From: Patescibacteria group bacterium | GTDB lineage: Bacteria > Patescibacteriota > JAUYIX01 > JBHPHK01 | DNA length: 64,000 bases | Reading direction: 5' to 3' | Assembly (NCBI GenBank): GCA_042569365.1 | Contig: JBHPHK010000002.1 | Coordinates: forward strand, 10,494 to 74,493 | Position numbers and translations under genes: made by a program | The notes under the pieces: model-generated | Databases searched by the model: none | What the model saw: only the letters and a program-made list of their open reading frames with translations | What the model was told of the DNA's origin: nothing | Part shown: positions 1 to 64,000 of the stretch, one piece after another | How the letters are laid out: each line of letters opens with the position of its first letter | Position numbering within the stretch: the stretch's first letter is position 1

Positions 1-533
1 ACCGCCATCGTAGACGTCTTCCTAGTTATGCGGAAATGCTGAAGCTTTTTGATTTGAAGTCTAAAAACTCGATCTATAAGATAGTCCAACGCTTGAATAA
101 ATTTGGTTATCTTAAACGTGACACAGAAGACAAAATTATCCCTGGAAGTAAGTTTTTCAAAATGGCAGTAAGGGGAACGGTCGAAGCCGGTTTTCCTTCT
201 CCCGCTGAAGAGGAGCTCACCGATGTCATCACATTAGACGAATATTTAATTACCAATCGCAATGCCAGTTTTATCGTAAAGGTCTCTGGAGACTCTATGA
301 TCGAAGCGGGCATTAATCAAGGAGATCTTGTAATCGTCGAAAGAGGCAGGCAGCCGATCAACGGCGATATTGTGGTGGCCCAAGTCGATGACGAATGGAC
401 GCTTAAGCGCTATGAAAAGCAGGGCCAGCAAATCACACTCTATCCCGCTAATAAAAAATACAAACCCATCAAGCCGCAGGCAGAATTGCAGATCGACGGA
501 GTCGTCGTAGGCCAAGTCCGTAAATATAAATAA
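1..533 (+). CDS. lexA: LexA transcriptional repressor, 5'-truncated by the window edge; the frame is open upstream of the first ATG at 36
   Basis: End of a winged HTH (PSYAEMLKLFDL...KIVQRLNKFGYLKR). Ala-Gly autocleavage site (VEAG). S24 peptidase Ser/Lys dyad (VSGDSM...TLKRY). Followed at a 1-nt gap by dinB. Confidence 0.85.
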   Translation, partial: RHRRRLPSYAEMLKLFDLKSKNSIYKIVQRLNKFGYLKRDTEDKIIPGSKFFKMAVRGTVEAGFPSPAEEELTDVITLDEYLITNRNASFIVKVSGDSMIEAGINQGDLVIVERGRQPINGDIVVAQVDDEWTLKRYEKQGQQITLYPANKKYKPIKPQAELQIDGVVVGQVRKYK

Positions 534-534
534 G

Positions 535-1845
535 ATGTTTTTCTATCCGAAGCATGAACATAGAGTCATTGCGCATGTTGATGCGGATGCCTTTTTTGCG
601 TCATGCGAACAGGCGCTTCATCCCGAACTCAAAGGCCGGCCTGTTATCACTGGCAAGGAAAGAGGTATCGTATCTGCGGCTAGTTATGAGGCTAAGGCAT
701 TAGGGATCAAGCGCGGTGTCCCGCTTCAGGACGTCAAGAAAATATGTCCAGACGCCGTTATTTTACCCTCAGATTATGAGAATTATAGCCTCTTTTCTAA
801 GCGTATGTTTGACGTTTTAAGGCGTTATTCACCGTCTGTAGAGGAGTATTCAATAGATGAGGCATTCGTGGACCTAACAGGCCTCAGGCGCCCTCTCAAT
901 AAGACCTATCTCGAGATGGGCCAAACCTTCCAGCAAGACATAGAGAACGAACTGGGGATTACAGTTTCGGTTGGGATTTCGACTTCGAAGGTTTTAGCGA
1001 AGCTTGCCTCTAAGTGGAACAAGCCCAACGGCTTTCTGTATATCTCGCGCCGAGACATCGATCAGTATCTTGGCAAAGTTACGATCGACAAGGTCTGGGG
1101 GATCGGGCCGCAGACTACCAACTTTCTTCTCAAGCAAAACATCAAAACTCCATTGGATTTTATTAAGCGTCCAGAAGAATGGATCCGAAAGAATCTTACT
1201 AAGCCTCATCAAGAGATCTGGGAAGAGCTAAATGGCGACAGTGTCTATAATGTGGAGGCAGAGCTCAAGGAAAAGTACCAGACCATCACCAAAACCAAGA
1301 CTTTCACGCCCGCGACCAGTGACCCGGTCTATGTCTTCGGGCAGCTTTCCAAAAATATAGAAAACGCCTGCATCAAAGCGCGCCGCTACAAACTAGGCAC
1401 CAAGCGCATCAGTATTTTCTTAAAGGACCAGGAATATAACTTCGCCGGAATGCAATCGACCTTAAGTCGGAACACGGCCTATCCAAAAGACATCATGCAG
1501 ATCGCCCGCAAAATGTTTGAACAAGTTTATTGCTCAAGTAAGAGATATAGAGCGACCGGAGTTTTGTTACATGACTTAGATTCATTAGAAAGTTTGCAAC
1601 TCAATTTATTTGAAACTCCGATCCAGGTCAAAAAACAAGAACACATCTTCGAGTCGATCGATGAACTCTCCAAGCGTTTTGGCAAGCACACAGTTTTCCT
1701 AGGTAGTAGTTTTCCGGTCCACACTAAGCCAGATCGTAGATACACAGAGCGTCTCCCACAAAACAACAACGAAAAAATACGCCGCCAAGAGGGCGGACGA
1801 CGTAAATTCATCGGATTGCCGGTATTAGACGTAGAGATTCGCTAA
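535..1845 (+). CDS. dinB: DNA polymerase IV (Y-family translesion polymerase)
   Basis: N-terminus IAHVDADAFFASCEQ, SIDEAFVDLTG, VGISTSKVLAKLASKWNKPNGF. An internal beta-clamp-type motif QLNLF is followed by an extra ~75-aa basic tail. The ATG lies 1 nt after the lexA stop. Confidence 0.9.
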   Translation: MFFYPKHEHRVIAHVDADAFFASCEQALHPELKGRPVITGKERGIVSAASYEAKALGIKRGVPLQDVKKICPDAVILPSDYENYSLFSKRMFDVLRRYSPSVEEYSIDEAFVDLTGLRRPLNKTYLEMGQTFQQDIENELGITVSVGISTSKVLAKLASKWNKPNGFLYISRRDIDQYLGKVTIDKVWGIGPQTTNFLLKQNIKTPLDFIKRPEEWIRKNLTKPHQEIWEELNGDSVYNVEAELKEKYQTITKTKTFTPATSDPVYVFGQLSKNIENACIKARRYKLGTKRISIFLKDQEYNFAGMQSTLSRNTAYPKDIMQIARKMFEQVYCSSKRYRATGVLLHDLDSLESLQLNLFETPIQVKKQEHIFESIDELSKRFGKHTVFLGSSFPVHTKPDRRYTERLPQNNNEKIRRQEGGRRKFIGLPVLDVEIR

Positions 1846-2510
1846 TATTTAATAGGTTTTATTAAATCAGCACTATTATTGCGCGGATTATTGACCGCAT
1901 CCGAGATGGCATGGGTCTCTAGGTTTTTTGTTTTATGCGGACTTAATATTTTCTTGATCACATCATCGGGAGTCTCGAGATCCAGCCAGAGTTCCTCATC
2001 AGCTTTATCTAAAATGGCCGGCATCCTATCATGCACCGGCTTCATGATTATATTTGCGCCGGTAGTAACGAGTGTAAAACTTTCAAGCTTGTGGCCCTGT
2101 TCATTCTCCCAAATATCATAGAGGCCCGCTATAGACATCAGACGATCTAGTTTATCGTGGAAATAATATGGGGTTTTAGCGCCATTTCGTTGCTGCCATT
2201 CATAAAAACCTGTCACAGGCACTAGGCAGCGTTTAGAGCGGTAGGGCTGACGAAAGGCAGGACTGGATTCAATGGTTTCAAAGCGCGCATTTATTGTGCT
2301 GTACTGTGTTTTAGGCTCTTTAGACCAGTGGGGCACCAAGCCCCAAAGCATTGAGTCTGCCACATTCTTGTCATTGTTATCGCGATGCACGATCGGATGT
2401 TTCTGTCCGGGCGTGATATTATAATTCTTCTCAAAATTAATTTCACGCGCAAGTTGATAGCGCTTCGTAAACTCTTCGGGTGATTCAGTTAAGACTATTC
2501 GTCCGCACAT
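1842..2510 (-). CDS. yedK: SOS-response-associated peptidase (SRAP / YedK / HMCES family, abasic-site DNA-protein crosslink protein)
   Basis: MCGR(I) with the catalytic Cys at position 2, WGLVPHW, INARFET, RCLVPVTGFYEW, VHDRMP, and a C-terminal ISDAVNNPRNNSADLIKPI, all matching E. coli YedK. The start was moved to the MCGR Met at 2510 (the track ORF extends to 2537). Its stop overlaps the dinB stop. Confidence 0.85.
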   Translation of the reverse strand: MCGRIVLTESPEEFTKRYQLAREINFEKNYNITPGQKHPIVHRDNNDKNVADSMLWGLVPHWSKEPKTQYSTINARFETIESSPAFRQPYRSKRCLVPVTGFYEWQQRNGAKTPYYFHDKLDRLMSIAGLYDIWENEQGHKLESFTLVTTGANIIMKPVHDRMPAILDKADEELWLDLETPDDVIKKILSPHKTKNLETHAISDAVNNPRNNSADLIKPIKY

Positions 2511-2547
2511 ATATCTATTGTAGCTTTTTTCAGACAAACAAAAAACC

Positions 2548-2570
2548 TGTCGAATAGCGACAGGTTCCGA
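2548..2570. promoter_or_regulatory. Perfect palindrome AACCTGTCG-N5-CGACAGGTT that serves as an intrinsic terminator of the CHAP gene and is a candidate operator for the SRAP gene
   Basis: 9-bp perfect arms. On the minus strand the hairpin is followed by TTTTTTGTTTG. It lies ~38 nt upstream of the SRAP start codon and contains CTGT-N9-ACAG. Confidence 0.5.
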
Positions 2571-2577
2571 TTAAATA

Positions 2578-3501
2578 TTAGTAAATGTAGCCTTTGATTA
2601 CGCCGCTAGATACTGAAAGCGTACGACGGCTGATAACGCCAAAGCCGGAATAGTTCATTTCGGCTAGGTGGAGCATTCCGCCCGAGACCTTCTCGACGAC
2701 GGCAACATGGCCCCATCCACTTTCACGAGTAACCACGATCGAATTAGCACGCGGCGTGCTACCGGTCATATAGCCAGCGCTACGAGCACCGGAAAGCCAG
2801 GTGCCCGCATTACCGCCCCAAGGAATATGAAAACGAGTTGCAACATACCAGGTGCACCAACCCCAAGAGAAACGATTGTAGCCGTTGTAGGGAGTAAGGT
2901 AACGTGAACCAGCAGGCGCACTGGATACTACAGCCGATGCTGCAGAAAAAGAGCTTGTGCGGACAGCGGTGTAGCTGCGACGGGCGCGGGCAGCTGCTAA
3001 CTCAGCTTCGCGAGCTTTCTTAGCGGCGGCTTCACGAGCAGCCTCTTCTTTAGCGCGCGTATCAAATGTTTCGATGATATATGGTTTAAGAGTCGTGCCA
3101 TTGATTAGGCTGGCAAGCGTTTGACGATCAGAACTGTCGCCAGTCTGCCAATCCTCATTAATGGATTGTAGGGACTGTAGAGCAAGATACTGTGCAGTTT
3201 CGTTGTCGAGTTCAGTAACGATAGCCTTTTCAGTAATTAAAAATATATCAGCATTCTTAGATATCGCAATAACAGGGGTAGCCGTTAGAGGCACAACGCC
3301 CAAAGCGGTAACCGCAATACCGAGGTAGAGCGGGCGGATCTGACGACGAAAATTATGTCGCACGTGCGAAATTTTCTGAGAAACTTTGGCAAACCAGATC
3401 TTTTGACTTAGTTTGCGCCAAGTTATAGTTGTATAAATTTGACTGAGAACTAGTTTGAGAGCGCGTTGTGCTTCTCGATAGTTCGTGATCAAGTTGTTCA
3501 C
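2578..3501 (-). CDS. CHAP-domain peptidoglycan amidase/peptidase, membrane-anchored
   Basis: N-terminal TM segment (LYLGIAVTALGVVPL), an Ala-rich coiled stretch, and a C-terminal CHAP signature WGWCTWYV...GHVAVVE. Confidence 0.7.
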   Translation of the reverse strand: MNNLITNYREAQRALKLVLSQIYTTITWRKLSQKIWFAKVSQKISHVRHNFRRQIRPLYLGIAVTALGVVPLTATPVIAISKNADIFLITEKAIVTELDNETAQYLALQSLQSINEDWQTGDSSDRQTLASLINGTTLKPYIIETFDTRAKEEAAREAAAKKAREAELAAARARRSYTAVRTSSFSAASAVVSSAPAGSRYLTPYNGYNRFSWGWCTWYVATRFHIPWGGNAGTWLSGARSAGYMTGSTPRANSIVVTRESGWGHVAVVEKVSGGMLHLAEMNYSGFGVISRRTLSVSSGVIKGYIY

Positions 3502-3691
3502 AAAAGTGATAAGTAAATACTAGGCTCGTGCATAAATCCTGATTATCTGGGCAAGCAAAAAAGGCTTATAAAAGCCTTTCTACATATGTGCACCAAGTGT
3601 TTCAGAATTTAAGTCGAGCTTATAGGCTATCACTTATCGCGATTTCGGTCAAGCTATCTTTGTCAAAATATGTCAACACATACTAAAAATA

Positions 3692-3707
3692 GGCTCTATA
3701 GAGCCTA
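3692..3707 (-). terminator. Intrinsic terminator of the M23 peptidase gene
   Basis: Perfect palindrome AGGCTCTA/TAGAGCCT, followed on the minus strand by ATTTTTAG. Confidence 0.45.
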
Positions 3708-3736
3708 TTGCAACACTTCTAGAAATCAGTGATTTT

Positions 3737-5110
3737 CTAGAGATAACCCAGAGGGTTGCGCGTGCTGCCATTTACGATAACTTCGAAGTGCAAGTGCGTT
3801 CCGGTGCTCCAACCTGTCGATCCACACATTCCAACGATTTGGCCACGCCCGACACGCTGTCCATTTGAGATTCTAAAGCTTGATAAGTGGGCGTAACGCG
3901 TCACAATTCCGTTGTCATGGCGAATAGTAAGCTGGTAGCCATAGCCACCATACCAGCCGCGGGATGTAACCACGCCTCCGTCGGCTGCGTTGATCGTGTT
4001 GCCGTATTTACATTCAATGTCGATACCGGTATGACCCCAGTGATAATACTGGTTGATCATGCGACTGTGGTTGGTTGGCCAGGTGAAACGTCCGGTGCTG
4101 GCTGTACTTCCAGAATAACTTGAAGAGCCTGAATAAGGACTGCGATAGGCAGTGGCGGTGCTGACTATTGGCTTAGGCTTAGGAGGCGCTGGCATTGTTC
4201 CGCCCGGTACGACAATCGCCTTGCCGATCACTAAGGATCCGCCTCCGCGCAGGTTGTTCATAGGCAGCTGGAGAATACGTTCTTTGTTGGCCTTATATTT
4301 ACTAGCAATCGCACTTAAGCTATCACCTTTCTTAACGACATGACGCACACCGTCAACTGGCAAGATCCAGATCGCCTTTCCGGCCTTCAGGGTACTTTTG
4401 GAATTTAAGCCATTGGCCCACATCACTGTAGTCGCTTTTAGGTCAAATTTACTAGCAATGCCTGTAATAGTATCTCCAGGCAAGACAGTGTATCCAAACG
4501 GCATAGAGCGTTCGCTGTTGGAGCGCGTTGTCTGGATCATCTGCGGCTTCATAGTCGTTCCACTGCTATTGATGATCGGAATAACTTGACCTTCCTGATA
4601 TTCCTGGTCAGTCTGAATGATCTCAGGAGTCTTCTGGGCGTTGGTTGCGTCGATCGCCAGAGCAATAAAAGCGGCTGTGCCTTTGCCGTAATCGCTTTCC
4701 ACATCACCCGCAACGCTGTTTGTGTCGATAGTCTCTGTGACTAGTGTCTCGGCAGGATCAGTTGAGAACAGCTCCGTAATAATTGAATATTGTTTAAATG
4801 AACGGTCGATTTGAGCGTTCTCGTCGCCGCGTACGTTGTTGGCCATCACCAAGAGGGCGGCCGCAATCAAAACTGTATGCAGCGCAATCGTCATCGGCAG
4901 CTTGATTTGCACTTTGCGCAAGCCCCAGAAAAGATAGCGCATAACAAAAAGCAGAACGCCACCAGCTCTAGCTAAGATATGCGCTTCACGGTTAACCTCA
5001 TGATGAGGACGTGGAGCAACTTCTCTCTTCTCCTTTTCAGCACGCCTAAGCCAGCTTAAGGGAGAGAGGATTTTAGATTTTGTTTGTTTTTCCGAAGAAA
5101 AAGGTGTCAT
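3737..5110 (-). CDS. M23 (LytM-type) metallopeptidase with two LysM domains and an N-terminal TM anchor
   Basis: LysM motifs YTVLPGDTITGIASKF and HVVKKGDSLSAIASKY. C-terminal M23 motifs GHTGIDI...HLHFEV. Confidence 0.85.
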   Translation of the reverse strand: MTPFSSEKQTKSKILSPLSWLRRAEKEKREVAPRPHHEVNREAHILARAGGVLLFVMRYLFWGLRKVQIKLPMTIALHTVLIAAALLVMANNVRGDENAQIDRSFKQYSIITELFSTDPAETLVTETIDTNSVAGDVESDYGKGTAAFIALAIDATNAQKTPEIIQTDQEYQEGQVIPIINSSGTTMKPQMIQTTRSNSERSMPFGYTVLPGDTITGIASKFDLKATTVMWANGLNSKSTLKAGKAIWILPVDGVRHVVKKGDSLSAIASKYKANKERILQLPMNNLRGGGSLVIGKAIVVPGGTMPAPPKPKPIVSTATAYRSPYSGSSSYSGSTASTGRFTWPTNHSRMINQYYHWGHTGIDIECKYGNTINAADGGVVTSRGWYGGYGYQLTIRHDNGIVTRYAHLSSFRISNGQRVGRGQIVGMCGSTGWSTGTHLHFEVIVNGSTRNPLGYL

Positions 5111-5436
5111 GAATTGTGGAGCAAGTTTTTAAGTAAAACTTATTCCGGTTGGGCCTTAGAGTTTGAGCTTAATAAAGCGCAAATAATAGGTTGTACGACA
5201 AAGAATAGCTCAATTACTAGGTCGACATATAGGATACCAAATTTTGGTCCATCTATCAAGGCTTCTTAAAGGGGAAAAAGAAAAGCCCTTAAATAAGGAA
5301 TTAAGGGCTTTAGTGATAACGGTTCTGAACAGAAATCGTTCGCCTTTTTCGCCTGTTCGTGTTATGTTCGGTAGAGGAAAGTGTAACAAAAATATCGGCA
5401 GTTCTACCATAGATCACGTCGATTTTTATTTATTAA

Positions 5437-7602
5437 ATGAACAGTCTCGACTCTCTTAATTCAAAACAAAAGGAGGCAGCGCAGCATAAAGAAGGCCCGC
5501 TCTTGATATTGGCTGGCGCCGGCTCTGGGAAAACCAAAACGCTGACCCATCGCGTTGCCTATTTGATCGAACAAGGGGTGATCAAGCCCTGGAATATTTT
5601 GGCGGTGACATTTACGAACAAGGCGGCGGGGGAGATGCGCGAGCGCGTGCAGGCTTTACTGGATAATCAGAAGGATTCTAAGGAGCGAGGCCCTTTTATC
5701 GGGACTTTTCATGCTTTTTGCGTCCAGGTTTTGCGGCGCGAAGCGGAGGCGATCGGCTATCGGCGCGATTTTGCGATCTTCGATTCGCAGGATCAGTTTA
5801 GTTTGATGAAGCAAGTCTTGAAAGACCAGGGTGTCGACGTGAAACGTTATCATCCGCAAGGAGTATTGCATCATGTCAGCCAGGCCAAGAACGAATTGTT
5901 GACGCCAGACGAAGTTGCCGAAAAAACACAAAGCCCAGCAGAAGAAATTACGGCCGAAGCCTATGAATCCTACCAAGCACGTCTCTTCGAAAGTAATGCA
6001 TTGGATTTTGATGACTTGATCATGCAGACAGTTCTGCTTTTCCGCAAACACCCGGCGGTCCTGGAGAAGTACCAGCGTCGTTTTGAATATTTATTGGTGG
6101 ACGAGTATCAGGACACCAATCATGCGCAGTACACTTTGGTCACCCAGCTTTCTGAGAAGCACCGCAACCTAGCGGTGGTCGGAGACGACTGGCAGAGCAT
6201 CTACGGATGGCGCGGAGCGAACGTTAAGAACATTTTAGAATTTGAAAAAGACTATCCGGACGCCAAGGTCATCAAGCTAGAGCAAAACTACCGCAGTCGC
6301 CAACGCATTCTAGACGCGGCGCACGTAGTGATTGAGGAAAGTGCTCTCAAGACCGATAAAAAACTATGGACTGAGCGGGGCGAGGGCGAAAAGGTGCAGA
6401 TCGTGGAGGCGGCAGATGAGCGCGAGGAGGCGCGGTTTGTTTTGCGGGAGGTGGAGCGCCTGACGATGGAAGAGGCGGAGTATTTCCCGAGCCTTAATTC
6501 TTGTGCCGTGCTTTATCGCACCAACGCGCAGTCCCGTGCTCTGGAAGAGGCTTGTCTGAAAATGAATATTCCCTATCGTCTCGTGGGCGGCGTGCGCTTC
6601 TATGAACGCAAAGAGGTTAAAGACCTGATTGCCTTCTTGAGATTGATGGCGAACCCCAGGGACTTTATATGTTTCCAAAGGATTGTGAATGTACCGGTGC
6701 GCGGGATCGGCAAGGTTACTATTGGCAAGATCAAAGAATGGGCAGCGCAAAATGACAACGACTTAGTGATGGCGTGTCGCATGGCGGCAGAAAGCGGAAG
6801 CTTAGGCAATAAATCCTTGCCGCTTGCTAAGTTTGCAGCGTTGATCGAGCAGGGCAGCAAGTATTCCGAGAAAATGTTTGTCGACAAGCTCTTAGAATGG
6901 ATCATCAAGCAGATTGGATTTGAGCGCATGCTGCGGGACGGATCTGACGAAGGCGAGATGCGCTGGGAAAACGTGCAGGAGCTGATGACCGTTGCTGAGC
7001 AACACCCGGATCTTCAAGAATTCCTTGAAGAGGTCGCGCTGATGTCAGACCAGGATAAGGTCGCGGAAGGCGCGCCAGCTTTGACGCTGATGACTATTCA
7101 TACGGCGAAAGGCCTAGAGTATCCGGCGATCTTCGTCGTCGGAATGGAAGAGGGGATCTTCCCCCACTCGCGTTCTCTCTTTGACCCAGCTGAGCTCGAT
7201 GAAGAGCGGCGCCTGGCTTATGTCGCGATGACGCGCGCCAAGGAGCGGCTCTATCTGATCTACACTCAGCAACGCATGCTTTTTGGAAATATCCAGAGCA
7301 ATCCGCCATCGCGCTTTATTGAAGATCTAGACGATACGGACTTTGAATTTATTGACCTGACGGAAAGCAAGAAGACGCGACATAGTTTTTCTGATTCCAA
7401 TATAGAAGTCGACGACTCAGAATTTATGGAAGACGGCGTAGATGTGATCGAAAATCCTTTTGTCGCAGGGGATCGGGTGTTCCATCAGGAGTTTGGCGAA
7501 GGTATCGTGGGCGATATTGACGACGATGTTATTGAAGTGACGTTTGCTAAAATCGGCACGAAGAAAATTGCCTTAGGCTACGTGCCGCTTAAAAAGCTCT
7601 AA
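5437..7602 (+). CDS. pcrA: UvrD/PcrA-family ATP-dependent DNA helicase
   Basis: Walker A LILAGAGSGKTKTLTHRVAYLI and helicase motifs (VLLVDEYQDTN, YRSRQRIL). UvrD-like C-terminal Tudor tail GDRVFHQEFGEGIV. Confidence 0.9.
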   Translation: MNSLDSLNSKQKEAAQHKEGPLLILAGAGSGKTKTLTHRVAYLIEQGVIKPWNILAVTFTNKAAGEMRERVQALLDNQKDSKERGPFIGTFHAFCVQVLRREAEAIGYRRDFAIFDSQDQFSLMKQVLKDQGVDVKRYHPQGVLHHVSQAKNELLTPDEVAEKTQSPAEEITAEAYESYQARLFESNALDFDDLIMQTVLLFRKHPAVLEKYQRRFEYLLVDEYQDTNHAQYTLVTQLSEKHRNLAVVGDDWQSIYGWRGANVKNILEFEKDYPDAKVIKLEQNYRSRQRILDAAHVVIEESALKTDKKLWTERGEGEKVQIVEAADEREEARFVLREVERLTMEEAEYFPSLNSCAVLYRTNAQSRALEEACLKMNIPYRLVGGVRFYERKEVKDLIAFLRLMANPRDFICFQRIVNVPVRGIGKVTIGKIKEWAAQNDNDLVMACRMAAESGSLGNKSLPLAKFAALIEQGSKYSEKMFVDKLLEWIIKQIGFERMLRDGSDEGEMRWENVQELMTVAEQHPDLQEFLEEVALMSDQDKVAEGAPALTLMTIHTAKGLEYPAIFVVGMEEGIFPHSRSLFDPAELDEERRLAYVAMTRAKERLYLIYTQQRMLFGNIQSNPPSRFIEDLDDTDFEFIDLTESKKTRHSFSDSNIEVDDSEFMEDGVDVIENPFVAGDRVFHQEFGEGIVGDIDDDVIEVTFAKIGTKKIALGYVPLKKL

Positions 7603-7611
7603 GACGAGCCA

Positions 7612-7639
7612 TTGACTTATCCCTATTTTCAAGTATAAT
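7612..7639 (+). promoter_or_regulatory. Sigma70-like promoter for the YabE/RlpA-like gene
   Basis: TTGACT (7612-7617), a 16-nt spacer, then TATAAT (7634-7639), ~50 nt upstream of the start at 7689. Confidence 0.45.
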
Positions 7640-7688
7640 ATTACTGAATTGGCGCTAGAGACTGTAATTTGATGATAGTCGCCTTTCT

Positions 7689-8663
7689 ATGACTACACTT
7701 TCTAACACTCTCAAAAATCAAGTCCTCCAGAGTCTCCTGGCCTTTGTCGTTCTCGTTGCCGGAGGCTTCTTCATATTCGGAAATACGGAAGGGCTCGCCT
7801 ATCAAATCCCGAATTCTTCTCAAGTCTCTATCGTCGACAACGGTTATCTTTTCGGGGTCGAGGCCCAGGATGGCACAGTCGCTGAGCTTCTTACAAACCT
7901 AGGTTATAATATTGCAGATAATGATTTAGTATTTCCGGGTCGTGATGACCGCGTCACGATTGGCACGCGTATTTACATATTTCGTTCCTCGAAAGTGACG
8001 CTAGTAGTTGATGGCAAGTCAACAGAGATCGAGACGCACGCGCGGACTGTTGAAGATCTTTTAAATGAACAAAATATCAAACTAGGAGGTAACGACAAGA
8101 TTGATCCTCCGCTCACCGCGCTCTTGCATGCGCACGACAAGGTTGAAGTGATCCGAGTCAGCACTAAAGAGGTGACCACAGAGGAGGTTGTGGAATTTAC
8201 AACTCAGCATGTCAACGACGACACACTCGCTTTGGGTACGACAAAAGTCAAGCAAGCCGGCAAGAACGGAAAAGTAAAACGAAAATATCTGATCACCTAT
8301 GAAGACGGCAAAGAGGTTGACCGTGAAGTTCTTAAGGAAGAAGTCTTGGAAGAGGCGGTCAAGCAGATCGTCTTGGTCGGAACTAAAATCGAAACAGTTT
8401 ACGGAGGTACAGGTGTTGCCAGCTGGTACTTCGACTACACGAACAGTTATTGTTCTTCCTCATGTGCGGCACACCGCACTTTACCGAAGGGCACGCGCGT
8501 CAAAGTGACCAATACCGCTAACGGTAAAAGCGTAATCGTTACGATCAACGACCGTGGACCGCAAAGTCCAAGTCGCATCATCGATCTGGGCCGAACTCCG
8601 TTCTCAAAGATTGGATCTTTAAGTGCAGGACTGATCACAGTCAGGCTTGATGTGATCCAATAG
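7689..8663 (+). CDS. YabE-like cell-wall protein with DUF348, G5 and RlpA-like double-psi beta-barrel (3D) domains
   Basis: N-terminal TM. G5-like block KVKQAGKNGKVKRKYLITYEDGKEV. The C-terminus ASWYF...CAAHRTLPKGTRVKVTNTANGKSVIVTINDRGP...RIIDL matches the RlpA DPBB. Confidence 0.7.
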   Translation: MTTLSNTLKNQVLQSLLAFVVLVAGGFFIFGNTEGLAYQIPNSSQVSIVDNGYLFGVEAQDGTVAELLTNLGYNIADNDLVFPGRDDRVTIGTRIYIFRSSKVTLVVDGKSTEIETHARTVEDLLNEQNIKLGGNDKIDPPLTALLHAHDKVEVIRVSTKEVTTEEVVEFTTQHVNDDTLALGTTKVKQAGKNGKVKRKYLITYEDGKEVDREVLKEEVLEEAVKQIVLVGTKIETVYGGTGVASWYFDYTNSYCSSSCAAHRTLPKGTRVKVTNTANGKSVIVTINDRGPQSPSRIIDLGRTPFSKIGSLSAGLITVRLDVIQ

Positions 8664-8681
8664 TTTTCATAAAAGAAAAGC

Positions 8682-8710
8682 AAAACAGCTTAATAACTAG
8701 GCTGTTTTTT
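8682..8710. terminator. Bidirectional intrinsic terminator between convergent genes
   Basis: AAAACAGC-N11-GCTGTTTTTT hairpin with an A-run on one side and a T-run on the other. Confidence 0.5.
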
Positions 8711-8776
8711 GATAGCTTAAAGTTTCGTTGATCAACATTTTATAAGGAGAAATATCCTATTTATCTCGATAATATT

Positions 8777-10420
8777 TTAGAATGCAACCAAGTAAGTCAC
8801 CAGCCAGAAGGCTCCGGTGACTAAGAAAAACAAAGGCTGATATATTTTAGGCCTTAAGACTAGCATCGCAGCCAAGACTCCAAAGCCAAGTGAAATCAGC
8901 AGCAGAGACTGAGTCTGCAGTAAGAGCGGTACCGACATGAAGGCGATGAAAACGAGCAGGGCAGCGATCCAGCGGGAGTGCTTCGGCCCAAAGATGACCG
9001 GCAAGGTGAGAACTTGCTGAACTGCGTCTCCTTCCTCGTCTCCAAAATCTTTCAAAGGCGCGAGAAGTCCTGCAAAAAGCAAAACCATAACGATGATCAA
9101 TGGCGGGAAGGCGGTAAAGTCGCGCGCCGGACTCAAAAGTAAGAATCCCAAGAAAACTAGAAGCAAAATATTCAGCCCTAAGAAAAACTGAGTGGCGATC
9201 GGCCAGCGCTTGATGCGAAACGGCTGAGCCGAATACAAAATATTAACAAACAGGATCGCCGCCACGGTAAAGGTGAACGAAAATCCGAGAGGATAGACGC
9301 TGACTAAGGCTAGTCCTCCGAACAGCCAGGCTAGAGTTAAGTTTAACTCCGGGGTAATAATTTTTCGGGGGAGAAGGCGTTTGGGATGGCTGAGTTTATC
9401 TCCGCTGTAGTCAAAATGATCGTTAAGATGTTTCGAAAAGCCCCAAGCGCCAAGTGCGCCGATGATCACGCGCAAAGCAGCGGCGATGCCGAAGAAAGAA
9501 TGATCAAACTGGGAGTCTGGAAATACTTTCAGGGCCAGCAAGAATCCTGCGCCGATCGCAAAGAAATAAAGCGCCAGTCTCTGCCAGCGAAAAGTTTTGA
9601 TCAGCTCTTTGAGAATTTTCCATTTATAGATCGCAAACCAGCCGAGCGCCGTTATGCCTAGTAGAGGTAGGAGCACCATAATGATGCGCAAATCAAAACC
9701 CTGCACAGCCTGCATCGTCAACGGTGCGTTCCAAAGCTCTCCAGATCCCATCCAGAAGCCGATAACATTATTAGCGGTGGCCCAGCCCGCTTCTCGCCAA
9801 CCTTGCGTTACGACATATATCAGAGAGGGAAGCGCTGCAAAAAAGAAAGTGACGACATAAAGTAAGACGGTGCCGCCAATTGTCTTCCACCAGTTTTTTG
9901 TTTTGATAGCTAGATAGAGCAGAGCCAGTAGCAGAAACAAGCCGATCTGTACGCGCATGCCCAGAGTGATTCCGAAGTTGACCTCAGTCCCAAAACTAAA
10001 GAAAGACAAAAAGTCTCTCCATAAAGTCGGCCAGCCTTCGAAAAGATAGGCGGTCCGGTAGTTCCCAACACCTTTCGACGCGATAAAATCAACGATTGGC
10101 ACGATCAGCACGACAGACCAGGCGAGTAAGGTCGCACTGGTGATCCGGCGGATCTTCTCGCGCGTGATCAAAGCTACGATCGCACTCACCACCAAAATAA
10201 TAACCGCATACAACAAGGTCGGATGAATAATCGCTCCCAAAAAAGGCACGAAGGTCCGACCGAGCGAAGAAAACTGTTCTAGAAAGATGCGCAGTGCGCT
10301 CAAAGCCACCAGGCTCAAGACGAAAAAGACCAAACCGCCTCTCGGTTTTTCTACAAATTTGATAGCGGCCCTAAGCCAGTCGAGTTTGTTTCGCTGTTTC
10401 ATTATATTTAAGCCTAGCAC
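8777..10420 (-). CDS. Polytopic membrane protein whose C-terminal half is a UbiA-family prenyltransferase, fused to an unknown N-terminal multi-TM domain
   Basis: More than 12 predicted TM helices. UbiA Asp-rich motif 1 NDHFDYSGD (NDxxDxxxD) and motif 2 DFGDEEGD in the C-terminal ~220 aa. Divergently paired with a polyprenyl synthase gene. Confidence 0.55.
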   Translation of the reverse strand: MLGLNIMKQRNKLDWLRAAIKFVEKPRGGLVFFVLSLVALSALRIFLEQFSSLGRTFVPFLGAIIHPTLLYAVIILVVSAIVALITREKIRRITSATLLAWSVVLIVPIVDFIASKGVGNYRTAYLFEGWPTLWRDFLSFFSFGTEVNFGITLGMRVQIGLFLLLALLYLAIKTKNWWKTIGGTVLLYVVTFFFAALPSLIYVVTQGWREAGWATANNVIGFWMGSGELWNAPLTMQAVQGFDLRIIMVLLPLLGITALGWFAIYKWKILKELIKTFRWQRLALYFFAIGAGFLLALKVFPDSQFDHSFFGIAAALRVIIGALGAWGFSKHLNDHFDYSGDKLSHPKRLLPRKIITPELNLTLAWLFGGLALVSVYPLGFSFTFTVAAILFVNILYSAQPFRIKRWPIATQFFLGLNILLLVFLGFLLLSPARDFTAFPPLIIVMVLLFAGLLAPLKDFGDEEGDAVQQVLTLPVIFGPKHSRWIAALLVFIAFMSVPLLLQTQSLLLISLGFGVLAAMLVLRPKIYQPLFFLVTGAFWLVTYLVAF

Positions 10421-10473
10421 GCATACACTTGGGTCGTGAAGTAGACTACGCTAGTATAAGTATATAAGTATTA

Positions 10474-11550
10474 TTGCAAATGCTCGAATTTATCCAAAGT
10501 ATCAAAAAACATCGAAAAGACGTGAATGGTCGCTTGCGACAGCTTTTTCATGAAAAACAAAAGCAGGCTGATCCCGAGCTGAAGCCTACCTATAAGAGAT
10601 TAGAGCGATACACTATGTCGGGCGGCAAGCGCTTAAGGGCTTATTTGGTGAATATGGGCGCTGCTTTTGTCGATAAAGAAATATCTAAAAAGAACTTATT
10701 AGACTTAGGAGCGAGCTTAGAGCTTGGGCACACTGGTATTTTGGTCCATGACGATATTATCGATCGAGATCTTCTGCGGCGCGGGGAGCCGACATTACAT
10801 ATTGCATCCCAAGACTGGCGTAATGACACCAAACGACCTAAAAAGCAGCTTGGATATCTGAATGCCATGACCTGCGGCAATATCCTGGGAGCCTGGGCCA
10901 ACGAAATTTTAATGAACACCGACCTGACTGATTCGCGCAAACTCCTCTTACTAGAGGTGGCAACGCGCACAGGTCTCTTGACGGCGCAGGGGGAGGTTTA
11001 TGATATTCAGCTCGGCGCCGGGAAGCGTCCAGATCTGGATTGGACCGAGCTCCTCGCAATCCAACAGCTCAAGACCGCTCCTTATAGTTTTGAGGGTCCT
11101 TTAGTCTTCGGCGCTCTGGCAGCAGGAGGCTCTAAAGCCGCCTTCGAGGCTTTAGCAGAGTATTCAAACTTAGTAGGATCTGCTTTCCAGTTGCAGGATG
11201 ATATTCTAGGAATCCAAGGCAATAAGGGCAACCAAAAAATAGGCAAAACGCCCGCTGCAGACCTGCGGGAAGGCAAGTTAACGCCTCTTATCAAAATCGC
11301 AATGCAGGAAAGCGGCCAAGCCGGAAAGAAAAAACTCACTCAGCTTCTCGAAAAGCCATCGCGCAACAGCGCGGACATAAATCAAATGAAGCGAGTGATC
11401 GAAAATAGCAATGCCTATGACATTGTTGCCGATGTGGCGGGTAAAAAAGTGAAGTTAGCAGAGAAATGGACAAGACAGAATATAACAGACCAAGAGACGC
11501 GCGCATTATTTACTGCCGTGGCTCGGTTTGTCTTAAATAGAAAGTTCTAA
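10474..11550 (+). CDS. Trans-polyprenyl diphosphate synthase (FPP/GGPP/long-chain type)
   Basis: First DDxxD motif LVHDDIIDRD and second FQLQDDILG. The overall size is that of an IspA/IspB fold. Confidence 0.85.
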   Translation: MQMLEFIQSIKKHRKDVNGRLRQLFHEKQKQADPELKPTYKRLERYTMSGGKRLRAYLVNMGAAFVDKEISKKNLLDLGASLELGHTGILVHDDIIDRDLLRRGEPTLHIASQDWRNDTKRPKKQLGYLNAMTCGNILGAWANEILMNTDLTDSRKLLLLEVATRTGLLTAQGEVYDIQLGAGKRPDLDWTELLAIQQLKTAPYSFEGPLVFGALAAGGSKAAFEALAEYSNLVGSAFQLQDDILGIQGNKGNQKIGKTPAADLREGKLTPLIKIAMQESGQAGKKKLTQLLEKPSRNSADINQMKRVIENSNAYDIVADVAGKKVKLAEKWTRQNITDQETRALFTAVARFVLNRKF

Positions 11551-12446
11551 TGCCGACGAAGCAAGCCGTATTTAATACAAAACGTCTCCCAAATCTCACA
11601 GACCCTGGAACGATAAAAGAATTGATGAGGATTTTTCGCATAGTACCGCGCAGAAGCCGTGGTCAAAATTTTATTATTAACTCATCAGCGCTAGATAAGA
11701 TAACCCGTGCCGCTAGTTTATCGCGGGAAGACCTGGTGATCGAGATTGGGCCGGGACTGGGAGCTCTTACGGCAGAATTAATCCAAAAAGCCGGCAAGGT
11801 GACGGCAATCGAAATCGATCCGAAGCTTTACGCCATTTTGCAGCAGACTTTCGCGCGGTGGCCGTTCGATAATCTTAATTTCATAAATGAAGACGCGCTG
11901 ACTTTCGATATTGGCTCATTAGCACAACGCTCTATTGATCAATCTTCCGAATTAAAGCAATACAAGATAGTCGCGAATCTTCCGTATTCCATCACAGGGA
12001 GAATGATTCGCAGGATTTTAGAAGCAAAACCAGGTCCGCATTCCATAGTGTTGTTAGTTCAAAAGGAGGTAGCGGAAAGAATGGTAGCCAATCCGCCAAA
12101 GATGAGTATTTTGGGAGTTGCCGTGCAAACATACGGAAAGGCGGAAATTATCAGTACAGTAAAACCTGGCAGCTTTATGCCAAAACCTAACGTAAATTCG
12201 GCTATAATCCGCGTTAAAATGCATAAAAGGCCGTTATTTGGCGATTTAGACAGTAAAAAGTACTTTAAAGTAGTAAAAGCAGGTTTTTCCCAAAAAAGAA
12301 AAACGCTGTCTAACGCACTTTCAGGGGGTTTAGCGCAGGATAAGAAGGAAATAGAGAATAAGTTAAAAAGTATCAATATTGATCCTTCTGTGAGAGCGCA
12401 ACATCTGAAAATTGAGGAATGGGTAAGAATTGCAGAGGCACTCTAG
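11550..12446 (+). CDS. rsmA: 16S rRNA (adenine1518/1519-N6)-dimethyltransferase
   Basis: GQNFIINSSALDKI and the SAM motif EIGPGLGALT, followed by NLPYSIT. Confidence 0.9.
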   Translation: MPTKQAVFNTKRLPNLTDPGTIKELMRIFRIVPRRSRGQNFIINSSALDKITRAASLSREDLVIEIGPGLGALTAELIQKAGKVTAIEIDPKLYAILQQTFARWPFDNLNFINEDALTFDIGSLAQRSIDQSSELKQYKIVANLPYSITGRMIRRILEAKPGPHSIVLLVQKEVAERMVANPPKMSILGVAVQTYGKAEIISTVKPGSFMPKPNVNSAIIRVKMHKRPLFGDLDSKKYFKVVKAGFSQKRKTLSNALSGGLAQDKKEIENKLKSINIDPSVRAQHLKIEEWVRIAEAL

Positions 12447-12515
12447 ATATTGACAAATAGACTTGATAATGGCGAAATATAATGGCTTTTGTCCACAATA
12501 ATAAGCCATTATTTT

Positions 12516-12544
12516 TTGGATTGAGGGTCTCTAAATGGTATAAT
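12516..12544 (+). promoter_or_regulatory. Candidate promoter of the T4SS-like operon, with an extended -10
   Basis: TTGGAT (12516-12521), a 17-nt spacer, then TGgTATAAT (12536-12544). This would give a ~200-nt leader before the ATG at 12747. Confidence 0.4.
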
Positions 12545-12746
12545 TTAGCTAACGTAAACGCCTCATGAGATTGGGCAGAGAATGAATTAAGAGGCTTTTG
12601 CATAAGCCGACCTAATAGCCGGAACTAGTTTCGGTTAATGGAGCCGGGAAAACAAAAAAACAAAAACAAAAACCAAAAGGTCGATTCAAATATTTTTCCT
12701 GACCCTTGGTTTTTTATTTTACTTCTCAAGTTTATTTTTCAGACAA

Positions 12747-13754
12747 ATGACTAAAACGGATTTGAAAAAAACTTTCCCCACAACCATTTCCAAAAATATT
12801 TCATCTACAGAATCTTGGAAGATTGTTTTTGTTTTGATCGGAATCGCAGTCGTTAGTGTATCTGCAATTCAAATCATCAGAAAACAAATCGGGAGCATTG
12901 ATCCTGGCTCCATTGCGGCACAGATCAAGCCGGCGGAAGGAATTGAAAGCGTATCCGATCTCGACACTGATGGTGACGGTCTTTTTGACGCTAAAGAAGA
13001 GCATCTCGGAACAAATCCCCATAACAGTGATACAGATAACGATGGCTTCACTGACGGTGAAGAGATTTTCAACGGATACAATCCTTTATCTGCTGCAATA
13101 GATGGCAGCCAACAGAATTCAGTGAAGATTTTCGGCGAACCACGGGTGATGTATGAAAATATGCAGCCAACAATGACGAGCGCATCCGCAACTTCTGAAG
13201 CGCAGGCGGGAGTCGGAGGTTTAGGTGGTGAGGATGAGGTGATATTAGATAGCGGAGCGATCTCAGATATGTTGCGTCAGGTAAATACGCTAACTAATTA
13301 TTCGATGCCTGATATTAGCGGCATCCCAATCAATATCACGCAGACTTCCGGTAAAACACCAGTCGAGAACTATATGTACGACGTATTGGGCATATTTTCA
13401 CGCTGGGCTCCTTTTGATGACGAGGTAGATATTTCGAACTTTATTGCAGAGGTACAGCAGGGTAATTATGCGCGCGTCGGCGGAGTCATTGAAGCAAAAG
13501 AAGAAGGCCTGAAGGAATTAGCCGAGATTGAAGTTCCTGAAGAAATGTACGATCTGCACACTCAAGGACTGAAGCTCTTAATTGGCGGTAGCAATTCCTT
13601 GATTGCTTTACAGGGAGTAGGTGGTGCTGGCGGTGAAGAGGAGACGATGACACTCTTTTCTCAGATCCAGTATCTTGTAGACCAGACACAGTCATTAGTG
13701 ACAAATATTTCAGCAATAAGTCGAAATTACGACTTGCCATTTGTCTTTGAATAA
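12747..13754 (+). CDS. Membrane-anchored secreted protein with bacterial TSP3-type calcium-binding repeats
   Basis: N-terminal TM (IVFVLIGIAVVSVSAI). DLDTDGDGLFDAKEEHLGTNPHNSDTDNDGFTDGEE. First gene of the co-directional operon. Confidence 0.6.
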   Translation: MTKTDLKKTFPTTISKNISSTESWKIVFVLIGIAVVSVSAIQIIRKQIGSIDPGSIAAQIKPAEGIESVSDLDTDGDGLFDAKEEHLGTNPHNSDTDNDGFTDGEEIFNGYNPLSAAIDGSQQNSVKIFGEPRVMYENMQPTMTSASATSEAQAGVGGLGGEDEVILDSGAISDMLRQVNTLTNYSMPDISGIPINITQTSGKTPVENYMYDVLGIFSRWAPFDDEVDISNFIAEVQQGNYARVGGVIEAKEEGLKELAEIEVPEEMYDLHTQGLKLLIGGSNSLIALQGVGGAGGEEETMTLFSQIQYLVDQTQSLVTNISAISRNYDLPFVFE

Positions 13755-13760
13755 AATAAA

Positions 13761-14828
13761 ATGCACAAATTTTCCCACAAAATCATCGCAGCAATAATCG
13801 TAGTTGGCTTAGCAGCTATAATGTTTGCGCCGCTTAGCGTCAATCGCCAGCGCGCAAACGAAACTTCTCCTTTCCTGCAACCAGCTGTTGCTGATGCGAT
13901 GTGGGGCATGGACGCTGGCATTAAGATTGCTTGGGAAACAGCCTGGAGAGATTATATTCGCGTAAAATTGATCGATCTTGGTAAGTTTTTAAAGCTTCAA
14001 GCTACGATCAAGTTGATCCAGAAGGCTCTTGATGAAACTGAGCTCGGAGGAATGGTGCGGAATTATCGAAGTTTTATTTTCGACGATCTTGCTGATAAAG
14101 CTTTAGATACAATTGATGTTTATTTCGACGACTATCTGCCGGACACTGTAAGTCCCAATGTGAAACGCACAGCAAAAGCAATCGTTAATAACGAGATCCG
14201 GAGTGTAGACGGCATGATTAACACTTTAGGTACGCAGAGCGTTACATCAAACAAACAAGTAAGCACTTCTCAATCCTCAACATCATCGACCGCCCTACTA
14301 AATAATTCCGAGCAAAATTTTTCTCAGAAAACTGTGGCGTGGGTGAAGACATTTTTCAAAGCTCAGTTCGTAGGAACTAAAGCATTATCGCCAAATAACC
14401 CATTGATCGCTTTTGCGTATAATCCGGTACCAACTCAGTGGAAGAATAGTTTCTCTAATTTCAACCAGTTTATAGATAGCGTTGTTCAGTGTAATGGAAG
14501 CGAAACATGTAACGATTCGTTGGCTGCATTGAAGGCAGTTGATAAAGGTATGAAGGAATATAATGCTAGTCAATTATCAGAGACTATACGTACCTTGGTC
14601 TTGAGTGGATACAATACAGAACGAGATAAGGATGGTAATGAAACGCAATGGCCGGGCTTAGCAAAAGCTATGCTCGAGGGTAATGTTCAGCAATTCGCAA
14701 CTATCATTTCAAACTCAGAAGACTACACACCTTCACCAGTCACAACGATGATCGGTGCTTTCATAATCAACTACGTTTTCAATAGTCATGATAATTGGGA
14801 CTCTCTTAATCAACAACGTTTTCAATAA
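13761..14828 (+). CDS. Hypothetical membrane-anchored extracellular protein
   Basis: N-terminal TM (IIAAIIVVGLAAIMFAPL) and a Ser/Thr-rich segment. Starts 7 nt after the previous gene. Confidence 0.5.
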   Translation: MHKFSHKIIAAIIVVGLAAIMFAPLSVNRQRANETSPFLQPAVADAMWGMDAGIKIAWETAWRDYIRVKLIDLGKFLKLQATIKLIQKALDETELGGMVRNYRSFIFDDLADKALDTIDVYFDDYLPDTVSPNVKRTAKAIVNNEIRSVDGMINTLGTQSVTSNKQVSTSQSSTSSTALLNNSEQNFSQKTVAWVKTFFKAQFVGTKALSPNNPLIAFAYNPVPTQWKNSFSNFNQFIDSVVQCNGSETCNDSLAALKAVDKGMKEYNASQLSETIRTLVLSGYNTERDKDGNETQWPGLAKAMLEGNVQQFATIISNSEDYTPSPVTTMIGAFIINYVFNSHDNWDSLNQQRFQ

Positions 14829-14860
14829 TTACGTAAACTAGATCTTTTTAAAAATAAGAT

Positions 14861-15403
14861 TTGCTTATGGCAGATACACCAAAAAGTTCATCCAAGAGAA
14901 TTGATGGAGTATCAAGAACCCCAGCTTCGCTTATTCCACGGAAAAGAAAAGTCATAACCCCGGCAGCGGGTTTAGCTGAACAGCCAATTCCTGAAAATAT
15001 TGAAGAGGAAGAAGAGCAGGATTCAATGGATTTTCCTGGTGGCGCTTTTCCATCCCAAGAACGAGCTGAAGAAAAAGCAGATGAAGAAGAGCCGAAGTCT
15101 ACTGAAGATATTGAGCAGGAACGCGCCCGAAATCTTGCGAAAGAAATGAAAAAAGATAGAGCCAAAGCAATGAAGCAGGCAAAAACTCAGGCTAAGGCGG
15201 CGGGTAAGAAGGCGGCAAAGGCGGCGGGTAAGAAGGTGGCAAAAAAAGTCGCGAAGCAGGCAGTGATGAAAGCAGTACAGGCGGTCGCCGCAGCTATTGC
15301 TCCAGAAGCACTGGCAATCATTGGAATAATTGTAGTAGTCATTATTGTTATCATATTAATTTTCGTTTATGGTTGCGATTTACTTCCTTGGATATGTAGT
15401 TAA
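14861..15403 (+). CDS. Tail-anchored, highly charged protein with an acidic block and a histone-H1-like AKKAAK repeat
   Basis: An EEEEEQD block, then AKAAGKKAAKAAGKKVAKKVAKQ (encoded by a 24-nt tandem DNA repeat at 15194-15241), then a C-terminal TM IIGIIVVVIIVIILIFVYG. Confidence 0.5.
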   Translation: MLMADTPKSSSKRIDGVSRTPASLIPRKRKVITPAAGLAEQPIPENIEEEEEQDSMDFPGGAFPSQERAEEKADEEEPKSTEDIEQERARNLAKEMKKDRAKAMKQAKTQAKAAGKKAAKAAGKKVAKKVAKQAVMKAVQAVAAAIAPEALAIIGIIVVVIIVIILIFVYGCDLLPWICS

Positions 15404-15417
15404 ACAATAAAAAATTC

Positions 15418-17217
15418 GTGAAAAAAATAAACACTCTAACATTTAAAAATATAAAAGAAAAAATTCGTAAGAACGAAGTTTTGCTTACGATCGGATTGAT
15501 ACTTGCGGTTGTTGCAATTGTTATCTTTGTGGTGCCATCGGGGGCCTATGCTGCTGGATTTGCAGAGTCTTTAGGTCTCTGGGTATTCCGCATTATTGCA
15601 TTTATGCTCCAGCTCTATGTAGCGCTTCTAGCGATTCTGATCGCCTTTATGTCTGTTATTTTTGACTGGGTAGCGGGATTTGGCGTCTTTAGTCAGGGAA
15701 CGATTAACGAAGGATTGCTGCGCGGCTGGACGCTGTTGGTGAACGTCGCAAACCTGGTCTTCATTTTAATATTGCTGTTTATCGGTATCGCAACAATATT
15801 CCGCGTCGAACAATTTTCAATTCGTCGCTTGTTTGTGCGCGTTATCGTGGCTGTTTTGCTAATAAATTTCAGCTTCTTCTTCACAAAGATTATCACTAAT
15901 GGCGCGGATACGATTCAAAATATTTTCACCAATGGCGCAGTTGTTTTTCCTGAGTGTAGAGAGGCGGGTGTTCCGATCAGCTGTACGATAGGAAACCTGG
16001 TCGGTATCGGAGATTTGAACTGGGAATCGTCTGTAGGAGGACAAATGGAAATTTTTGATACTCTCATGGCGACAGATAGTACCGACGCAGCACTTGATGT
16101 GGCTATTAAGTCTGCCTTTATGATGGTATTCTTTTCTATCTTCTTGTTTGCTATCGCTATAGTTACCATTCTACTCTTGGTGCGTATGGTGGTCTTATGG
16201 ATCCTGGCTACCATTTCGCCATTTGCCTATGTTGCTATGATTTTGCCGAGTACTCGACCGTACTCTAGCCAATGGTGGAATGCGTTATTCCGGTGGGCTC
16301 TGCTTGGTCCGCTGACTTTGATTTTGATAAACGTGGGGATTTTGGTTATGACGCCAATGCAAGTTGTCGTTGATAATATGCCTGGCGGCAATATAAATGT
16401 TGGTCTCTCACAGGTTGTATTAAATGGAGTGCAGGGGCTAGGACTTTTGATTGTGGCCTCAATCTTTATGATAGGTTCGTTGATGGTGGCGCGTCAGATG
16501 GGCGGTTCCATCGCGGGCGCAATCGTAAACAATGCCAATAAAGGAGCAAAGAATCTTGGAAAATGGGCCGGAGGAAAGGCTTCGGGCGCAGTTCTCGGCA
16601 GGAAGGACTCCAAGACAGGCAAGCGCACTGGCGGCTTGATTCGTCGCGCGCCTGGATTGAAGCAGGCTTCTCAAGCTCTTGAAGGACGCGCCAAGGCAAG
16701 ACAGCAAGCCGGCTTGTCACGCGAAAAAGATTACCAAAAAGGAGTTACAGCTAAGACGGGTAAGTATCGCAAGAAAGCAATTTTGGGCGGCAAACACTTT
16801 GATGAAACAGCAGATCCTGAATATAAAAAACGCATCAGTGAGGGAATTAAAGAAAATAAGGATCCAGGCAATTATGTAAGCGCAGAACACCAGTACGCAA
16901 TAATGGACCAGGCTATTAAAGATGGAGATAAAGAAAAAGCAATGATTGCCCATGGATCAATTGGTGCCAATAAAGATATGACTACCAGAAATGATGTTCG
17001 GGGAAATGATTTTAGAGCTGCTACAGATAGGATGCAGGCGGCAGGTTTTATAGATGAAAAACAAGCAGTTGGACATAAGAACGTTGCGCGCAAAGATTCT
17101 CAGAAACGCATTGAAAAGATGCGTGAAAAGAAGGGAAAAGAGGGTAAGAAGAAGCCAGGTAAGACTTATGTGGATGAGTTTGGTGTTAAACGAGATGAAG
17201 AAGGCAATGCAGTTTAA
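15418..17217 (+). CDS. VirB6/TrbL-like polytopic membrane protein of the T4SS
   Basis: ~8 TM helices in the first ~380 aa, then a ~220-aa Lys-rich hydrophilic tail. Its position next to VirB3/VirB4 homologues is typical for VirB6. Confidence 0.5.
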   Translation: MKKINTLTFKNIKEKIRKNEVLLTIGLILAVVAIVIFVVPSGAYAAGFAESLGLWVFRIIAFMLQLYVALLAILIAFMSVIFDWVAGFGVFSQGTINEGLLRGWTLLVNVANLVFILILLFIGIATIFRVEQFSIRRLFVRVIVAVLLINFSFFFTKIITNGADTIQNIFTNGAVVFPECREAGVPISCTIGNLVGIGDLNWESSVGGQMEIFDTLMATDSTDAALDVAIKSAFMMVFFSIFLFAIAIVTILLLVRMVVLWILATISPFAYVAMILPSTRPYSSQWWNALFRWALLGPLTLILINVGILVMTPMQVVVDNMPGGNINVGLSQVVLNGVQGLGLLIVASIFMIGSLMVARQMGGSIAGAIVNNANKGAKNLGKWAGGKASGAVLGRKDSKTGKRTGGLIRRAPGLKQASQALEGRAKARQQAGLSREKDYQKGVTAKTGKYRKKAILGGKHFDETADPEYKKRISEGIKENKDPGNYVSAEHQYAIMDQAIKDGDKEKAMIAHGSIGANKDMTTRNDVRGNDFRAATDRMQAAGFIDEKQAVGHKNVARKDSQKRIEKMREKKGKEGKKKPGKTYVDEFGVKRDEEGNAV

Positions 17218-17246
17218 GAATCAAAAATATTAAGTTAGATTAATTT

Positions 17247-18659
17247 ATGCCAGAAATAACAGAACAAGATAAAGAGTTTGTTAAGTCGCTTACGCTGGAA
17301 CGCGCTAAAGACCCCGGCACTTTAGATTTATTGAAAAATCGGGCTATGTTTTTTTGGGAGGAAGATTCTCTAAGTGCCCGAATATTCGCCAGTCTCTTAG
17401 AAGATAAGTTTAATAACCAAGATATGCTTGACTTGCGTCAAGACGCAGTTTTATATCAGAAATATCAGGATCTTATCCTTGAAATGCGAGCAAAAGTTAT
17501 TGGTATTTTGAAACTTGAAGAGCAACAAGAGATTTTGCGCAATAATTTTCTGTCAGCTTATCAAAGTAATAAGAATATTTATGAAGATATAATTGAAAGT
17601 TTTGATTATTATGATGAAGACTTTGCCTTAGTAGAAGCAGAAAAAATTACAAGTGCTTTGAATAATAATCAAGAAACAATCGGAACAGAAAATATTGTAA
17701 TAGCAGGTGATACAAAGCCAGTAAGCCCGCAAATCAAATTCTGGATCAAGGATTTCAATAAATTTGCTGGAGGCATGCAAGTATCCACCGAAAAAATATC
17801 TGAATACTTCAGGCAAAACGATAATGTTCGCAAGCTTGACGAGGGAGAGAAGGAAATACTATCCACTATTATTAAAATAGTTAATAGCATGAAGCCTCCT
17901 CAGATAATAACGGGAGATTTGGCCATAGCTGGTGAGTCTCCAGAGAGAGCGGCTGAATTACAGAAGCTTATTAGTAAGAAGGCCGTTGCTCAATCTGAGC
18001 AAGCTCAGGTTTTAGCTTCTGCTGCGCCAGAGGATGTATTGGAGCCAACGGATGAGGAGATACAAGGACGGCCGCAAGCTACGGGACCAGCAGTAAATCC
18101 GTTAGCGGGACAGCCGAGTGTGGCTATACCTAAACCACCGGCACCTGCTCCGACAGCTACTTTGGCACCTGCGGGCCAAACTTTAGCAGCTCCTATTCCA
18201 AGCGAGCTGACTAAGCCTAAAAAAGGATTCTTTGGTCGTCGAAAAAAACAAAATCACGGAGGTTTGCAGATCCAAGATAGTCCTGCGATACAAAGCGCTG
18301 GTCGTAAGGTTGTGTCACCTCAGCCGACAGTTGCTCAACCTGTTACCGCTCAGCCGACACTAGAAAATAGCCTGCAAACAACTTCTGAGAATGCGATCAA
18401 GGCGTACCCTCAAGGCGGAGTGGAATATATCAATCAATTAAACTCGTCCGTTCAGGCTCGTATACAAGCAGATGCTGCGGCAAAAAATAATTTGGCCAAC
18501 AACTGGAAGCAAAGTCCACTTTATCAAAAATATCTTCAGGTAGGACAGGCAAGTATGCAATCTGGTCGCCCAATTCAAGAGGTCTTGCAGGAAAGTGGTA
18601 GTCAATTAACTCTTGAAGAATTTGAAAAAATTACTGCACTTAGTAAGGCGCTTAGCTAA
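17247..18659 (+). CDS. Hypothetical protein with a Pro/Ala-rich linker, T4SS-operon associated
   Basis: No TM segment. Low-complexity stretch PKPPAPAPTATLAPAGQTLAAPIPS. Unknown globular N- and C-terminal parts. Confidence 0.45.
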   Translation: MPEITEQDKEFVKSLTLERAKDPGTLDLLKNRAMFFWEEDSLSARIFASLLEDKFNNQDMLDLRQDAVLYQKYQDLILEMRAKVIGILKLEEQQEILRNNFLSAYQSNKNIYEDIIESFDYYDEDFALVEAEKITSALNNNQETIGTENIVIAGDTKPVSPQIKFWIKDFNKFAGGMQVSTEKISEYFRQNDNVRKLDEGEKEILSTIIKIVNSMKPPQIITGDLAIAGESPERAAELQKLISKKAVAQSEQAQVLASAAPEDVLEPTDEEIQGRPQATGPAVNPLAGQPSVAIPKPPAPAPTATLAPAGQTLAAPIPSELTKPKKGFFGRRKKQNHGGLQIQDSPAIQSAGRKVVSPQPTVAQPVTAQPTLENSLQTTSENAIKAYPQGGVEYINQLNSSVQARIQADAAAKNNLANNWKQSPLYQKYLQVGQASMQSGRPIQEVLQESGSQLTLEEFEKITALSKALS

Positions 18660-18664
18660 TTAAT

Positions 18665-19129
18665 ATGCAATACGAAGTTCCACAATTTATCGAAGTTGAA
18701 GATAAAATTATCGGGCCTTTTACTATTCGCCAGTTCTTGACGATGGTCGTAGGTGCAGTGGCTTTGGCAATACTTTATTTTATGCTTCCGATGATCGCGT
18801 TTATTATCATGGGCATCCCGGTCGTGGTATTTGTGGGAGCATTGGGTTTCTTAAAAATCAATGGACGTCCTTTCTATTTTTTCTTAGCACATTTAACAGG
18901 ATATATTTACCATCCGCGGTTGAGGGTGTGGCGCAGAGACCCAACTCTTCCAGCAGTTAAAGCGAAACAGTCTGACAAGGAAACATTAGAGGCACAAGAA
19001 CGTAAAACTAAGAAACTTCCACGGACAGGCATTGAGCGTTTATCATATATTCTCGATCACGCATCTACGGAAAGCTCAGTATATACAGAGGTGGCTGAAG
19101 AAAAAATCCGCCGCGGTGAAGTTGAATAA
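18665..19129 (+). CDS. VirB3/PrgI-family small membrane protein of the T4SS
   Basis: YEVPQFIEVEDKIIGPFTIRQFL followed by two TM helices. Lies immediately upstream of VirB4, as in Gram-positive conjugation loci. Confidence 0.5.
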   Translation: MQYEVPQFIEVEDKIIGPFTIRQFLTMVVGAVALAILYFMLPMIAFIIMGIPVVVFVGALGFLKINGRPFYFFLAHLTGYIYHPRLRVWRRDPTLPAVKAKQSDKETLEAQERKTKKLPRTGIERLSYILDHASTESSVYTEVAEEKIRRGEVE

Positions 19130-19141
19130 TAATTATTTTTT

Positions 19142-19867
19142 ATGGCAAAGAAAAACACAACACCATTAGTACAGACGATGCAGAGTTCAGGTTTAGCAAA
19201 TAGACCAGGCCAAAAGCAGAGTACTCAGATGTATCTGGATGTCCAAGAGATCCGTGAAGGTACGGTTGTCTTAAAGGATGGCGCATTAAGATCTGTTCTG
19301 TTGGTATCCAGTATGAACTTTGCTCTGAAGTCTTATGAAGAGCAGGAAGCTATAATTCTTGGCTATCAGGGTTTCTTGAACTCTTTGGATTTCCCGATTC
19401 AGATAGTTATGCAATCCCGTGTCTTAGACATTACTGAATACATCGCGAAGCTAGCAGAGCTTGAAAAACAACAATCCAACGAGCTGTTGCGCATCCAAAC
19501 CGCTTCCTACGGAGAATATATTGGTGAGCTTGTGAAGATCTCCAATATCATGAATAAGAACTTTTATATAGTGGTTTCGTTTTCTCCAGTTGGCGCCAAG
19601 AAGGATTCATTTTTTGGTCGTCTCGGTAAGATTATGAATCCAACGCGCGTCATTAAGCAGGAGGCGCAAAAATTTGCCGAATATAAAAGCCAGTTAGAGC
19701 AACGAGTAATGCAAGTGCAGGGAGGACTAGGAGCAGTTGGACTGAAATCGTTAGCCTTAGGAACCCAGGAATTAATCGAGCTGCTTTATCAAAGTTATAA
19801 CACCGAAAATGTTGGGCAAAAGAGCCTGCCAGATATCGGTGAATTAGATTTAGATCAGACAAGCTAA
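19142..19867 (+). CDS. VirB4/TraC-family N-terminal domain, encoded as a separate ORF
   Basis: LDVQEIREGTVVLKDGALRSVLLVSSMNFALKSYEEQEAIILGYQGFLNSLDFPIQI resembles the CagE/TrbE/VirB N-terminal region. Stops 5 nt before the VirB4 ATPase ORF, which is in a different frame. Confidence 0.5.
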   Translation: MAKKNTTPLVQTMQSSGLANRPGQKQSTQMYLDVQEIREGTVVLKDGALRSVLLVSSMNFALKSYEEQEAIILGYQGFLNSLDFPIQIVMQSRVLDITEYIAKLAELEKQQSNELLRIQTASYGEYIGELVKISNIMNKNFYIVVSFSPVGAKKDSFFGRLGKIMNPTRVIKQEAQKFAEYKSQLEQRVMQVQGGLGAVGLKSLALGTQELIELLYQSYNTENVGQKSLPDIGELDLDQTS

Positions 19868-19872
19868 AATAT

Positions 19873-21759
19873 ATGGCTATTTTCAACCGCAACAATCAAA
19901 CAAATCAACAAGCCGGCGTAGTGCCGCCGGCAACTGCTGCTCCTCAGCAAGTAGTAGCTCCAGGTCAAGAGGAGCTAGAGGTTACGCGTGAGCGTGAAAT
20001 TCTTGAAGCAGAGCGCGTTTACCGTGAGGGCATCGCAACCGTCAAGGATATTATCGCGCCTTCTGCAATGAAGGTGTCTGCTGACAAGATCCAAGTCGGA
20101 GATCATCTAGCACGCACACTTTTTGTATATACATACCCGCGCTTTTTGCAGGTCGGATGGCTTTCACCGATCGTCAATATGAATCAGGCGATGGATATCT
20201 CTATGTTTGTTTATCCTGTTTCGTCTGAGAAGATTTTGAAAACCTTGCGTAAGCGGGCCGCACAAATCTCTTCACAAATAAGAATGGATGCTGAAAAAGG
20301 AAAAGTTCGTGATCCTCTGATCGAATCTGCTCAGGAAAACGTTGAGGTGTTGCGCGACCAGTTGATCCAAGGCACAGAACACCTTTATAAATACGCACTG
20401 TACATTACTCTTTATTCTAAGACTGAAGAAGGACTTGATGAGCTCACTGCTGAGATCGAATCTATTTTGGGTGCGCGCATGATTTTGACGAAGCATACTT
20501 CGTTCCAGATGGAACAAGGTTTCAATTCAACATTGCCACTTGGAAATGATGAGCTTGCGGTAACGAACAACATGAACACATCGCCGCTTGCCACATCTTT
20601 CCCATTCATTTCATCAGAACTCACAAGTAATGACGGAATCTTGTACGGCATCAATCGCCACAACAATAGTCTGATTCTTTTTGATCGCTTTAGCTTGGAG
20701 AATGCTAATTCCGTTATCTTCGCTAAATCAGGTGCTGGTAAAAGTTATACGACCAAGCTTGAGGTGTTGCGCAGCATGATGCTGGGAAGCGATGTGATTA
20801 TTATTGACCCAGAAAATGAATATGAACACATGGCGGCAACGGTTGACGGCGCATATTTGAATATTTCATTGGCTTCAGAAAACAGGCTTAATCCATTTGA
20901 CTTGCCGCGTGAAAGCGATGAGCAAAATGCAGATGTCATCCGTGGCGCCGTAACGAACGTGAAAGGCTTGATCAATCTTATGCTCGGGACTCTCAATGCT
21001 GAGGAAGATTCGATTATGGATCGTGCTCTCTTGGAGACATATGCTAAGAAAGACATCAATGAAAATAGTGATCTACGCACAGTAGAATTTCCGACGATGC
21101 AGGACTTGGCCGAGGTCTTAGAGGGTATTGAAGGCGCCGAGAACCTTCTCATTCGCATTAAGAAATACACCGAAGGTACTTTCTCCGGTCTTCTCAATAA
21201 TCCAACCAATGTTGATCTGCGCAGGCAGCTGATCGTATTTAATATTCGTGATCTAGAGGAAGAATTGAGGCCGATTGGAATGTATCTGATCTTAAACTAT
21301 ATCTGGAATATAGTTCGCCAGGAACTTAAGAAACGCATTCTAATCATCGATGAGGCCTGGATTATGATGCAAAATGATGACTCAGCTCGTTTCCTATTTG
21401 GTATGGCAAAACGCGCTCGTAAATATTTCTTGGGAGTAACCACGATCAGCCAGGATGTCTCAGACTTCTTGGCATCGCGTTATGGCAGAGCGGTGGTATC
21501 CAACTCCTCACTTCAATTGCTGTTGAAACAGTCGCCTTCAACAGTCGATCTGATTCAAGAAGTCTTCCATTTGACGGATGAAGAAAAATTCCTGCTTCTC
21601 GAAAGCGATGTCGGAGAGGGGATATTCTTTGCAGGTCTAAAACATGCCGCGATTCACATTGTCGCGTCTTACTCAGAAGACCAAATTATTACTAGTGATC
21701 CAAGACAATTATTACAAATTGAAGATGCCAAACGAGAATTTGCCGAAGCGCAAGGCTAG
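19873..21759 (+). CDS. VirB4-like T4SS ATPase (central and C-terminal AAA domains)
   Basis: Walker A FAKSGAGKSYTTK, Walker B ILIIDEAW, and the C-terminal motif TISQDVSDFL. Confidence 0.85.
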   Translation: MAIFNRNNQTNQQAGVVPPATAAPQQVVAPGQEELEVTREREILEAERVYREGIATVKDIIAPSAMKVSADKIQVGDHLARTLFVYTYPRFLQVGWLSPIVNMNQAMDISMFVYPVSSEKILKTLRKRAAQISSQIRMDAEKGKVRDPLIESAQENVEVLRDQLIQGTEHLYKYALYITLYSKTEEGLDELTAEIESILGARMILTKHTSFQMEQGFNSTLPLGNDELAVTNNMNTSPLATSFPFISSELTSNDGILYGINRHNNSLILFDRFSLENANSVIFAKSGAGKSYTTKLEVLRSMMLGSDVIIIDPENEYEHMAATVDGAYLNISLASENRLNPFDLPRESDEQNADVIRGAVTNVKGLINLMLGTLNAEEDSIMDRALLETYAKKDINENSDLRTVEFPTMQDLAEVLEGIEGAENLLIRIKKYTEGTFSGLLNNPTNVDLRRQLIVFNIRDLEEELRPIGMYLILNYIWNIVRQELKKRILIIDEAWIMMQNDDSARFLFGMAKRARKYFLGVTTISQDVSDFLASRYGRAVVSNSSLQLLLKQSPSTVDLIQEVFHLTDEEKFLLLESDVGEGIFFAGLKHAAIHIVASYSEDQIITSDPRQLLQIEDAKREFAEAQG

Positions 21760-22258
21760 CTACAAAATTGCGCTCAATATCTTAATAATAGTCGTCATTG
21801 TGGCGGGTGTTTTTTGGATCGGTAGTTATTGGATGCAAATGCCGACCGCTTCACTTATGAGCGGCAAGGTTGCTGAAGAAGAAACGATTGAAATGGTCAA
21901 AACTAAAGCACAACAAATAGTCGAGCTTTATTATACATATTCAGCAGGCGATAGTCCGATGTTGCTGCAGAGTCTCCAGACAAGCGCCACAACAAATGCG
22001 AAAAAACAAATCGCAGAGCTCATTGAAACAAGAAAAGAAACGCAAGGCGGCTTTGTGCAGGTAGCAACAGTAAATGAAACCACTGACGTAAACATTCGGG
22101 AGCGTGCCGCAGCCCTCGATTACACTTTGAAGATTCAACATTATCGTCTCGGTGCAGAAGTCCAGGAGCAAGAAATTTCTGCAACCATTCGTCTAGTTAA
22201 TGAGGATGGTGTTTGGCTTCTTGCCGCTCTTTCCCCCAGTGAAATAACATGGCCTTAG
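21725..22258 (+). CDS. Small bitopic protein: N-terminal TM plus a ~140-aa extracytoplasmic domain; possibly a VirB8-like component
   Basis: Start re-set to MPNENLPKRK... at 21725 (the track ORF starts at 21644). TM IALNILIIVVIVAGVFWIG. Overlaps the VirB4 end by 35 nt. The VirB8 assignment rests only on architecture and position. Confidence 0.35.
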   Translation: MPNENLPKRKASYKIALNILIIVVIVAGVFWIGSYWMQMPTASLMSGKVAEEETIEMVKTKAQQIVELYYTYSAGDSPMLLQSLQTSATTNAKKQIAELIETRKETQGGFVQVATVNETTDVNIRERAAALDYTLKIQHYRLGAEVQEQEISATIRLVNEDGVWLLAALSPSEITWP

Positions 22259-24273
22259 AGTCGCTCAAAAATAAATATTGGATTTTTACAATATTGTTGT
22301 TGGTCTTTATGTTTTGTTTTTTTGTGACTTTGGTGGTAATGCCTGAGCCAAGCTTTGGGTCTACTACAGACCAGGAAAACGATGAAATCAATGACACATT
22401 GAGCTGTAATGGAGCAACGGAAGATAGTCTTGGAGCCGATGCGGATGTCAGTGACTACAATGAGCCGGTTGATGTGACGATAGATGAGGGAAGCGATCTG
22501 ATTGAGTACGATTTTGACGCAGATCAGATCTATGACTCGTCTCAAGCTTTCGTCGGAACGCCACAAGCAGAGATCTTTACACCATCTTATTCATTTCCGG
22601 TGGGCGCAGAGGTATTTCTAAATTTAAACCCGCTCTTTTTCAACTTAACGACGACCAATTTCAGCGATCTTTATGTTGCCTGGTTTCGGGATGACTTTCC
22701 GATGCAGGGCGTGGTAGCGGGTGCAGACTTTTCTACTCTGGAGGGTTTAACGGTAACAGGTATTGGTAACCCGGTTCCAGTCTGTAATTCCGTGAGTCGT
22801 TTAGCTGCGCTTGATACAGACGCAGATGGTCTCGATGATGAATGGGAGCGTCGCTACTTTGTTGATCGCAATCTAGCAGAGTCTATCGAAGCGGTTCTGC
22901 CTGATGATGACTTTGACAGCGACGGAGCTTTGCCGATCAATGCGGTGAATACTGCCGGTGAATTCATAACTGTAGTTCCAGCAGTCTTAGGACAAGATTC
23001 TCTGGATGGAAAATATACCAACTTAGAAGAATACGTTTGGGGCACTGATCCAACCAGTCCAGACACAGACGGCGACGGCCACAGAGACGGGGACGACATC
23101 CTGGGAACGGGTCAAATCCATTTCCTTTATATGAACGAAAAGGAATTCGGTGAGGAGGCTACGGTTGTCCGTGCAACAGCAGTCGGTACAGCTATGCAGC
23201 GCACCTCCAATGACGAGCGTTTGATCAAGATCGACAGTACGACCATAGACATCCTTACTACCAATGAAGAAAACCTGGACGGACACATTATCTTAGAAGA
23301 TAAATATATCCTGCCAAATGAATCGGGCGTGGCTAGATTCGAGCCAATCGGAACCGGGGCTCAGGCGAAGACTCTGGAAATCAACTGGTATGTCGATGGA
23401 GACTTGCAGACGGCGCAATCCGGTTTTTCCCAAACAGTCTTGGACTTTAAAATACCAAGCGATAAAACGACAGGAGATTATCTTGTCATAGCGGCGGCGG
23501 CCACTAATCCAACAACCGGTCAAATATCAAGAATAAGCGAAGTGATCCGTATCGGAGAGCCGATGGTGATGAGTTATCTGGCAGATCAAGCTTTTGCAGA
23601 CGAAATTCTGCCAGTTACGGTTAACTTTTTAAATCCAAATGCTCGCCAAGATTACGTTTATAAATGGTTCATTGATAACACATGGCAGGAAGATATTTCT
23701 GGCCCAGGTCGCAATACACTGCCGCTGGAAATAACCAAGCAAATCGAAGGCGATACTATGGATGTGAAAGTGCAGGTCTTCGAGATCAATTCAAGTGAAA
23801 TGGTCATAGAATTGGAAGAAGAAATTCCTGTTGTAGCGCCAAGTGTGGATTTAATACTCGCACCAGAGAGGCCGCAAGCCGGCAGTACAGTCACAGTTAT
23901 AGCAGACCTGACTCGTTTTCCTGGAAATTCTGTAGAATTTGATTGGACTATTGATCGGTTCGAAGTCGAACAAAAACAAAGCAGTCAAATTAGTTTTACA
24001 GCAGGCGAAATAGGAGCTGAGCATATTGTAGAGCTTGGCGTGCAAAACGATAGAGAACACAGTGATTATGCGGAGGCCATTGCGTTTATCGAGATTTACC
24101 CGTCATCGATCAGTAGTTCAAGTTTTTTAAACTCATCGTTCGGGAAAATACTAGCGCGCCTAAATGTTTCCTCACCTATTCCAATATTAACTTTCTGTGG
24201 CATTGTCCTCGTGATTTTCATAAGTCTTCTGGGAATCAAGAAAGCAACTAATCGTCCTTATAATGACGCGTAA
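22249..24273 (+). CDS. Double-anchored (N- and C-terminal TM) surface protein with TSP3 repeats; paralog 1 of 3
   Basis: N-terminal TM. ENDE...SCNGATED. DTDADGLDDEWERRYFVDRNLAESIEAVLPDDDFDSDG. NLEEYVWGTDPTSPDTDGDGHRDGDDILGTGQ. C-terminal TM ILTFCGIVLVIFISLLG. Confidence 0.7.
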   Translation: MALESLKNKYWIFTILLLVFMFCFFVTLVVMPEPSFGSTTDQENDEINDTLSCNGATEDSLGADADVSDYNEPVDVTIDEGSDLIEYDFDADQIYDSSQAFVGTPQAEIFTPSYSFPVGAEVFLNLNPLFFNLTTTNFSDLYVAWFRDDFPMQGVVAGADFSTLEGLTVTGIGNPVPVCNSVSRLAALDTDADGLDDEWERRYFVDRNLAESIEAVLPDDDFDSDGALPINAVNTAGEFITVVPAVLGQDSLDGKYTNLEEYVWGTDPTSPDTDGDGHRDGDDILGTGQIHFLYMNEKEFGEEATVVRATAVGTAMQRTSNDERLIKIDSTTIDILTTNEENLDGHIILEDKYILPNESGVARFEPIGTGAQAKTLEINWYVDGDLQTAQSGFSQTVLDFKIPSDKTTGDYLVIAAAATNPTTGQISRISEVIRIGEPMVMSYLADQAFADEILPVTVNFLNPNARQDYVYKWFIDNTWQEDISGPGRNTLPLEITKQIEGDTMDVKVQVFEINSSEMVIELEEEIPVVAPSVDLILAPERPQAGSTVTVIADLTRFPGNSVEFDWTIDRFEVEQKQSSQISFTAGEIGAEHIVELGVQNDREHSDYAEAIAFIEIYPSSISSSSFLNSSFGKILARLNVSSPIPILTFCGIVLVIFISLLGIKKATNRPYNDA

Positions 24274-26380
24274 ATCAGTAATCATAAGTATATTTTTAAT
24301 AGCTCTTATCGGAGGGTCGTTTTGGCTGTGGTCGCATTACTCTTATGTAAATGGCGAAACGTGGACTGATCACGAAAATGACGAGGCGGATGTACATGCG
24401 GGTGGTCCACACGACATATTTGCGTGTAATGGCGTTCAGGAAGACATGCAGGCACCCACAGGATCATATAACAATTCCTTTCCGCCAGTACAAGTGGATG
24501 CAGATATTGACTGGGATGATCAGGATATAGATATCAACGAAGACTGGATGTCCGATACTCAATTTAATCAAATGATCAGCGAGGGTAGCTTAAGTATGCA
24601 ATCTCCGCAATTGGACATTGCCTTGAGTCCGGTAGCTCCAGAAGAAGGACAAGAAATTGAAGCGACTGCTGCAGTGCAAATGTTGCGTTCGACAGATATG
24701 GAAAGCATGGATACTTATTTTGCCTGGTCGTTGGACGGAGTTTCAATGATGGGTGTTGTGGCCGGGGGCGATCCTTTAGATCTCCTGCCTTCATCTCTGC
24801 GCGACTCCTGCACGACAGTGACGCGCATCCCAGATACAGATGTTGACGGTGACGGCATGGATGATGCGTGGGAAGAGCGCTATTTTGTGCGCCGCAATCT
24901 GGCGGATTCCATCGCAGATGTCTTACCGGAGGACGACGGAGACCTTGATGGCTTTGCGCCTATTGATCTGGTCAATCTTCAGGGTCAACCATTGATCTTA
25001 ACACCGCTACTGAGCACAGCTGCCACTGTGCCGACAGGCACTTTAGATATTCAAGACTCAGCTTACACCAATCTCGAAGAATATATTTGGGGAACTGATC
25101 CAACAGACCCTGATACTGATGATGATGGATACTTGGACGGAGAAGATATTGCCGGACGCGGTCAACTTTCTCTTAAATTCACACCAACCAAAGGCGTTCA
25201 CGATTTCCCGCCGCATCAATTGCGCGCAACAGTCGGAGGAATTTCCTTCCAAACATTGACAGACGACACTCACGACTCTGAAGAATTAGTTAAGTTAGAT
25301 AGTGATGTCAAAGACGTTTTTATCTCAACTGGAGAGAAGCTGGAAGGAATCCTAAATATGCAGCCGGATATAGCGGCGCCTGGAGAGACGGTTACATTTA
25401 CATTCCAACCTCTTCAAACGGATGCTGATCCCGGAGCATTAGCTTACGAATGGCGGTTTGATGGTGAGCCAAAAACTAATCCTCTGCCATCAGCTGAGAT
25501 ATTTGAGTATCTGATTCGTCCTACTGAGCATGAGCCACGCTCCGCAATTGATGTTGATCTGGAGGTGGTCAATCCATCAACGGGGCAATTAACAACTATT
25601 CAAAGTTCATATTTTGTAGCTGAGCCTATCGATCTCGTGCCGATGGATGCTGACATTGTCCCAGGTTCTAGTACAACAGTTAACACATATCTAATATCCG
25701 GCGCAGATCCGAGCGATTTTCTTTTCAAGTGGTATGTCGATAACTCTTTAGATGAAAGAGCTTCGGGGGTTGGTAATAATTCTTTGACATTTGATGTAGA
25801 AGAGGATTTTGGCGGCTATCATCGGGTAAAGCTTGAACTCTTCGACATTAGTAATAGCCGTTTGGTTGGTAGGCAACAAATTGATCTTCCTATCGCCGGT
25901 CCATCTATTGAGCTAACTTTTATTCCTGAAATAGCACAGCCAGGAGAGACGGTGACAGTCGTGGCTGAGGCTGTTAATTTTCCACGAAATCTAGACACCG
26001 ATCAGGACGATATTAATGATGCTTCTCAGATAGAATTTGTATTTGAGCTTGATGGGGCGGAGGTCGGATCAGACATCAACGCAGCAGGAGCAGGGACGAT
26101 GTCGTTTACAGCAGGTAATGATAATGAAATTTATAAGATAAATATTTCGGCAAAAACTACTGGTGAAGAATTTCAATCGGCAGAGGCGATAGGCCAATAT
26201 CAAGTTGGCGCGGGCCCCATTTCATACGAAACCAGTCTTTTTAATCGTTTTACAGCATCGCTTATCCAGAATCCACGAACCTATATTATTTCTGTGATTT
26301 CAATTGGAATTATCACGTTAATATTCTTTCTTGTCTTGCGCAGTATGATGCCGCGTAAAGCAAATAGAAACCAAACTTAA
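24263..26380 (+). CDS. Double-anchored TSP3-repeat surface protein; paralog 2 of 3
   Basis: IFACNGVQED. DTDVDGDGMDDAWEERYFVRRNLADSIADVLPEDDGDLDG. NLEEYIWGTDPTDPDTDDDGYLDGEDIAGRGQ. C-terminal TM. Confidence 0.7.
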   Translation: MTRKSVIISIFLIALIGGSFWLWSHYSYVNGETWTDHENDEADVHAGGPHDIFACNGVQEDMQAPTGSYNNSFPPVQVDADIDWDDQDIDINEDWMSDTQFNQMISEGSLSMQSPQLDIALSPVAPEEGQEIEATAAVQMLRSTDMESMDTYFAWSLDGVSMMGVVAGGDPLDLLPSSLRDSCTTVTRIPDTDVDGDGMDDAWEERYFVRRNLADSIADVLPEDDGDLDGFAPIDLVNLQGQPLILTPLLSTAATVPTGTLDIQDSAYTNLEEYIWGTDPTDPDTDDDGYLDGEDIAGRGQLSLKFTPTKGVHDFPPHQLRATVGGISFQTLTDDTHDSEELVKLDSDVKDVFISTGEKLEGILNMQPDIAAPGETVTFTFQPLQTDADPGALAYEWRFDGEPKTNPLPSAEIFEYLIRPTEHEPRSAIDVDLEVVNPSTGQLTTIQSSYFVAEPIDLVPMDADIVPGSSTTVNTYLISGADPSDFLFKWYVDNSLDERASGVGNNSLTFDVEEDFGGYHRVKLELFDISNSRLVGRQQIDLPIAGPSIELTFIPEIAQPGETVTVVAEAVNFPRNLDTDQDDINDASQIEFVFELDGAEVGSDINAAGAGTMSFTAGNDNEIYKINISAKTTGEEFQSAEAIGQYQVGAGPISYETSLFNRFTASLIQNPRTYIISVISIGIITLIFFLVLRSMMPRKANRNQT

Positions 26381-26386
26381 ATCCAT

Positions 26387-28384
26387 ATGTCGATCAACTG
26401 GAAAAAAAGAATAGCAATCCTTCTCGTAATTTTTCTGGCAGCAGGCAGCGTCAGTTTTTGGAATATGGATTTTACAAACGCGATTTCTGATCCAGAAAAC
26501 GACGAAGACGCCGACATATTTGCGTGTAACGGTGTCAGGGAAGATGCTTTTGGAAAAGCAACTCAGTCGTCTCTAGACGAGCAATGGCCGCCAGCTCATG
26601 TAAGTGGCAAAAACGTTGTCTTTGACTATGATCCAGATGAAATAGCGGGTCGGGCGATGGCAGAAGTAGACGCACCGCGCGCCAGCATTATGACCTCGAG
26701 TCGCATGGGCCAAAACAGCGTCGATGAAAATATTGCCCTATCAGCCTTACCGCTAGTATTTGATACAACTGAAAATGACCAGGGCGATATAAGTTTTTCC
26801 TGGTCTATCGACGGGACGTCAATTATGGGCGTAGTGGCTGGCGCTAGTTCATTAGATTTGCCAGAGAGCGGGGGAGAGCATTGTAGTACAGTTACGCGTA
26901 CGCCAGAAACAGATACAGATGGCGATGGCATGGATGATGCATGGGAACAGCGCTACTTCGTAGATACTGCCGCCTTCGGCTCTATTGCAGAAGTCTTGCC
27001 GGGTGATGATTATGACCAGGACGGCATTATCGCAGATCAGTTTTTAAGTTCAGACTCAGGTCAAGCTCTGATAAACAGTCCGACAACAAGTGTTGGACCT
27101 CCTGGCGACGGCATATTTACAAACTTGGAGGAATATATTTGGGGTACGGATCCAATTGATGCGGACACAGACGATGACGGCTTTATAGACGGAGAAGATA
27201 TTCTTGGTCTTGGTCAGTCGAGCATTGAGCTTGATCCAACAATATTTATTTCAGAAAGCACTAACAGGTTTAACGTTCGTCTGACAATACTAGGCTACTG
27301 GGCGGCGCGTGACAATGAAAACAATCGCATTGCAAAGCTAGATAGCACCGAAGAAGTAGTGATCGTGAGTGAAGAAGAAGACATGGAAGTTAGCTTGCGT
27401 TTAGAAAATCGAACAACACCAAGGCCTGGTGACATTATTAAGGTACAGGCTCAGGTTAGAGACACGCGATCCTTGTCTGACGTCTTAAATTATCGGTGGT
27501 ATGTAAATGGGGTTGAACAAGTTGATGCTAGCGGTGCAGGAGCTCACATTTTGAACTATCCGCTTTCGACAGCGGTCGCGCCAGAGACGAAAGTCGAGAT
27601 CAGAGTAGAAGCCTACAACGAGACCACTGGCGATATTGCAGAAGATACAATATATTTCCAGGTAGGACAGCTTGTAGCATTTGAATACGATCCCGTTAAA
27701 GTCTTTCAGGGAAATGAAATAACTGTCGGAACAATTTTCCCAGACACAATAGAGAAGGACGATTATGTTTTCCGTTGGACGATTGATGGCATCCAGCAAA
27801 AAACCAAATCTGGTTTAGGCCAAGATGAGATTGAGTTTGTGATAGATAAGCCAGAATTTGAGACACATACAGTTGAGCTTGATATCATTCGCCGCTATGA
27901 TAGTACGGTCTTGGCGACAATTAGCGAGGAAATTGGAATAATTTCTCCAAAAGTAACGCTAGTCATTACTCCTGAAGTTATTGCGCCGGGCAGTACAGTC
28001 ACTCTGCAAACTCTGACCCAAGCCTTTGGCTCGACAAATTTAAAATATGAATGGCAAATAGATGGTCAGGATATAGAAGACGCATCATCAAGTATATTGA
28101 GCTTTACGGCTGGAGAGTCTGGAGCGCAGCATATGGCTGAGGTGGTTGTAACAGATTTACGCAGCGATCATTCTATTTCTGCTACTGCGCTAGCGGACAT
28201 ATATGTCAGCAGCACATCTTCCAACGAGGGGAATAGCATCATTAGTCTAGCAGCCAGTCTGCTTGACAGTGCGCCAAAAGTTACGCTTGCCATTACAGGC
28301 TTTATACTGCTTATGATAGCGATCTTTGCTATACTAAGGAGTGTGAGTGCTGGATCTAAACAAACTTCTGTTAAACAATCATAA
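26387..28384 (+). CDS. Double-anchored TSP3-repeat surface protein; paralog 3 of 3
   Basis: IFACNGVRED. ETDTDGDGMDDAWEQRYFVD. NLEEYIWGTDPIDADTDDDGFIDGEDILGLGQ. C-terminal TM ITGFILLMIAIFAIL. Confidence 0.7.
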   Translation: MSINWKKRIAILLVIFLAAGSVSFWNMDFTNAISDPENDEDADIFACNGVREDAFGKATQSSLDEQWPPAHVSGKNVVFDYDPDEIAGRAMAEVDAPRASIMTSSRMGQNSVDENIALSALPLVFDTTENDQGDISFSWSIDGTSIMGVVAGASSLDLPESGGEHCSTVTRTPETDTDGDGMDDAWEQRYFVDTAAFGSIAEVLPGDDYDQDGIIADQFLSSDSGQALINSPTTSVGPPGDGIFTNLEEYIWGTDPIDADTDDDGFIDGEDILGLGQSSIELDPTIFISESTNRFNVRLTILGYWAARDNENNRIAKLDSTEEVVIVSEEEDMEVSLRLENRTTPRPGDIIKVQAQVRDTRSLSDVLNYRWYVNGVEQVDASGAGAHILNYPLSTAVAPETKVEIRVEAYNETTGDIAEDTIYFQVGQLVAFEYDPVKVFQGNEITVGTIFPDTIEKDDYVFRWTIDGIQQKTKSGLGQDEIEFVIDKPEFETHTVELDIIRRYDSTVLATISEEIGIISPKVTLVITPEVIAPGSTVTLQTLTQAFGSTNLKYEWQIDGQDIEDASSSILSFTAGESGAQHMAEVVVTDLRSDHSISATALADIYVSSTSSNEGNSIISLAASLLDSAPKVTLAITGFILLMIAIFAILRSVSAGSKQTSVKQS

Positions 28385-28388
28385 CCAC

Positions 28389-29525
28389 ATGTCAGTTATA
28401 TCCAAAAAAGTATTAATAATTTATGCAATTGCATTTGTCGGCATAATTTGCTTCGCAACAATTAGTTGGGCTCTTAGTACTCAAGATTTTATTACAGTTT
28501 CAGAAAAGAGGATTGGTGAAAGTGATAGGGGAGTGACATGGGAGTTGACAATCAGTAATGGCAAAGAGAAAGCCGACGATTGTACGACGCCAAGTAACGG
28601 TCTACCTCCTGATCTGTATAAAGTAGTTCCGATCAGTTCAGGAGGATCAATACAGCCCCCTGATAAAAGTGGCTTAATTGTTATTGAGGGGGATGATGAA
28701 ATTGTATCCGGTTGGTCTCTGAGTCGTAATGCAATTCAGGCTCATAATGATGATACAGTGAAGGTTTTAGTTCTAGGTGAGTCGGCTAAGTTTTACGTAC
28801 AGATCTATTGTTGGAAAGAAGGAATGGCTACTGTAGATGAATACTTTAACGTTATGAACGATGCTTATTTCTTTGATGGCAATGAAGAAATCAATGACAG
28901 TGTTACTGATAAAAATTCAATGGAAATCGAACTCCTGGGCGTTAATATAAATGACCAAGATGGTGATCAATTAAGGGATGAGGATGAAAAGAGTGATCGT
29001 TGTCCGCACATCTTAATTCCGGACAGTGATGGAGATGGATCAAAAGACGGAAATGACAGTAGTGGTCCTTGTATTAACACCAATTACACTAATAGTCCCA
29101 ATATAATCTACGGCAGTAAAGATGAGTGTACGACGGCAATAGGCGATCGTGCTAATGACGATCCGCCATCTGTCTGCTATGCGCTAAGTGGCATTGATGG
29201 CAAGACTTATTACCGTGAAGGAAAGCCTTCAGGTGTGAATAGTTCTATTGATCCTGAGAGCTTGGATGTAAGCGGATGGGATCCAGACTTAACACCTTTT
29301 AGGGCATTAATTGGCACATATTATAATATTGCAATTTCTTTTGGTGCTTTGGCGGCAATTATAATGATTATTATAGGCGGTTATCAATATGCTACTGCGG
29401 CGGGTAATCAAGCGCGCATATCCCAGGCAAAAACAACTATAAACTATGCATTACTAGGACTTGCAGTTGTGATCTTGGCGGCAGTCTTCTTAAATCTTGT
29501 TAATCCCGCTATCATCGGCGGATAA
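28389..29525 (+). CDS. Membrane protein with an Asp/Cys-rich extracellular domain and a C-terminal VirB2/T4SS-pilin-like two-helix hairpin
   Basis: N-terminal TM. Extracellular DQDGDQLRDEDEKSDRCPHILIPDSDGDGSKDGNDSSGPC. C-terminal hairpin FGALAAIIMIIIGGYQYATAAGNQARISQAKTTINYALLGLAVVILAAVF. Start chosen at the ATG at 28389, after the upstream stop. Confidence 0.45.
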   Translation: MSVISKKVLIIYAIAFVGIICFATISWALSTQDFITVSEKRIGESDRGVTWELTISNGKEKADDCTTPSNGLPPDLYKVVPISSGGSIQPPDKSGLIVIEGDDEIVSGWSLSRNAIQAHNDDTVKVLVLGESAKFYVQIYCWKEGMATVDEYFNVMNDAYFFDGNEEINDSVTDKNSMEIELLGVNINDQDGDQLRDEDEKSDRCPHILIPDSDGDGSKDGNDSSGPCINTNYTNSPNIIYGSKDECTTAIGDRANDDPPSVCYALSGIDGKTYYREGKPSGVNSSIDPESLDVSGWDPDLTPFRALIGTYYNIAISFGALAAIIMIIIGGYQYATAAGNQARISQAKTTINYALLGLAVVILAAVFLNLVNPAIIGG

Positions 29526-29536
29526 ATTATTAAAAT

Positions 29537-30721
29537 ATGCGTTCTCGAATTCTCATTATTATTAGCGTCATCCTTTTGGTCTTAATTTTGGCCGGAGTTG
29601 GTCTGTACCTACTTTTTTCTAACGGTGACGTAACTACACCTGCGGAAAATGAAGGCAATGGTCAGGTAGGTCTGACAGAATATGGAACACAAGCCTTGGC
29701 AGCCCTTGAGGATCCGAAACAACTACCACCCCTGACTAAATTAAATGATCTGCCGAGTAATTATCTGAGCTATGACAATAAAGAGAAGCAGTTGATTTAC
29801 TACAACAATTCAGCTGAGCAAATATTTGCTTCAAATTTGCTGGGATATGGCCAATCTGCGCGTTCTGACGAATTAAGCAATTTGACAGACATGGTTTGGT
29901 CGGCAGATAGAAATAAAGGCTTGCTCTTTTTCCAGGCAAGTGAGGGTAGTCCATTTCGCGCCTATATTTTTGATAACGAAACTCTGGAAACCAAAGAAAT
30001 TAAAGGCTATTACTCGAGTCTTACTTGGGCGAATGACTCGCGTTACCTAATCGGTTATCGTATTGGAGCTGCGGACGATGCAGCTACAGGCATTGTTAAA
30101 ATCAATAGAGAAACATTAGCGGAAGATGTTTTGTACGAAAGCGACCTGGAAGGCGTTCAGGTTCTATCTTACGGCGAAGATATTTTATATTATCTCAAGA
30201 CCGAAAGTCTGCGTCGCAGTAGCTTGTACCTCTTTGATACGTCAGCCAAAAAATCAACAGAACTTATATCCGGCTATTATAATTTTGAACCATTACTTTC
30301 GCCAAATGAAAACAAATTAATCTTTACTGGAAATACAGATGCTAATGATAAGCCTACGCTTCAGTATAAAGATTTAAGTAACGCAAGCAGTAAAGTATTT
30401 AGTCTTAATGTGGAAACATTTGCTAGCAAGTGTGCCTGGAATAGTGCTAGTACGGCAATCTACTGCGCTGTGCCGACAAGTTTGCCGATTAGTCAGACTC
30501 TCTATCAGGATTATCTTGATGCTAAGTTGAACAACTTAGATGCGATCTGGAGAATCAGCAGTGAATCTTTCGATGTAGAACAAATTATACCCGCACAAAA
30601 AATGTATGAAATTGATGCGCGTTATATGGTCGTTGGGAAAGATGACGCAACATTATATTTTATTAATCGTAGGGATGCCTATCACATTTGGGCTGTCAAT
30701 CTACATCTCTTAGAAGTTTAA
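29537..30721 (+). CDS. Membrane-anchored protein with a probable TolB-like beta-propeller domain; last gene of the operon
   Basis: N-terminal TM ILIIISVILLVLILAGVGLYLL. Repeated YxxSLTWANDSRYLI-type PD40-like blocks. Confidence 0.45.
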   Translation: MRSRILIIISVILLVLILAGVGLYLLFSNGDVTTPAENEGNGQVGLTEYGTQALAALEDPKQLPPLTKLNDLPSNYLSYDNKEKQLIYYNNSAEQIFASNLLGYGQSARSDELSNLTDMVWSADRNKGLLFFQASEGSPFRAYIFDNETLETKEIKGYYSSLTWANDSRYLIGYRIGAADDAATGIVKINRETLAEDVLYESDLEGVQVLSYGEDILYYLKTESLRRSSLYLFDTSAKKSTELISGYYNFEPLLSPNENKLIFTGNTDANDKPTLQYKDLSNASSKVFSLNVETFASKCAWNSASTAIYCAVPTSLPISQTLYQDYLDAKLNNLDAIWRISSESFDVEQIIPAQKMYEIDARYMVVGKDDATLYFINRRDAYHIWAVNLHLLEV

Positions 30722-30745
30722 CGCTTGAGACAAGTCAGGTTTGTT

Positions 30746-30777
30746 AAAAAGAGCTGGTGTATTAAACTAGCTTTTTT
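30746..30777. terminator. Bidirectional terminator between the operon end and recG
   Basis: AAAAAGAGCT-N13-AGCTTTTTT hairpin between convergent genes. Confidence 0.45.
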
Positions 30778-30826
30778 AAAAGGATGCATTGAAAAAGAAA
30801 TGAGCAAATGAAAAAACTCCCTTGTG

Positions 30827-32905
30827 TTACTCGAGATGAATCTTCTTGATTTTACGCTCTATGGAAGTTTTTAATCGCTTGTGTTTTGTCAGTAAAGGGT
30901 CCTCCTGCAAAAGAAGATCAACAGATTTCTTTGCACGCTTTAGGAGTGTTACATCACTAAGGTTTGCAAATTTTAGTTCGGGGAGACCGTGTTGACGGGT
31001 GCCGAAGACTTCTCCTGGTCCACGCAGTTCAAGGTCTGTCTCTGCTAGCGCAAACCCATCATTGCTGGTTGTCATAGCATTGAGGCGAGTTTTGGATTCT
31101 CCTGTTGGTTTTTTAGTTGGAACCAAATAACAATAAGATTGCATGTCGCTTCGACCAACTCGACCCCGGAACTGATGAAGCTGAGCTAGGCCAAATCTCT
31201 CGGCGCCTTCGATAAGCATAATGGTCGCATTGGGCACATCAACGCCAACCTCCACGACAGAGGTCGCGACCAAAACATCAAACTGTTTATTCATGAAGTC
31301 TTGCATGATAGATTCTTTTTGGGGAGATTTCATGCGGCCATGAAGTGTTTCAATTCTTGCCTTGGGCAGGCCCTCTTTTCGAAGTAGCTCTACAACAGAT
31401 TCCACAGACTTTGTTTCTAGTTTTTCAGAATCCTCAATCAAAGGACAGACTACAAAAACTTGTTCGCCAGCCTTGATTCTTGTTTGGACAAAATCGTACA
31501 TATCTTTTTTGGCATCAGCTTCAGTGATCAGATGAGTTTCGACAGGTTTTCTGTTCTTAGGGAGCGTCTTAATAAGTGAAAGATCAAGATCGCCATAAAC
31601 AGCGAGTGCCATGGTACGGGGGATTGGAGTGGCGGTCATAGAGAGAAGGTGAGGGAAACGACGCGGAACTTTTTCTTTGAGAAGACGACGCTGCTCAACG
31701 CCAAAACGATGCTGTTCATCAACGATAAAAAGGCCGAGCTGATGGAATTTCACATCAGGTTGGAGCAGGGCATGGGTCCCGATGATTAGGTCGACTGTGC
31801 CGATTTCCAGTTCGCGGAGCATTTGATCGCGCGTAGCTCGTTTATTGATAAAGCGTGCTTCACCACCGACCAATAAGCCAATCGAAAGTTGGAAAGGTGC
31901 GAGCAATAAGCGCAAAGTCTTGAAATGTTGGCGTGCCAGGATTTCAGTGGGCGCTATTAACGCTGTCTGCACTCCGCCACGAACTGTATTGAGGAGTGCG
32001 CCGGCCGCGACAGCAGTTTTACCAGAGCCGACATCGCCTTCGATCAAGCGATTCATAGGATGTTTCTTTTCCATGTCTTGTAAGACCTCCCATAGAGTCT
32101 TCTTTTGATCATCAGTTAGTTCGTAAGGAAGTTGGCTTGTGTAAGAACGCATCAGCGCATTGTCAGTCGGAATCGGAAAAGATTTTTGTTTTTTGAGAAG
32201 CTCTTTGACCTGTTGCGTGTAAAGCTGAATTGTAAATATTTCTTCGAAGGCCAGTCTTTGACGTGCTTCTTGAAGTTTCTTGTCAGTAGTCGGAAAATGA
32301 ACCTCTTTTACGGCTAGGTGATAAGAGGATAGCTTCTGTTGCTTGACGATAGTGTCTGGAAGAAGGTCTTTGAGCTGGGTAGCTAAAGGTAGCGCTTGTT
32401 TGATCCAATAACGTATTTGACGCTGCGTTAGGCCGCGTGTGAGGGGATAGACGGGCGTTATCCGACCCGTATGGGTTTGAGCTGATGTACTCGCCTGAAC
32501 CTTTTCATAAGCCGGGCTCTGGATATAGACACCTCTTTTACCGGTGCTAATTTTCCCGCTTAAAAAAACTTTCGTGCCGGGAGGCAGGTTTTTTGTGACA
32601 TACGGTTGGTTGAACCAAACTATGCGCAGGCGTTCAGTGCCATCTTTGATCCAGCCCTCTTGAATCGTCATGTTGCGTTTCCAGGCGCGACGGTTGTTTA
32701 TCTTTTCTATCTCACCCGTGACGGTGACCTGCTCCGCGATCATAATTTCAGAAAGAGGAGTGGTCTTGGAAAAGTCATCGTAGCGACTTGGATAGTGTGT
32801 CAATAAGTCGGCGACACTTTCAATACCAAGATTGCCAAGAGCAGCGCCTGTTTTTGGGCCAACTCCGGCGATCAGTTCAACGGGATCTGTGAGTTTGAGT
32901 GACAT
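30827..32905 (-). CDS. recG: ATP-dependent DNA helicase RecG
   Basis: N-terminal wedge domain (MSLKLTDPVELIAGVGPKTGAAL), Walker A IEGDVGSGKTAVA, DEQHRFGV, and other helicase motifs. Confidence 0.9.
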   Translation of the reverse strand: MSLKLTDPVELIAGVGPKTGAALGNLGIESVADLLTHYPSRYDDFSKTTPLSEIMIAEQVTVTGEIEKINNRRAWKRNMTIQEGWIKDGTERLRIVWFNQPYVTKNLPPGTKVFLSGKISTGKRGVYIQSPAYEKVQASTSAQTHTGRITPVYPLTRGLTQRQIRYWIKQALPLATQLKDLLPDTIVKQQKLSSYHLAVKEVHFPTTDKKLQEARQRLAFEEIFTIQLYTQQVKELLKKQKSFPIPTDNALMRSYTSQLPYELTDDQKKTLWEVLQDMEKKHPMNRLIEGDVGSGKTAVAAGALLNTVRGGVQTALIAPTEILARQHFKTLRLLLAPFQLSIGLLVGGEARFINKRATRDQMLRELEIGTVDLIIGTHALLQPDVKFHQLGLFIVDEQHRFGVEQRRLLKEKVPRRFPHLLSMTATPIPRTMALAVYGDLDLSLIKTLPKNRKPVETHLITEADAKKDMYDFVQTRIKAGEQVFVVCPLIEDSEKLETKSVESVVELLRKEGLPKARIETLHGRMKSPQKESIMQDFMNKQFDVLVATSVVEVGVDVPNATIMLIEGAERFGLAQLHQFRGRVGRSDMQSYCYLVPTKKPTGESKTRLNAMTTSNDGFALAETDLELRGPGEVFGTRQHGLPELKFANLSDVTLLKRAKKSVDLLLQEDPLLTKHKRLKTSIERKIKKIHLE

Positions 32906-33033
32906 GAGCTTTAATTATAACGCGGATTTCCTGGTTTCAGAAGTAGAAAAACCATCAAAATAAGTGGCCCACCATCCCCCTCCCGTCCACCCGCAGCTTA
33001 GCATGAACAGCATTAAATAATTATTAAGGCAAA

Positions 33034-33056
33034 CAAAAAAGCGCTGATGTGCGCTT
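33034..33056 (-). terminator. Intrinsic terminator of the cupin gene
   Basis: AAGCGC-N6-GCGCTT, followed on the minus strand by TTTTTTG. Confidence 0.45.
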
Positions 33057-33069
33057 AGTTGTTAGTTAG

Positions 33070-33465
33070 TTATTCACTAGTCTTCCCGTCGAAATGCTCG
33101 TCGTCTGCTTCAGCCGCTGCTTTAGTAGCATGTAAGACTCCATCAGCATGTTCTGGTGGAGAGTAAATTGTATAGAGCTTGAGTGGTTCATCACCGGTAT
33201 TGATTACATTATGATCTGCACCCGCAGGAACCGTAACAGAAATGCCATCTTCCAGCGTATATTCATTACCGTCGATAATTGCTTTGCCGGTGCCGGCTTC
33301 AACGCGGAAAAACTGGTCATGATCATCGTGAACTTCGGCGCCAATCTCTTCTCCAGCCTGCAAACTCATCAAAACGAGCTGGCTTTGTTTCGCCGTATAA
33401 AGAACTTTACGAAAATTATCGTTGGCGAGTGTTTCTTTCTCAAGATTAATAGAAAAACCTTTCAT
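33070..33465 (-). CDS. Cupin-domain protein
   Basis: Cupin_2-like conserved His/Glu pattern GEEIGAEVHDDHDQFF...VPAGADHNVIN. Confidence 0.65.
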   Translation of the reverse strand: MKGFSINLEKETLANDNFRKVLYTAKQSQLVLMSLQAGEEIGAEVHDDHDQFFRVEAGTGKAIIDGNEYTLEDGISVTVPAGADHNVINTGDEPLKLYTIYSPPEHADGVLHATKAAAEADDEHFDGKTSE

Positions 33466-33500
33466 ATAATGTATTTAGTTATTTAGATATTTATTATAAC

Positions 33501-33523
33501 AAAAAACTGCACACTGTGCAGTT
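33501..33523 (-). terminator. Intrinsic terminator of the 317-aa gene
   Basis: AACTGCAC-N3-GTGCAGTT 8-bp stem with a T-run on the minus strand. Confidence 0.45.
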
Positions 33524-33536
33524 CCTTTCTCAAAAC

Positions 33537-34490
33537 CTAAAGTTGATAACCCATATCCTGGGCTAGCTCTTCAAAAGTCATTGTCGCCCTTCTTTCTGCT
33601 GATTCTTGTGCGCCGGCAATTGACTCGTCAAATTTATTGAACAATTCGCGCAACGCAGTTTGTGATTTAAAATTAAGCATACTTGGCAGTTCTTCGGATA
33701 GTAGCGTTTTTCGGCCAAGGGAAAAATTAGCCTGCGATTCGGTCCACTGCTGCATCCTTACTTTATAAAAAACTTTTTGTTCCTCAGTTAGGGATATATT
33801 TTCTCGGAAAGCCTTAGCAATATCTAAATTCTCTTCTCGAAAAAGCGCATCACCTTCATTTTTGAAGGCCTCCGCACCGTCCATGCCGGCTCCGCCCAGG
33901 TCAGCTAGAGCGAGCGCATAAGAAATAATCTGTGAATCAGGCTTGAGATTAGGCTGAATTACTGTTTGATGCTCCACATCATAGCCGGGCACTGTTGCCA
34001 TGATTCCTTCGGCGACAATATTCTTGTCGGCTTCAGAAAATATTTCAAGCCCCGCCTCTTTATTGGCCTTATCCAGCTTAGCGACGCCAAGTTCAGCACT
34101 AGTGGCTTCGTTGTGACTAGCCCGTCTCTGGCGAAAGATAATCTTATCATCAAAGCCGGGAAAATCCTTTTCAGCAGGATCCCATTCTTGCACTGTATCA
34201 TGTTGCGAGGCAGTATAACGTCCCAGCTGCAGCGTGTACGCATCAACGATTTCTGGCTGATGCTTCTGGATCGTTTTCAAAATTCTTTCTGTGCGATCGA
34301 TTACTGCTAGCGTATGCCTGCTATTATGAAAATCAAGGTTATCCTCAGGATTTTCGTTGTGCTCAAACTGATCAGCTAGTTCTCCAAGAGTGCTTTCAAT
34401 CTGAGTTTCAATAACTTCATTAAAAAGACGCTCTGATCGCTCATGTTCCAGAGAGTGTTCAATGCTATGTGCAGAATCAACGGCAGCCAT
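33537..34490 (-). CDS. Hypothetical cytoplasmic protein; possible HD-type His/Asp motifs
   Basis: 317 aa, no TM. FHNSRHTLAV...SQHDTV are weak HD-like motifs. Confidence 0.4.
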   Translation of the reverse strand: MAAVDSAHSIEHSLEHERSERLFNEVIETQIESTLGELADQFEHNENPEDNLDFHNSRHTLAVIDRTERILKTIQKHQPEIVDAYTLQLGRYTASQHDTVQEWDPAEKDFPGFDDKIIFRQRRASHNEATSAELGVAKLDKANKEAGLEIFSEADKNIVAEGIMATVPGYDVEHQTVIQPNLKPDSQIISYALALADLGGAGMDGAEAFKNEGDALFREENLDIAKAFRENISLTEEQKVFYKVRMQQWTESQANFSLGRKTLLSEELPSMLNFKSQTALRELFNKFDESIAGAQESAERRATMTFEELAQDMGYQL

Positions 34491-34507
34491 ATTTAGAGTA
34501 GTTATTA

Positions 34508-34584
34508 TGGTGTGCCCGGCAGGATTCGAACCTACGACCTCAAGCTCCGCAAGCTTGCGCTCTATCCAACTGAGCTACGAGCAC
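34508..34584 (-). tRNA. tRNA-Arg, anticodon read as GCG
   Basis: 77 nt: GTGCTCG-TA-GCTC-AGTTGGATA-GAGC-G-CAAGC-TTGCGGA-GCTTG-AGGTC-GTAGG-TTCGAAT-CCTGC-CGGGCAC-A-CCA. All stems pair. A20, A73 and an encoded CCA are present. Confidence 0.8.
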
Positions 34585-34645
34585 GAAATTTGGATGAATA
34601 AAATCCGCATCTAAGACTGACACGGATCAGCTAAAATGTCAAATA

Positions 34646-35155
34646 TTAGAAACGTAAGATGCGTGCGATCGTGTCAGTCGTATCCTCATCCATATCCATG
34701 TCTTCATGCAAATATTCTTTAAGAATATCGCGGATTTTACTTGGGTCTTCATCAGCTAGTTCAATCGACATAACAGTTGCCAGCTTTTTCTTCATTTGAA
34801 AGTTTAGTTTCTTCAAAGAAGGTGGGTCATACAAGACCCAAAACTTTTCAATGTCTTTATAGAAATGTTTGTTGTCTCCAACTTGAATGCCGTATTCATG
34901 GATGCTGAAAGGAATGACTTGAGGCTTGCGTTGAGCTAATACCAGCCAAACAACCGCACCAATAAAGAAAGCGATCGCAGCAACGTAATATCCCAAGAAG
35001 ATCATCAAAGCGATCAAGAAGGCAGCGATCAAACCAAAAATAATAAACCAGTTGCGACCGCGCTGCATCTCCATGAATTCCGGCGCTTCCCAACCGCTAA
35101 TTTCTTTTCCAAGATTTATTTCGTTTTGATTTGTTTCTGTATTATCTTTTGCCAT
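34646..35155 (-). CDS. Small membrane protein (2 TM), hypothetical
   Basis: A central hydrophobic hairpin FIIFGLIAAFLIALMIFLGYYVAAIAFFIGAVVWLVL with an acidic C-terminus. Confidence 0.4.
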   Translation of the reverse strand: MAKDNTETNQNEINLGKEISGWEAPEFMEMQRGRNWFIIFGLIAAFLIALMIFLGYYVAAIAFFIGAVVWLVLAQRKPQVIPFSIHEYGIQVGDNKHFYKDIEKFWVLYDPPSLKKLNFQMKKKLATVMSIELADEDPSKIRDILKEYLHEDMDMDEDTTDTIARILRF

Positions 35156-35262
35156 TTTATATAAAAATTATTTGTTTCGCTATATTTAAGAGTATATCAC
35201 AAAGCGGCTTCTCGTGTGGGGAGAATTAACCTTTATTTTAAGGCCTTAAAAACTAATTTAAG

Positions 35263-35664
35263 CTATTTCTTAGCAGGTTTCCAGTCTCTTTTCAGAAGCC
35301 AGATGATCAGGAATAGCAATCCTGGCAGGGCAACTAACGCAAAATACGGTCCGCGTGGCAACATTCCCCGAAGGATAAACATATAGACGTAGAATATTAC
35401 AAAGCTGCCGAGAGTTATGATGGATCCCAAGAACTCTTTCTTCCAAACAAAGATGAGTCCCACGATAATTCCGATTGGGAAGAATAACATGCCGATCCAT
35501 TCAGATACTGTAGGCCATGTTGCAACGCCTACACTGATGGCGTTCCAAACTTCACCGACCAGCATCACTGCTAGGAAGAGCAAACTGGCAACTGTCCAGA
35601 TGCGTGCGATCCAGCGCAATACTGTTACGATGATATTTTTTTCATTTAATTTTTTTGTATTCAT
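35263..35664 (-). CDS. Small polytopic membrane protein (4 TM), hypothetical
   Basis: Four hydrophobic segments in 133 aa. Confidence 0.4.
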   Translation of the reverse strand: MNTKKLNEKNIIVTVLRWIARIWTVASLLFLAVMLVGEVWNAISVGVATWPTVSEWIGMLFFPIGIIVGLIFVWKKEFLGSIITLGSFVIFYVYMFILRGMLPRGPYFALVALPGLLFLIIWLLKRDWKPAKK

Positions 35665-35680
35665 TGTATAAATTATTAAC

Positions 35681-35774
35681 TGGCGGAGAGGGAGGGATTC
35701 GAACCCTCGAAGCGCTAATAAAAACGCTTAACGGCTTAGCAAGCCGCCGCTTTCAACCGCTCAGCCACCTCTCC
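35681..35774 (-). tRNA. tRNA-Ser, anticodon GCU, with a long variable arm
   Basis: 94 nt: GGAGAGG-TG-GCT-GAGCGGTTGAA-AGC-G-GCGGC-TTGCTAA-GCCGT-(22-nt variable arm)-GAGGG-TTCGAAT-CCCTC-CCTCTCC-G-CCA. Confidence 0.8.
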
Positions 35775-35828
35775 AGTCAGGGTTGATAAATGCTTCCTGC
35801 GCAGTATAGCGTATATTTTTAACAAAGT

Positions 35829-36446
35829 CTAATCCCGTTTTCTTGTTTCAAATTCGAGGTAATTGTCCTGGATTACTCCTGAGTCAACCAACGCTTGATA
35901 CTGTGCCGGATCTTTTTCATAAAGATAACGCACTAGTTTTCCTGGGACTTTTGCAATTGTCAGGCCATTCTCAGCTGCAAAATTCATGATACGCGTCACA
36001 GCATCTTCGATTTCTTCCTCGGTCTTAACATTGAGCTCGATCTCACCGACGTAATAATTCCATTCACCGAAATCGACATGATCAATATCGATCTTGAATC
36101 CTTGCATGTTGTATTTTTGCCTGACAGTATGATAGGTGACAAAGGGCATATACTCTTTTGCAGTCAAGCCCTCTTCAATAGTAAGCTCAGGATCTAAATC
36201 AAGATAGGCGCGAACAGTATCTTCATCGACCAGCTCGTCATAACGGTCAATTAAGTTATGGGCGATCGGTTTCTTGATCTCAAACTGGCCGTTGCGTTTG
36301 CGAACCCAGATATTTTTTGTGGTGAGAGAATACCGAGCATCATCATAGTAAGTATCCTCCATCTTAATTTCGCGTAAAAAATTTGCCTTCTTGAGGAAGG
36401 CTGGATGCGGATCTGTAATTTCAAATTTACGTTCAACTTCGATCAT
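35829..36446 (-). CDS. CYTH-domain protein (triphosphate tunnel metalloenzyme)
   Basis: N-terminal MIEVERKFEI (the EXEXK CYTH signature). ~200 aa. Confidence 0.65.
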   Translation of the reverse strand: MIEVERKFEITDPHPAFLKKANFLREIKMEDTYYDDARYSLTTKNIWVRKRNGQFEIKKPIAHNLIDRYDELVDEDTVRAYLDLDPELTIEEGLTAKEYMPFVTYHTVRQKYNMQGFKIDIDHVDFGEWNYYVGEIELNVKTEEEIEDAVTRIMNFAAENGLTIAKVPGKLVRYLYEKDPAQYQALVDSGVIQDNYLEFETRKRD

Positions 36447-36819
36447 CTTTTGAACAATTTCGGAAATAAGATATTAGATACAAAATGCCAGGAATTGCCA
36501 GGATCAAAACAACAACTAGAATCGACTGATCAATCTCGCCTGCGCGAATTGCAAAAATGCTGATGTAAAAAGCAAGAGCGCTGATGATGACAGTCAGTCC
36601 TCCCGCGAATTCCCAAGCCCAAGCAATGATAAGGCCGGCTAAGAGTCCGATTGGCATGAAAATCATTGGAATAAATTCAACTGCTGTGACCGTGCCTTCG
36701 GCATGCGGGAAAAATATCTCAGCGCCAAACCAAAAGACCATAACTGCAATATAAACCAGACCAACAATGCGTGCGGTCCAAAACCAAGCCGGGGATTTAT
36801 GTGTTTTAGATTTGTCCAT
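36433..36819 (-). CDS. Small polytopic membrane protein, hypothetical
   Basis: Four hydrophobic helices in 128 aa. Overlaps the CYTH gene by 14 nt. Confidence 0.4.
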   Translation of the reverse strand: MDKSKTHKSPAWFWTARIVGLVYIAVMVFWFGAEIFFPHAEGTVTAVEFIPMIFMPIGLLAGLIIAWAWEFAGGLTVIISALAFYISIFAIRAGEIDQSILVVVLILAIPGILYLISYFRNCSKDDRS

Positions 36820-36906
36820 AAGGTTATATTAATATATAATAATCATATTCGCAATTACCAGACTAGCCAAGGTAATTCACGCACTAAACACATTTTTATG
36901 AAAATA

Positions 36907-37815
36907 ATAGTTACTGGAGGAGCAGGCTTCATAGGTAGTCACATTGTCGATGCCTTGATCAAAAAAGGTCATAAGGTTGTGGTGCTGGATGATCTTAGTA
37001 CGGGCAAGAAAGAGTATGTAAATAAGAAGGCAAAATTTTACAAAATCAGCGTTACAGGAAATATCAATAAACTTTTCTTGAAAGAGAAGCCAAATCTTGT
37101 AATTCATGCGGCTGGTCAAGTGATGCTCAGGAAATCAATTGAAGATCCGGCAGATGATGCAAAACGAAATATCATCGGAACAATCAACGTGCTGGAAGGA
37201 TGCCGAGTAAGCGGAGTCAAGAAGATTATTTATCTTTCAACCGGAGGAGCGCGCGTAGGAGAGCCGGAATATCTTCCTGTCGATGAGCTACATCCACTTA
37301 ATCCTTGTTCGCCATACGGAATCTCCAAACACACAGCCGAGCACTACATTCATATGTACAGTTTGGTCTATGGTTTGAAGTATCTTATTTTTGGCTTCGG
37401 AAATGTCTATGGCCCGCGGGATGACTGGCGCACTAATCGCGTGACGACACTATTTGCATATTTGATGTTGCAAGGAAAGACTCCAACTATTTACGGAGAC
37501 GGAGATCAGACACGAGACTTTATTTATGTTCAGGATCTGGTGGACTTTGTTGTGCGTAGTATAAATAAGAATCCAAAACATAAACTTTTTCATATAGCCA
37601 ACGGAAAACAGGTGAGCGTAAATCAAATATATTCAGAGCTACAGAAGCTAACTAACTTTACAGGTCTCCCTCAGCATAAGAAGGCGATCAAGGGCGAGGT
37701 ACGCGATATCAAGCTTGATACACGTCTTGCGCGCCGTGAGCTTGGCTGGAAGCCGAAATATACTTTGAAGCAGGGCTTGGCCGAGACAGTTGAATGGTTT
37801 AAGAGTCAGACTTAA
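36907..37815 (+). CDS. NAD-dependent sugar-nucleotide epimerase/dehydratase (GalE-like SDR)
   Basis: MKIIVTGGAGFIGSH Rossmann motif with the catalytic YxxxK (SPYGISK). Start re-set to the ATG at 36907, because the track ORF's N-terminal extension overlaps the convergent gene. Confidence 0.8.
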   Translation: MVTGGAGFIGSHIVDALIKKGHKVVVLDDLSTGKKEYVNKKAKFYKISVTGNINKLFLKEKPNLVIHAAGQVMLRKSIEDPADDAKRNIIGTINVLEGCRVSGVKKIIYLSTGGARVGEPEYLPVDELHPLNPCSPYGISKHTAEHYIHMYSLVYGLKYLIFGFGNVYGPRDDWRTNRVTTLFAYLMLQGKTPTIYGDGDQTRDFIYVQDLVDFVVRSINKNPKHKLFHIANGKQVSVNQIYSELQKLTNFTGLPQHKKAIKGEVRDIKLDTRLARRELGWKPKYTLKQGLAETVEWFKSQT

Positions 37816-37827
37816 TCATTTTTTAGC

Positions 37828-38469
37828 ATGGCGAATATTCAGTATTTTGCTAAATCTTTTGAGGATGACTTTGTACTCAAGACTTTGAAGGGCAAGAAGA
37901 AGATTAACTTCCAGTCCGTTGAGAATATTTTAAAAACTAAAACAATTAAACTAAATACTAAAAGCTTTGGACGAGAAAGGCGGCTGGCCTGTTCCTTTTT
38001 ACATAAAAATTATCTGAAAACGTATCGTTCTCAAGGATTGATATTTACAACCAAACAAAAGCCAGACCATATTTATCCGTTTGACCTTGTGCTTTTATCC
38101 AATGCAGATAAAATAATTGTCCAGTATTACCGCATCAAGAAAAATCTGCATATCTATTACAATCATGAGCTGATCCCGGGGTTTGATAAGTTTGTTTTTA
38201 AAAACATCGATGCGCTGTTGAAGAAATTTCCTTCTTTAGATAAAGTGTGGAAAGAAGTAAACAAATTCAGGACAACGAAGGGGTACAAGGAACTGCCGAA
38301 GCAAAAATATAAACTCATCGAGTATAATGAGGTTATTTTTCATAAATCTGTGAAGATCGAGCCGGTGGCCATTTTCGGGTATCGAAAGATTGCGCGGGAG
38401 GTTGCCAAGAAGCATGTTCTTCCGCATTTTACTTCAGCGAAGATTTTTTATCAGTCTTTAAGTAAATAA
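37828..38469 (+). CDS. Lys-rich hypothetical protein encoded in an AT-rich segment
   Basis: 213 aa, no recognisable domain. Sits between the epimerase and tRNA-Ser. Confidence 0.35.
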   Translation: MANIQYFAKSFEDDFVLKTLKGKKKINFQSVENILKTKTIKLNTKSFGRERRLACSFLHKNYLKTYRSQGLIFTTKQKPDHIYPFDLVLLSNADKIIVQYYRIKKNLHIYYNHELIPGFDKFVFKNIDALLKKFPSLDKVWKEVNKFRTTKGYKELPKQKYKLIEYNEVIFHKSVKIEPVAIFGYRKIAREVAKKHVLPHFTSAKIFYQSLSK

Positions 38470-38491
38470 GAAAAATGCCCAGTGGGCATTA

Positions 38492-38581
38492 TGGCGGAGG
38501 GGGTGGGATTCGAACCCACGAGACCCTTGCGGGCCTACTGGTTTTCAAGACCAGCGCCTTCGACCGCTCGGCCACCCCTCC
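38492..38581 (-). tRNA. tRNA-Ser, anticodon UGA
   Basis: 90 nt: GGAGGGG-TG-GCC-GAGCGGTCGAA-GGC-G-CTGGT-CTTGAAA-ACCAG-(18-nt variable arm)-GTGGG-TTCGAAT-CCCAC-CCCCTCC-G-CCA. Confidence 0.8.
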
Positions 38582-38620
38582 ATGTTGAAATATCCATCTG
38601 AGTGTACATTATTTTAGCTT

Positions 38621-39319
38621 CTAAGTCAATCTGCCGCGCGCAAGAGACAGGCCGTAGATATTTTTGGCGCCGTTATTATGAAGTAGATTAGCGGCATAAG
38701 AAAGTGTAGCACCGCTAGTTAAGACATCATCGACTAGCAGGATATTTTTGTTGGTTACCTTTCGGGCAACAGAAAGAGCCCCCTTTAGGTTGGTAAGGCG
38801 TTCAGATTTTTTAAGATTCTGCTGAGGTTTGGTATTGCGTGTGCGCAGCAGAATATCTTCAGCAAGATCTGCACAAAGGAGGTGCGCTAAAGGTTTAGCA
38901 ATAAGACTTGCCTGATTATAGCCGCGCTCTCGCAATCTTTGAGGAGAGAGCGGAATCGGAATGACCGTATCGACAAAGATTTTCTGTTCATGCAAGAGCT
39001 GGGCAAGATCATTAGAAAACAAAGAAGCAAGCTCGACCACGCCTTCATGTTTGAGCGCGTTGCAGAGTTTCCGGACAAAAGGATGGCTGTAGTCTAGCAG
39101 CGAATAAGCAGAATCCAGTCTAGTTTGTTTGCGGCAATGCGGGCAAGTTTGACCTCCAGTGTTTTTGAGGCAAGTAGGACAACGCTGAATATTTAGGCGC
39201 GGCAGTGCTTTCAGGCAAGCCTGACAAAGGCTCCGGCCTTCAATGCCACAGGCCAAACATTCCTTTGGAAAAATAAAATCCAAACAATAATGTTCCAAGA
39301 TTGTTTTCATGCTCACCAT
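38621..39319 (-). CDS. comFC: ComFC-type competence protein (double zinc ribbon plus phosphoribosyltransferase domain)
   Basis: Four CxxC pairs near the N-terminus (CLACG...CQAC...CPTC...CPHC) and the PRTase motif ILLVDDVLTSGATL. Confidence 0.75.
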   Translation of the reverse strand: MVSMKTILEHYCLDFIFPKECLACGIEGRSLCQACLKALPRLNIQRCPTCLKNTGGQTCPHCRKQTRLDSAYSLLDYSHPFVRKLCNALKHEGVVELASLFSNDLAQLLHEQKIFVDTVIPIPLSPQRLRERGYNQASLIAKPLAHLLCADLAEDILLRTRNTKPQQNLKKSERLTNLKGALSVARKVTNKNILLVDDVLTSGATLSYAANLLHNNGAKNIYGLSLARGRLT

Positions 39320-39426
39320 ACAGTAATAATATGAAAACGCGCATTAAATAAATATAAAAAAGTCCTTAAAATATTTTAATCTCTATTCCACCTGTAAGAT
39401 CCGGTAAAATATACTAAGATAACTAT

Positions 39427-39903
39427 ATGGATGACACACATGCAGCAGAAAATTCTTTTGAAAAAGCTTGGAAATATGCCGAGCGCTTTTTGACGCAGCA
39501 ACCGCGGACCAGCGGGCAGGTGCGGCGCAAGCTTAGTCAGCGTAGTTATAACGAAGAGATAATCGAGCAGGTGGTCGCAGAGCTAAAAGACTCTGGCTTC
39601 CTGGACGACCGCAAATATGCGGAGGATTACATTAATAACTCTGTATTCTATAGGCCGATGGGCCGGATCATGCTCAAACAAAAATTGGCCCAGCGCTTGC
39701 TTCATCCGGATGTCATTGAAAGTACAATGCAGGAATTTTTTACGGAAGATCAGGAACGCAAAGCTTTGCTCACAGCGTTTGAAAAGAAAGACGCGTTACT
39801 CAAAAACGAAAAAGACCCAAAAAAGAAAAAAGAAAAACTCGGCCGCTATCTGGCGAGCCGAGGGTTTCCTGCGGGTCTAATTTTAGAAATAATCAATAAT
39901 TAG
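39427..39903 (+). CDS. recX: RecX-family regulatory protein
   Basis: RecX-like helical repeats (SGQVRRKLSQRSYNEEIIEQVVAELKDSGFLDDRKYAEDYI). No recA is adjacent in the window. Confidence 0.65.
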   Translation: MDDTHAAENSFEKAWKYAERFLTQQPRTSGQVRRKLSQRSYNEEIIEQVVAELKDSGFLDDRKYAEDYINNSVFYRPMGRIMLKQKLAQRLLHPDVIESTMQEFFTEDQERKALLTAFEKKDALLKNEKDPKKKKEKLGRYLASRGFPAGLILEIINN

Positions 39904-40811
39904 TTTCCCATCTCTCGGAGGCGCTTGATGCGCTCTTCAATCGGTGGATGAGTACTAAACAGGCGGAAAGTCTTCTCGCCTTTTTTACCTTTGGCGCCGG
40001 CTAGGTACAAGTGCATCGTGGCACTGTTTGTGCGGCGCATCGGCTCGGGGTATGCGGAGATTTTCTCGAGAGCACCAGCGAGCCCTTCAGGATAACGTGT
40101 CAACAGAGCGCCTGAGGCATCAGCCATGTATTCTCGCTTTCGAGAAACTGCAAACTTTATCAGCTGCGCAATGAGAGGTGCGAGGATCGCTAGTACTAAA
40201 CCAATAATAACCAAAATTGCTCCGGCATTGCCATGATTACTGTTACTACTACGACGACCTAAAAAATTGGCGCGTAGTATAAAATGTGACATATACGCGA
40301 TCAGTCCGACCAGGACTACCACGATCGTGCCAAACAAAATATCATAGTTTCCGACGTGGGAAAGTTCATGGGCGATCACGCCTTCGAGCTCGGCTTTCTC
40401 AAGTTTTTCAATCAAACCAGTCGTTAAAGCAATGCTGCCATGCTCCGGGTTGCGGCCAGTAGCAAAGGCATTAGGAGACGGATCATCGATAATGTAAACT
40501 TTTGGCTTAGGCAGACCCGCTGTGATCGACAGATTCTCGACCATGTTATGAATTTTCTTAGCCTGCAGACTATCTTCCTCAGCCAACGGTTTGGCGCCAT
40601 TTAAAGCTAGTGCAATCTTGTCACTCGAAAAATAACTAACTAGAGCACTTGGTACAACAAACAACACTGCCAAGGTTGGAGCTACGATCTGCCACTCAGG
40701 ATAAATCCAGCCAAACAATGCGCCGATCGCAATGATCAAGACAACGAAAAAGCCAATCAAAAAGAAAGACTTCCATTTATTTTTACCAATATGGGTATAG
40801 GTCGTTGCCAT
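39900..40811 (-). CDS. htpX: HtpX-type M48 zinc metalloprotease
   Basis: HELSHVGNYD zinc motif, four TM segments, and a C-terminal FSTHPPIEERIKRL. Its stop codon overlaps that of recX. Confidence 0.85.
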   Translation of the reverse strand: MATTYTHIGKNKWKSFFLIGFFVVLIIAIGALFGWIYPEWQIVAPTLAVLFVVPSALVSYFSSDKIALALNGAKPLAEEDSLQAKKIHNMVENLSITAGLPKPKVYIIDDPSPNAFATGRNPEHGSIALTTGLIEKLEKAELEGVIAHELSHVGNYDILFGTIVVVLVGLIAYMSHFILRANFLGRRSSNSNHGNAGAILVIIGLVLAILAPLIAQLIKFAVSRKREYMADASGALLTRYPEGLAGALEKISAYPEPMRRTNSATMHLYLAGAKGKKGEKTFRLFSTHPPIEERIKRLREMGN

Positions 40812-40878
40812 AAAAAGAAATATCTAAACAGGCCGGGAGCAATCCATAAGGACTACCGAACCGGCCTGTAATTAGAAA

Positions 40879-41439
40879 TTAAAACTGAACTTTCGGTGCT
40901 TCTTTCTCAGCTTCATCATCAAGTTCGAAGAAATCAGATTTCTTGAAGCGGAACATACCAGCCACAATGTTGGAAGGGAAGACCTCCTGTTTTGTGTTGA
41001 AGTCCCGAACGTTGCCGTTGTAGAAGCGGCGGGATGCTGAAATCTTGTTTTCCGTGTCAGACAATTCTTCCTGAAGTTCCAAGAAGTTTGTGTTTGCCTT
41101 AAGTTCCGGGTAATTTTCCGCAACCGCGAACAAAGACTTCAAGGTATTGGTCAGCATATTTTCTGCTTTACCAGCTTTCTCCGGACTGACCTCTTGCGCC
41201 TTGATCGCGTTAGCGCGCGCTTCAGTTACTTCACGGAAAACTTTGTCCTCATGCTTTGCGTAACCTTTGACTGTTTCAATCAGGTTAGGAATCAAATCAT
41301 GGCGGCGTTTGAGCTGCACATCAATGTCAGACCAAGCCTCCTTAACTCGATTTCTCAAGGTTACCAGGCCATTATAGACAGCAATCAGCCAAATGACGAT
41401 AATCGCGACTACAATAACTATAATCCAAAGAATAATCAT
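40879..41439 (-). CDS. lemA: LemA-family membrane protein
   Basis: N-terminal TM, then VYNGLVTLRNRVKEAWSDIDVQLKRRHDLIPNL. Lies upstream of htpX on the same strand, a conserved pairing. Confidence 0.8.
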   Translation of the reverse strand: MIILWIIVIVVAIIVIWLIAVYNGLVTLRNRVKEAWSDIDVQLKRRHDLIPNLIETVKGYAKHEDKVFREVTEARANAIKAQEVSPEKAGKAENMLTNTLKSLFAVAENYPELKANTNFLELQEELSDTENKISASRRFYNGNVRDFNTKQEVFPSNIVAGMFRFKKSDFFELDDEAEKEAPKVQF

Positions 41440-41704
41440 ATTGTTTAGTTAATTAGGGATAATCTAATTCTAGGCAAAAACGAGGAAAATTACCAGTTTT
41501 GGCGCCATTTTATACACAATATCACCTTGAAATTAGGGCCTATTTATCATATAATTAAATCACATAAAGCTCGTAATTTGAGACATTAATGGGCAATAAA
41601 GCAGTATATTTACTGCATGGCTTTCAAAAGAGGCAATAGCACTCTAAAAAAGGTCAATTTTTGTATGTTCTTGCCTTATATTTGGCTAAGTAGAGCTATA
41701 TTCA

Positions 41705-42994
41705 ATGAATAATACTACCAAAAAATGGCTACAATGGGTTAAGGATCCCCTTACTATACTAGGAATAATACTTGTCGGAGCAATACTTGCTGGGGCTGTT
41801 ATTTTATTTCAGCAAAAAGGGCCTGCAAGTGCCCAATTCGGCATCGGGATAGAGATTGAGGATCCTAAATTTGGTGCAGAGCCGGATCCGGACCCTGAAG
41901 TTGAAGACGCTCCAGCGACAGTTCACGGCCGAATCTACTTTGATAATGTGCCATACGGCATTTATAGCGTCTCTGGAGATACTCCAGATGAACCTATTAA
42001 TGGGGTAGAAGTACAATTATTAGACGCAGGCAGCAATGTTTTAGTAACAGATACGACAGAAAATGGTGGGACCTTCGAATTTACAACAGCAACACTATCA
42101 GAGGCGACAGTATTCCAGATAGATATTCTCACAGAGCTAGAGGACTCTGGATATTACAAAAGCGCGGGACCAGATGTGCCGATGCAAATAATACTGAATC
42201 CAGGACAAGATTTAAATAGTGAAAGTCTTGTCTACTTCGGGTACACGCTCGTGCCACCCGGATTTTTCCAGACTCGTCGGGGAGACGTGCACAGCAATGG
42301 TTTGGATGAAAATGGATTGTTCGATCCAGATAGTTATGGTATCGCCAATCATTATCCTGGTCTGAATTGTATTCAGTCAATCGACACGGATGGAGACGGC
42401 AACCCGGACATGATCAACATTGATTCGGCTGACGAAGCTTGTTCAGCAGAATTTCTTGTGACCACCCAAAATAATATTTTCAACTTTTTCACGCGCAGCG
42501 AGACAGAAAGAGTAGGGGAGGATTGGCTCTGGGGAGATGACATTCGAGCAGGTAATCCATTTGAAGACTCTTACTATGATCTTGGTACTCCATTTGTTGA
42601 TATGAGCTTGGCGCTGGGCGCTCCAACTAAAAGTGATATCGATAACATCAAGAAAAGTGTTGCCGAAAATTGCCTTATTAATGTGGATTCACTAGGAGAG
42701 ATCAATTTCAATGACACGCCGTATGCTGACTGCGATTTCATATATCGCAACGGAGATCTTGAACTCACCGGTACCCCAACAAAAATAACTGGTCGTGGCA
42801 CATTGATCGTGTCAGAAAACCTTACGGTCGGTGGTAATATCGAATATGACCGTCAAAACTATTTCACAATCGAAAGCATGGACTCATTTGGACTGATCAT
42901 CGAGGGTAATCTGATCATCAAGCCTAATGTTGACCGCATCGTGGGAGCATTCTTTGTTGGCTCTGAAATATTTACAAACAATAACGCAGAATAA
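41705..42994 (+). CDS. Secreted/membrane-anchored hypothetical protein
   Basis: N-terminal TM ILGIILVGAILAGAVILF. Asp-rich DTDGDGNPD segment. Probable beta-solenoid-like C-terminal part. Confidence 0.45.
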   Translation: MNNTTKKWLQWVKDPLTILGIILVGAILAGAVILFQQKGPASAQFGIGIEIEDPKFGAEPDPDPEVEDAPATVHGRIYFDNVPYGIYSVSGDTPDEPINGVEVQLLDAGSNVLVTDTTENGGTFEFTTATLSEATVFQIDILTELEDSGYYKSAGPDVPMQIILNPGQDLNSESLVYFGYTLVPPGFFQTRRGDVHSNGLDENGLFDPDSYGIANHYPGLNCIQSIDTDGDGNPDMINIDSADEACSAEFLVTTQNNIFNFFTRSETERVGEDWLWGDDIRAGNPFEDSYYDLGTPFVDMSLALGAPTKSDIDNIKKSVAENCLINVDSLGEINFNDTPYADCDFIYRNGDLELTGTPTKITGRGTLIVSENLTVGGNIEYDRQNYFTIESMDSFGLIIEGNLIIKPNVDRIVGAFFVGSEIFTNNNAE

Positions 42995-44733
42995 TGAGCA
43001 AGCTAGCTGATAAATTCAAAGAAAACAAAACAAGCCTGATGAAGATCGGCATGTTGTCTGTGCTAGTCATCCTTTTGGGCGTGATTTTGATCCAAGTTGA
43101 GATCCCTCAGACTGCGGTGTCTCAACAAGGCGATCTAGAAGACGAGAATCAACCAATAGACAGGCTGCGAGCCTTTCAAGACGGAGTTGCATCTAATGCC
43201 TGCGAAACGCCAGCAATTTTCATAACAGACCCAACTAGGTATGACGATGAAGATGTTGATTATGTAGGACAGACCTATGCTTACAGTGTTGATCTCTCGG
43301 AAGAGCTGGCTTCTACTGCCAATGGAACACCGCCTATTAACTTTGGAGGAGATTCTATTACGTACGGAGAGGGGAGTGTTTATATATCCAATCGCGCCAA
43401 TTCAGATGTGAATAGTCAGATTTTCCGTTTGGCGCCGCACTTCAAAACTGAAACCGACGACGGGTACTTCCAATCTTTAAATAGTTATACGGGAGGTGGC
43501 TCTGCGGAGCGCATTAATTATATTCACTTTGGGTACGGATCTTTATACGCTCAACAATTTACCACAGAAGTTATTAAAAAGTTTTTACCTGACCTCAGCA
43601 GCTCGATATCAGTGAGTAATGATAACGGCAGCTTAGCAATAGAAAGCGGTGATAATTTTATTTATTCGATATCTGATGACAGAAATAGCATTTTTCAATT
43701 TACAACCGGTGTTGATAATACGTTTGAGAAAATTAAAGACGTATGGGGCAGCGGAAACAATATTACCGCCGCGGGCAACGGAAATATTTATAGTATAGAT
43801 AAGCCGGATACGGAAAGTTATGCTGATATTCTTGATTTTCACAAGCTAGAACTTACTGACGATAATGATTTGAGTACTTTATTGCCAACCATTACGGGGG
43901 TAATTAATAGTAAAGAAATTTCTCTGGAAGATATTGTATATTATAAAGGATTTCTTTATGGAACTATCTATGGTAATCCATTAGCAAATCAACCGGAACC
44001 GGATATAGATGAAGACGACATTGAAGAGAATATTCATACTTATAAAATTGATCCGGAAACTTTTGAAATTTTGGCGACCGCTGATGTTGGAGGAGAGTCC
44101 ATAATTGGTTTTAATGGATCGATCTATGTTTCTTCGGGTTTTTATCCAGATAAGAGTCTTGGGTCTGATTATCATCCTGACTTACACCCTCAGGTGACCT
44201 ATCGACTTGATGCTGACGATCTTAATGAGAGCGATCCTGAGAATATAGATAAATTATCTGGCATCGGAGGATTTTTAGCCGCGCCTAATTGTTCTAGTCA
44301 TATTGAGGGACATGTTTTCTTTGACCAAAACTCCAATGGACAATACGATAATGGAGAAACCAAACTTCCAAACCCTCCGATTGAGTCTGTCACAATTGCG
44401 CTTCTTGATGAGGAGGGAAATAGTATCGGGGAGGAAGATATTGTTATTACAAATAATGAAGGCTTCTTTGCCTTCTATGACATTGAAGTCGTAGGTGGGA
44501 CACGGGCACTGCAATTGCTTATAAGAAATCATGATGAGATTCTTGGTGCTGGATTTCAGGCATCCACCAGTGAAGATTTACCTTACAGCGCAAGTTCGCC
44601 ATATTTCTTTGACCTGCCAGCGGAAAGTTCCATACCTGTTTATTTTGGATATGCTTTGGGTAGTGGCGCGGCTACAAACACTCTCACCGTCGAAGGCGAA
44701 TTTATCGCGCCGAAAGTTAATTTTGATCGTTAG
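42994..44733 (+). CDS. Surface protein with a C-terminal SdrD-B/Cna-B-like domain
   Basis: N-terminal TM. GHVFFDQNSNGQYDNGETKLPNPPIESVTIALLDEEGNSIGEEDIVITNNEGFFAFYDI. Its ATG overlaps the previous stop. Confidence 0.5.
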   Translation: MSKLADKFKENKTSLMKIGMLSVLVILLGVILIQVEIPQTAVSQQGDLEDENQPIDRLRAFQDGVASNACETPAIFITDPTRYDDEDVDYVGQTYAYSVDLSEELASTANGTPPINFGGDSITYGEGSVYISNRANSDVNSQIFRLAPHFKTETDDGYFQSLNSYTGGGSAERINYIHFGYGSLYAQQFTTEVIKKFLPDLSSSISVSNDNGSLAIESGDNFIYSISDDRNSIFQFTTGVDNTFEKIKDVWGSGNNITAAGNGNIYSIDKPDTESYADILDFHKLELTDDNDLSTLLPTITGVINSKEISLEDIVYYKGFLYGTIYGNPLANQPEPDIDEDDIEENIHTYKIDPETFEILATADVGGESIIGFNGSIYVSSGFYPDKSLGSDYHPDLHPQVTYRLDADDLNESDPENIDKLSGIGGFLAAPNCSSHIEGHVFFDQNSNGQYDNGETKLPNPPIESVTIALLDEEGNSIGEEDIVITNNEGFFAFYDIEVVGGTRALQLLIRNHDEILGAGFQASTSEDLPYSASSPYFFDLPAESSIPVYFGYALGSGAATNTLTVEGEFIAPKVNFDR

Positions 44734-44744
44734 TAGGTTTTACT

Positions 44745-47700
44745 ATGACACAGACACGCTTCAAAAAACTCCAGTCACTTTCTCACAAACCTGTCTTCAA
44801 GGTCGGCTTGTTTGTTTTGGTAATCGCGGTGGCGAGCGGAATCGCGTTTACGCAGTATTTTGACACGACGACAGCTGCTACTAGTACGGATCCAGAACAA
44901 GGCATCTGGACGGACTCATTTACAGATGATGACGGTTTAGAGAGCACTAGTGATGCCGATGAAGGCTTGGTGCAAATTCAAAACCTCAAAATCAACAGCG
45001 CTCTTGATAGAGTTGAACTTTTTAGTGCTGGCTCTCAAGGCTCAGCGATCGCCAAAATTCCGCCTATCGCTGTACAAAATTGGGAAGACTTTTCAGTTTC
45101 TGGCGGAGGAGACTTAGTAAGGTTTTACGTATTATATGAAAATGCATCAGGTGACTGGGTGAGAGTTAATAAATCATTATTGCCGGATGATACTGTAAAA
45201 TTTGGCAATAACGACACAGGATATAAATTCACAGGTGGCAATCTGAATGTAGATATAAGTGCGCTTTCTGTTGTGGATTATCCCGCCCTTCGCATGCAGG
45301 TTGTTTTCCCAGCAGGAAGTAGCACTGATTATTTAGATGAGTGGACATTAAATTGGTTGCCCAAACCAGGAGCAACGATTGATGTTCTCATGCCGGCGAC
45401 TACTTATGGTGACTCTATGATGAGAATTAAAATACAGATATACAATTCCGGTCCAACGCTTGAAAATACAATCTTGAAAGTAAATAATTTGCCAATAGCA
45501 TCATGTCCCGATGCGTCGGGAGTAAGTATTAGCGCTTCTAATGATCTTGTTGCTCTGTGTCAAAGTCCGTTGCGTGACGCCGATTACGATGGTGTAGAAC
45601 CGCATCTATATAGGGGTCCAAATGACTTTGGAAATTCTAAAGGGGATTTTCAAGATCTAAATATTGCCCGTACGCCACTTCCTCCCCTTGATGGAACGGA
45701 TTATCCACGCATGTATAATAGCTACGGTCAAGCTATGGATTTCTTCAAGAATCGCTACGACGCAACTTATCTTTCGTCAACAAATGACGGGATATTTAAC
45801 GGCAAGACTACATACGATCCGAGAGATGATGAAATCATTTGGAATCTTGGTGATATTTCCGGAGGTACAACGGAAGTTATTTATTCTATCTATGTGTCCA
45901 AAGGTTTTGTGGATGCTGGTCTCTTAACGCAGCTAGAAAATGATGTTGAACTATGGGCTACTGTGGGTGGGTCATCCCAATTGATTTCTACTAATTCTGA
46001 AGATGTATCCTCTAAAGTTCAAAGTTTCGGAAATAGAATACTTATAGCGCCCGCTTCTCAAAATATGGAAGGCAACGTTGGTGAAAAAGCTTGGTTAACA
46101 TTTGGAATATACAATTCCCAGTCCGGTACTGGATCAGAGAGCGCACCATATTTACAGCCAGGTTATTCCGATCTGTATGGTGTTACATTTAAGGTAACTT
46201 TACCAGATGAATTAGTGTATGTTCCCGACGATAGTTTAAACTCTAGTTTTAGTTATAAAGTCATTGATAAGTATACAGGTATAGAACTAGGTGATCCGGA
46301 TTATTATAACGGCTGGATGCATTATCACCCTCCTGAAACTTTCGCTCCCTGTTCATTTGGGATAGGAACTGGCTCATACCCGTGTTCCTATTCTAGTTCA
46401 AATGCTAAATTTATAGCCGTAGGTAGCGATGTACGAGCACATTCTTTCGAAAGAGCCGATGGGCCAGAATTTGTACAGAATGGACAAGAGCTTTCTTGGT
46501 ATATACCGCGTTTCGCACCGGGCTTATTCCAATTCAGTATTAAAGTTGAATTAACAGCGCCTTTAGCAGAGGGTACTAAATTATACTGTGGCGCTGATAC
46601 AGCGCAACTTGATGTTGTATATCCAGACATTGGTAATATTGATGATCTTGGTATATATGAACAATTTGATGAAGCCTGTACAATCACGCAAGCACCTTTA
46701 ATTAATAAGCCAGTTCTTTCTTATAACGGGGGGATAGCAACGATCGTTGAGGATGATGGCCGCATTCACTCTAACCATACGTCTGTTAAAATCTATAATA
46801 GAAATGATGAGTTTGTCGGCCCATTCAAACAAACAAAATTATTTATGCGTTTGTCTAGAAATAATTTTCAAACTACAGGACTAGTTTCAGATTATATAAA
46901 TAATCCACACCCTCAATTAACATCTGATGTCTTATCAAATCCAGTACTGGCACATACGCGCATAAATATTACAGATCAAATCAATGAAAGACTTCACGAT
47001 TGGACTTGTCCATACGGAGCGGGTAATTGCGGCGCTATAAATGAATCTGATCATCCTAATGGTGATTGGGAAAGTGGCGCATTATACAGTCAGAGATACT
47101 ATCCAGGTTCTGGATTTTATCATTATCTTGGTTATTATCACGATTGGGCTTCAGATAATATTGACTGGCCGGATGATTACAAAAGTATGCTAGAAGCCGA
47201 TGGATCTAATTGGGACATGCTGGAAGAAAGTCCTTTCTTGGTGGATGGGAGTGAAGATTTTACGGTTTATGTCAGTGATTCCACTTGTGAGCCTGGAGAT
47301 TTAGATGCCGATTGTCCGGGAATAAATACTATTGATCCAGCAGTGCGTAATATTTACAAAACTCCATATCCGGTATTTTCGCAAAATGGTGAGTATTTTG
47401 ATGTCGATTCAGGTACGCCAGTTGATGACTCATGGTGTAAGTGGGATATCATAAAGAACAATACAACTTCTACAAACACTCCCTGTGGTTATAGACCACA
47501 AGATATTGCCTGGATTGTTTATATTGATGACGCAGAGCTCCCTATCTCGGGGGATCGTACATATAGAGCTAGTATTGAAATAGATGATGGTACTTCTGAG
47601 AATTCAGAAGTAGGCAAGACAATTGGCAGGTTGATGCGTGTTGAAGCAACTAGTGTAAAAGGGATCGAAGAGACTAGATGGTGGGGTGCTATGGATTTCA

Positions 47701-49409
47701 TTAACAACGCAGATGTAAAAGTTTTACCTCATTCTGTTGAGCCTGAGATAAAATTTGGAAAAGAGCCGGTTGCAGCCGCTATTAGGCCGGGAGAAGATGT
47801 TGAATGGTATGTTGGTCTCTGGGACACTAACGGAACATTATGGATGCAGGACAGTAGAATGTGGATTAGAATTCCAGAGGACGTTGAATTTAAGGATATA
47901 ATACCGTGTAGACAAGGTGCATGTTATATTGCCGGTGAAGCAATTGAACAACGCTATTTCTATTCCAGTGCAGCTGACCGTCCAGATTTTGTCAAGCCAC
48001 CTGATGCTCATGATTATGTTGGAGGCAATGATATGTCTTGGACTGAAACTCCATCCAGTGACATAAAATGGGTAATGGTCTGGTCGCCTACAGTGCCTAA
48101 CACAGTTTTTGGGGGAGCTCAAGTTAAGTTAACAACAACAATTAGAAATAGCGCACCCGCTGGTGCTGAGATAACACTTAGCGCGTGGGGTGATTGTGAT
48201 GATGGTGTCTTCTATCCTCATGGTAATCCAGATCCCAATCCACAAGAAGATCCCGTGATCTATCCGGCAAATGCTAAAGTTTTCAAAGAAGATTTTTGTC
48301 CAGACGACCCGGTAGAAAACTCATACAGCATAACTACGGAAAGCGATATTGCAGTAAGTATTACTAAAGTCGGACCCCCACAGATGTCGATAGGTAGTGA
48401 GGTGCCGTTCGGGATAAGTATTGAAAACACGGGTAACGATACAGTTAATAATGCTTATGTAATTGATCGTGTTCCAAGAATATCTGAGTTAACAGGGTTA
48501 CCTACTGATGAAACTTCCTTTGTGAGTGCATCAGATCCTGACGATACCGAGCCTGTGACTGTTTATTATTCCACGTATGAAGATGATGATAATAATTTAG
48601 CTAACGGTTATCAGCGGCCAGAATTTGACATAGGCAACATCGATACAAGTATGTGGTCTAAGACGTCGCCCGCAAATCCTGCTGATGTTCGACATGTACT
48701 ATGGTGGATCGGAGATTTTGCATCTCTCGAATCTTATAATTTAGAATTTGTAGTGCAGCCAGATGAAGACTCTGCCTTTGTGGTCAATAATGCTACTCTT
48801 GTTTCTGATCAAGAAACTATAACAGCTCAGTCAAATACAGTAACTATTTCTAATAACCCTATCGCTACAGTGACTAAGGTGCAGCGTAATCGGCCGCCAT
48901 ATGATGTAGATGCTCAAACAGAGATACCTGCCGGAGTAGAATTTGCATATGATTTAAGGATCACAAATAATAATGAAAATGAGCCTCTGGTTTCAGTAAC
49001 GCTGGTAGATCAATTACCGGTTGGTATTCAGGTAATACCTGAGTATCTAGATGATGAGTGCACAGTAGAACAAGGTCACGATGACATTGGTGATATTATC
49101 ACTTGCAAAATTGCCGAGTCAATATATGGTCAGTATTCTATATCATTAAGCGTTATTGCTGATCCATCATTAATTGACGAAACAGTATGGGATACTGTTA
49201 CGATCTATGACCTATTTGGTTTTCAGTTGTTTACTGAAACATGTCCGACTACAGTATTAGATTTGAATCTGCCGGTACCGCCAGACAATGGTTGTGCCGA
49301 GGGAGCAGGAGAGTGTCTCATCTTAGATCCGCGCATCTACTTCATGGCTCCTCCCGGCTTTACCGCGGGAGTTAATCCAACTTGGCGGGAAGTCAGATCA
49401 CAATTTTAG
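44745..49409 (+). CDS. Giant (1554 aa) surface protein with DUF11-type repeat domains
   Basis: N-terminal TM VGLFVLVIAVASGIAF. DUF11-like ITKVGPPQMSIGSEVPFGISIENTGNDTVNNAYVIDRVP and a second copy (LRITNNNENEPLVSVTLVDQLP). Confidence 0.6.
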   Translation: MTQTRFKKLQSLSHKPVFKVGLFVLVIAVASGIAFTQYFDTTTAATSTDPEQGIWTDSFTDDDGLESTSDADEGLVQIQNLKINSALDRVELFSAGSQGSAIAKIPPIAVQNWEDFSVSGGGDLVRFYVLYENASGDWVRVNKSLLPDDTVKFGNNDTGYKFTGGNLNVDISALSVVDYPALRMQVVFPAGSSTDYLDEWTLNWLPKPGATIDVLMPATTYGDSMMRIKIQIYNSGPTLENTILKVNNLPIASCPDASGVSISASNDLVALCQSPLRDADYDGVEPHLYRGPNDFGNSKGDFQDLNIARTPLPPLDGTDYPRMYNSYGQAMDFFKNRYDATYLSSTNDGIFNGKTTYDPRDDEIIWNLGDISGGTTEVIYSIYVSKGFVDAGLLTQLENDVELWATVGGSSQLISTNSEDVSSKVQSFGNRILIAPASQNMEGNVGEKAWLTFGIYNSQSGTGSESAPYLQPGYSDLYGVTFKVTLPDELVYVPDDSLNSSFSYKVIDKYTGIELGDPDYYNGWMHYHPPETFAPCSFGIGTGSYPCSYSSSNAKFIAVGSDVRAHSFERADGPEFVQNGQELSWYIPRFAPGLFQFSIKVELTAPLAEGTKLYCGADTAQLDVVYPDIGNIDDLGIYEQFDEACTITQAPLINKPVLSYNGGIATIVEDDGRIHSNHTSVKIYNRNDEFVGPFKQTKLFMRLSRNNFQTTGLVSDYINNPHPQLTSDVLSNPVLAHTRINITDQINERLHDWTCPYGAGNCGAINESDHPNGDWESGALYSQRYYPGSGFYHYLGYYHDWASDNIDWPDDYKSMLEADGSNWDMLEESPFLVDGSEDFTVYVSDSTCEPGDLDADCPGINTIDPAVRNIYKTPYPVFSQNGEYFDVDSGTPVDDSWCKWDIIKNNTTSTNTPCGYRPQDIAWIVYIDDAELPISGDRTYRASIEIDDGTSENSEVGKTIGRLMRVEATSVKGIEETRWWGAMDFINNADVKVLPHSVEPEIKFGKEPVAAAIRPGEDVEWYVGLWDTNGTLWMQDSRMWIRIPEDVEFKDIIPCRQGACYIAGEAIEQRYFYSSAADRPDFVKPPDAHDYVGGNDMSWTETPSSDIKWVMVWSPTVPNTVFGGAQVKLTTTIRNSAPAGAEITLSAWGDCDDGVFYPHGNPDPNPQEDPVIYPANAKVFKEDFCPDDPVENSYSITTESDIAVSITKVGPPQMSIGSEVPFGISIENTGNDTVNNAYVIDRVPRISELTGLPTDETSFVSASDPDDTEPVTVYYSTYEDDDNNLANGYQRPEFDIGNIDTSMWSKTSPANPADVRHVLWWIGDFASLESYNLEFVVQPDEDSAFVVNNATLVSDQETITAQSNTVTISNNPIATVTKVQRNRPPYDVDAQTEIPAGVEFAYDLRITNNNENEPLVSVTLVDQLPVGIQVIPEYLDDECTVEQGHDDIGDIITCKIAESIYGQYSISLSVIADPSLIDETVWDTVTIYDLFGFQLFTETCPTTVLDLNLPVPPDNGCAEGAGECLILDPRIYFMAPPGFTAGVNPTWREVRSQF

Positions 49410-49415
49410 ACAAAC

Positions 49416-49445
49416 AAAAACCGATCCTTAAGTGATCGGTTTTTA
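49416..49445. terminator. Bidirectional intrinsic terminator
   Basis: AAAAACCGATC-N7-GATCGGTTTTT: a 10-bp perfect stem flanked by an A-run and a T-run, between convergent genes. Confidence 0.6.
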
Positions 49446-49451
49446 TTATTA

Positions 49452-50099
49452 TTAAAATTCCTCCGTTTGTTGAATGTCTTGGAAATTTGGAGCATTAGCA
49501 AGCTCGAACCTTCCAAATGAAAATTCTGTTTTAATTAACAGCGCATTGTATTCCGGATTAAAATATAAAACAATATTAAGAACGGCATCGAAATTTTCAA
49601 TCTCAGCGTTGATTACTGCGTAATTTTTGTCGAAAAATTTAACTTCATCGACAATTTTCCACCCAATTTTATCTACTTGGTCTCTAAGTTGATTAAAAAT
49701 TATGTCTATATCTTTGTCAGTTTTTTGAATAAAATAATGAGCATTTCCTATTTCTACTTCATTAACTATTGGCAAGGCAAGAGAAGCGGATATGCGTATG
49801 ATCGACTCGTTAATCAAAAATGGGATATATGAATCTAACGCAAAATAATTTTCGCTCCAGAATAAATCTTCGCCCTCAAAATAAGCGACCTTAACCACAT
49901 CTTGTGGCTGATATATAGCGTTATTCTCATTTTCATAAGCTTTGATCAATTCATCTTGGGGTGTCACAGAAGTTCTGTCTTTAAAGATGACGAGAAATAT
50001 AATAACAGCGATAACGACGACCGCAGCTATAACTAAAGTCCAAAGTCGCCAATTCAGAGGTTGACGGCGCGTGATCAGGGGAGTTTTTTGGTTATTCAT
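49452..50099 (-). CDS. Membrane-anchored hypothetical protein
   Basis: N-terminal TM LWTLVIAAVVVIAVIIFLVIF, then a ~180-aa exported domain. Confidence 0.4.
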   Translation of the reverse strand: MNNQKTPLITRRQPLNWRLWTLVIAAVVVIAVIIFLVIFKDRTSVTPQDELIKAYENENNAIYQPQDVVKVAYFEGEDLFWSENYFALDSYIPFLINESIIRISASLALPIVNEVEIGNAHYFIQKTDKDIDIIFNQLRDQVDKIGWKIVDEVKFFDKNYAVINAEIENFDAVLNIVLYFNPEYNALLIKTEFSFGRFELANAPNFQDIQQTEEF

Positions 50100-50310
50100 A
50101 AAAATTAAGGTTTCTAACTAAAAGATTAACATAATTTAACTGTTTTTTAGTTGTGCATAGAAAATTGGCTTAAAAATGTAATAAAAACACCAAAAACTAT
50201 TGACAAATATATAACAATATTGTCTAATAATCCAATTTTAGGAAACTATAATAAAGTTGATTAGTGTGGATAAGAACGTTGTTTTGCAGGCTTGTTCGTG
50301 GCATAATTAA

Positions 50311-50351
50311 CGCAAGAAATCTAAAGCAATTAAGAGGCTATCGATTTCTTG
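50311..50351 (+). promoter_or_regulatory. 10-bp perfect inverted repeat in the pilM leader
   Basis: GCAAGAAATC-N21-GATTTCTTGC. Not followed by a U-run, so not a terminator. Lies ~80 nt upstream of the pilM ATG. Confidence 0.3.
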
Positions 50352-50428
50352 CATTACTTCCCAAAATTTTTCCGAGAAGATATCTTCTCGTGTTGCTGTT
50401 AAGGCAAATTAAGCAAGAACTCACCAAC

Positions 50429-51481
50429 ATGGGACTATTTGGATCCAAACCAAGCATTCTCGGAGTCGATATTGGGACTGCGAGCGTTAAAGCTGTACTT
50501 TTGCGTAAGCAGGACGGTACTTTTCAATTGGGAGCACTGGGCGAAAATGTTTTGCGAACGAACTATTTGCACGGCAGAGGTGAACAATTTATCTCTGAAA
50601 CAGTAAATAGTCTGACGCAATTATTCGCGCAGATGCGACTAAAGTCCAAAGATTTGCGGCATATTGTCGTGGGGATTCCGGGGAACCTGGCATTCTCGAC
50701 TGTAATTTCTGTGCCGGATGGTTCTTGGCAGCAGCTCAATCAGGCAGTATTTTCTGTCGCGGAAAAATATATTCCGGCAGATATCGATACAGTCAGTCTG
50801 AGTTGGGCGCCTCTCCAGACTATCACCGGTCCAAATGGACAAGCACAGCGCGAGATTTATCTCGTTGCCTTCTCGCAAGAAGTCCTCGCGATCTATCAGC
50901 AGATCATTTCGCAAGTGGGTAACAAAGCTCCACTTTTCGAGCTCAATGCTTTCGCGCAAGCGCGAGCAACGATCGGGTCGGACCAGGTCAACACGCTTCT
51001 GGTAGATATCGGCTCGGACGTGAGCGAGATCTCGATTATCGAGCAAGGAATCGTTCGCCTTAACCGAATTGTAAATACGGGAAGCCGGATGATCACTGAA
51101 CGGCTGATGGACAAGCTTAGTATGGAAGCCAGCGAAGCTGAAAAGCAGAAACGCGAAATGGGGCTTGACCGCGCCAATCTACTCGAGACCGTGCCGAGCA
51201 TAGTTCAGACCGAAGTCGACAAGATTGCACTCGAGATTGACCGCATCCGGAAGCGTTATATCCAAACCACGCAAAAAAACATCGAAAGACTGATCGTTTT
51301 AGGCGGGGGAGGACATATCCGCGACCTGGATTACTACCTCGGACGAAAGTTGAACCTAGCATCATTTGCGGCTACGCCGTGGCAGCGCGTCAGTTATGAC
51401 AAGCGCCGGCAAAAAGCCTTGCTTGCCAAGGGTTCAGACTACGCCACCGCTATCGGACTTGCAATGTACCCAATCAGCTAA
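50429..51481 (+). CDS. pilM: Type IV pilus assembly protein PilM (actin-like ATPase fold)
   Basis: SILGVDIGTASVKAVLL and later ...GGGG... ASKHA-type motifs. Start re-set to the ATG at 50429. Confidence 0.8.
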   Translation: MGLFGSKPSILGVDIGTASVKAVLLRKQDGTFQLGALGENVLRTNYLHGRGEQFISETVNSLTQLFAQMRLKSKDLRHIVVGIPGNLAFSTVISVPDGSWQQLNQAVFSVAEKYIPADIDTVSLSWAPLQTITGPNGQAQREIYLVAFSQEVLAIYQQIISQVGNKAPLFELNAFAQARATIGSDQVNTLLVDIGSDVSEISIIEQGIVRLNRIVNTGSRMITERLMDKLSMEASEAEKQKREMGLDRANLLETVPSIVQTEVDKIALEIDRIRKRYIQTTQKNIERLIVLGGGGHIRDLDYYLGRKLNLASFAATPWQRVSYDKRRQKALLAKGSDYATAIGLAMYPIS

Positions 51482-51527
51482 TTTAAATACTACTTTCTAA
51501 TTTCATTCTTCATTAATCACTAAATCA

Positions 51528-52226
51528 GTGCCTAACGGAACACCTCCAATACAACCAACTCAACCGAAACCTGTTGCTCCTGTTCAACCAGGGGCTCCGC
51601 GTCCAGTCGGTCCTCTCGCAGGACCGCGTCCTGGAATGCCGCCAGCAGGTGCTCTCACACGCAAGCCGCCTGTGAAAGTTAAGAAGCCAGCCACAGCACG
51701 CTGGCGCGCTACCACGAATTTGATTTCGGTAGTGTTAATTATTCTTGCGATTCTAGCATACGGCCTGATGTTCTTCCTGAATAGTTCCCGTGAACGCACT
51801 ATCACCAATTTGAACAACCAAATTGACGAGGTTGTATCTGATCTGGCAAAGATTGAGAGCCAGCGCTTAGCGGCCGAGACTCTCGCAGCTCAGCTCGATA
51901 ACGAAGAGGCTTTGCTCAACCGGCACGTTGCCTGGAGCGAACTTCTCAAGAAGTTATCCGATAATACGCCGCGTAAAGTCAACTTCACAGAGTTTGCGGC
52001 AGATCTTGATGGCTACGTAACAGTCTCTGGATTTGCGCAGACCATGAGCGAGCTTGCGAAATTAACACAGTCGCTAGAGGATTCGCCAGAGTTCAACGAC
52101 GTTAACGTGAGCGGAGTCGAGCTCACAGCTGTAAAGCGTCCTAACGGCGGCACCGTTGCGGTCTTCTCCTTCCGAGCCAGCTTCTTGTTTGAGCCGGAAG
52201 TCTTGAGACCTTCTTCATCTATCTAA
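51528..52226 (+). CDS. pilN: PilN-like bitopic pilus assembly protein with a Pro-rich cytoplasmic tail
   Basis: GTG start. MPNGTPPIQPTQPKP..., TM LISVVLIILAILAYGLMFF, and a periplasmic coiled coil. Confidence 0.55.
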   Translation: MPNGTPPIQPTQPKPVAPVQPGAPRPVGPLAGPRPGMPPAGALTRKPPVKVKKPATARWRATTNLISVVLIILAILAYGLMFFLNSSRERTITNLNNQIDEVVSDLAKIESQRLAAETLAAQLDNEEALLNRHVAWSELLKKLSDNTPRKVNFTEFAADLDGYVTVSGFAQTMSELAKLTQSLEDSPEFNDVNVSGVELTAVKRPNGGTVAVFSFRASFLFEPEVLRPSSSI

Positions 52227-52243
52227 GCTAATACATAATTACA

Positions 52244-52837
52244 ATGGCTGACCTAAAACCCAACCCAGAACCAAAAGTTAAGAAGGGATTAAACCCACTC
52301 TATCTTTTGCTCTTAGCCCTGATCGTCGCGATCGGTGGTTATTTCCTTTTCATTCAACCAGAGATTGACAACTACTCAGTAAATGGTGATCAGATCACTT
52401 CTCTCAAGGCAGAGCTTCAGGTGCAACAGGACAAAAAAGATCGCGCCAACCGCTTAATCGCGGAGTATGAAAGCCTTCCAGAGTCCGATCCAGACCTTCA
52501 ACGTATTTCCCGCGCATTGCCGCTCGGAAAAAACTTCGAAGAATTGTTGGTAACACTTGAAGGGATTGCATACGGAACAGGTCTTGACCTGAACTTGTCG
52601 TCAGTGCGCTTCCAAGACAATACCGAGACCAATCGTGCGCTCCAAGAAATCACATTCACACTGGACCTGGTCGGAAACTCCAGCAATCTTGCTCCTTTCT
52701 TAGAGCAGATTGAAAAGAATGTTCGTCTCATGGATGTGCAGTCTGTCCGCGTTTCAGGCGGAGATGATGCAGCGGCTCAAAGGATCCTGCTCACCGCTCA
52801 GACTTACTATCTGAAGTCAGACGCCCTGCTTCAGTAA
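52244..52837 (+). CDS. pilO: PilO-like bitopic pilus assembly protein
   Basis: Short N-tail, TM LYLLLLALIVAIGGYFLF, coiled coil and a ferredoxin-like C-terminus. Confidence 0.55.
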   Translation: MADLKPNPEPKVKKGLNPLYLLLLALIVAIGGYFLFIQPEIDNYSVNGDQITSLKAELQVQQDKKDRANRLIAEYESLPESDPDLQRISRALPLGKNFEELLVTLEGIAYGTGLDLNLSSVRFQDNTETNRALQEITFTLDLVGNSSNLAPFLEQIEKNVRLMDVQSVRVSGGDDAAAQRILLTAQTYYLKSDALLQ

Positions 52838-52861
52838 GCTAATTAACTAACTACTTTGAAA

Positions 52862-53494
52862 ATGCCAAACGGCACACCACAACAACCAATCTCACCAACC
52901 GGAAAGCCATTTACGCCTCCGCAGCCAATGCGACCAGGCGTACCTAACGCTGCACCGGTGGCTCCTGCGCCAATGCCAGGTAAACCATTCATTAGGCCAG
53001 CTGCTGCGCGTCCGCAAATGCGTCCACCAAAGCCAATGAGACCAGGCAAGGTTCCAAAGGGCCCGAAAGCTCCTAAAAAAGGACGCGGCGGCTTGATCAC
53101 CCTGATTATTATTTTGATCATTGTAGTTCTAGGAGGCGGCGGATTTGCAGCCTGGTACTATGACTTGATTCCAGGTTTTTCCAGGACTCCAGACTCGGCA
53201 ACAGAAGTTTCTGCACCAAGCCTTACTGATGAGACCACCACAACTGCGGATACAGATATTGAAACTCCGGCAATTGAAGAAGAGGTAACAACTGATGAAG
53301 AAACGACAACTACAGACGAGGATGTTACAACTATTGAAACACCAGTTGTCACAGCGCCGCTCTCATCCGACCTCTATAACTTTGGAGTTTTGAGCAGTGA
53401 AGAATATCGCAGGTTGCGCACATTTGGTGCATATCCTTTGACGATTTCTCCAGACGATCTTGGTCAAGATAATCTCTTCAAGCCTTTCTTCTAA
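52862..53494 (+). CDS. Pilus-operon bitopic protein whose Pro-rich cytoplasmic N-tail is paralogous to that of PilN
   Basis: Starts MPNGTPQQPISPTGKP (an in-frame TTG lies at 52856). TM LITLIIILIIVVLGGGGFAAW, a Thr/Glu-rich linker, and a conserved C-terminal YNFGVLSSEEYRRLRTFG. Confidence 0.4.
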   Translation: MPNGTPQQPISPTGKPFTPPQPMRPGVPNAAPVAPAPMPGKPFIRPAAARPQMRPPKPMRPGKVPKGPKAPKKGRGGLITLIIILIIVVLGGGGFAAWYYDLIPGFSRTPDSATEVSAPSLTDETTTTADTDIETPAIEEEVTTDEETTTTDEDVTTIETPVVTAPLSSDLYNFGVLSSEEYRRLRTFGAYPLTISPDDLGQDNLFKPFF

Positions 53495-53502
53495 AATAAA
53501 CT

Positions 53503-55380
53503 ATGGCGGACCAATTTTTCTCGGAAGATACAGCACGTATGCCGGCAGCAGATCAAGCAGCTGTAGCGGCTGCTTCTGTTCCTCAAGAACCGGCTGTTGT
53601 ACCACAGTCGGTAACTGCTGTTTCTGAGACGGTTCGAAGTCAGGGAGATACTACCAGCGATCTTCTCCAAAATCTAGTTTCAAACGGATTGCTAACGCAA
53701 GATCAACAAGCTGAATTGGTCAGTGCCTCTCAAACAGAGGGTTTGCCAGTTGAGCAGATTATTCGCGATCGTAAATTAGTAGATGAAGAGGGTTTGGTTC
53801 AGGCAAGAGCAAAAGTATTGGGACTGCCATATATCAATCTTTCAACGCTTAATATTCAGAAAGATATCCTGAATGAGTTGCCGAAAGATGTTGCACAGAA
53901 TTATCAGATACTTGTCTTTGAGAAAGCGGGGGAAATATTGCGCATTGGCGTTGTAAATCCTGAGGACTTTAGAGCATTGGAGGCGATCGAATTTCTAGCC
54001 GAAAAAAATCAGCTCAAGACAGAGATCTATATGATCTCGCAGACAAGTTTTGCATCCGGTTTCCAACAATATGAAACATTGCAGCTAGAGGTTAAAGAGG
54101 CTTTGGGAGAGGCAGAAGATCGCATTGACTTGGATGAGCTGGCGAGTGGCATTGATGTGAAGGAGGTGCAGGAAGTTGTTACTGAAGCACCGATTAGCAA
54201 GACAGTTGCCGTCATCATAAAACATGCCGTCGAAGGTCGTGCTTCCGATATTCATATTGAACCATTAGAGAGTCAGATTCGTGTTCGTTATCGAGTGGAT
54301 GGCATCATGTACTCTACATTAGACTTACCGAAGCATATTTTGCCGGAGATTGTTTCGCGTATTAAAATTTTAGCTAACTTAAAGATTGACGAGAAGCGTT
54401 TGCCGCAGGATGGTCGTTTTCGTTCAACTGTCGGCCAAAAGAGGATTGACTTCCGTGTTTCTACATTCCCAACTGTGAACGGTGAAAAAGTCGTGTTGCG
54501 CGTCTTGGATCGCACGGCTGGTATTGCAACATTTGAAGACTTGGGATTGGTGGGTTCACGAAGAGTCGCGGTGAACGACGCGATCCATCGTCCTTATGGA
54601 ATGATGCTCATGACTGGTCCGACTGGCTCAGGTAAAACCACAACGCTTTATTCCGCGATCAGCGTGATTAATAAGATAGATGTTAATATCGTGACCTTGG
54701 AAGATCCGGTGGAGTATTATCTTGAAGGAATTGCCCAGGCCCAGATCAAGGAAGAGATCGGCCTGACATTTGCAAACGGCTTGCGTTCAATTTTACGCCA
54801 AGACCCGGACATTATCATGCTTGGAGAAATCCGTGACGGAGAAACTGCTCAGATTGCAGTCAACTCCGCTCTGACCGGACACCTGGTCTTAAGTACGCTT
54901 CACACAAACAGCGCCGCTGGAGCCCTGCCTCGTCTCGTAGACCTAGGAGTCGAGCCATTCTTGCTCGCATCTTCCGTGAATCTGATGGCAGCCCAGCGAC
55001 TAGTGCGCCGCATTTGCGACAGTTGTAAAAAACAATCCGTAGCTCCTGCTCCAAAGATCGCAGAATACATCAAAGAAGAGTACGCCAAGCTTCCAGACTC
55101 AGAAAAGCAGCAAGTGCCTTTGCCGGATCCAATCCGCATTATACAAGCAGAAAAATGCGGACGTTGCGGAGGTACAGGCTACCAAGGCCGCATCGCAATT
55201 TTTGAAACAATTCCCTTTACCGACACACTTAAAGAAACATTCCTGGACAAGCCTTCCACGGGCGTCATCGAAAGACAATCACGTACGGAAGGAAATATCT
55301 CCATGATCCAGGACGGAATTTTAAAAATTATCCAAGGATACACGACTGTCGAAGAAGTTATTCGTGTAACCAAAGCTTAA
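53503..55380 (+). CDS. pilB: Type IV pilus assembly ATPase PilB (GspE family)
   Basis: N-terminal GSPII_E_N-like domain, Walker A LMTGPTGSGKTTTLYSAI, Asp/His boxes, and the tetracysteine motif CDSC...CGRCGGTGY. Confidence 0.9.
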   Translation: MADQFFSEDTARMPAADQAAVAAASVPQEPAVVPQSVTAVSETVRSQGDTTSDLLQNLVSNGLLTQDQQAELVSASQTEGLPVEQIIRDRKLVDEEGLVQARAKVLGLPYINLSTLNIQKDILNELPKDVAQNYQILVFEKAGEILRIGVVNPEDFRALEAIEFLAEKNQLKTEIYMISQTSFASGFQQYETLQLEVKEALGEAEDRIDLDELASGIDVKEVQEVVTEAPISKTVAVIIKHAVEGRASDIHIEPLESQIRVRYRVDGIMYSTLDLPKHILPEIVSRIKILANLKIDEKRLPQDGRFRSTVGQKRIDFRVSTFPTVNGEKVVLRVLDRTAGIATFEDLGLVGSRRVAVNDAIHRPYGMMLMTGPTGSGKTTTLYSAISVINKIDVNIVTLEDPVEYYLEGIAQAQIKEEIGLTFANGLRSILRQDPDIIMLGEIRDGETAQIAVNSALTGHLVLSTLHTNSAAGALPRLVDLGVEPFLLASSVNLMAAQRLVRRICDSCKKQSVAPAPKIAEYIKEEYAKLPDSEKQQVPLPDPIRIIQAEKCGRCGGTGYQGRIAIFETIPFTDTLKETFLDKPSTGVIERQSRTEGNISMIQDGILKIIQGYTTVEEVIRVTKA

Positions 55381-55398
55381 CTAACTAATACTATCTAT

Positions 55399-55773
55399 AT
55401 GGCTAATAAACCAAAAATTCTCTTAATCGAAGATGACAGCTTCTTGTCCAGCATGTACGTCACTAAGCTGGAGATTTCCGGTTTTGATGTGGAAGCAGCC
55501 GAAGACGGAGAAACTGGCTTAGAAAAAGTTAAAAGCTACAGCCCAGACTTGGTACTTTTAGATATTATTCTGCCTAAAATGAGCGGATTTGAGGTACTGG
55601 AAAGCATTCGCAAAGATGATGCCTATAAAGACATCCCGGTCATCATGCTCACCAACTTGTCGCAGCGCGATGATGTCGAGCGCGGACTCGATCTAGGAGC
55701 ACAGGACTATCTCATCAAAGCACACTTCACACCGTCCGAGGTGGTTACAAAAATCAAGAAGTATCTTGGTTAG
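55399..55773 (+). CDS. Single-domain response-regulator receiver (CheY-like), embedded between pilB and pilC
   Basis: KILLIEDD...DLVLLDIILPKMSG...IMLTNL...YLIKA: a complete receiver-domain signature. Confidence 0.8.
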   Translation: MANKPKILLIEDDSFLSSMYVTKLEISGFDVEAAEDGETGLEKVKSYSPDLVLLDIILPKMSGFEVLESIRKDDAYKDIPVIMLTNLSQRDDVERGLDLGAQDYLIKAHFTPSEVVTKIKKYLG

Positions 55774-55799
55774 TTCTAACTAATTTATCGTAAGTACAT

Positions 55800-56897
55800 A
55801 TGGCCAATCCAGAAGAAACAACTAATCCTCTGAAAAAGGGTTTCAGAGGAATCTCTTTTCTAAACAAAATCAAGGTTCGTGATGTCGTTGTGATGACGCG
55901 CCAGTTTTCGGTGATGATTGACGCAGGCTTGCCGATCACACGCTCACTCGATGTTTTGATCAAGCAAACAGAGAACAAAAAACTTGCGATAGTCCTCGAA
56001 GAGGTTTCAGCAAAAGTTCAGGCGGGTTCTTCTTTGTCAAGTGCCTTCAAGCAATATCCGGAAGTCTTCTCTCAATTTTATGTATCTTTGATAGCTTCTG
56101 GTGAAACTGGAGGTAACTTAGCAGACTCCCTGCGTCAGCTTGCAGATCAGGTCGAGAAAAACCACGAGCTGACATCAAGTATCCGCAGCGCGTTGGTATA
56201 TCCGGCGTTTATTGTGTCAGTTATTGTCGTGGTGGGTATCGTCCTGCTGATCTATGTTGTGCCACAGCTCCAGTCGGTCTTCGAAGAATCTGGTGTGCAG
56301 TTGCCATTATTTACACGTATGTTGATCGGTGTCAGTAATTTCCTTGTCAGTTTTTGGTGGATTATCATTATCGTTATTGCAGCTATCTGGTACGGATTCT
56401 ATCGCTGGCTCAAGACTGTAAATGGTCGTGTTACATGGGATGGTTTCAAATTACGCATTCCGATTATCGGTAAGATCTTGCGTAAGATCTATGTCGCGCG
56501 TTTTACTCGCACCTTAGGAAGCTTGGTCGAGGGCCAGCTGCCGATTATCGAGTCGATTACAGTGGCTTCCGATGTCGTCAACAACGAAATTTATAAATCA
56601 ATCCTGATGCAGACGGCCGAGCGCGTGAAGGCGGGTGATACGATCATTGCTGCGTTAAGTGAGCATTCTGAGATCCAGCCTTTGGTCACGCAATTGATCG
56701 GAGTAGGTGAGGAGACTGGACAATTAGGCTTCGTACTTACGAAGGTTGCAGACTTTTTCAAGGAAGAGGTCGATCGTGCTGTGAAAAACCTAACCAACCT
56801 GCTCGAGCCGGCCATCATCGTTTTACTAGCAGTAGCGGTTGCAGGCGTAGTCTTGTCGATCATTCAGCCGATCTACAACCTGACCAGCGCGATTTAA
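55800..56897 (+). CDS. pilC: Type IV pilus platform protein PilC (GspF family)
   Basis: Two T2SSF-type repeats with 3-4 TM segments, and a C-terminal LLEPAIIVLLAVAVAGVVLSIIQPIY. Confidence 0.85.
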   Translation: MANPEETTNPLKKGFRGISFLNKIKVRDVVVMTRQFSVMIDAGLPITRSLDVLIKQTENKKLAIVLEEVSAKVQAGSSLSSAFKQYPEVFSQFYVSLIASGETGGNLADSLRQLADQVEKNHELTSSIRSALVYPAFIVSVIVVVGIVLLIYVVPQLQSVFEESGVQLPLFTRMLIGVSNFLVSFWWIIIIVIAAIWYGFYRWLKTVNGRVTWDGFKLRIPIIGKILRKIYVARFTRTLGSLVEGQLPIIESITVASDVVNNEIYKSILMQTAERVKAGDTIIAALSEHSEIQPLVTQLIGVGEETGQLGFVLTKVADFFKEEVDRAVKNLTNLLEPAIIVLLAVAVAGVVLSIIQPIYNLTSAI

Positions 56898-56942
56898 AAA
56901 CCTTAAGTAAATTATTAATCTATAACGAGGGGAGGTGAACCA

Positions 56943-57389
56943 ATGATGAAATATAGTAAATCACAAAAAGGATTTACACTGATCGAATTACTTATCGTGA
57001 TTGCGATCATTGGTATCCTCGCCGCTGTTATTTTGATAGCTTTGGCTGGTGCGCGTCAGCGTGCCCGTGATGCCGCTCGTAAGAGTGACGTCGACTCCAT
57101 TCAGAATGCTGTAGAGCTTTATGCTAGTGATACGGGTAAATATCCTGCTGGATTGGTTGACGTAGCAACCACTGAGTATTTTGCTGGTGGAACCTTGCCT
57201 ACCGATCCTTTGTTTGGAACAGAGTACAACTATGACGCTGATGACGATGGATCTATTTATTGTGTCTGGGCAGAGCTAGAACGAGATATAGAGCTTGTAG
57301 TTGATGGTGTAACAGAAACAGGACCATGGTTTGCAAATGGACCTGGTTGTCTAGGAGATCCAACTGATTACACGGGCTTCAGTTTATAA
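56943..57389 (+). CDS. pilA: Type IV major pilin (prepilin with a class III signal)
   Basis: KGFTLIELLIVIAIIGILAAVI with G-1/E+5, a C-terminal Cys pair forming a D-region, and a very strong SD GAGGGGAGGTGA 5-6 nt upstream. Confidence 0.85.
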   Translation: MMKYSKSQKGFTLIELLIVIAIIGILAAVILIALAGARQRARDAARKSDVDSIQNAVELYASDTGKYPAGLVDVATTEYFAGGTLPTDPLFGTEYNYDADDDGSIYCVWAELERDIELVVDGVTETGPWFANGPGCLGDPTDYTGFSL

Positions 57390-57473
57390 GCGTTCAAGTT
57401 AAGCTTATATTTTGAGTAAATCATATCTGATGAGAATTTCGATTCTCATCAGGAACGATCTACTGATAAACCT

Positions 57474-58262
57474 ATGACCATTTACATTTTTTCCATCATT
57501 GCTGTGTTGATTCTCGGCATTTTGGTTGGTAGTTTTTTAAACACTGTGATATTCCGATCACCAAAGAAGAATTCTTCTGTGCGAGGTCGTTCATATTGTC
57601 CAAAATGCAAAGAGCAGCTCAAGGCCAAGGATTTAATCCCGATATTTTCTTGGATTTTACTCAGAGGAAAATGTCGTTATTGCCAGCAAAAGATCAGTAC
57701 GCAATATTTACTAATTGAGCTGGTCACCGGCTTAATTTTTGTAGGATCATTTATCTATGTGATCCAAGACACCGCCTTCCCGACATTAGCAGACCCCACA
57801 TTCTTAAAATTAGTACTGCTCTGGGTCATCAGCTCTTTCTTAATAGTAATATTTTCAGTAGATCTACGAACCGGTTTGATATTGAATCGCACGCTCATAT
57901 ATCTGACTCCTTTTGTGCTTGCCTGGGCAGTAGTAAACAATGGAGCTGAGGGGCTACTGAGCAGTTTGATCGGGATGTTGGTCGCTGGCATATTATTCTG
58001 GATTCTCGTGATAGTATCAGGCGAAAAATGGATGGGAGCCGGTGACGCAAAGTTTGCTCTTTTAATAGGCTTTCTAGTCGGCTGGCCGATCGTCATGGTT
58101 TTACTAGCTCTCGCGTTTATCGGGGGAGCGATCATTGGACTCATCATGATGAGCTCTGGCAAAGCAAATCGTAAGACTGCTCTACCGTTTGGAACATTTC
58201 TAGCGGCAGCTACCTGGATCGCTATCATCTACGGCGACAAAATTGCAAATTATTTTTTCTAA
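57474..58262 (+). CDS. pilD: Prepilin peptidase / N-methyltransferase PilD (A24 family)
   Basis: N-terminal CPKC...CRYC zinc tetrad, 7-8 TM segments, and a conserved Asp in DLRTG. Confidence 0.85.
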   Translation: MTIYIFSIIAVLILGILVGSFLNTVIFRSPKKNSSVRGRSYCPKCKEQLKAKDLIPIFSWILLRGKCRYCQQKISTQYLLIELVTGLIFVGSFIYVIQDTAFPTLADPTFLKLVLLWVISSFLIVIFSVDLRTGLILNRTLIYLTPFVLAWAVVNNGAEGLLSSLIGMLVAGILFWILVIVSGEKWMGAGDAKFALLIGFLVGWPIVMVLLALAFIGGAIIGLIMMSSGKANRKTALPFGTFLAAATWIAIIYGDKIANYFF

Positions 58263-58829
58263 ATGACATCAAAATTATTTAAACAAATAAGAAAATCAGA
58301 AAAAGGCACTAGTATTGCTGAAATGATTTTAGTTATGGGACTTATTGGAATATTAGCAGCAATTACTGTAGGTAGTACCCAGCTGGCCACTCAAAGAGAA
58401 AGGATTCGCACAGCTGCTCGTGATTTGACTAGTCTTTTGCGCGAAGCCCAAACGCAATCAATTGAAGGACAACACAGAACTATCGATATAAATGAAGCGG
58501 CGCCTTTACAATATATCGTAGAGATCGATCAGGATGATAAAGTATTCAGATTATATACCTCACAGGACAATATTTACGAGACGACTACGAGCAATCTCTT
58601 AATCGAAACAATCCCGTATCATGAGCAAATCGATATATATGAGTCAGACCCAGCAGCGGGTACACTGTTTTCGGAAGCAATAGTGTTTGAGTCGCCATTT
58701 GGAAAAGTGGTCTTGAGCGATAGCATGAGCAAACCTTTGGTATTGGTATTTGCGGGATACAACAATAATTATTTTTGGAAGGTTACAATCGACGAAGGAT
58801 TTGCCAATATTGATGTGGATCGGTATTAA
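58263..58829 (+). CDS. Minor pilin / pseudopilin
   Basis: Prepilin-type N-terminus EKGTSIAEMILVMGLIGILAAITV (G, then E at +5). Confidence 0.6.
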   Translation: MTSKLFKQIRKSEKGTSIAEMILVMGLIGILAAITVGSTQLATQRERIRTAARDLTSLLREAQTQSIEGQHRTIDINEAAPLQYIVEIDQDDKVFRLYTSQDNIYETTTSNLLIETIPYHEQIDIYESDPAAGTLFSEAIVFESPFGKVVLSDSMSKPLVLVFAGYNNNYFWKVTIDEGFANIDVDRY

Positions 58830-58837
58830 TATATTTT

Positions 58838-59404
58838 ATGCAAAATCTTAATTCACAAAAAGGACAGACATTGATTGAAACTATCGTATCGATAGCAATT
58901 ATTACGATCGCCTTTTTTGGACTGCTAGCATTGGGTCGTTCCTCTTTGCGCGCAGCAGATGTCGCTAAGTATGATCTAATCGGCGTGAACCTTGCACGTG
59001 AAGGAATAGAGCTTGTGCGTGCTGCCAGAGATAAGAGCGGAGACTTGTGGGCAGATATTAATGATATGGCCGTTGCTGGTGATCAATATCTTATAATAAA
59101 TAGTGATCTGCAATACAAGATTATAGATAATACCGTGGGAAATGGTCCAGCCCGACTTTCTTTTAGCTATGAAGGACTTACTGTGACGGAGCCAAGTTCG
59201 TATGAACACGAAGAAATAATTTGTTCTAATTCTAATTGTGTGCCTAGCTTATTGGCTCGCAAAATAACGGCTGAAAACAAAACTAAATCAGCAGGTGGCG
59301 ACACTTTAGATTATCTTCTAGTAACCTCAACTGTTACTTTTAGCCTAAAAGGTTTTGACGGCGATATTGTTTTATACGAAAAATTATTTGATTGGAAAGA
59401 ATAA
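58838..59404 (+). CDS. Minor pilin / pseudopilin
   Basis: QKGQTLIETIVSIAIITIAFFGLLAL, with a Cys pair near the C-terminus. Confidence 0.6.
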   Translation: MQNLNSQKGQTLIETIVSIAIITIAFFGLLALGRSSLRAADVAKYDLIGVNLAREGIELVRAARDKSGDLWADINDMAVAGDQYLIINSDLQYKIIDNTVGNGPARLSFSYEGLTVTEPSSYEHEEIICSNSNCVPSLLARKITAENKTKSAGGDTLDYLLVTSTVTFSLKGFDGDIVLYEKLFDWKE

Positions 59405-59889
59405 ATATGCCACGACTTCAAACCAAACAATTTAGAAGCGAAAAAGGATTTACATTGGTAGAAATACTTGTGGCTATTTCAATATTTGTGATCGTTATGA
59501 CGATCGCTACCGGGGCTTTCGTAAATATGATGAAAGTTCAACGCCGCGTGAACGCAAAAACCGAAGCCTTGCAAGACTTACGTCAGGTCACAGAGCTGAT
59601 GGTGCGCGATATTCGCACCGGACAAGTAACTCGTCGTGATAGCGATGAATTAGAAGTCATTAATCAGAAGGGCGATAAGATACTCTACGAATTAAGTCCT
59701 CTTAATAACGAGATTGTACGTGCAGGCAAAGCGATTACCGGAGAAAGAGTAAATATCCGGAAATTATTGTTCACCGGAGACCCTGATTCTCAAATCACAA
59801 TTTTCATCAGCGCCTTTGGAATTGAAGAGGCGGGTGCCGGTACAACCGAGGATGAGATCAATATTCAAACAAGCGTAACTAGTCGTTAA
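59392..59889 (+). CDS. Minor pilin (PilW/GspJ-like)
   Basis: EKGFTLVEILVAISIFVIVMTIATGAF. Confidence 0.6.
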   Translation: MERINMPRLQTKQFRSEKGFTLVEILVAISIFVIVMTIATGAFVNMMKVQRRVNAKTEALQDLRQVTELMVRDIRTGQVTRRDSDELEVINQKGDKILYELSPLNNEIVRAGKAITGERVNIRKLLFTGDPDSQITIFISAFGIEEAGAGTTEDEINIQTSVTSR

Positions 59890-59890
59890 T

Positions 59891-60797
59891 ATGTCTCAGC
59901 CCATCATCAAGACAGCCAAAGAATCAGAAAAAGGAGCAATCTTACTGGTCACAGTTCTTATTTTGGCTGGTATTATGCTGATCTCTTTTGCGGTGGCAAC
60001 ATTGGCTCGGCGTGATCTGCGTGCAGCGAGTGATATGATTCGTGGTGAGATGGCTTTGTATGCGGCAGACAGCGGACTGGAAGAAGTACTTTATAGAATA
60101 AAATTACGTCATAATTATGCTGAATTTATCCCAGAAGATTATAGCAACTATATTGATTTTGAAGGAGATATTGATGGTCTGCAGTATATGATTGGATTTA
60201 CATCCGGATCTGAAAATACACGTTCTGGTAGCCTGATGGCAGACGAAAGCGACCAAATAGACATTGTGATTAACGGTAAATACGATCCGGTATCTGAAGA
60301 GTTTATCCCCGAGCCTCACTCGATTACCGAGATTAATGTAGAGTGGGATGGTGATCCTAACGCTTGGTTGGAATGGACTATTATTCGCTGGCCACAAGAC
60401 AGTCAGATCATCCCTTTTAATGTGAGCGACTTTGAGGATGATCCCACTGACGATTTTAATAATAACTATACAAACGTAACTCTATTCAAAGGACTGAAGC
60501 CGTATAGTGATCGTGAAAACGGTGTGACTAGTATTGCGCTTAATGATCTTGATTTCTCAGGCACTTATAATAGCTTGGGAGAATTTAACGAGTCGGAGAA
60601 CTTTAATTATATCTTGCGCCTGAAAGCACTGTACGGAGACATTAGTTATACGGTGTCTACAAATGATGATAATGGTTTGCCAGGTGTTCAAGGTATCCAA
60701 GCTATAGGCCTGCGTGGAGAAAACAAGCGCGCTCTCGAGATCAGTATCAATAGAACACGCGGCGCCGAAGGCTTCATAGACTATGTTTTGTATAGTG

Positions 60798-60820
<23 letters not shown>
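59891..60820 (+). CDS. PilX-like pilus tip / minor pilin protein
   Basis: PilX_N-like N-terminus EKGAILLVTVLILAGIMLISFAVATLARR. Confidence 0.5.
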
Positions 60821-63412
<2,592 letters not shown>

Positions 63413-63440
63413 GCTAAAATATATCCGAATATAACCAAGG

Positions 63441-63518
63441 GAAAAAGCCTGATTTTTGCTACACAGAAGTCTAGCAAAGGTGATCTTTTTATAGATCACA
63501 AAAATCAGGCTTTTTGGG
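63441..63518. terminator. Long nested inverted repeat downstream of ligA; probable terminator
   Basis: GAAAAAGCCTGATTTTTG...CAAAAATCAGGCTTTTTGGGG (17-bp arms) enclosing an inner GTGATC/GATCAC hairpin. Confidence 0.45.
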
Positions 63519-64000
63519 GAGAAGTTTTTAAGACGCTCTTAATTCAAGCGATTCTTAAGATAAGATAAATACGCACCAGAGAAGCGGGAGAAAACCGGAA
63601 AAAACACTTCTTTATGTGGGTGGATAGCTATCTATCTAAAGGAACGATTGTTTATATTATAGCATTTTTTACACATGTTTTTTGCACAAATAAAAGAGCC
63701 GCTTCCGATAGGAGAGGCGGCTCATAAGGAGGTATATGTATGGTGGAGAAAGTACGCAACGGACGGAGTCTATTTCCAAGATGTACAGGTTGGGTTGGCA
63801 TTCCCGAAAGGGGAAAGTTACCACACCACTGAATGGGCGATTGTCCAGGAGGTCACAAATGTGACGTTCTGAATTCACCGAGACTTGGTATTGGATCGGT
63901 CAAATGGCCGTCCTAGACTGCGCCTTGCTACACCTCTGAGAACAGTTGAACCAACTACGCTCCTCCTAAAAAAGGAGAGGCACCGTTAGTTGAGTTGCTC

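What the first reader, a model, noticed from the sequence alone, without database searches (positions are those of the whole stretch)
8777..11550. UbiA-family prenyltransferase fused to a second polytopic domain, divergently paired with a polyprenyl diphosphate synthase
The 547-aa membrane protein carries both UbiA Asp-rich motifs (NDHFDYSGD and DFGDEEGD) in its C-terminal half, while the N-terminal ~320 aa form a separate 8-TM domain of unknown function. The divergent neighbour has both DDxxD motifs of a trans-isoprenyl diphosphate synthase. Together they form a self-contained donor-plus-transferase pair. In an organism expected to lack quinone or de novo lipid pathways, the acceptor and the role of the fused domain are open questions. 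Candidates include a lipid carrier, prenylated cell-wall precursor synthesis as with the DPPR synthase, or ether lipids.
Basis: partly seen in the sequence, partly recalled or inferred. Interest (0 to 1): 0.55.

Follow-up and report, generated by a model that had tools for sequence, protein, structure and literature searches.

The report
UbiA prenyltransferase with unknown six-helix domain
A Patescibacteria (CPR) membrane protein joins a complete, intact UbiA prenyltransferase resembling archaeal-lipid and chlorophyll synthases to a strongly conserved six-helix domain that matches nothing known, and this fusion is a widespread uncharacterised family, while its pairing with a prenyl-diphosphate synthase is a local exception.

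Summary
Both ORFs are real. ORF 8777-10420(-), 547 aa, has a UbiA domain at aa ~276-547 (Pfam E 3e-23). All three catalytic motifs are intact and the 9-helix fold is complete. ORF 10474-11550(+) is a trans-isoprenyl diphosphate synthase (E 3e-47).

- The extra N-terminal domain is ~270 aa with 6 TM helices, not ~320 aa with 8.
- The synthase's second motif is DDILG, not DDxxD.

The N-domain is not extra UbiA helices (hhalign probability 0.6%). It has no match in Pfam, NCBIfam or PDB. Seven of its residues are about as invariant as the catalytic aspartates, and its conserved polar residues sit in the outer-leaflet half of the membrane.

The fusion is a family: 517 cluster representatives, and all 90 scanned carry UbiA. 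It is mostly found in Moranbacteria and Parcubacteria. The gene is monocistronic, at a fixed position beside ksgA and a yabE-like gene.

The synthase is adjacent in only 1 of 80 related loci. In this window it is translationally coupled to ksgA.

The UbiA domain groups with the C20-donor enzymes (ChlG, homogentisate phytyltransferase, DGGGPS). It does not group with MenA, UbiA or DPPR synthase, and it meets no equivalog cutoff.

Best reading: a two-module isoprenoid-lipid enzyme whose acceptor is unknown. It is a new variant of a known kind, of moderate interest.

The parts
8777..10420 (-). Whole gene: 547-aa, 15-TM fusion protein (GTG start; the alternative ATG start at 10402 gives the 541 aa annotated by NCBI)
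9596..10420 (-). N-terminal domain, aa 1-275. It has an amphipathic helix at 12-24, then 6 TM helices and a short linker helix at 267-275. No match in Pfam, NCBIfam or PDB.
   Evidence: hhalign against the UbiA domain gives probability 0.6%.
10268..10294 (-). N-domain TM1 outer-half motif LRIFLEQFS. R44 is conserved in 98% and E48 in 94% of the family.
9947..10099 (-). N-domain conserved core. It runs from the outer end of TM3 (PIVDF; P108 and D111 at 98%), through the 36-aa external loop (G117, G119, Y125 at 98%, TFFG), to the outer end of TM4 (GITxGxRxE; G154 at 99%). The window has Q158 where 80% of members have E.
8777..9595 (-). Complete 9-TM UbiA prenyltransferase domain, aa 276-547
   Evidence: Pfam E 3e-23. 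PDB profile search: 6M31 1.2e-27, 9SAU 4e-23, 4TQ3 8e-22. Foldseek aligns ~280-290 columns to 280-290-residue targets.
9398..9424 (-). UbiA motif 1, NDHFDYSGD (N333, D337, D341), on a cytoplasmic loop
   Evidence: Motif definition from PMC9385802.
9206..9235 (-). UbiA motif 2, YSAQPFRIKR (Y396-x5-R402)
9026..9049 (-). UbiA motif 3, DFGDEEGD (D458, D461, D465). The window has G460 where 93% of members have K.
10421..10473 (.). AT-rich divergent intergenic spacer containing TATAAGTATATAAGTAT. It is shared by the UbiA-fusion gene and the IPPS-ksgA operon.
   Evidence: one promoter-like match on the - strand; this is only a consensus scan
10474..11550 (+). trans-Isoprenyl diphosphate synthase, 358 aa. 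FARM is DDIID (nt 10750-10764) and SARM is DDILG (nt 11197-11211). Gly88 and Ile89 occupy positions -5 and -4. Its stop overlaps the ksgA ATG.
11550..12446 (+). ksgA (RrnaAD), a conserved neighbour of the fusion gene. It is context, not part of the system.
   Evidence: within 6 kb in 72 of 80 loci
7689..8663 (+). YabE-like G5/DUF348/DPBB cell-wall protein, a conserved neighbour convergent with the fusion gene. It is context.
   Evidence: within 6 kb in 67 of 80 loci

Best explanation
The gene encodes a 15-helix, two-module integral-membrane enzyme from a widespread, uncharacterised family.

Module 2 (aa ~276-547) is a complete UbiA prenyltransferase with all catalytic motifs present. It belongs to the branch holding chlorophyll synthase, homogentisate phytyltransferase and DGGGPS. 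Its Asp-rich loops face the cytoplasm. I infer that it transfers an all-trans C20-class prenyl group (GGPP or a similar donor) from its diphosphate onto an acceptor that is still unknown. In this genome the donor is most plausibly made by the head-to-head GGPPS-type synthase.

Module 1 (aa 1-275) is a six-helix domain found only in front of a UbiA or UbiA-like domain. Its invariant polar residues (R44, E48, H66, D111, Y125, R156/E158, Y188) lie in the outer-leaflet half of the membrane. I infer that it acts on the isoprenoid lipid made or bound by module 2 at the outer face, either as a second head-group reaction or as a translocation or hand-over step.

Shown: the domain limits, the fold, motif integrity, the topology pattern, the family, the synteny and the taxonomy. 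Inferred: donor chain length, acceptor class and the role of the N-domain.
For: Domain structure:
- The UbiA domain is significant and complete, with motifs 1-3 present.
- The AF2 full-length model has pLDDT 93.1 and pTM 0.91, indicating one compact assembly.

Family placement:
- Of 90 members, 90 hit ChlG, 89 hit homogentisate phytyltransferase, and 85 and 81 hit the two DGGGPS models.
- Only 13 hit MenA, 4 hit UbiA, 2 hit CtaB and 2 hit DPPRS.
- The IPPS's best solved relative is C. glutamicum GGPPS 3LK5 (2.5e-29). It has no aromatic residue at -5 or -4 before the FARM.

N-domain:
- R44, P108, D111, Y125, G154, Y188 and P198 are conserved at 98% or more, about as strongly as the catalytic Asp residues.
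- K+R counts place the N-terminus, L2-3, L4-5 and the linker in the cytoplasm. L1-2, L3-4 and L5-6 are outside.
- The exhaustive search with the N-domain gives 517 representatives, mostly 490-560 aa with the domain at the N-terminus. All 90 members scanned carry PF01040.
- The N-domain persists where the UbiA-like part has lost its Asp motifs (P0016, P0006).

Isoprenoid-linked contexts elsewhere:
- A CrtC/AttH lipocalin fusion (P0029).
- An HTTM/VKGC fusion (P0075).
- An operon with a second UbiA and a squalene-hopene-cyclase-like toroid protein (L004/L005).
Against: - No acceptor is identified, and every NCBIfam equivalog cutoff is missed by a wide margin (64 vs 313 bits, 43 vs 296).
The clustering of N-domain residues, and any tunnel to the UbiA portal, rests on helix positions and the positive-inside pattern only.
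- The IPPS pairing occurs in only 2 of 81 genomes, so donor supply by the neighbour is a local inference.
- The gene is monocistronic and flanked by housekeeping genes. Context therefore gives no pathway partner.
- The window protein departs from the family consensus at K460G, P349L and E158Q, so it could be functionally shifted.
- No MEP, MVA or PcrB genes were seen among the window ORFs scanned with Pfam. Several long ORFs of the 15418-28384 block, 44745-49409 and most ORFs beyond 57400 were not scanned.
Confidence: 0.5

Rival explanations
1. It is a true bacterial DGGGP synthase. It would add a second geranylgeranyl chain to (hepta)prenylglyceryl phosphate, giving archaeal-type diether lipid in a lipid-auxotrophic CPR cell. 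The N-domain would serve a following step.
For: - DGGGPS 6M31 is the best solved relative by profile (1.2e-27) and by Foldseek.
- Motifs N-Dx3D, Yx5(K/R) and Dx2Dx3D match those defined for MjDGGGPS.
- PMC7852524 reports GGGPS and DGGGPS homologues together in a Parcubacteria genome.
- A GGPPS-type neighbour is present.
Against: - DGGGPS equivalog scores are far below cutoff: 43 vs 296 and 36 vs 353 bits.
- ChlG and homogentisate phytyltransferase models score as well or better across the family.
- No PcrB/GGGPS or G1P dehydrogenase was found among the annotated window ORFs or in the 80 flanks.
- Canonical DGGGPS has no such N-domain.
Confidence: 0.15
2. The N-domain has no activity of its own. 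It is a membrane scaffold or oligomerisation module for an otherwise ordinary UbiA enzyme.
For: - There is no detectable homology to any enzyme or transporter.
- It is always attached to a UbiA-type domain.
Against: - Seven residues are conserved at 98% or more, and the conserved polar residues of the domain sit in the outer halves of TM1-4.
- The domain is retained, with these residues, when the UbiA motifs are lost.
Confidence: 0.17
3. It prenylates an aromatic or quinone-type head group, in the manner of homogentisate phytyltransferase, MenA or UbiA. The product would be a small redox or antioxidant lipid.
For: - 89 of 90 members hit the homogentisate phytyltransferase model.
- One family member is fused to an HTTM and vitamin-K-carboxylase lumenal domain (P0075).
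Against: - MenA, UbiA and MqnP models are hit by only 3-13 of 90 members, and weakly.
- Patescibacteria generally lack respiratory chains and quinone pathways (general knowledge). No ring-precursor genes were seen in the window.
Confidence: 0.08
4. It modifies a polyprenyl or carotenoid-type chain by elongation plus hydration or cyclisation. This would resemble the UbiA-type lycopene elongases LyeJ and CrtEb with their partner membrane proteins.
For: - One member carries a C-terminal CrtC/AttH hydratase-type lipocalin (P0029).
- The L004/L005 operon has a squalene-hopene-cyclase-like protein beside an N-domain protein.
Against: - No Lycopene_cyc, CruF or Caroten_synth Pfam match appears even at E <= 5.
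- The N-domain has no internal 3+3 repeat.
- No carotenoid genes are nearby. These fusions are rare members found outside the CPR.
Confidence: 0.06
5. It is a DPPR-synthase-like enzyme making a polyprenyl-phosphate-linked sugar for cell-wall synthesis, one of the first reader's candidates.
For: - The gene is a conserved neighbour of a cell-wall gene (yabE-like).
- UbiA-fold similarity to 8J8J is detectable.
Against: - 8J8J is the weakest UbiA match: E 1.5e-7, covering profile positions 254-410 only.
- Only 2 of 90 members touch the DPPRS model.
- The neighbours lie on the opposite strand, so there is no operon.
Confidence: 0.04

Closest known systems
Archaeal digeranylgeranylglyceryl phosphate synthase (DGGGPS, UbiA superfamily; PDB 6M31)
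   Same: - A complete 9-TM UbiA fold.
- Motifs N-Dx3D, Yx5(K/R) and Dx2Dx3D on cytoplasmic loops.
- It is the best profile match (1.2e-27) and the best Foldseek match.
   Different: - The window protein has an extra 275-aa 6-TM N-terminal domain.
- It scores 43 and 36 bits against equivalog cutoffs of 296 and 353.
- The host is a bacterium (CPR).
- No GGGPS partner was seen.
Chlorophyll synthase ChlG/BchG and homogentisate phytyltransferase (C20 phytyl/GG-diphosphate-using UbiA enzymes)
   Same: - ChlG is the top NCBIfam hit for the window protein.
- ChlG is hit by 90 of 90 family members and homogentisate phytyltransferase by 89 of 90.
- The motif spacing is the same.
   Different: - Scores are far below cutoff (64 vs 313 bits).
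- No tetrapyrrole or homogentisate metabolism is expected in Patescibacteria.
- The N-domain is absent from these families.
Decaprenyl-phosphate phosphoribosyltransferase (DPPR synthase, Rv3806c; PDB 8J8J)
   Same: UbiA fold, and a possible cell-envelope role.
   Different: It is the weakest and only partial similarity (E 1.5e-7). Only 2 of 90 members touch the model.
Other UbiA-family enzymes coupled to a second polytopic protein: heme O synthase CtaB with heme A synthase CtaA, and lycopene elongase CrtEb with CrtYe/Yf (recalled from general knowledge)
   Same: The general logic of a UbiA-type enzyme coupled to a second membrane module that acts on the same lipid.
   Different: - No COX15/CtaA or lycopene-cyclase Pfam match was found.
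- The CtaB model is hit by 2 of 90 members.
- The N-domain has no internal repeat.
Actinobacterial-type short/medium-chain trans-IPPS (C. glutamicum GGPPS 3LK5; M. tuberculosis FPPS 8F8F), for the neighbouring gene
   Same: - PF00348 match.
- FARM is DDxxD without an insertion.
- SARM has the DDxxG form.
- An insertion follows the RRG.
   Different: - All NCBIfam equivalog cutoffs are missed; the best is 162 bits against 450.
- Positions -5 and -4 are Gly and Ile, whereas 8F8F has Trp at -5. The product length is unproven.

Membership tests
UbiA prenyltransferase superfamily (PF01040) | Profile score above Pfam's gathering cutoff | tested here: met
   82.8 bits against 34.2, E 3e-23, aa 292-522
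UbiA prenyltransferase superfamily (PF01040) | Asp-rich motif 1 (NDxxDxxxD), motif 2 (Yx5K/R) and motif 3 (DxxDxxxD) | tested here: met
   N333/D337/D341, Y396...R402 and D458/D461/D465 are present and 97-100% conserved in the family. Motifs as defined in PMC9385802.
UbiA prenyltransferase superfamily (PF01040) | Complete nine-helix fold with the Asp loops on the cytoplasmic side | tested here: met
   AF2 places helices from 279 to 546. Foldseek aligns 280-290 columns to full-length 6M31, 4TQ4 and 4OD4. K+R is enriched on the motif loops.
DGGGP synthase (NCBIfam NF009521 / NF009522 equivalogs) | Score at or above the curated cutoff | tested here: not met
   43.2 vs 296 bits and 36 vs 353 bits
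DGGGP synthase (NCBIfam NF009521 / NF009522 equivalogs) | GGGPS/PcrB and G1P dehydrogenase present in the same genome | tested here: inconclusive
   None was found among the window ORFs scanned with Pfam (roughly 37 of the 53 ORFs of at least 150 aa) or in 80 x 12-kb flanks. The whole genome could not be searched.
DGGGP synthase (NCBIfam NF009521 / NF009522 equivalogs) | GGPP:GGGP geranylgeranyl transfer activity | not testable with these tools
   Requires a biochemical assay
Chlorophyll synthase ChlG/BchG | Score at or above the curated cutoff | tested here: not met
   64.3 vs 313 bits and 52.3 vs 212.3 bits
DPPR synthase (decaprenyl-phosphate phosphoribosyltransferase) | Closest similarity to DPPRS rather than to other UbiA clades | tested here: not met
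   8J8J gives E 1.5e-7 and is partial, against 1.2e-27 for DGGGPS. The NF008978 model is hit by 2 of 90 members.
MenA / UbiA (quinone ring prenyltransferases) | Match to the MenA, UbiA or MqnP models | tested here: not met
   The window protein has no hit. TIGR01475 ubiA_other scores 24 bits against 180.8. Only 3-13 of 90 family members hit these models.
trans-Isoprenyl diphosphate synthase (PF00348), for the neighbouring gene | Profile score above cutoff, and a FARM of the form DDxxD | tested here: met
   161.3 bits against 27. DDIID at aa 93-97.
trans-Isoprenyl diphosphate synthase (PF00348), for the neighbouring gene | Canonical second DDxxD motif | tested here: not met
   The motif is DDILG at aa 242-246. 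The enzymes 3LK5 and 8F8F have the same variant, so it is compatible with function.
N-terminal domain: any described family | Significant match in Pfam, NCBIfam, PDB sequences or PDB folds | tested here: not met
   - Pfam: no consistent hit at E <= 5 in 30 members.
- NCBIfam: none.
- PDB profile search: none at E <= 10.
- Foldseek best is E 0.096 with TM-score 0.27.

The most novel reading that the evidence does not exclude
The N-domain would be a previously undescribed class of outer-leaflet-facing module that processes or translocates isoprenoid lipid. Fused to a DGGGPS/ChlG-like prenyltransferase, it would form a self-contained machine that makes an isoprenoid lipid and then exports or modifies it. 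This would give lipid-auxotrophic CPR bacteria an endogenous isoprenoid membrane lipid or envelope anchor, possibly ether-type. It would be core to Moranbacteria and Parcubacteria and also present in FCB-group bacteria and Omnitrophota.
Probability: 0.15. Interest if true: 0.8.

Novelty: new variant of a known kind. Interest (0 to 1): 0.52.

Why it matters
Patescibacteria are thought to scavenge their membrane lipids and to keep isoprenoid synthesis mainly for the peptidoglycan carrier.

This gene is conserved and apparently core to part of the group. It joins a C20-type UbiA prenyltransferase to an unknown but strongly conserved membrane domain. That points to an unrecognised isoprenoid-lipid product in their envelope.

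The N-domain has at least 517 cluster representatives and a high-confidence fold model, yet no match in Pfam, NCBIfam or PDB. It is a well-defined target for assigning a function to a new membrane domain.

The result also corrects the tempting 'donor plus transferase operon' reading. The synthase pairing is a local rearrangement, not a feature of the family.

Tried and rejected
- The word-indexed homology searches were nearly blind to this family, giving 4, 2 and 6 hits. The exhaustive phmmer search was what revealed it.
A1 worked.
- The top hit there, the NosY ABC-2 permease (E 0.096, TM-score 0.27), is rejected as not significant. Weaker ABCG, MlaE and Wzm hits are rejected too. I judged the loop pattern different from memory of those folds: the large external loop is between TM3 and TM4 here.
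- The idea that the N-half is a degenerate UbiA duplicate is rejected: hhalign probability 0.6%.
- An internal 3+3 repeat, as in lycopene cyclases, is rejected: probability 0.6%.
- CtaA, CarS, CDP-alcohol phosphatidyltransferase, CPBP/Rce1, VanZ/Lipocone, GT-C and O-antigen ligase were considered from memory for the N-domain. None is supported by the Pfam or PDB searches; there was a single O-antigen_lig hit at E 0.014 in 1 of 30 members.
- The Lipocone paper mentions operons linking UbiA with a YfiM-type Lipocone domain, but not this fusion.
- Short N-domain hits (180-350 aa) look like fragments from short contigs rather than stand-alone proteins.
- P0156 and P0157 (538 aa, between an M50 peptidase gene and rpsL) match only 10-15% of the query. 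They were set aside as a different family.
- P0001 could not be looked up for its own contig.
- Literature searches found no description of this fusion.
Full report
**Observation.**
The window holds ORF 8777..10420(-), 547 aa, and the divergent ORF 10474..11550(+), 358 aa.
- Pfam places a UbiA domain at aa 292-522 of the first ORF (E 3e-23, 82.8 bits, cutoff 34.2).
- It places a polyprenyl synthetase domain over nearly the whole of the second (E 3.3e-47).
- The quoted motifs are present. NDHFDYSGD is at aa 333-341 and DFGDEEGD at aa 458-465. The synthase has DDIID at aa 93-97.
- An identical protein is recorded by NCBI as 'UbiA family prenyltransferase [Patescibacteria group bacterium]'. It is 541 aa, starts at the ATG at 10402, and lies on an 86.8-kb contig.

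Two details were misread by the first stage.
- The synthase's second motif is DDILG, not DDxxD. Its closest solved relatives have the same form.
- The extra domain is smaller than stated, as shown next.

**Anatomy.**
An AlphaFold2 model built on a 90-sequence family alignment is very confident (mean pLDDT 93.1, pTM 0.91).
- It shows an N-terminal amphipathic helix at 12-24.
- Six TM helices follow (30-51, 61-86, 90-114, 153-174, 177-206, 238-265). Two short helices lie in the 3-4 and 5-6 loops.
- A linker helix at 267-275 leads into a nine-helix bundle from 279 to 546.

The family profile aligns positions ~256-527 to residues 20-275 of the 283-residue DGGGPS chain. Foldseek aligns 280-290 columns to full-length DGGGPS, AfUbiA and ApUbiA. 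The UbiA fold is therefore complete on its own, and the additional domain is ~275 aa with 6 TM helices.

Profile-profile comparison of the two halves gives probability 0.6%. The two halves of the N-domain are likewise unrelated to each other.

**The N-domain is unknown but real.**
It has no detectable relative in any library searched.
- Pfam gives no consistent hit, even at E <= 5, over 30 members.
- NCBIfam gives none.
- PDB sequences give none with the family profile at E <= 10.
- A separate N-domain model (pLDDT 88, pTM 0.87) has no Foldseek match in PDB better than E 0.096 with TM-score 0.27.

Its conservation is striking. R44, P108, D111, Y125, G154, Y188 and P198 are each conserved at 98% or more. 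E48 is at 94%, G150 at 90% and H66 at 86%. The catalytic N333, D337, D341, D458, D461 and D465 lie in the same range.

K+R counts over the 90 sequences fix the topology.
- The N-terminus, loops 2-3 and 4-5, and the linker are cytoplasmic.
- So are the UbiA Asp-motif loops, as in solved UbiA structures.
- Loops 1-2, 3-4 (36 aa, conserved) and 5-6 are external.
- The conserved polar residues therefore sit in the outer halves of TM1-TM4 and in the external 3-4 loop.

**It is a family.**
Word-indexed searches found only three other full-length relatives.

An exhaustive phmmer search with aa 1-272 found many more.
- 517 cluster representatives have E <= 1e-3, and 82 have E <= 1e-10.
- Most are 490-560 aa with the domain at the N-terminus.
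- All 90 members that were aligned carry PF01040.

Variants were also found.
- N-domain + UbiA + TPR.
- N-domain + degenerate UbiA-like region without Asp motifs + TPR (P0016). A similar protein has no TPR (P0006).
- N-domain + UbiA + CrtC/AttH lipocalin (P0029).
- HTTM + VKGC-lumenal + N-domain + UbiA (P0075).
- P0006 lies in an operon with another UbiA gene and a squalene-hopene-cyclase-like alpha/alpha-toroid protein.

Short hits look like fragments. The N-domain therefore always travels with a UbiA-type domain, and the rarer contexts are also isoprenoid-related.

**Genomic context.**
A scan of GTDB species genomes returned 80 loci. Most are Moranbacteria, Parcubacteria, Paceibacteria or unclassified Patescibacteria. 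Single loci come from Omnitrophota, Verrucomicrobiia and a few other groups.

| Gene within 6 kb of the fusion | Loci (of 80) |
|---|---|
| ksgA | 72 |
| yabE-like G5/DPBB gene | 67 |
| polyprenyl synthase | 1 (L006) |

L006 has the same gene order as the window.

The usual arrangement has the fusion gene alone on its strand. On one side is a block containing a TSP3-repeat protein gene. On the other is ksgA-yabE-yabE, followed by two small conserved genes that I did not scan but that look, from their sequences, like a signal peptidase II and a DksA/TraR-type zinc-finger protein.

In the window the synthase stop overlaps the ksgA start (TAATG). The synthase therefore belongs to the ksgA operon and shares only a 53-77 bp AT-rich divergent spacer with the fusion gene.

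The 'donor-plus-transferase pair' is thus a lineage-specific juxtaposition. It is plausible functionally, but it does not define the family.

**Which UbiA?**
The window protein's NCBIfam hits are ChlG (64 bits), an archaeal prenyltransferase model (55), BchG, DGGGPS (43 and 36) and homogentisate phytyltransferase (35). All are far below their cutoffs.

| NCBIfam model | Family members hitting it (of 90) |
|---|---|
| ChlG | 90 |
| Homogentisate phytyltransferase | 89 |
| DGGGPS (two models) | 85 and 81 |
| MenA | 13 |
| UbiA | 4 |
| CtaB | 2 |
| DPPR synthase | 2 |

Against PDB the family profile ranks the solved structures as follows:

| Structure | E-value |
|---|---|
| DGGGPS 6M31 | 1.2e-27 |
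| Chlorophyll synthase | 4e-23 |
| AfUbiA | 8e-22 |
| ApUbiA | 7e-14 |
| UBIAD1 | 3e-8 |
| DPPR synthase 8J8J | 1.5e-7 (partial) |

The three motifs defined for MjDGGGPS (N62/D66/D70, Y125-x5-K130, D180/D183/D187; PMC9385802) all have counterparts here.

The domain therefore belongs to the branch whose characterised members use C20 donors (GGPP or phytyl-PP). It is not a member of any defined equivalog. The acceptor cannot be read from sequence.

**The synthase.**
- Its best solved relatives are C. glutamicum GGPPS 3LK5 (2.5e-29) and a mycobacterial FPP synthase, 8F8F.
- Positions -5 and -4 before the FARM are Gly88 and Ile89. 8F8F has Trp at -5.
- By the established chain-length rule, a bulky residue at -5 or -4 limits the product to C15 or C20. 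That rule predicts a product of at least C20 here. This is an inference.
- No MEP, MVA or PcrB genes appear among the window ORFs that were scanned. The rest of the genome could not be searched.

**Explanation and rivals.**
Best reading (confidence ~0.5 overall):
- The anatomy is well established; the mechanism is much less certain.
- The protein is a two-module isoprenoid-lipid enzyme.
- A cytoplasm-facing C20-type prenyl transfer is coupled to an outer-leaflet-facing module. That module processes or translocates the lipid.

Rivals:
- True DGGGPS making ether lipid (0.15).
- N-domain as a mere scaffold (0.17).
- Aromatic or quinone prenylation (0.08).
- Polyprenyl or carotenoid elongation with hydration or cyclisation (0.06).
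- DPPR-synthase-like carrier synthesis (0.04).

**Novelty and verdict.**
No paper describing this fusion was found.

It is a new variant of a known kind: a UbiA prenyltransferase with a novel, obligately attached membrane domain that is widespread in the CPR. Interest is moderate (0.52).
- Function is not resolved.
- The 'self-contained pair' idea is weakened.

Noticed in passing
window 12747-30721 (+): A long co-directional block follows ksgA. It holds a TSP3-repeat protein (12747-13754), a PrgI-family protein (18665-19129), a T4SS_pilin-domain protein (28347-29525) and many large ORFs without Pfam hits. It looks like a type IV secretion or conjugation-like system. Its first genes (clusters c7, c8, c5, c9) are syntenic with the UbiA-fusion gene across Moranbacteria loci.
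   Followed up: partly
window 50264-56897 (+): A type IV pilus cluster: PilM, PilN, PilO, a T2SSE ATPase (53503-55380) and a T2SSF platform protein (55800-56897).
   Followed up: no
window 36-2537: An SOS/translesion module: an S24 LexA-like peptidase (36-533), a Y-family polymerase with IMS domains (535-1845) and an SRAP abasic-site peptidase (1842-2537, - strand).
   Followed up: no
window 44745-49409 (+): A 1554-aa ORF. It follows two ORFs (41705-42994, 42994-44733) that have no Pfam match. It was not analysed.
   Followed up: no
L007, L012, L013 and ~20 other loci: About 24 MAGs are labelled 'uncultured Bdellovibrionales' (TPA_asm). They show the same gene order around the fusion gene as Moranbacteria loci (c9-c5-c8-c7 | U | ksgA-yabE...). 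The taxonomic labels are probably wrong.
   Followed up: partly
P0016, P0015, P0041, P0062, P0086, P0115, P0141; P0006 in L004:2449-3657: These proteins keep the N-domain, but no significant UbiA match was found in them. Most carry C-terminal TPR repeats. hhalign of P0016 and P0006 shows a UbiA-like region that has lost the Asp-rich motifs; the others were not aligned. They may be pseudo-enzyme or receptor versions of the family.
   Followed up: partly
P0075 (L093:2062-5178) and P0029 (L091:881-3274): Two rare fusions were seen. One joins an HTTM and vitamin-K-carboxylase lumenal domain in front of the N-domain + UbiA. The other adds a CrtC/AttH lipocalin after UbiA. Both extra domains would be extracytoplasmic by topology.
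   Followed up: partly
L002:9341-13451 and L090:2-3921: In WOR-3/FCB-type contigs the fusion gene lies beside a ~600-aa FG-GAP repeat protein. A ~180-aa protein without a Pfam hit on record also lies nearby in both contigs. The trio may be conserved; homology of the small protein between the two contigs was not tested.
   Followed up: no
L086/L088:8001-9617: 538-aa proteins (P0156, P0157) have no Pfam domain and only weak similarity to the query (10-15% coverage). They sit between a short M50 peptidase gene and rpsL in a ribosomal-protein region. They are probably a different family.
   Followed up: partly
window 10421-10473: The divergent spacer contains the AT-rich direct repeat TATAAGTATATAAGTAT. 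The start codons of both flanking genes are ambiguous: GTG at 10420 or ATG at 10402, and TTG at 10474 or ATG at 10480.
   Followed up: partly
window 39900-41439 (-); L001:6060-7625: A LemA and M48 peptidase gene pair lies directly upstream of the fusion gene in L001. In the window the same pair lies 30 kb away.
   Followed up: no

Follow-up and report, generated by a model that had tools for sequence, protein, structure and literature searches.

The window, i.e. the whole stretch of 64 kb of DNA analyzed here, derives from an uncultivated Patescibacteria group bacterium represented by a metagenome-assembled genome (MAG); about 23 kb of the source contig (86,847 bp) falls outside the window. 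Positions 12747-30721 (~18 kb) comprise 14 consecutive open reading frames on the plus strand, O1 to O14, with successive intergenic distances of 6, 32, 14, 29, 5, 12, 5, -35, -10, -11, 6, 4 and 11 nt. An earlier reading of the sequence alone (the sequence-only reading) had described a co-directional run of 14 genes between housekeeping genes, and both statements are confirmed: adjacent genes overlap or lie at most 32 nt apart, the NCBI annotation contains the identical 14 genes (ACFL1U_00495 to ACFL1U_00560; proteins MFC1632610-23), and the flanks are rsmA/ksgA upstream (11550-12446, plus strand) and recG downstream (30827-32905, minus strand), the latter convergent with O14. The GC content of the locus is 0.432, compared with 0.440 in the remaining window. 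An extended -10 element, TGGTATAAT (12536-12544, plus strand), lies within the 300-nt spacer between rsmA and O1, about 200 nt 5' of O1, and is read from the sequence as a plausible candidate promoter; because its -35 box is weak, a consensus promoter scan does not list it. Between the convergent genes O14 and recG, a hairpin at 30747-30778 (assigned to neither strand) with a 12-bp stem, a 7-nt loop and A and T runs on either side (RNAfold: -13.5 kcal/mol) is a candidate bidirectional terminator, which is likewise not listed by a simple terminator scan.

The operon contains the genes of a translocon core of a type IV secretion system (T4SS). O8 (19873-21759, plus strand) encodes the VirB4 ATPase, as proposed in the sequence-only reading: its translation contains Walker A (SGAGKS) and Walker B (ILIIDEAW) motifs, and it matches the NCBIfam CD1110-family VirB4 model with 379 bits (cutoff 325; model positions 181-728 of 752), Pfam P-loop_TraG (7e-27) and PDB 4AG5 (E 3e-62), which identifies it as the monoderm (MPF_FATA) type. 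The preceding O7 (19142-19867, plus strand) had been taken for the VirB4 N-terminal domain in a separate reading frame; according to sequence comparison it is TrsD-like, and O7 and O8 jointly tile a full-length monoderm VirB4. O6 (18665-19129, plus strand), rightly suspected to be VirB3/PrgI-like, belongs to the PrgI family (Pfam PrgI: 7.6e-9, 36.4 bits, cutoff 27), which is also its NCBI name, and is the VirB3 equivalent. For O4 (15418-17217, plus strand), the TM scan predicts about seven transmembrane (TM) segments followed by a basic cytoplasmic tail of 230 aa. Its proposed VirB6 likeness finds agreement at the level of the family profile, whose best PDB match is TrwI, the VirB6 of R388 (E 2e-3 over ~250 positions), and in the Pfam TrbL domain matched by 5 of 32 O4 homologs (best 9e-6); O4 alone has no Pfam match, and the VirB6 assignment is weak for the single sequence. 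The profile searches of the reading frames thus place PrgI, VirB4 and the pilin domain described below above their thresholds, and TrbL only via O4 homologs. Contrary to the sequence-only reading, in which VirB4 was the sole product without a TM segment, O5 and O7 also have none (highest 19-residue Kyte-Doolittle means of 0.84 and 1.09, respectively).

The 3' end of the operon encodes a pilin fusion and a beta-propeller. O13 (28389-29525, plus strand) consists of a signal/anchor, a unique ectodomain of ~280 aa with one DxDxDG motif and, at the extreme C-terminus, a VirB2-like pilin hairpin, which the sequence-only reading had described and with which the TM pattern agrees. The hairpin is recognized by Pfam T4SS_pilin (PF18895) at residues 322-385 of a 392-aa reading (7e-7, 29.6 bits, cutoff 26.6), and weakly by the NCBIfam model of the Mycoplasma ICE pilin-like protein (2e-4). 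O13 is the sole T4SS_pilin gene in the window, and its homologs align to the hairpin only. An extension of ~280 aa on a VirB2-type pilin may clash with canonical pilus packing. O14 (29537-30721, plus strand), an N-terminally anchored protein already perceived as a TolB-like propeller, belongs to a family whose profile matches TolB structures with E 1.4e-17; Pfam PD40 repeats are found in 12 of its 42 homologs. The N-terminal TM anchor, a window without tol or pal genes and the T4SS context led us to reject a TolB orthologue of the Tol-Pal system; judged by its profile, O14 has the TolB fold without TolB orthology.

Four further genes encode surface proteins with calcium-binding motifs. O1 (12747-13754, plus strand) is anchored N-terminally (TM at ~26-44) and carries two TSP3-type repeats (Pfam TSP3_bac: 5.8e-12, 45.7 bits, cutoff 25) as well as a C-terminal domain of ~200 aa of unknown fold; calcium-binding repeats are the sole PDB matches of its profile. 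O10 (22249-24273), O11 (24263-26380) and O12 (26387-28384), all on the plus strand, are collinear paralogs with 32-33% identity, as seen from the TM scan, motifs and pairwise comparison. O10 has the layout of a type-I surface protein, in which an N-terminal signal/anchor and a C-terminal TM anchor bracket two calcium-binding DxDxDG motifs and three repeats of the PKD/Ig-like kind. The presumed array of TSP3 surface proteins holds in part: all three paralogs possess two DxDxDG-type motifs each, in a module common to O1 (E 1e-9 to 1e-13), but the Pfam TSP3_bac threshold is reached by O1 only. In the Pfam search, O10 had no match of any kind, and O11 and O12 have weak PKD/Ig matches.

In order to place the locus among its relatives, we compared the best 80 genomic VirB4 matches (50-64% identity), nearly all of them from MAGs labelled as Patescibacteria/CPR lineages; 54 of these loci include enough upstream DNA and 50 enough downstream DNA for the counts that depend on the flanks. 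The recurrent order is RsmA-O1-...-VirB6-PrgI-TrsD-VirB4-...-pilin/propeller. PrgI is present in 69 and a TrsD-like gene in 71 of the 80 loci, and a VirB6-like gene in 47 of the 54 loci with upstream DNA. Upstream rsmA is found in at least 25 loci, often with uvrD nearby; core gene order and the rsmA-adjacent position are kept in many CPR genomes.

Several members are lineage-specific. O2 (13761-14828, plus strand), an N-terminally anchored protein of 355 aa (TM at 8-26), matches no family and has no homolog in the 80 loci; in most loci where both O1 and VirB6 are found, the interval between them holds an N-anchored protein of 300-980 aa, i.e. a positional analog of O2. O3 (14861-15403, plus strand; ~180 aa) has an acidic stretch followed by a Lys/Ala-rich one and is tail-anchored by a TM segment (residues 151-169); its start codon differs in the NCBI annotation. 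The term 'histone-like', for which composition was the sole basis, is not supported. O3 has no homolog in the 80 loci, and its matches to Rifin, TolA and a CD1108 mobile-element protein (E 2.5e-3) are weak and of the low-complexity type. Homologs of O5 (17247-18659, plus strand), a soluble 470-aa protein with a Pro/Ala/Gln-rich linker, are confined to the nine closest loci. O9 (21725-22258, plus strand), a bitopic protein of 177 aa with a single N-terminal TM segment, is an ORFan without homologs in 5.8 billion proteins or 1.84 billion representatives; related loci have other small bitopic or polytopic proteins at its position. Proteins of the VirB8/PrgL/TraM family are bitopic with an extracytoplasmic NTF2-like domain; a single-sequence model of O9 (pLDDT 51) finds mostly NTF2-like folds among its best Foldseek matches, all with E >=0.2. 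A VirB8-like role of O9, as suspected in the sequence-only reading, is at most possible. O2, O3, O9 and the O13 ectodomain are thus without detectable homologs next to a conserved cytoplasmic and membrane core, a pattern expected of host-facing parts.

Whether the surface genes belong to the secretion system at all deserves consideration. The system might consist of O4, O6-O8 and perhaps O13 only, with O1, O2, O10-12 and O14 being unrelated envelope or adhesin genes that share the transcription unit. The latter genes indeed match no known T4SS component family; O10-12-like genes are restricted to the 10 closest of the best 80 loci, where O11 homologs of ~900-1200 aa occupy the same position; and the annotation tables of the T4SS cluster of Southlakia epibionticum contain no propeller or TSP3 gene. 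Against this separation stands the conservation of O14, which is present in 47 of the 50 loci with downstream DNA. A pilin fusion occurs in 40 of the 50 loci and adjoins the propeller gene in every one of them; sometimes both genes are duplicated together. O1 is encoded in 40 of 54 loci, always directly after rsmA at the head of the cluster. In addition, gaps of 4-11 nt or overlaps tie the surface genes to the core genes. Within the large subclade that includes this locus, conservation of the PD40 propeller gene nearly equals that of the VirB genes, and we regard such a core-only system as quite unlikely.

What the window lacks bears on the question of mobility. A Pfam scan of reading frames of at least 200 aa, which reaches 12 kb upstream and 33 kb downstream of the operon, detected no VirD4 coupling protein (T4CP), relaxase, VirB11 or integrase in the 64 kb, and no repeat boundaries were found there. 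The absences listed in the sequence-only reading are thereby upheld except for that of a lytic transglycosylase: a protein with DUF348, G5 and DPBB_1 domains ('lytic transglycolase') is encoded at 7689-8663, and a LysM plus M23 peptidase (3737-5110) and a CHAP protein (2578-3501) follow further upstream, so that genes of cell-wall hydrolases lie outside the operon, 4-10 kb upstream. A coupling protein could be encoded beyond the window; T4CP homologs distant from virB4 are common in Patescibacteria (PMC12102498).

The locus could in principle be the transfer module of a conjugative element (ICE or plasmid remnant) with a relaxase and a coupling protein encoded beyond the window, where another ~23 kb of contig extend; among VirB4 families, those of Firmicutes and Mycoplasma ICEs resemble its VirB4 most closely. 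With the conjugative MPF_FATA systems (pCF10 Prg/Pcf, pGO1 Trs, Clostridioides difficile CTn elements and Mycoplasma ICEs) it shares a VirB4 above the CD1110-family cutoff, PrgI, TrsD-like and VirB6-like proteins and a pilin hairpin that weakly resembles the Mycoplasma ICE protein. Unlike them, the operon encodes neither a relaxase nor a coupling protein, lacks a hydrolase of the VirB1 type and an adhesin of the PrgB type, and does not reside on a mobile element. Classification as a conjugative element was rejected: mobility genes and element boundaries are missing from the window, the GC content is that of the flanks, and the chromosomal site next to rsmA is conserved over many divergent genomes. 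Furthermore, published surveys detected 2,474 virB4 genes but only 15 cases of a relaxase close to virB4. A conjugative element of this kind is therefore highly improbable, and the non-conjugative, chromosomal interpretation already proposed fits both the window content and the conserved synteny.

The functional part of the sequence-only reading holds, but its statement that no named T4SS architecture matches this composition does not. The locus is a member of the Patescibacteria-clade T4SS related to MPF_FATA, which was described by Wang et al. 2023 (PMC10633639), by Quinonero-Coronel et al. 2025 (PMC12102498) and in a 2025 review (PMC12857230). These descriptions already include a TrsD gene, a pilin adjacent to virB4, the absence of a relaxase and ksgA/recG/comF as neighbors. 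The Patescibacteria VirB4 clade is sister to MPF_FATA; TrsD, PrgI, VirB6 and PF18895 pilins are encoded near virB4, relaxases are absent, and ksgA, recG and comF are nearby (PMC12102498). In the present locus, the gene of the MPF_FATA-like VirB4 is immediately preceded by the TrsD-like gene and, further upstream, by those of PrgI/VirB3 and VirB6. A PF18895 pilin is encoded near virB4, the window has no relaxase or T4CP, and the chromosomal site adjoins ksgA/rsmA, with recG and a ComFC-like gene nearby, the latter 8 kb downstream. The locus differs in its pilin domain, which forms part of a fusion with a large ectodomain and not a small stand-alone pilin. Its conserved extras are the propeller/pilin-fusion pair and the TSP3-module protein; PMC12102498 reports no adhesins, and its searchable text and supplements do not mention PD40-propeller or TSP3 proteins.

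The T4SS of Southlakia epibionticum (SEML1_0006-0019) is similar in size (~14 genes) and shares VirB4, TrsD-like, PrgI, VirB6-like and VirB2-like pilin proteins as well as the lack of a coupling protein and a relaxase; both genomes have a ComF-tRNA-Ser pair in the vicinity. Peculiar to the Southlakia cluster are internal lysozyme/CHAP and DD-peptidase genes, six small pilins encoded in a divergent array, two large VirB6-like proteins and the NTF2-like SEML1_0012. The present locus, with its hydrolases outside the operon and its single pilin fusion, has in turn the PD40 propeller, O1, O2, O3, O5 and the three O10-12 paralogs. Of the two, it is the Southlakia system that was found to be essential for epibiotic growth by Tn-seq (Wang et al. 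2023, PMC10633639).

Based on these comparisons, we consider it probable that the locus encodes a chromosomal, vertically inherited Patescibacteria-clade T4SS, a derivative of the monoderm MPF_FATA conjugation machinery that has lost the parts for DNA processing and serves contact-dependent transfer in an epibiotic lifestyle. According to this model, the split VirB4 (O7 and O8) would dock on membrane-embedded PrgI and VirB6 and drive the assembly of an extracellular pilus-like structure or conduit from the pilin hairpin of O13. Because both termini of a pilin face outward, the variable ectodomain would be placed outside the cell. The propeller O14 and the calcium-binding proteins O1 and O10-12 may form a scaffold at the level of the cell wall and the host-contact part, in place of the adhesins and envelope-spanning components that other T4SSs possess. 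The machine would transfer protein or other macromolecules upon contact in an epibiotic or parasitic cell, and not serve conjugation. Co-transcription, pilus formation and the roles of O1, O10-12 and O14 are suggested by gene order only, and the epibiotic role is inferred by analogy with Southlakia epibionticum, whose homologous system is required for growth on the host. At a parasite-host interface, tubular structures have been described that are possibly pili of a T4SS (bioRxiv 10.64898/2026.06.21.733656), and a 2024 perspective called the role of the Patescibacteria T4SS 'completely unknown'.

Alternatively, the machine might act as a ComB- or Ced-like importer of host nucleic acids or nucleotide-rich material into a nucleotide-auxotrophic cell and not as an exporter of effectors. 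A PNAS perspective proposes the T4SS as a candidate route of nucleotide acquisition, citing Helicobacter pylori ComB, a VirB2/3/4/6-type core that likewise works without coupling protein or relaxase. ComB differs in belonging to a diderm with VirB7-10 equivalents; homology is limited to the common core, uptake is the function of ComB, and ComB7-10 equivalents were not found here. The positions of recG and the ComFC-like gene would suit an importer, as would the reported ABY1-class T4SS loci with comF, recG and radA; this proximity may yet be neutral synteny. The ComF-tRNA-Ser pair follows the Southlakia T4SS as well. O8 is weakly similar to the archaeal DNA-import ATPases CedB (E 4e-8) and CedD (E 3e-5), a likeness expected from any VirB4/HerA-type ATPase. 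The absence of coupling protein and relaxase from the window and the Lys-rich, predicted cytoplasmic parts of O3 and the O4 tail are also compatible with import. Southlakia can dispense with the competence gene comEC but not with its T4SS, so the essential role is something other than classical DNA uptake. Altogether, we judge an importer unlikely.

A more far-reaching proposal is offered tentatively, as a possibility that we rate well below the transfer model itself: the PD40 propeller, the pilin with its hypervariable ectodomain, and O1 together with O10-12 might constitute an undescribed extracellular T4SS module of non-Saccharimonadia Patescibacteria, which replaces the missing envelope-spanning and adhesin parts and sets host specificity.

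The kind of system is known already, and the locus does not add a new one. What is new is modest: O1, with its TSP3 module, and the pair of propeller and pilin fusion are conserved partners that are unmentioned in the searchable literature. The motor is 50-64% identical among the relatives, and on the extracellular side O2, O9 and the ectodomain of O13 diverge beyond recognition; together with the propeller and the pilin fusion, they offer themselves as concrete candidates for that end of the machine which contacts the host. Their relevance follows from the one species tested, in which a Patescibacteria T4SS is essential for epibiotic growth, and these host-contact candidates could be targeted in cultivable relatives.

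The 14 consecutive ORFs at positions 12747-30721 (O1 to O14 from 5' to 3', all on the + strand) encode, in a lineage that has not been studied, a type IV secretion system (T4SS) of known kind. Genes for the translocon (VirB6-like, PrgI and a split VirB4) were identified along with a VirB2-like pilin domain; they are conserved and have a fixed chromosomal position, with no DNA-processing partners nearby. Our ORF calls agree with the co-directional 14-gene operon proposed in the sequence-only reading; the successive inter-ORF distances are 6, 32, 14, 29, 5, 12, 5, -35, -10, -11, 6, 4 and 11 nt, i.e. at most 32 nt or overlapping. The same genes are annotated by NCBI (ACFL1U_00495 to ACFL1U_00560), 13 of them as hypothetical protein and one, O6, as PrgI family protein. 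By Pfam-level assignments, the upstream neighbours are polyprenyl synthase and rsmA/ksgA genes and the downstream one is recG, in convergent orientation, so that both housekeeping flanks claimed earlier, rsmA and recG, are seen beside the operon. A candidate -10 box, TGGTATAAT, can be read from the sequence at 12536-12544 within the 300-nt spacer ahead of O1; it is followed by a leader of about 200 nt (12545-12746) with an A-rich tract at about 12650-12680 and no Rfam match. Between O14 and recG lies a hairpin with a 12-bp stem and A and T runs on either side. Site counts from a promoter and terminator consensus scan did not exceed those of shuffled controls; the scan is therefore silent on internal promoters and terminators, for or against. 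No Shine-Dalgarno-like purine-rich motif occurs within 20 nt 5' of any of the 14 start codons, where the DNA is A/T-rich.

HMM searches bear out the proposed VirB3/PrgI, the VirB4 with its N-terminal domain in a separate ORF, and the VirB2-like hairpin. O6 (18665-19129) is PrgI/VirB3 (Pfam 36.4 bits, cutoff 27). O8 (19873-21759) is a monoderm-type VirB4, whose translation contains Walker A (SGAGKS) and Walker B (ILIIDEAW) motifs; it matches Pfam P-loop_TraG (7e-27) and the NCBIfam CD1110-family VirB4 model (379 bits, curated cutoff 325; positions 181-728 of 752), and its family profile matches the Thermoanaerobacter VirB4 structure 4AG5 (E 3e-62). Positions 11-120 of the CD1110 model are covered by the preceding gene product, O7 (19142-19867), and the two proteins likewise tile the 894 positions of a Mycoplasma-ICE VirB4 model (O7 100-233, E 2.9e-8; O8 292-890). 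O7 also matches the TrsD model (4.9e-5), and all O7 homologues listed carry Pfam PF26593, some being named 'VirB4 component' by JGI; by these profile matches, O7 is a detached VirB4 N-terminus. O4 (15418-17217), with about seven TM segments in a TM scan, has no Pfam match of its own. The VirB6-like claim for this protein is supported at the level of its family: a profile of 32 members retrieves TrwI, the VirB6 of R388, as the top PDB match (E 2e-3), and five of the 32 match Pfam TrbL (best 9e-6). The C-terminal end of O13 (28389-29525) is a T4SS_pilin (PF18895) hairpin above threshold, which also weakly matches the NCBIfam Mycoplasma ICE 'pilin-like conjugal transfer protein' model (E 2e-4). 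Together with the Mycoplasma ICE matches of O7 and O8, this suggests that the pilin-like hairpin may be native to part of MPF_FATA, and not borrowed from diderms as a 2025 survey thought possible.

A VirB4 scan with one genome per species yielded 80 related loci, with VirB4 identities of 50-64% and nearly all labelled as Patescibacteria/CPR lineages; their ORFs were analyzed by iterative HMM searches. PrgI is found in 69 of the 80 loci and a TrsD-like gene directly upstream of VirB4 in 71. Where enough upstream DNA is available (54 loci), the VirB6-like gene occurs in 47 and O1 in 40; where enough downstream DNA is available (50 loci), the propeller gene O14 occurs in 47 and the pilin fusion O13 in 40. 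The pilin and propeller genes adjoin in all 40 pilin-carrying loci, with 32 adjacent pairs in the order pilin-propeller and 15 in the reverse order; some loci contain a duplicated pair. In most relatives the hairpin lies near the N-terminus and is followed by a long C-terminal extension, whereas in the window it forms the extreme C-terminus. At least 25 loci have rsmA immediately 5', and uvrD is often near. As to taxonomic class, the MAG labels of the closest loci disagree (Saccharibacteria, Parcubacteria, Moranbacteria), and the UvrD and RsmA proteins share at most 46% and 39% identity, respectively, with their counterparts in related loci.

O14 (29537-30721), read earlier as a TolB-like propeller, and the pilin-hairpin fusion of O13 were both confirmed by profile searches. 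A profile built from 42 O14 family sequences finds TolB structures (E 1.4e-17); PD40 is recognized by Pfam in 12 of the 42 members, and PEGA or peptidoglycan-binding domains in a few. From these matches we classify O14 as a membrane-tethered PD40 propeller with an N-terminal anchor, and not as a Tol-Pal component. O1 (12747-13754) combines an N-terminal TM segment with two TSP3_bac repeats above the Pfam threshold; its C-terminal half has no match in profile searches against PDB. O10 (22249-24273), O11 (24263-26380) and O12 (26387-28384) are collinear paralogues with 32-33% identity, each with an N-terminal signal or anchor, two DxDxDG motifs, three repeats of about 90 aa that show the PKD-like pattern W-x-x-D-G...S-G-x-G, and a C-terminal TM segment with a basic tail. 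Their description as three TSP3 paralogs thus stands as regards paralogy; Pfam detects no TSP3 in them and gives weak PKD/Ig matches for O11 and O12 only, but their motif region and that of O1 are homologous (E 1e-9 to 1e-13). Searches of the O10-12 family against PDB and Pfam returned nothing of note, and no homologues of the O13 ectodomain were found, the database matches of O13 being confined to the hairpin.

Genes similar to O5 and to O10-12 are confined to the approximately ten closest loci, where the O10-12-like proteins have 900-1200 aa and occur in one or two copies. O2 (13761-14828), O3 (14861-15403) and O9 (21725-22258) have no sequence homologues in the related loci; the position of O2 is held there by N-anchored proteins of variable size, and VirB4 is followed by small bitopic or polytopic proteins. 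Comparisons of O2, O3 and O5 with families and PDB gave no informative match. O3 is tail-anchored, as proposed, with an acidic stretch followed by a Lys/Ala-rich stretch; its 'histone-like' character is one of composition only, and its matches (Rifin, TolA, CD1108) look compositional as well. O5 (17247-18659), which has no match in profile searches, is soluble with a Pro/Ala/Gln-rich linker. Neither O5 nor O7 has a hydrophobic segment (their 19-residue hydropathy peaks at 0.84 and 1.09), contrary to the claim that every product except VirB4 carries a TM segment. The bitopic ORFan O9 retrieves only itself among 5.8 billion proteins and 1.84 billion representatives (HMMER, full reading), and matches none of the profiles built from proteins in the analogous position of the closest loci. 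AlphaFold gave a poor model from the single sequence (pLDDT 51), and the best Foldseek matches, mostly NTF2-like (SgcJ, ketosteroid isomerase, CaMKII hub), are not significant (every E >=0.2). On these results, the VirB8-like nature proposed for O9 may or may not hold. After VirB4, the closest loci (L002, L003, L004, L066) encode a lipoprotein-like protein of about 240 aa, to which O9 has no detectable similarity; a Cys follows its signal sequence, and a linker rich in Thr and Ser precedes a C-terminal domain of about 110 aa. In about 41 more distant loci this position is held by a conserved bitopic protein of about 330 aa.

Among ORFs of 200 aa or more within the 64-kb window, Pfam finds no VirD4/T4CP, relaxase, VirB11 or integrase family, and to this extent the absence stated in the sequence-only reading holds. 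The sole T2SSE-family (VirB11-related) ATPase is the PilB of a separate type IV pilus locus (50264-60820; PilM, PilN, PilB with an MshEN domain, PilC, prepilin peptidase). Immediately 5' of the latter, three consecutive + strand ORFs of 429, 579 and 1554 aa (41705-49409) have weak SdrD_B-like matches or none, and probably encode large surface proteins. We reject a mobile island because of the GC content (0.432 in the locus and 0.440 in the rest of the window, which we regard as equal), the synteny and the absence of any integrase match among these ORFs. The homologous loci are intact and not fragmented. We regard it as highly improbable that the operon is the remnant of an ICE. A lytic transglycosylase was said to be missing as well, which does not hold: upstream of the operon lie genes for a CHAP protein (2578-3501), a LysM+M23 peptidase (3737-5110) and a DUF348+G5+DPBB_1 'lytic transglycolase' protein (7689-8663). 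In Southlakia epibionticum, by contrast, equivalent wall hydrolases are located within the T4SS cluster and are essential.

That cluster (SEML1_0006-0019) is essential for on-host growth by Tn-seq; it resembles Gram-positive conjugative systems and includes essential pilin genes, without coupling protein or relaxase (Wang et al. 2023, PMC10633639). In the window, a ComFC-like gene (double zinc ribbon and phosphoribosyltransferase; 38492-39319, - strand) adjoins tRNA-Ser(TGA) some 8 kb downstream of the operon; the same pair follows immediately after the T4SS and pilin array in Southlakia (SEML1_0021/0022). In a survey of Patescibacteria, the majority of VirB4s group in a sister clade of MPF_FATA, with TrsD, PrgI/VirB3, VirB6 and PF18895 pilins near virB4; relaxases are rare, T4CP homologues mostly distant from virB4, and VirB8 seldom detectable; the neighbourhood includes ksgA and, in the ABY1 class, also recG, radA and comF, and no adhesins were detected (Quinonero-Coronel et al. 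2025, PMC12102498). The system is also listed, as a distinct newcomer, in a 2025 review (PMC12857230). The window agrees with the published descriptions in every point, down to the neighbouring rsmA, recG and ComFC genes. Hence the initial T4SS identification was right, but the statement that the locus matches no named architecture was not, as the Patescibacteria T4SS was published in 2023-2025. TSP3, PD40/TolB and propeller proteins are not mentioned in the searched text and supplements of the Patescibacteria T4SS papers, including the accessible part of one supplement.

We consider it likely that the locus is a non-conjugative, host-interaction T4SS of the Patescibacteria clade. The O7/O8 motor would dock on PrgI and VirB6 and drive the assembly of a pilus-like or conduit structure with the O13 hairpin. 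Both hairpin ends are predicted to lie outside and the basic loop inside, which would place the variable O13 ectodomain on the exterior, where it might decorate the structure. A 2026 preprint describes tubular structures, possibly T4SS pili, at a parasite-host interface (bioRxiv 10.64898/2026.06.21.733656). The propeller, whose gene is strictly linked to that of the pilin, and the putatively calcium-binding O1 and O10-12 could serve as wall or surface scaffold and in host contact. That the surface proteins are mere operon passengers is possible but seems improbable to us. The combination of a conserved core with unrecognisably divergent extracellular parts fits host-facing functions. The role of the system is 'completely unknown' according to a 2024 perspective, which considers effector delivery as well as nucleotide uptake (PMC11665869); within the host-interaction reading, we see nucleic acid import as a less likely but live alternative. 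By analogy with Southlakia, contact-dependent transfer by such a host-interaction system may support epibiotic life. To the published picture our analysis makes modest additions, i.e. the conserved pair of propeller and pilin fusion, the TSP3-module proteins, and direct tiling evidence for a split VirB4; the accessory proteins are reasonable targets for the study of the function of this T4SS.

Follow-up and report, generated by a model that had tools for sequence, protein, structure and literature searches.

A VirB4-type motor probably encoded by two adjacent intact genes in a chromosomal type IV secretion locus of a Patescibacteria bacterium

Quinonero-Coronel et al. (2025, Microb Genom, PMC12102498) describe TrsD as the most abundant component of type IV secretion systems (T4SS) in the Patescibacteria. 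They count 2,272 homologues, of which 1,664 are located close to virB4, and report the protein to be essential in Ca. Southlakia epibionticum. According to the same source, TrsD is remotely homologous to the N-terminal portion of VirB4; the sections of that paper used here state the homology, without a description of fission, of collinearity with fused forms or of the anatomy of the junction. Most T4SS clusters of Patescibacteria are reported in the literature to be devoid of a relaxase gene. The TrsD/TraD and TrsE/TraE proteins of pGO1 and pSK41 belong to the MPF-FATA type, pGO1 subclass, of staphylococcal conjugative plasmids. In pSK41 the gene of a small hypothetical protein (25492-25899) is followed by trsD (25886-26569, ~227 aa) and, after a gap of 14 nt, by the gene of a DUF87/VirB4 ATPase (26584-28602, ~672 aa). 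The same order, small membrane protein, TrsD-like protein, DUF87/VirB4, is also found in the Bacillota plasmids pGspE55-1 and pJFP838A. The split TrsD-VirB4 arrangement is already published (PMC12102498) and is usual both among Patescibacteria and for systems of the pGO1/pSK41 type. In the R388 structure, the protomers of each VirB4 dimer are linked through their N-terminal domains, which are also inserted in the membrane and touch both VirB3 and VirB8 (reviewed in PMC12857230).

The window analysed here is the whole stretch of 64,000 nucleotides from positions 10,494 to 74,493 of contig JBHPHK010000002.1 (assembly GCA_042569365.1) of a Patescibacteria group bacterium. It shows the MPF-FATA (pGO1-like) order VirB3-like, TrsD-like, VirB4, with a PrgI-family gene directly 5' of the split VirB4 pair formed by ORF1 and ORF2 (Table 1), and NCBI annotates the region as three separate intact genes. 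The locus shares with the published Patescibacteria TrsD-VirB4 pairs the phylum, the gene pair and the PrgI/VirB3-like gene upstream, as well as a VirB2-like pilin domain nearby and a chromosomal position among housekeeping genes. A Pfam scan of 27 ORFs of the window returned no relaxase or VirD4-type coupling protein (T4CP) domains, which are lacking there too. Within what those parts of PMC12102498 describe, no substantive difference emerged, and the locus is one more instance of these pairs. In contrast to the conjugative plasmid pSK41, which encodes a relaxase as well as a VirD4-like coupling protein, the present cluster is chromosomal, with neither of them among the ORFs scanned. Compared to full-length VirB4 (R388 TrwK, or the CD1110 family of Bacillota ICEs), ORF1 and ORF2 provide the same domains in the same order, but the chain is broken after the first ~200 residues, inside the N-terminal domain and not at the boundary between the N- and C-terminal domains.

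Table 1. Features of the T4SS gene cluster (positions in the window)
Feature	Position	Strand	Basis or remark
Polytopic membrane protein, 599 aa, candidate VirB6-like channel subunit	15418..17217	+	Position and topology only
PrgI-family (VirB3-like) small membrane protein, 154 aa	18665..19129	+	PF12666 PrgI
ORF1, TraC-like/TrsD-like stand-alone protein, 241 aa	19142..19867	+	ATG start; ORF list, profile matches, AF2 model
Intergenic spacer AATAT, 5 nt	19868..19872	+	Between ORF1 stop and ORF2 ATG; sequence
ORF2, short-form VirB4 ATPase, 628 aa	19873..21759	+	ATG start; NF045971 above cut-off
Protein with C-terminal T4SS pilin (VirB2-like) domain	28347..29525	+	PF18895 T4SS_pilin

The PrgI-family protein (named 'PrgI family protein' by NCBI, MFC1632615.1) matched its Pfam model with an E-value of 7.6e-9 and 36.4 bits (cut-off 27), and contains a hydrophobic stretch at aa 39-57 and beyond. 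A PrgI gene also precedes the TrsD-like gene in a related locus (L045) and in pGspE55-1 and pJFP838A. The 599-aa protein, in which at least seven hydrophobic segments were recognized and for which no Pfam or family match was obtained, may be a VirB6-like channel subunit of the same cluster, as its position and topology suggest. In L045, a long gene (789 aa, no Pfam match) is located two genes upstream of PrgI. The pilin-domain protein closes the same plus-strand gene block on its downstream side; it matched its Pfam model over aa 322-385 (E 7.1e-7, 29.6 bits, cut-off 26.6) and has two C-terminal hydrophobic segments. Rfam and tRNA scans of the window revealed three tRNAs only and no feature at the ORF1/ORF2 junction.

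ORF2 carries features of VirB4 ATPases, namely a Walker A motif (SGAGKS, aa 286-291, nt 20728-20745), a Walker B motif (ILIIDEAW, aa 489-496, nt 21337-21360) and a RecA-like C-terminal domain (aa ~250-607). The latter is preceded by a variable N-terminal tail (aa 1-~45) and by the second half of the VirB4 N-terminal domain (aa ~50-250). Residues 250-607 matched the VirB4 C-terminal domain of PDB 4ag5 with an E-value of 1.4e-49, and the Pfam matches were P-loop_TraG, AAA_10 and DUF87, with partial TraC_F_IV and CagE_TrbE_VirB matches at aa 147-223. NCBI names the protein VirB4-like conjugal transfer ATPase, CD1110 family, and the corresponding model NF045971 (conju_CD1110) was matched with 379.3 bits (cut-off 325) and an E-value of 3.5e-113. 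However, ORF2 does not cover this model over its full length: the match extends over positions 181-728 of 752, and positions 11-120 are matched by ORF1 instead. Against the VirB4_plasma model, ORF2 matched positions 292-890 and ORF1 positions 100-233 of 894 (E 2.9e-8 for the latter). ORF2 aa 154-574 align to TrwK residues 307-735, and the first ~200 residues of TrwK are therefore left to ORF1. The pSK41 ATPase is 26% identical to ORF2 over 596 aa (E 1e-45), and the N-terminal ~200 residues are missing in both.

The 241-aa product of ORF1 is recorded by NCBI as a 'hypothetical protein' (MFC1632616.1) and has neither Walker motifs nor a transmembrane segment. In the precomputed annotation, the 'TraC-like' family PF26593.2 is assigned to this very protein (P0001) and to each of the 119 other homologues listed. 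When ORF1 was run with hmmscan against a Pfam copy presumably lacking PF26593, the sole match was C2_DCK_4th at chance level (E 0.029). The NCBIfam TrsD/TraD model NF041427 was matched over positions 21-143 of 201 with 23.3 bits and an E-value of 4.9e-5, but its cut-off of 200 was not reached. An hhalign comparison of the ORF1 profile with pSK41 TrsD gave a probability of 61%, an E-value of 8e-5 and 22% identity over 189 columns, that is, an alignment over nearly the full length of TrsD, yet a very remote relation. Judged from sequence, ORF1 thus appears as a remote homologue of the TrsD/TraD proteins of pGO1/pSK41, not as a member of the narrow NF041427 subfamily. Homology searches retrieved 750 ORF1 homologues, the best 120 of which are all 198-267 aa long, and 2156 cluster representatives of the family, of which 149 among the best 150 are unfused. 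ORF1 hence belongs to a large family of stand-alone proteins of ~200-260 aa. Long disordered tails were seen on the stand-alone module in P0128 and P0137. The best 120 homologues of ORF2 are also all short (596-698 aa), and none of them contains PF26593. The split is the rule, since the best 120 ORF1 homologues, 149 of the 150 representatives and the best 120 ORF2 homologues are unfused.

The fold of ORF1 was compared to the PDB by Foldseek using an AF2 model (pLDDT 81). The top 14 matches were all R388 TrwK/VirB4 chains with probabilities of 0.99-1.0, and all following matches had probabilities of 0.3 or less. The TM-score (query) reached up to 0.53 over ~213 aligned columns, with modest E-values (1e-3). 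PDB searches by sequence, with ORF1 alone or as a 50-sequence profile, gave nothing meaningful, and only the fold comparison recovered VirB4. The predicted fold thus corresponds to a VirB4 N-terminal subdomain, the N-terminal placement coming from collinearity and not from the fold match.

Rare natural fusions provide part of this collinearity. A protein of 898 aa (P0259) and three archaeal proteins of ~1015-1039 aa (L034, L037 and L040) contain an ORF1-like part followed by an ORF2-like part, in the same order as in the split pair, and in P0259 a Pro/Ala-rich linker joins both parts at the split position. ORF1 is collinear with these fusions and is placed at the N-terminal ~200 residues of VirB4 because the profiles, the TrwK range aligned to ORF2 and the fusions are all collinear. 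It is the equivalent of the first ~200 residues of full-length VirB4. An earlier note, based on the sequence alone, had assigned the VirB4 N-terminal region to ORF1, in which the peptide DVQEIREGTVVLKDGALRSVLLVSSMNFALKSYEEQEAIILGYQGFLNSL occurs, and the ATPase core to ORF2, and had proposed to verify this by profile coverage; the complementary NCBIfam matches, together with the Walker motifs in ORF2, bear out both assignments, ORF2 being short of a full N-terminal domain.

Taken as a whole, we consider with a probability of about 0.93 that ORF1 and ORF2 are two intact, separately translated genes that jointly make the VirB4-type motor of a chromosomal monoderm-type (MPF-FATA, pGO1-like) T4SS. 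ORF1 would be the detached N-terminal module (TraC-like PF26593/TrsD-like), and ORF2 would be a short VirB4 that retains the remaining N-terminal domain together with the RecA-like ATPase domain. By analogy with R388, the ORF1 protein may bind non-covalently to ORF2 and also to the upstream PrgI/VirB3-like protein, and this binding might anchor the ATPase hexamer at the membrane.

At the junction, the sequence features described by the earlier note were confirmed. The TAA stop of ORF1 (19865-19867) and the ATG of ORF2 at 19873 are separated by 5 nt, and ORF2 is in the -1 frame relative to ORF1. Its frame is open from 19843, after a TGA at 19840-19842, and not before. A TTAGATTTAGAT repeat lies at 19844-19855, with a tandem TTAGAT repeat there, and an AAAA run at 19866-19869. 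No Shine-Dalgarno motif precedes ORF2, but such a motif was found before only 3 of the 55 genes of the window, so that its absence is normal and makes this test of independent initiation uninformative. The tight stop-start junction is consistent with translational coupling; with a 5-nt junction in a genome almost without Shine-Dalgarno motifs, coupled translation might yield roughly equal amounts of both subunits.

A full-length fusion VirB4 could also arise, besides or instead of the two proteins, by programmed -1 ribosomal frameshifting or by readthrough of the stop codon near 19843-19867, as 10 codons before the ATG of ORF2 are open in its frame, overlap the tail of ORF1 and contain the tandem TTAGAT repeat. 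However, no slippery heptamer of the type X XXY YYZ is present in the last 67 nt of ORF1 (19800-19867), and the TTAGATTTAGAT repeat and the A-run were rejected as slippage sites, as no heptamer fits and the indel that distinguishes the closest relative, L047, lies in the spacer after the stop. The repeat itself is kept in L047 and encodes a conserved peptide, ELDLDQ.

Orthologous loci were then compared. In 10 of 11 other Patescibacteria (CPR) loci, the homologue of ORF2 directly follows that of ORF1, at 41-53% identity, with the same stop/ATG junction. The gaps in these 10 loci range from -26 to +5 nt, the relative frames are 1 or 2 and the junction sequences are unrelated. The gap is 13 nt in L045, and in archaeal relatives 37-380 nt or even occupied by an intervening gene. 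The ORF1 homologue is not always next to its partner: in L009 (Peribacteraceae) there is no VirB4 within 3 kb, and it is also unlinked from virB4 in L035 and L036. L047, which comes from an independent sample (DRR203715) and whose ATPase is 92% identical to ORF2, has kept the TAA stop and the MAIFNR start, but its spacer is 6 nt long; both genes are therefore in the same frame, separated by the conserved TAA. Up to the stop, the tail of ORF1 differs from that of L047 by 57 synonymous versus 13 non-synonymous codons, with 16, 5 and 66 differences at the first, second and third codon positions, respectively, and the N-terminus MAIFNR is conserved from the ATG of ORF2 itself. This pattern shows that ORF1 is under purifying selection in its own frame and that both the ORF2 protein and its start are conserved.

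These comparisons speak against recoding on several counts. From genome to genome, the shift needed would differ (-1, +1 or 0), and the junction sequences are not conserved. In L047 a frameshift would abolish the fusion, as the genes are in frame behind the TAA. ORF2 has its own conserved ATG and N-terminus, and archaeal relatives tolerate long gaps or an intervening gene. Since there is no slippery site and the relative frame varies, being zero in the closest relative, we discard programmed frameshifting as very improbable. The difference in frame between the two ORFs, on which the earlier note laid stress, is incidental, and no role is evident for the A-run or the micro-repeat.

A sequencing or assembly indel that split a single virB4 gene of ~870 aa into two frames could in principle account for two ORFs that are separated by 5 nt and shifted by one frame, with short repeats and an A-run at the junction, the more so as fused forms occur naturally. 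We hold this to be extremely improbable, because the stop/start junction recurs in independent assemblies of both distant and close relatives, in the 10 other CPR assemblies with differing gaps and frames. The TAA conserved in frame in the independent sample L047 means that no indel could explain the split there. The conservation of MAIFNR from the ORF2 ATG, the unfused state of the closest 120 homologues of each ORF and the absence of a frameshifted-pseudogene flag from NCBI PGAP likewise argue against it. Thus, of the three options listed in the earlier note, the real split gene stood, and the assembly frameshift and programmed frameshifting fell; the comparison of orthologues that it had suggested gave a split in 10 of 11 other CPR loci and in L047.

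It is hardly credible that ORF1 is a conserved accessory protein without relation to VirB4, placed before a VirB4 that is complete and naturally short, and that its N-terminal likeness is spurious. ORF1 does form a conserved stand-alone family, it scores far lower against the VirB4 models than their cut-offs demand (32 bits versus 590), and the PDB profile search by sequence was empty. However, the weak matches are collinear, N-terminal in two independent VirB4 models and complementary to ORF2, the predicted fold retrieves VirB4 chains only, and fusions in the expected order occur in bacteria and archaea. In addition, the first ~180 positions of the family model that ORF2 matches best are missing from ORF2, and PMC12102498 states that TrsD and the N-terminal part of VirB4 are remotely homologous. 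ORF1 is thus stand-alone and conserved, yet related to VirB4 by fold, profiles and fusions, and not the unrelated protein that the earlier note had named as refuting its proposal.

For the pair of separately translated genes, a role of the detached module beyond neutral fission is a speculative and rather doubtful idea. As a free subunit it could let CPR bacteria and DPANN archaea tune its stoichiometry, or bridge PrgI/VirB3 and the ATPase as an independent adaptor. Alternatively, the two separate genes could represent the ancestral state, from which the canonical VirB4 arose later by fusion. The occurrence of the split pair in both CPR bacteria and DPANN archaea, which are episymbiotic, might reflect shared or exchanged host-interaction machinery.

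For annotation, MFC1632616.1 should be described as the N-terminal subunit of the VirB4 motor instead of a 'hypothetical protein', and neither a frameshifted pseudogene nor a recoding event should be recorded for the ORF1/ORF2 pair. The naturally detached N-terminal module could serve as a handle for structural or interaction work on VirB4-VirB3 docking, an idea that is not new to this locus. The locus adds one more example to the T4SS of Patescibacteria. In the single species tested, components of this system, the TrsD homologue among them, are essential for growth as an epibiont (PMC12102498).

ORF1 (TraC-like/TrsD-like protein) and ORF2 (short VirB4 ATPase) were both found at the positions claimed in the earlier note. 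ORF1 ends with a TAA codon at 19865-19867, which is followed by five bases (AATAT) and the ATG of ORF2, whose frame is -1 relative to that of ORF1. A TGA at 19840-19842 closes the ORF2 frame, which is therefore open only from 19843, and the TTAGATTTAGAT repeat and the AAAA run mentioned in the note are both present. The two ORFs are preceded by a gene for a PrgI-family (VirB3-like) membrane protein (Pfam E 7.6e-9), and the NCBI annotation of the source record contains three intact genes, coding for a PrgI family protein, a hypothetical protein and a VirB4-like ATPase. No Shine-Dalgarno sequence was detected before ORF2, which is uninformative because such a motif (GGAG/GAGG/AGGA in the preceding 20 nt) accompanies only 3 of the 55 predicted gene starts of the whole window. 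The regions upstream of the gene starts are A/T-rich (window GC 43.8%), and translation in this genome seems to start mostly without Shine-Dalgarno pairing.

Features of the window discussed in the text
Feature	Position	Strand	Product or remark
First gene of the + strand block	12747-13754	+	bacterial TSP3 (thrombospondin type 3) repeats, E 5.8e-12
ORF1	19142-19867	+	241 aa
ORF2	19873-21759	+	628 aa
ORF next after VirB4	21644-22258		204 aa; one hydrophobic segment (aa 42-60); no family match
Three consecutive large proteins downstream of VirB4	22249-28384		674, 705 and 665 aa
Large protein	44745-49409		1554 aa
Type IV pilus gene set	50264-55380 and onward		~30 kb from the T4SS cluster
PilM	50264-51481		
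PilB/MshE-type T2SSE ATPase	53503-55380		

ORF2 scored 379 bits with the NCBIfam model "VirB4-like conjugal transfer ATPase, CD1110 family" (curated cut-off 325), of which it covers only positions 181-728 of 752; judged by this score it is a member of that VirB4 family, though without its N-terminal ~180 positions. It contains the Pfam domains P-loop_TraG, AAA_10 and DUF87, Walker A and Walker B motifs and, at aa 147-223, partial matches to the end portions of the TraC_F_IV and CagE_TrbE_VirB N-terminal-domain models. Alignments were also obtained with the crystallised VirB4 C-terminal domain 4ag5 (E 1.4e-49) and with residues 307-735 of TrwK, the VirB4 of R388. ORF1 weakly matched positions 11-120 of the CD1110 model, N-terminal and complementary to the coverage by ORF2, as well as positions 100-233 of 894 in a mycoplasma VirB4 model (E 2.9e-8). 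An AlphaFold2 model of ORF1, based on an alignment of 50 homologues, was confident over residues ~28-220 (mean pLDDT 81). When it was compared with all solved structures using Foldseek, the 14 best matches were TrwK/VirB4 chains of R388 (probability 0.99-1.0), and all subsequent ones had a probability of at most 0.3. The collinear model coverage, the Foldseek matches and the 4ag5 and TrwK alignments thus bear out the proposal that ORF1 corresponds to the VirB4 N-terminal region and ORF2 to the ATPase core. No hydrophobic segment was found in either protein.

The exact ORF1 protein is listed in precomputed tables under PF26593.2, a stand-alone domain family named "TraC-like". A local Pfam-A scan of ORF1 (19142-19864) did not return PF26593; this model is probably newer than the local library or missing from it, and Pfam negatives obtained with that library can therefore hide recently added families. 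The match to the TrsD/TraD family model was weak (E 4.9e-5; 23 bits for a cut-off of 200), which places ORF1 outside this narrow NCBIfam subfamily, as a remote homologue of it.

The best 120 of the 750 ORF1 homologues obtained by a word-indexed search are all 198-267 aa long, and the best 150 of the 2156 cluster representatives from an exhaustive search all, but one, measure 125-443 aa. Similarly, each of the 120 best ORF2 homologues has 596-698 aa, and none contains the ORF1 domain. Among 42 genome loci fetched using ORF1, an ORF2 homologue lies directly downstream in 10 of the 11 other Patescibacteria loci. The Patescibacteria junction gaps are -26, -1, 1, 1, 1, 2, 2, 2, 4, 5 and 5 nt, with relative frames of 1 or 2 and unrelated junction sequences. 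A contig of complete-genome scale (L045) has the order PrgI, TraC-like, VirB4 with a 13-nt gap. In Candidatus Peribacteraceae (L009, 4001-4645), no ORF2 homologue was found within ~3 kb downstream of the ORF1 homologue (43% identity), in agreement with the available text of PMC12102498, which reports Gracilibacteria TrsD homologues as not VirB4-associated. Locus L001 (CAZQRI010000016.1), from a MAG labelled 'uncultured Gammaproteobacteria bacterium', agrees in its ORF coordinates, and almost completely in its junction sequence, with the locus of a Magasanikiibacteriota MAG (L002, JBPOIO010000001.1); the Gammaproteobacteria label probably reflects an error of binning or taxonomy.

The closest relative is contig L047, which comes from an independent sequencing run (DRR203715); its ATPase and ORF2 are 92% identical. 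In the DNA alignment (86% identity), the TAA stop and the MAIFNR start are kept and the spacer contains a one-base indel; it is therefore 6 nt long in the relative, and both genes are in the same frame. Over the last 130 ORF1 codons, the differences at the three codon positions number 16/5/66, and 57 of the codon changes are synonymous against 13 non-synonymous ones, a pattern indicative of purifying selection on ORF1 in its own frame up to its stop. Programmed frameshifting, one of the explanations envisaged earlier, is rejected, as the shift needed differs between close relatives, so that a signal at the junction cannot be conserved, and as no X XXY YYZ heptamer occurs in the final 67 nt of this ORF1. 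An assembly indel that broke one gene into two frames is likewise rejected, since it cannot explain the in-frame TAA between the two genes of the closest relative. The split is thus real, as shown by four independent lines (family lengths, junctions in other genomes, the closest relative and the lack of a frameshift signal), and the option of a real split gene was the right one, given the unfused families, the recurrent junctions and the selection on ORF1.

Rare natural fusions exist, namely the bacterial protein P0259 (898 aa) and three archaeal ORFs (L034, L037 and L040; 1015-1039 aa), along which ORF1 and then ORF2 align in order and without overlap. Residues 11-223 of P0259 match ORF1 aa 25-235 and residues 266-892 match ORF2 aa 15-616; a Pro/Ala-rich low-complexity linker of ~85 residues joins the two parts precisely where the split occurs. 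Variability or poor prediction also marks the first ~45 residues of ORF2 and the C-terminal ~20 of ORF1, and the break is therefore in a flexible linker. According to the TrwK alignment, this linker falls within the canonical VirB4 N-terminal domain, beyond the first ~200 residues of that domain, rather than where the N- and C-terminal domains meet. Two stand-alone ORF1 homologues, P0128 (443 aa) and P0137 (432 aa), carry low-complexity Pro/Ala/Gln-rich C-terminal tails of ~200 residues, and together with P0259 they mark the break point as a hot spot for disordered insertions.

ORF1 (27-40% identity) and ORF2 homologues are also encoded by DPANN and other archaeal MAGs, including Iainarchaeum, Altiarchaeales and Nanoarchaeota (L013-L042; for example L021 4001-6876, L034 3677-6757 and L035 1905-6674). 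Most archaeal pairs are split, with gaps of -4 to 380 nt, and three are fused; at two loci the gap of 891-1695 nt leaves room for another gene. The ORF1-like open frames are longer in archaea (~280-335 aa). No published account of these homologues in DPANN was found in the available text of the literature.

The + strand block around ORF1/ORF2 (about 12.7-30.7 kb) also encodes a protein with a T4SS pilin domain and a polytopic membrane protein that is, by topology, a candidate VirB6-like component; neither a relaxase nor a coupling protein was found among the window ORFs scanned. The block lies among chromosomal housekeeping genes (RecG, UvrD, NAD-dependent ligase and KsgA). The syntenic block of L045 likewise opens with a gene bearing a faint TSP3 match. 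The 204-aa ORF overlaps the 3' end of VirB4 by 116 nt from its first ATG or by 35 nt from Met28 (21725), and its counterpart in L047 (2235-2768, 177 aa) does so by 41 nt; the ORF lies where a bitopic VirB8-like subunit would fit. For the 674-, 705-, 665- and 1554-aa proteins, Pfam gave no family match at E<=1e-4. In L045 (692 and 678 aa) and L047 (657 and 683 aa), VirB4 is likewise followed by proteins of similar size, and these large proteins may be parts of the system that are conserved but uncharacterised, or its surface proteins. Several small ORFs after the T2SSE ATPase may encode pilins.

ORF1 and ORF2 are thus two conserved, tightly juxtaposed genes with a PrgI-family gene in front. In the R388 structures, the VirB4 N-terminal domains link the protomers within each dimer, are embedded in the inner membrane and make contact with VirB3 and VirB8 (reviewed in PMC12857230). 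By analogy, ORF1 probably encodes a subunit that docks non-covalently onto the ORF2 ATPase and PrgI, which would tether the hexameric motor to the translocon in the membrane. Translation of the two genes is probably coupled through the 5-nt junction.

Comparable arrangements are found on plasmids. The gene order of pSK41 is a small protein, TrsD (227 aa), 14 nt and a 672-aa DUF87/VirB4 ATPase, which is 26% identical to ORF2 from ATPase residue 36 onward (E 1e-45); its TrsD aligned weakly with the ORF1 profile over 189 columns (probability 61%, E 8e-5). The Bacillota plasmids pGspE55-1 and pJFP838A carry PrgI, an ORF1 homologue (29% identity, E 3e-21) and then a DUF87 ATPase. The available text of Quinonero-Coronel et al. 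2025 (PMC12102498) describes the TrsD-VirB4 arrangement in Patescibacteria, where TrsD is the most abundant T4SS component (2,272 homologues, 1,664 of them VirB4-associated), and reports TrsD as essential in Ca. Southlakia epibionticum. The split arrangement is the rule in Patescibacteria and was already known from the literature and Pfam.
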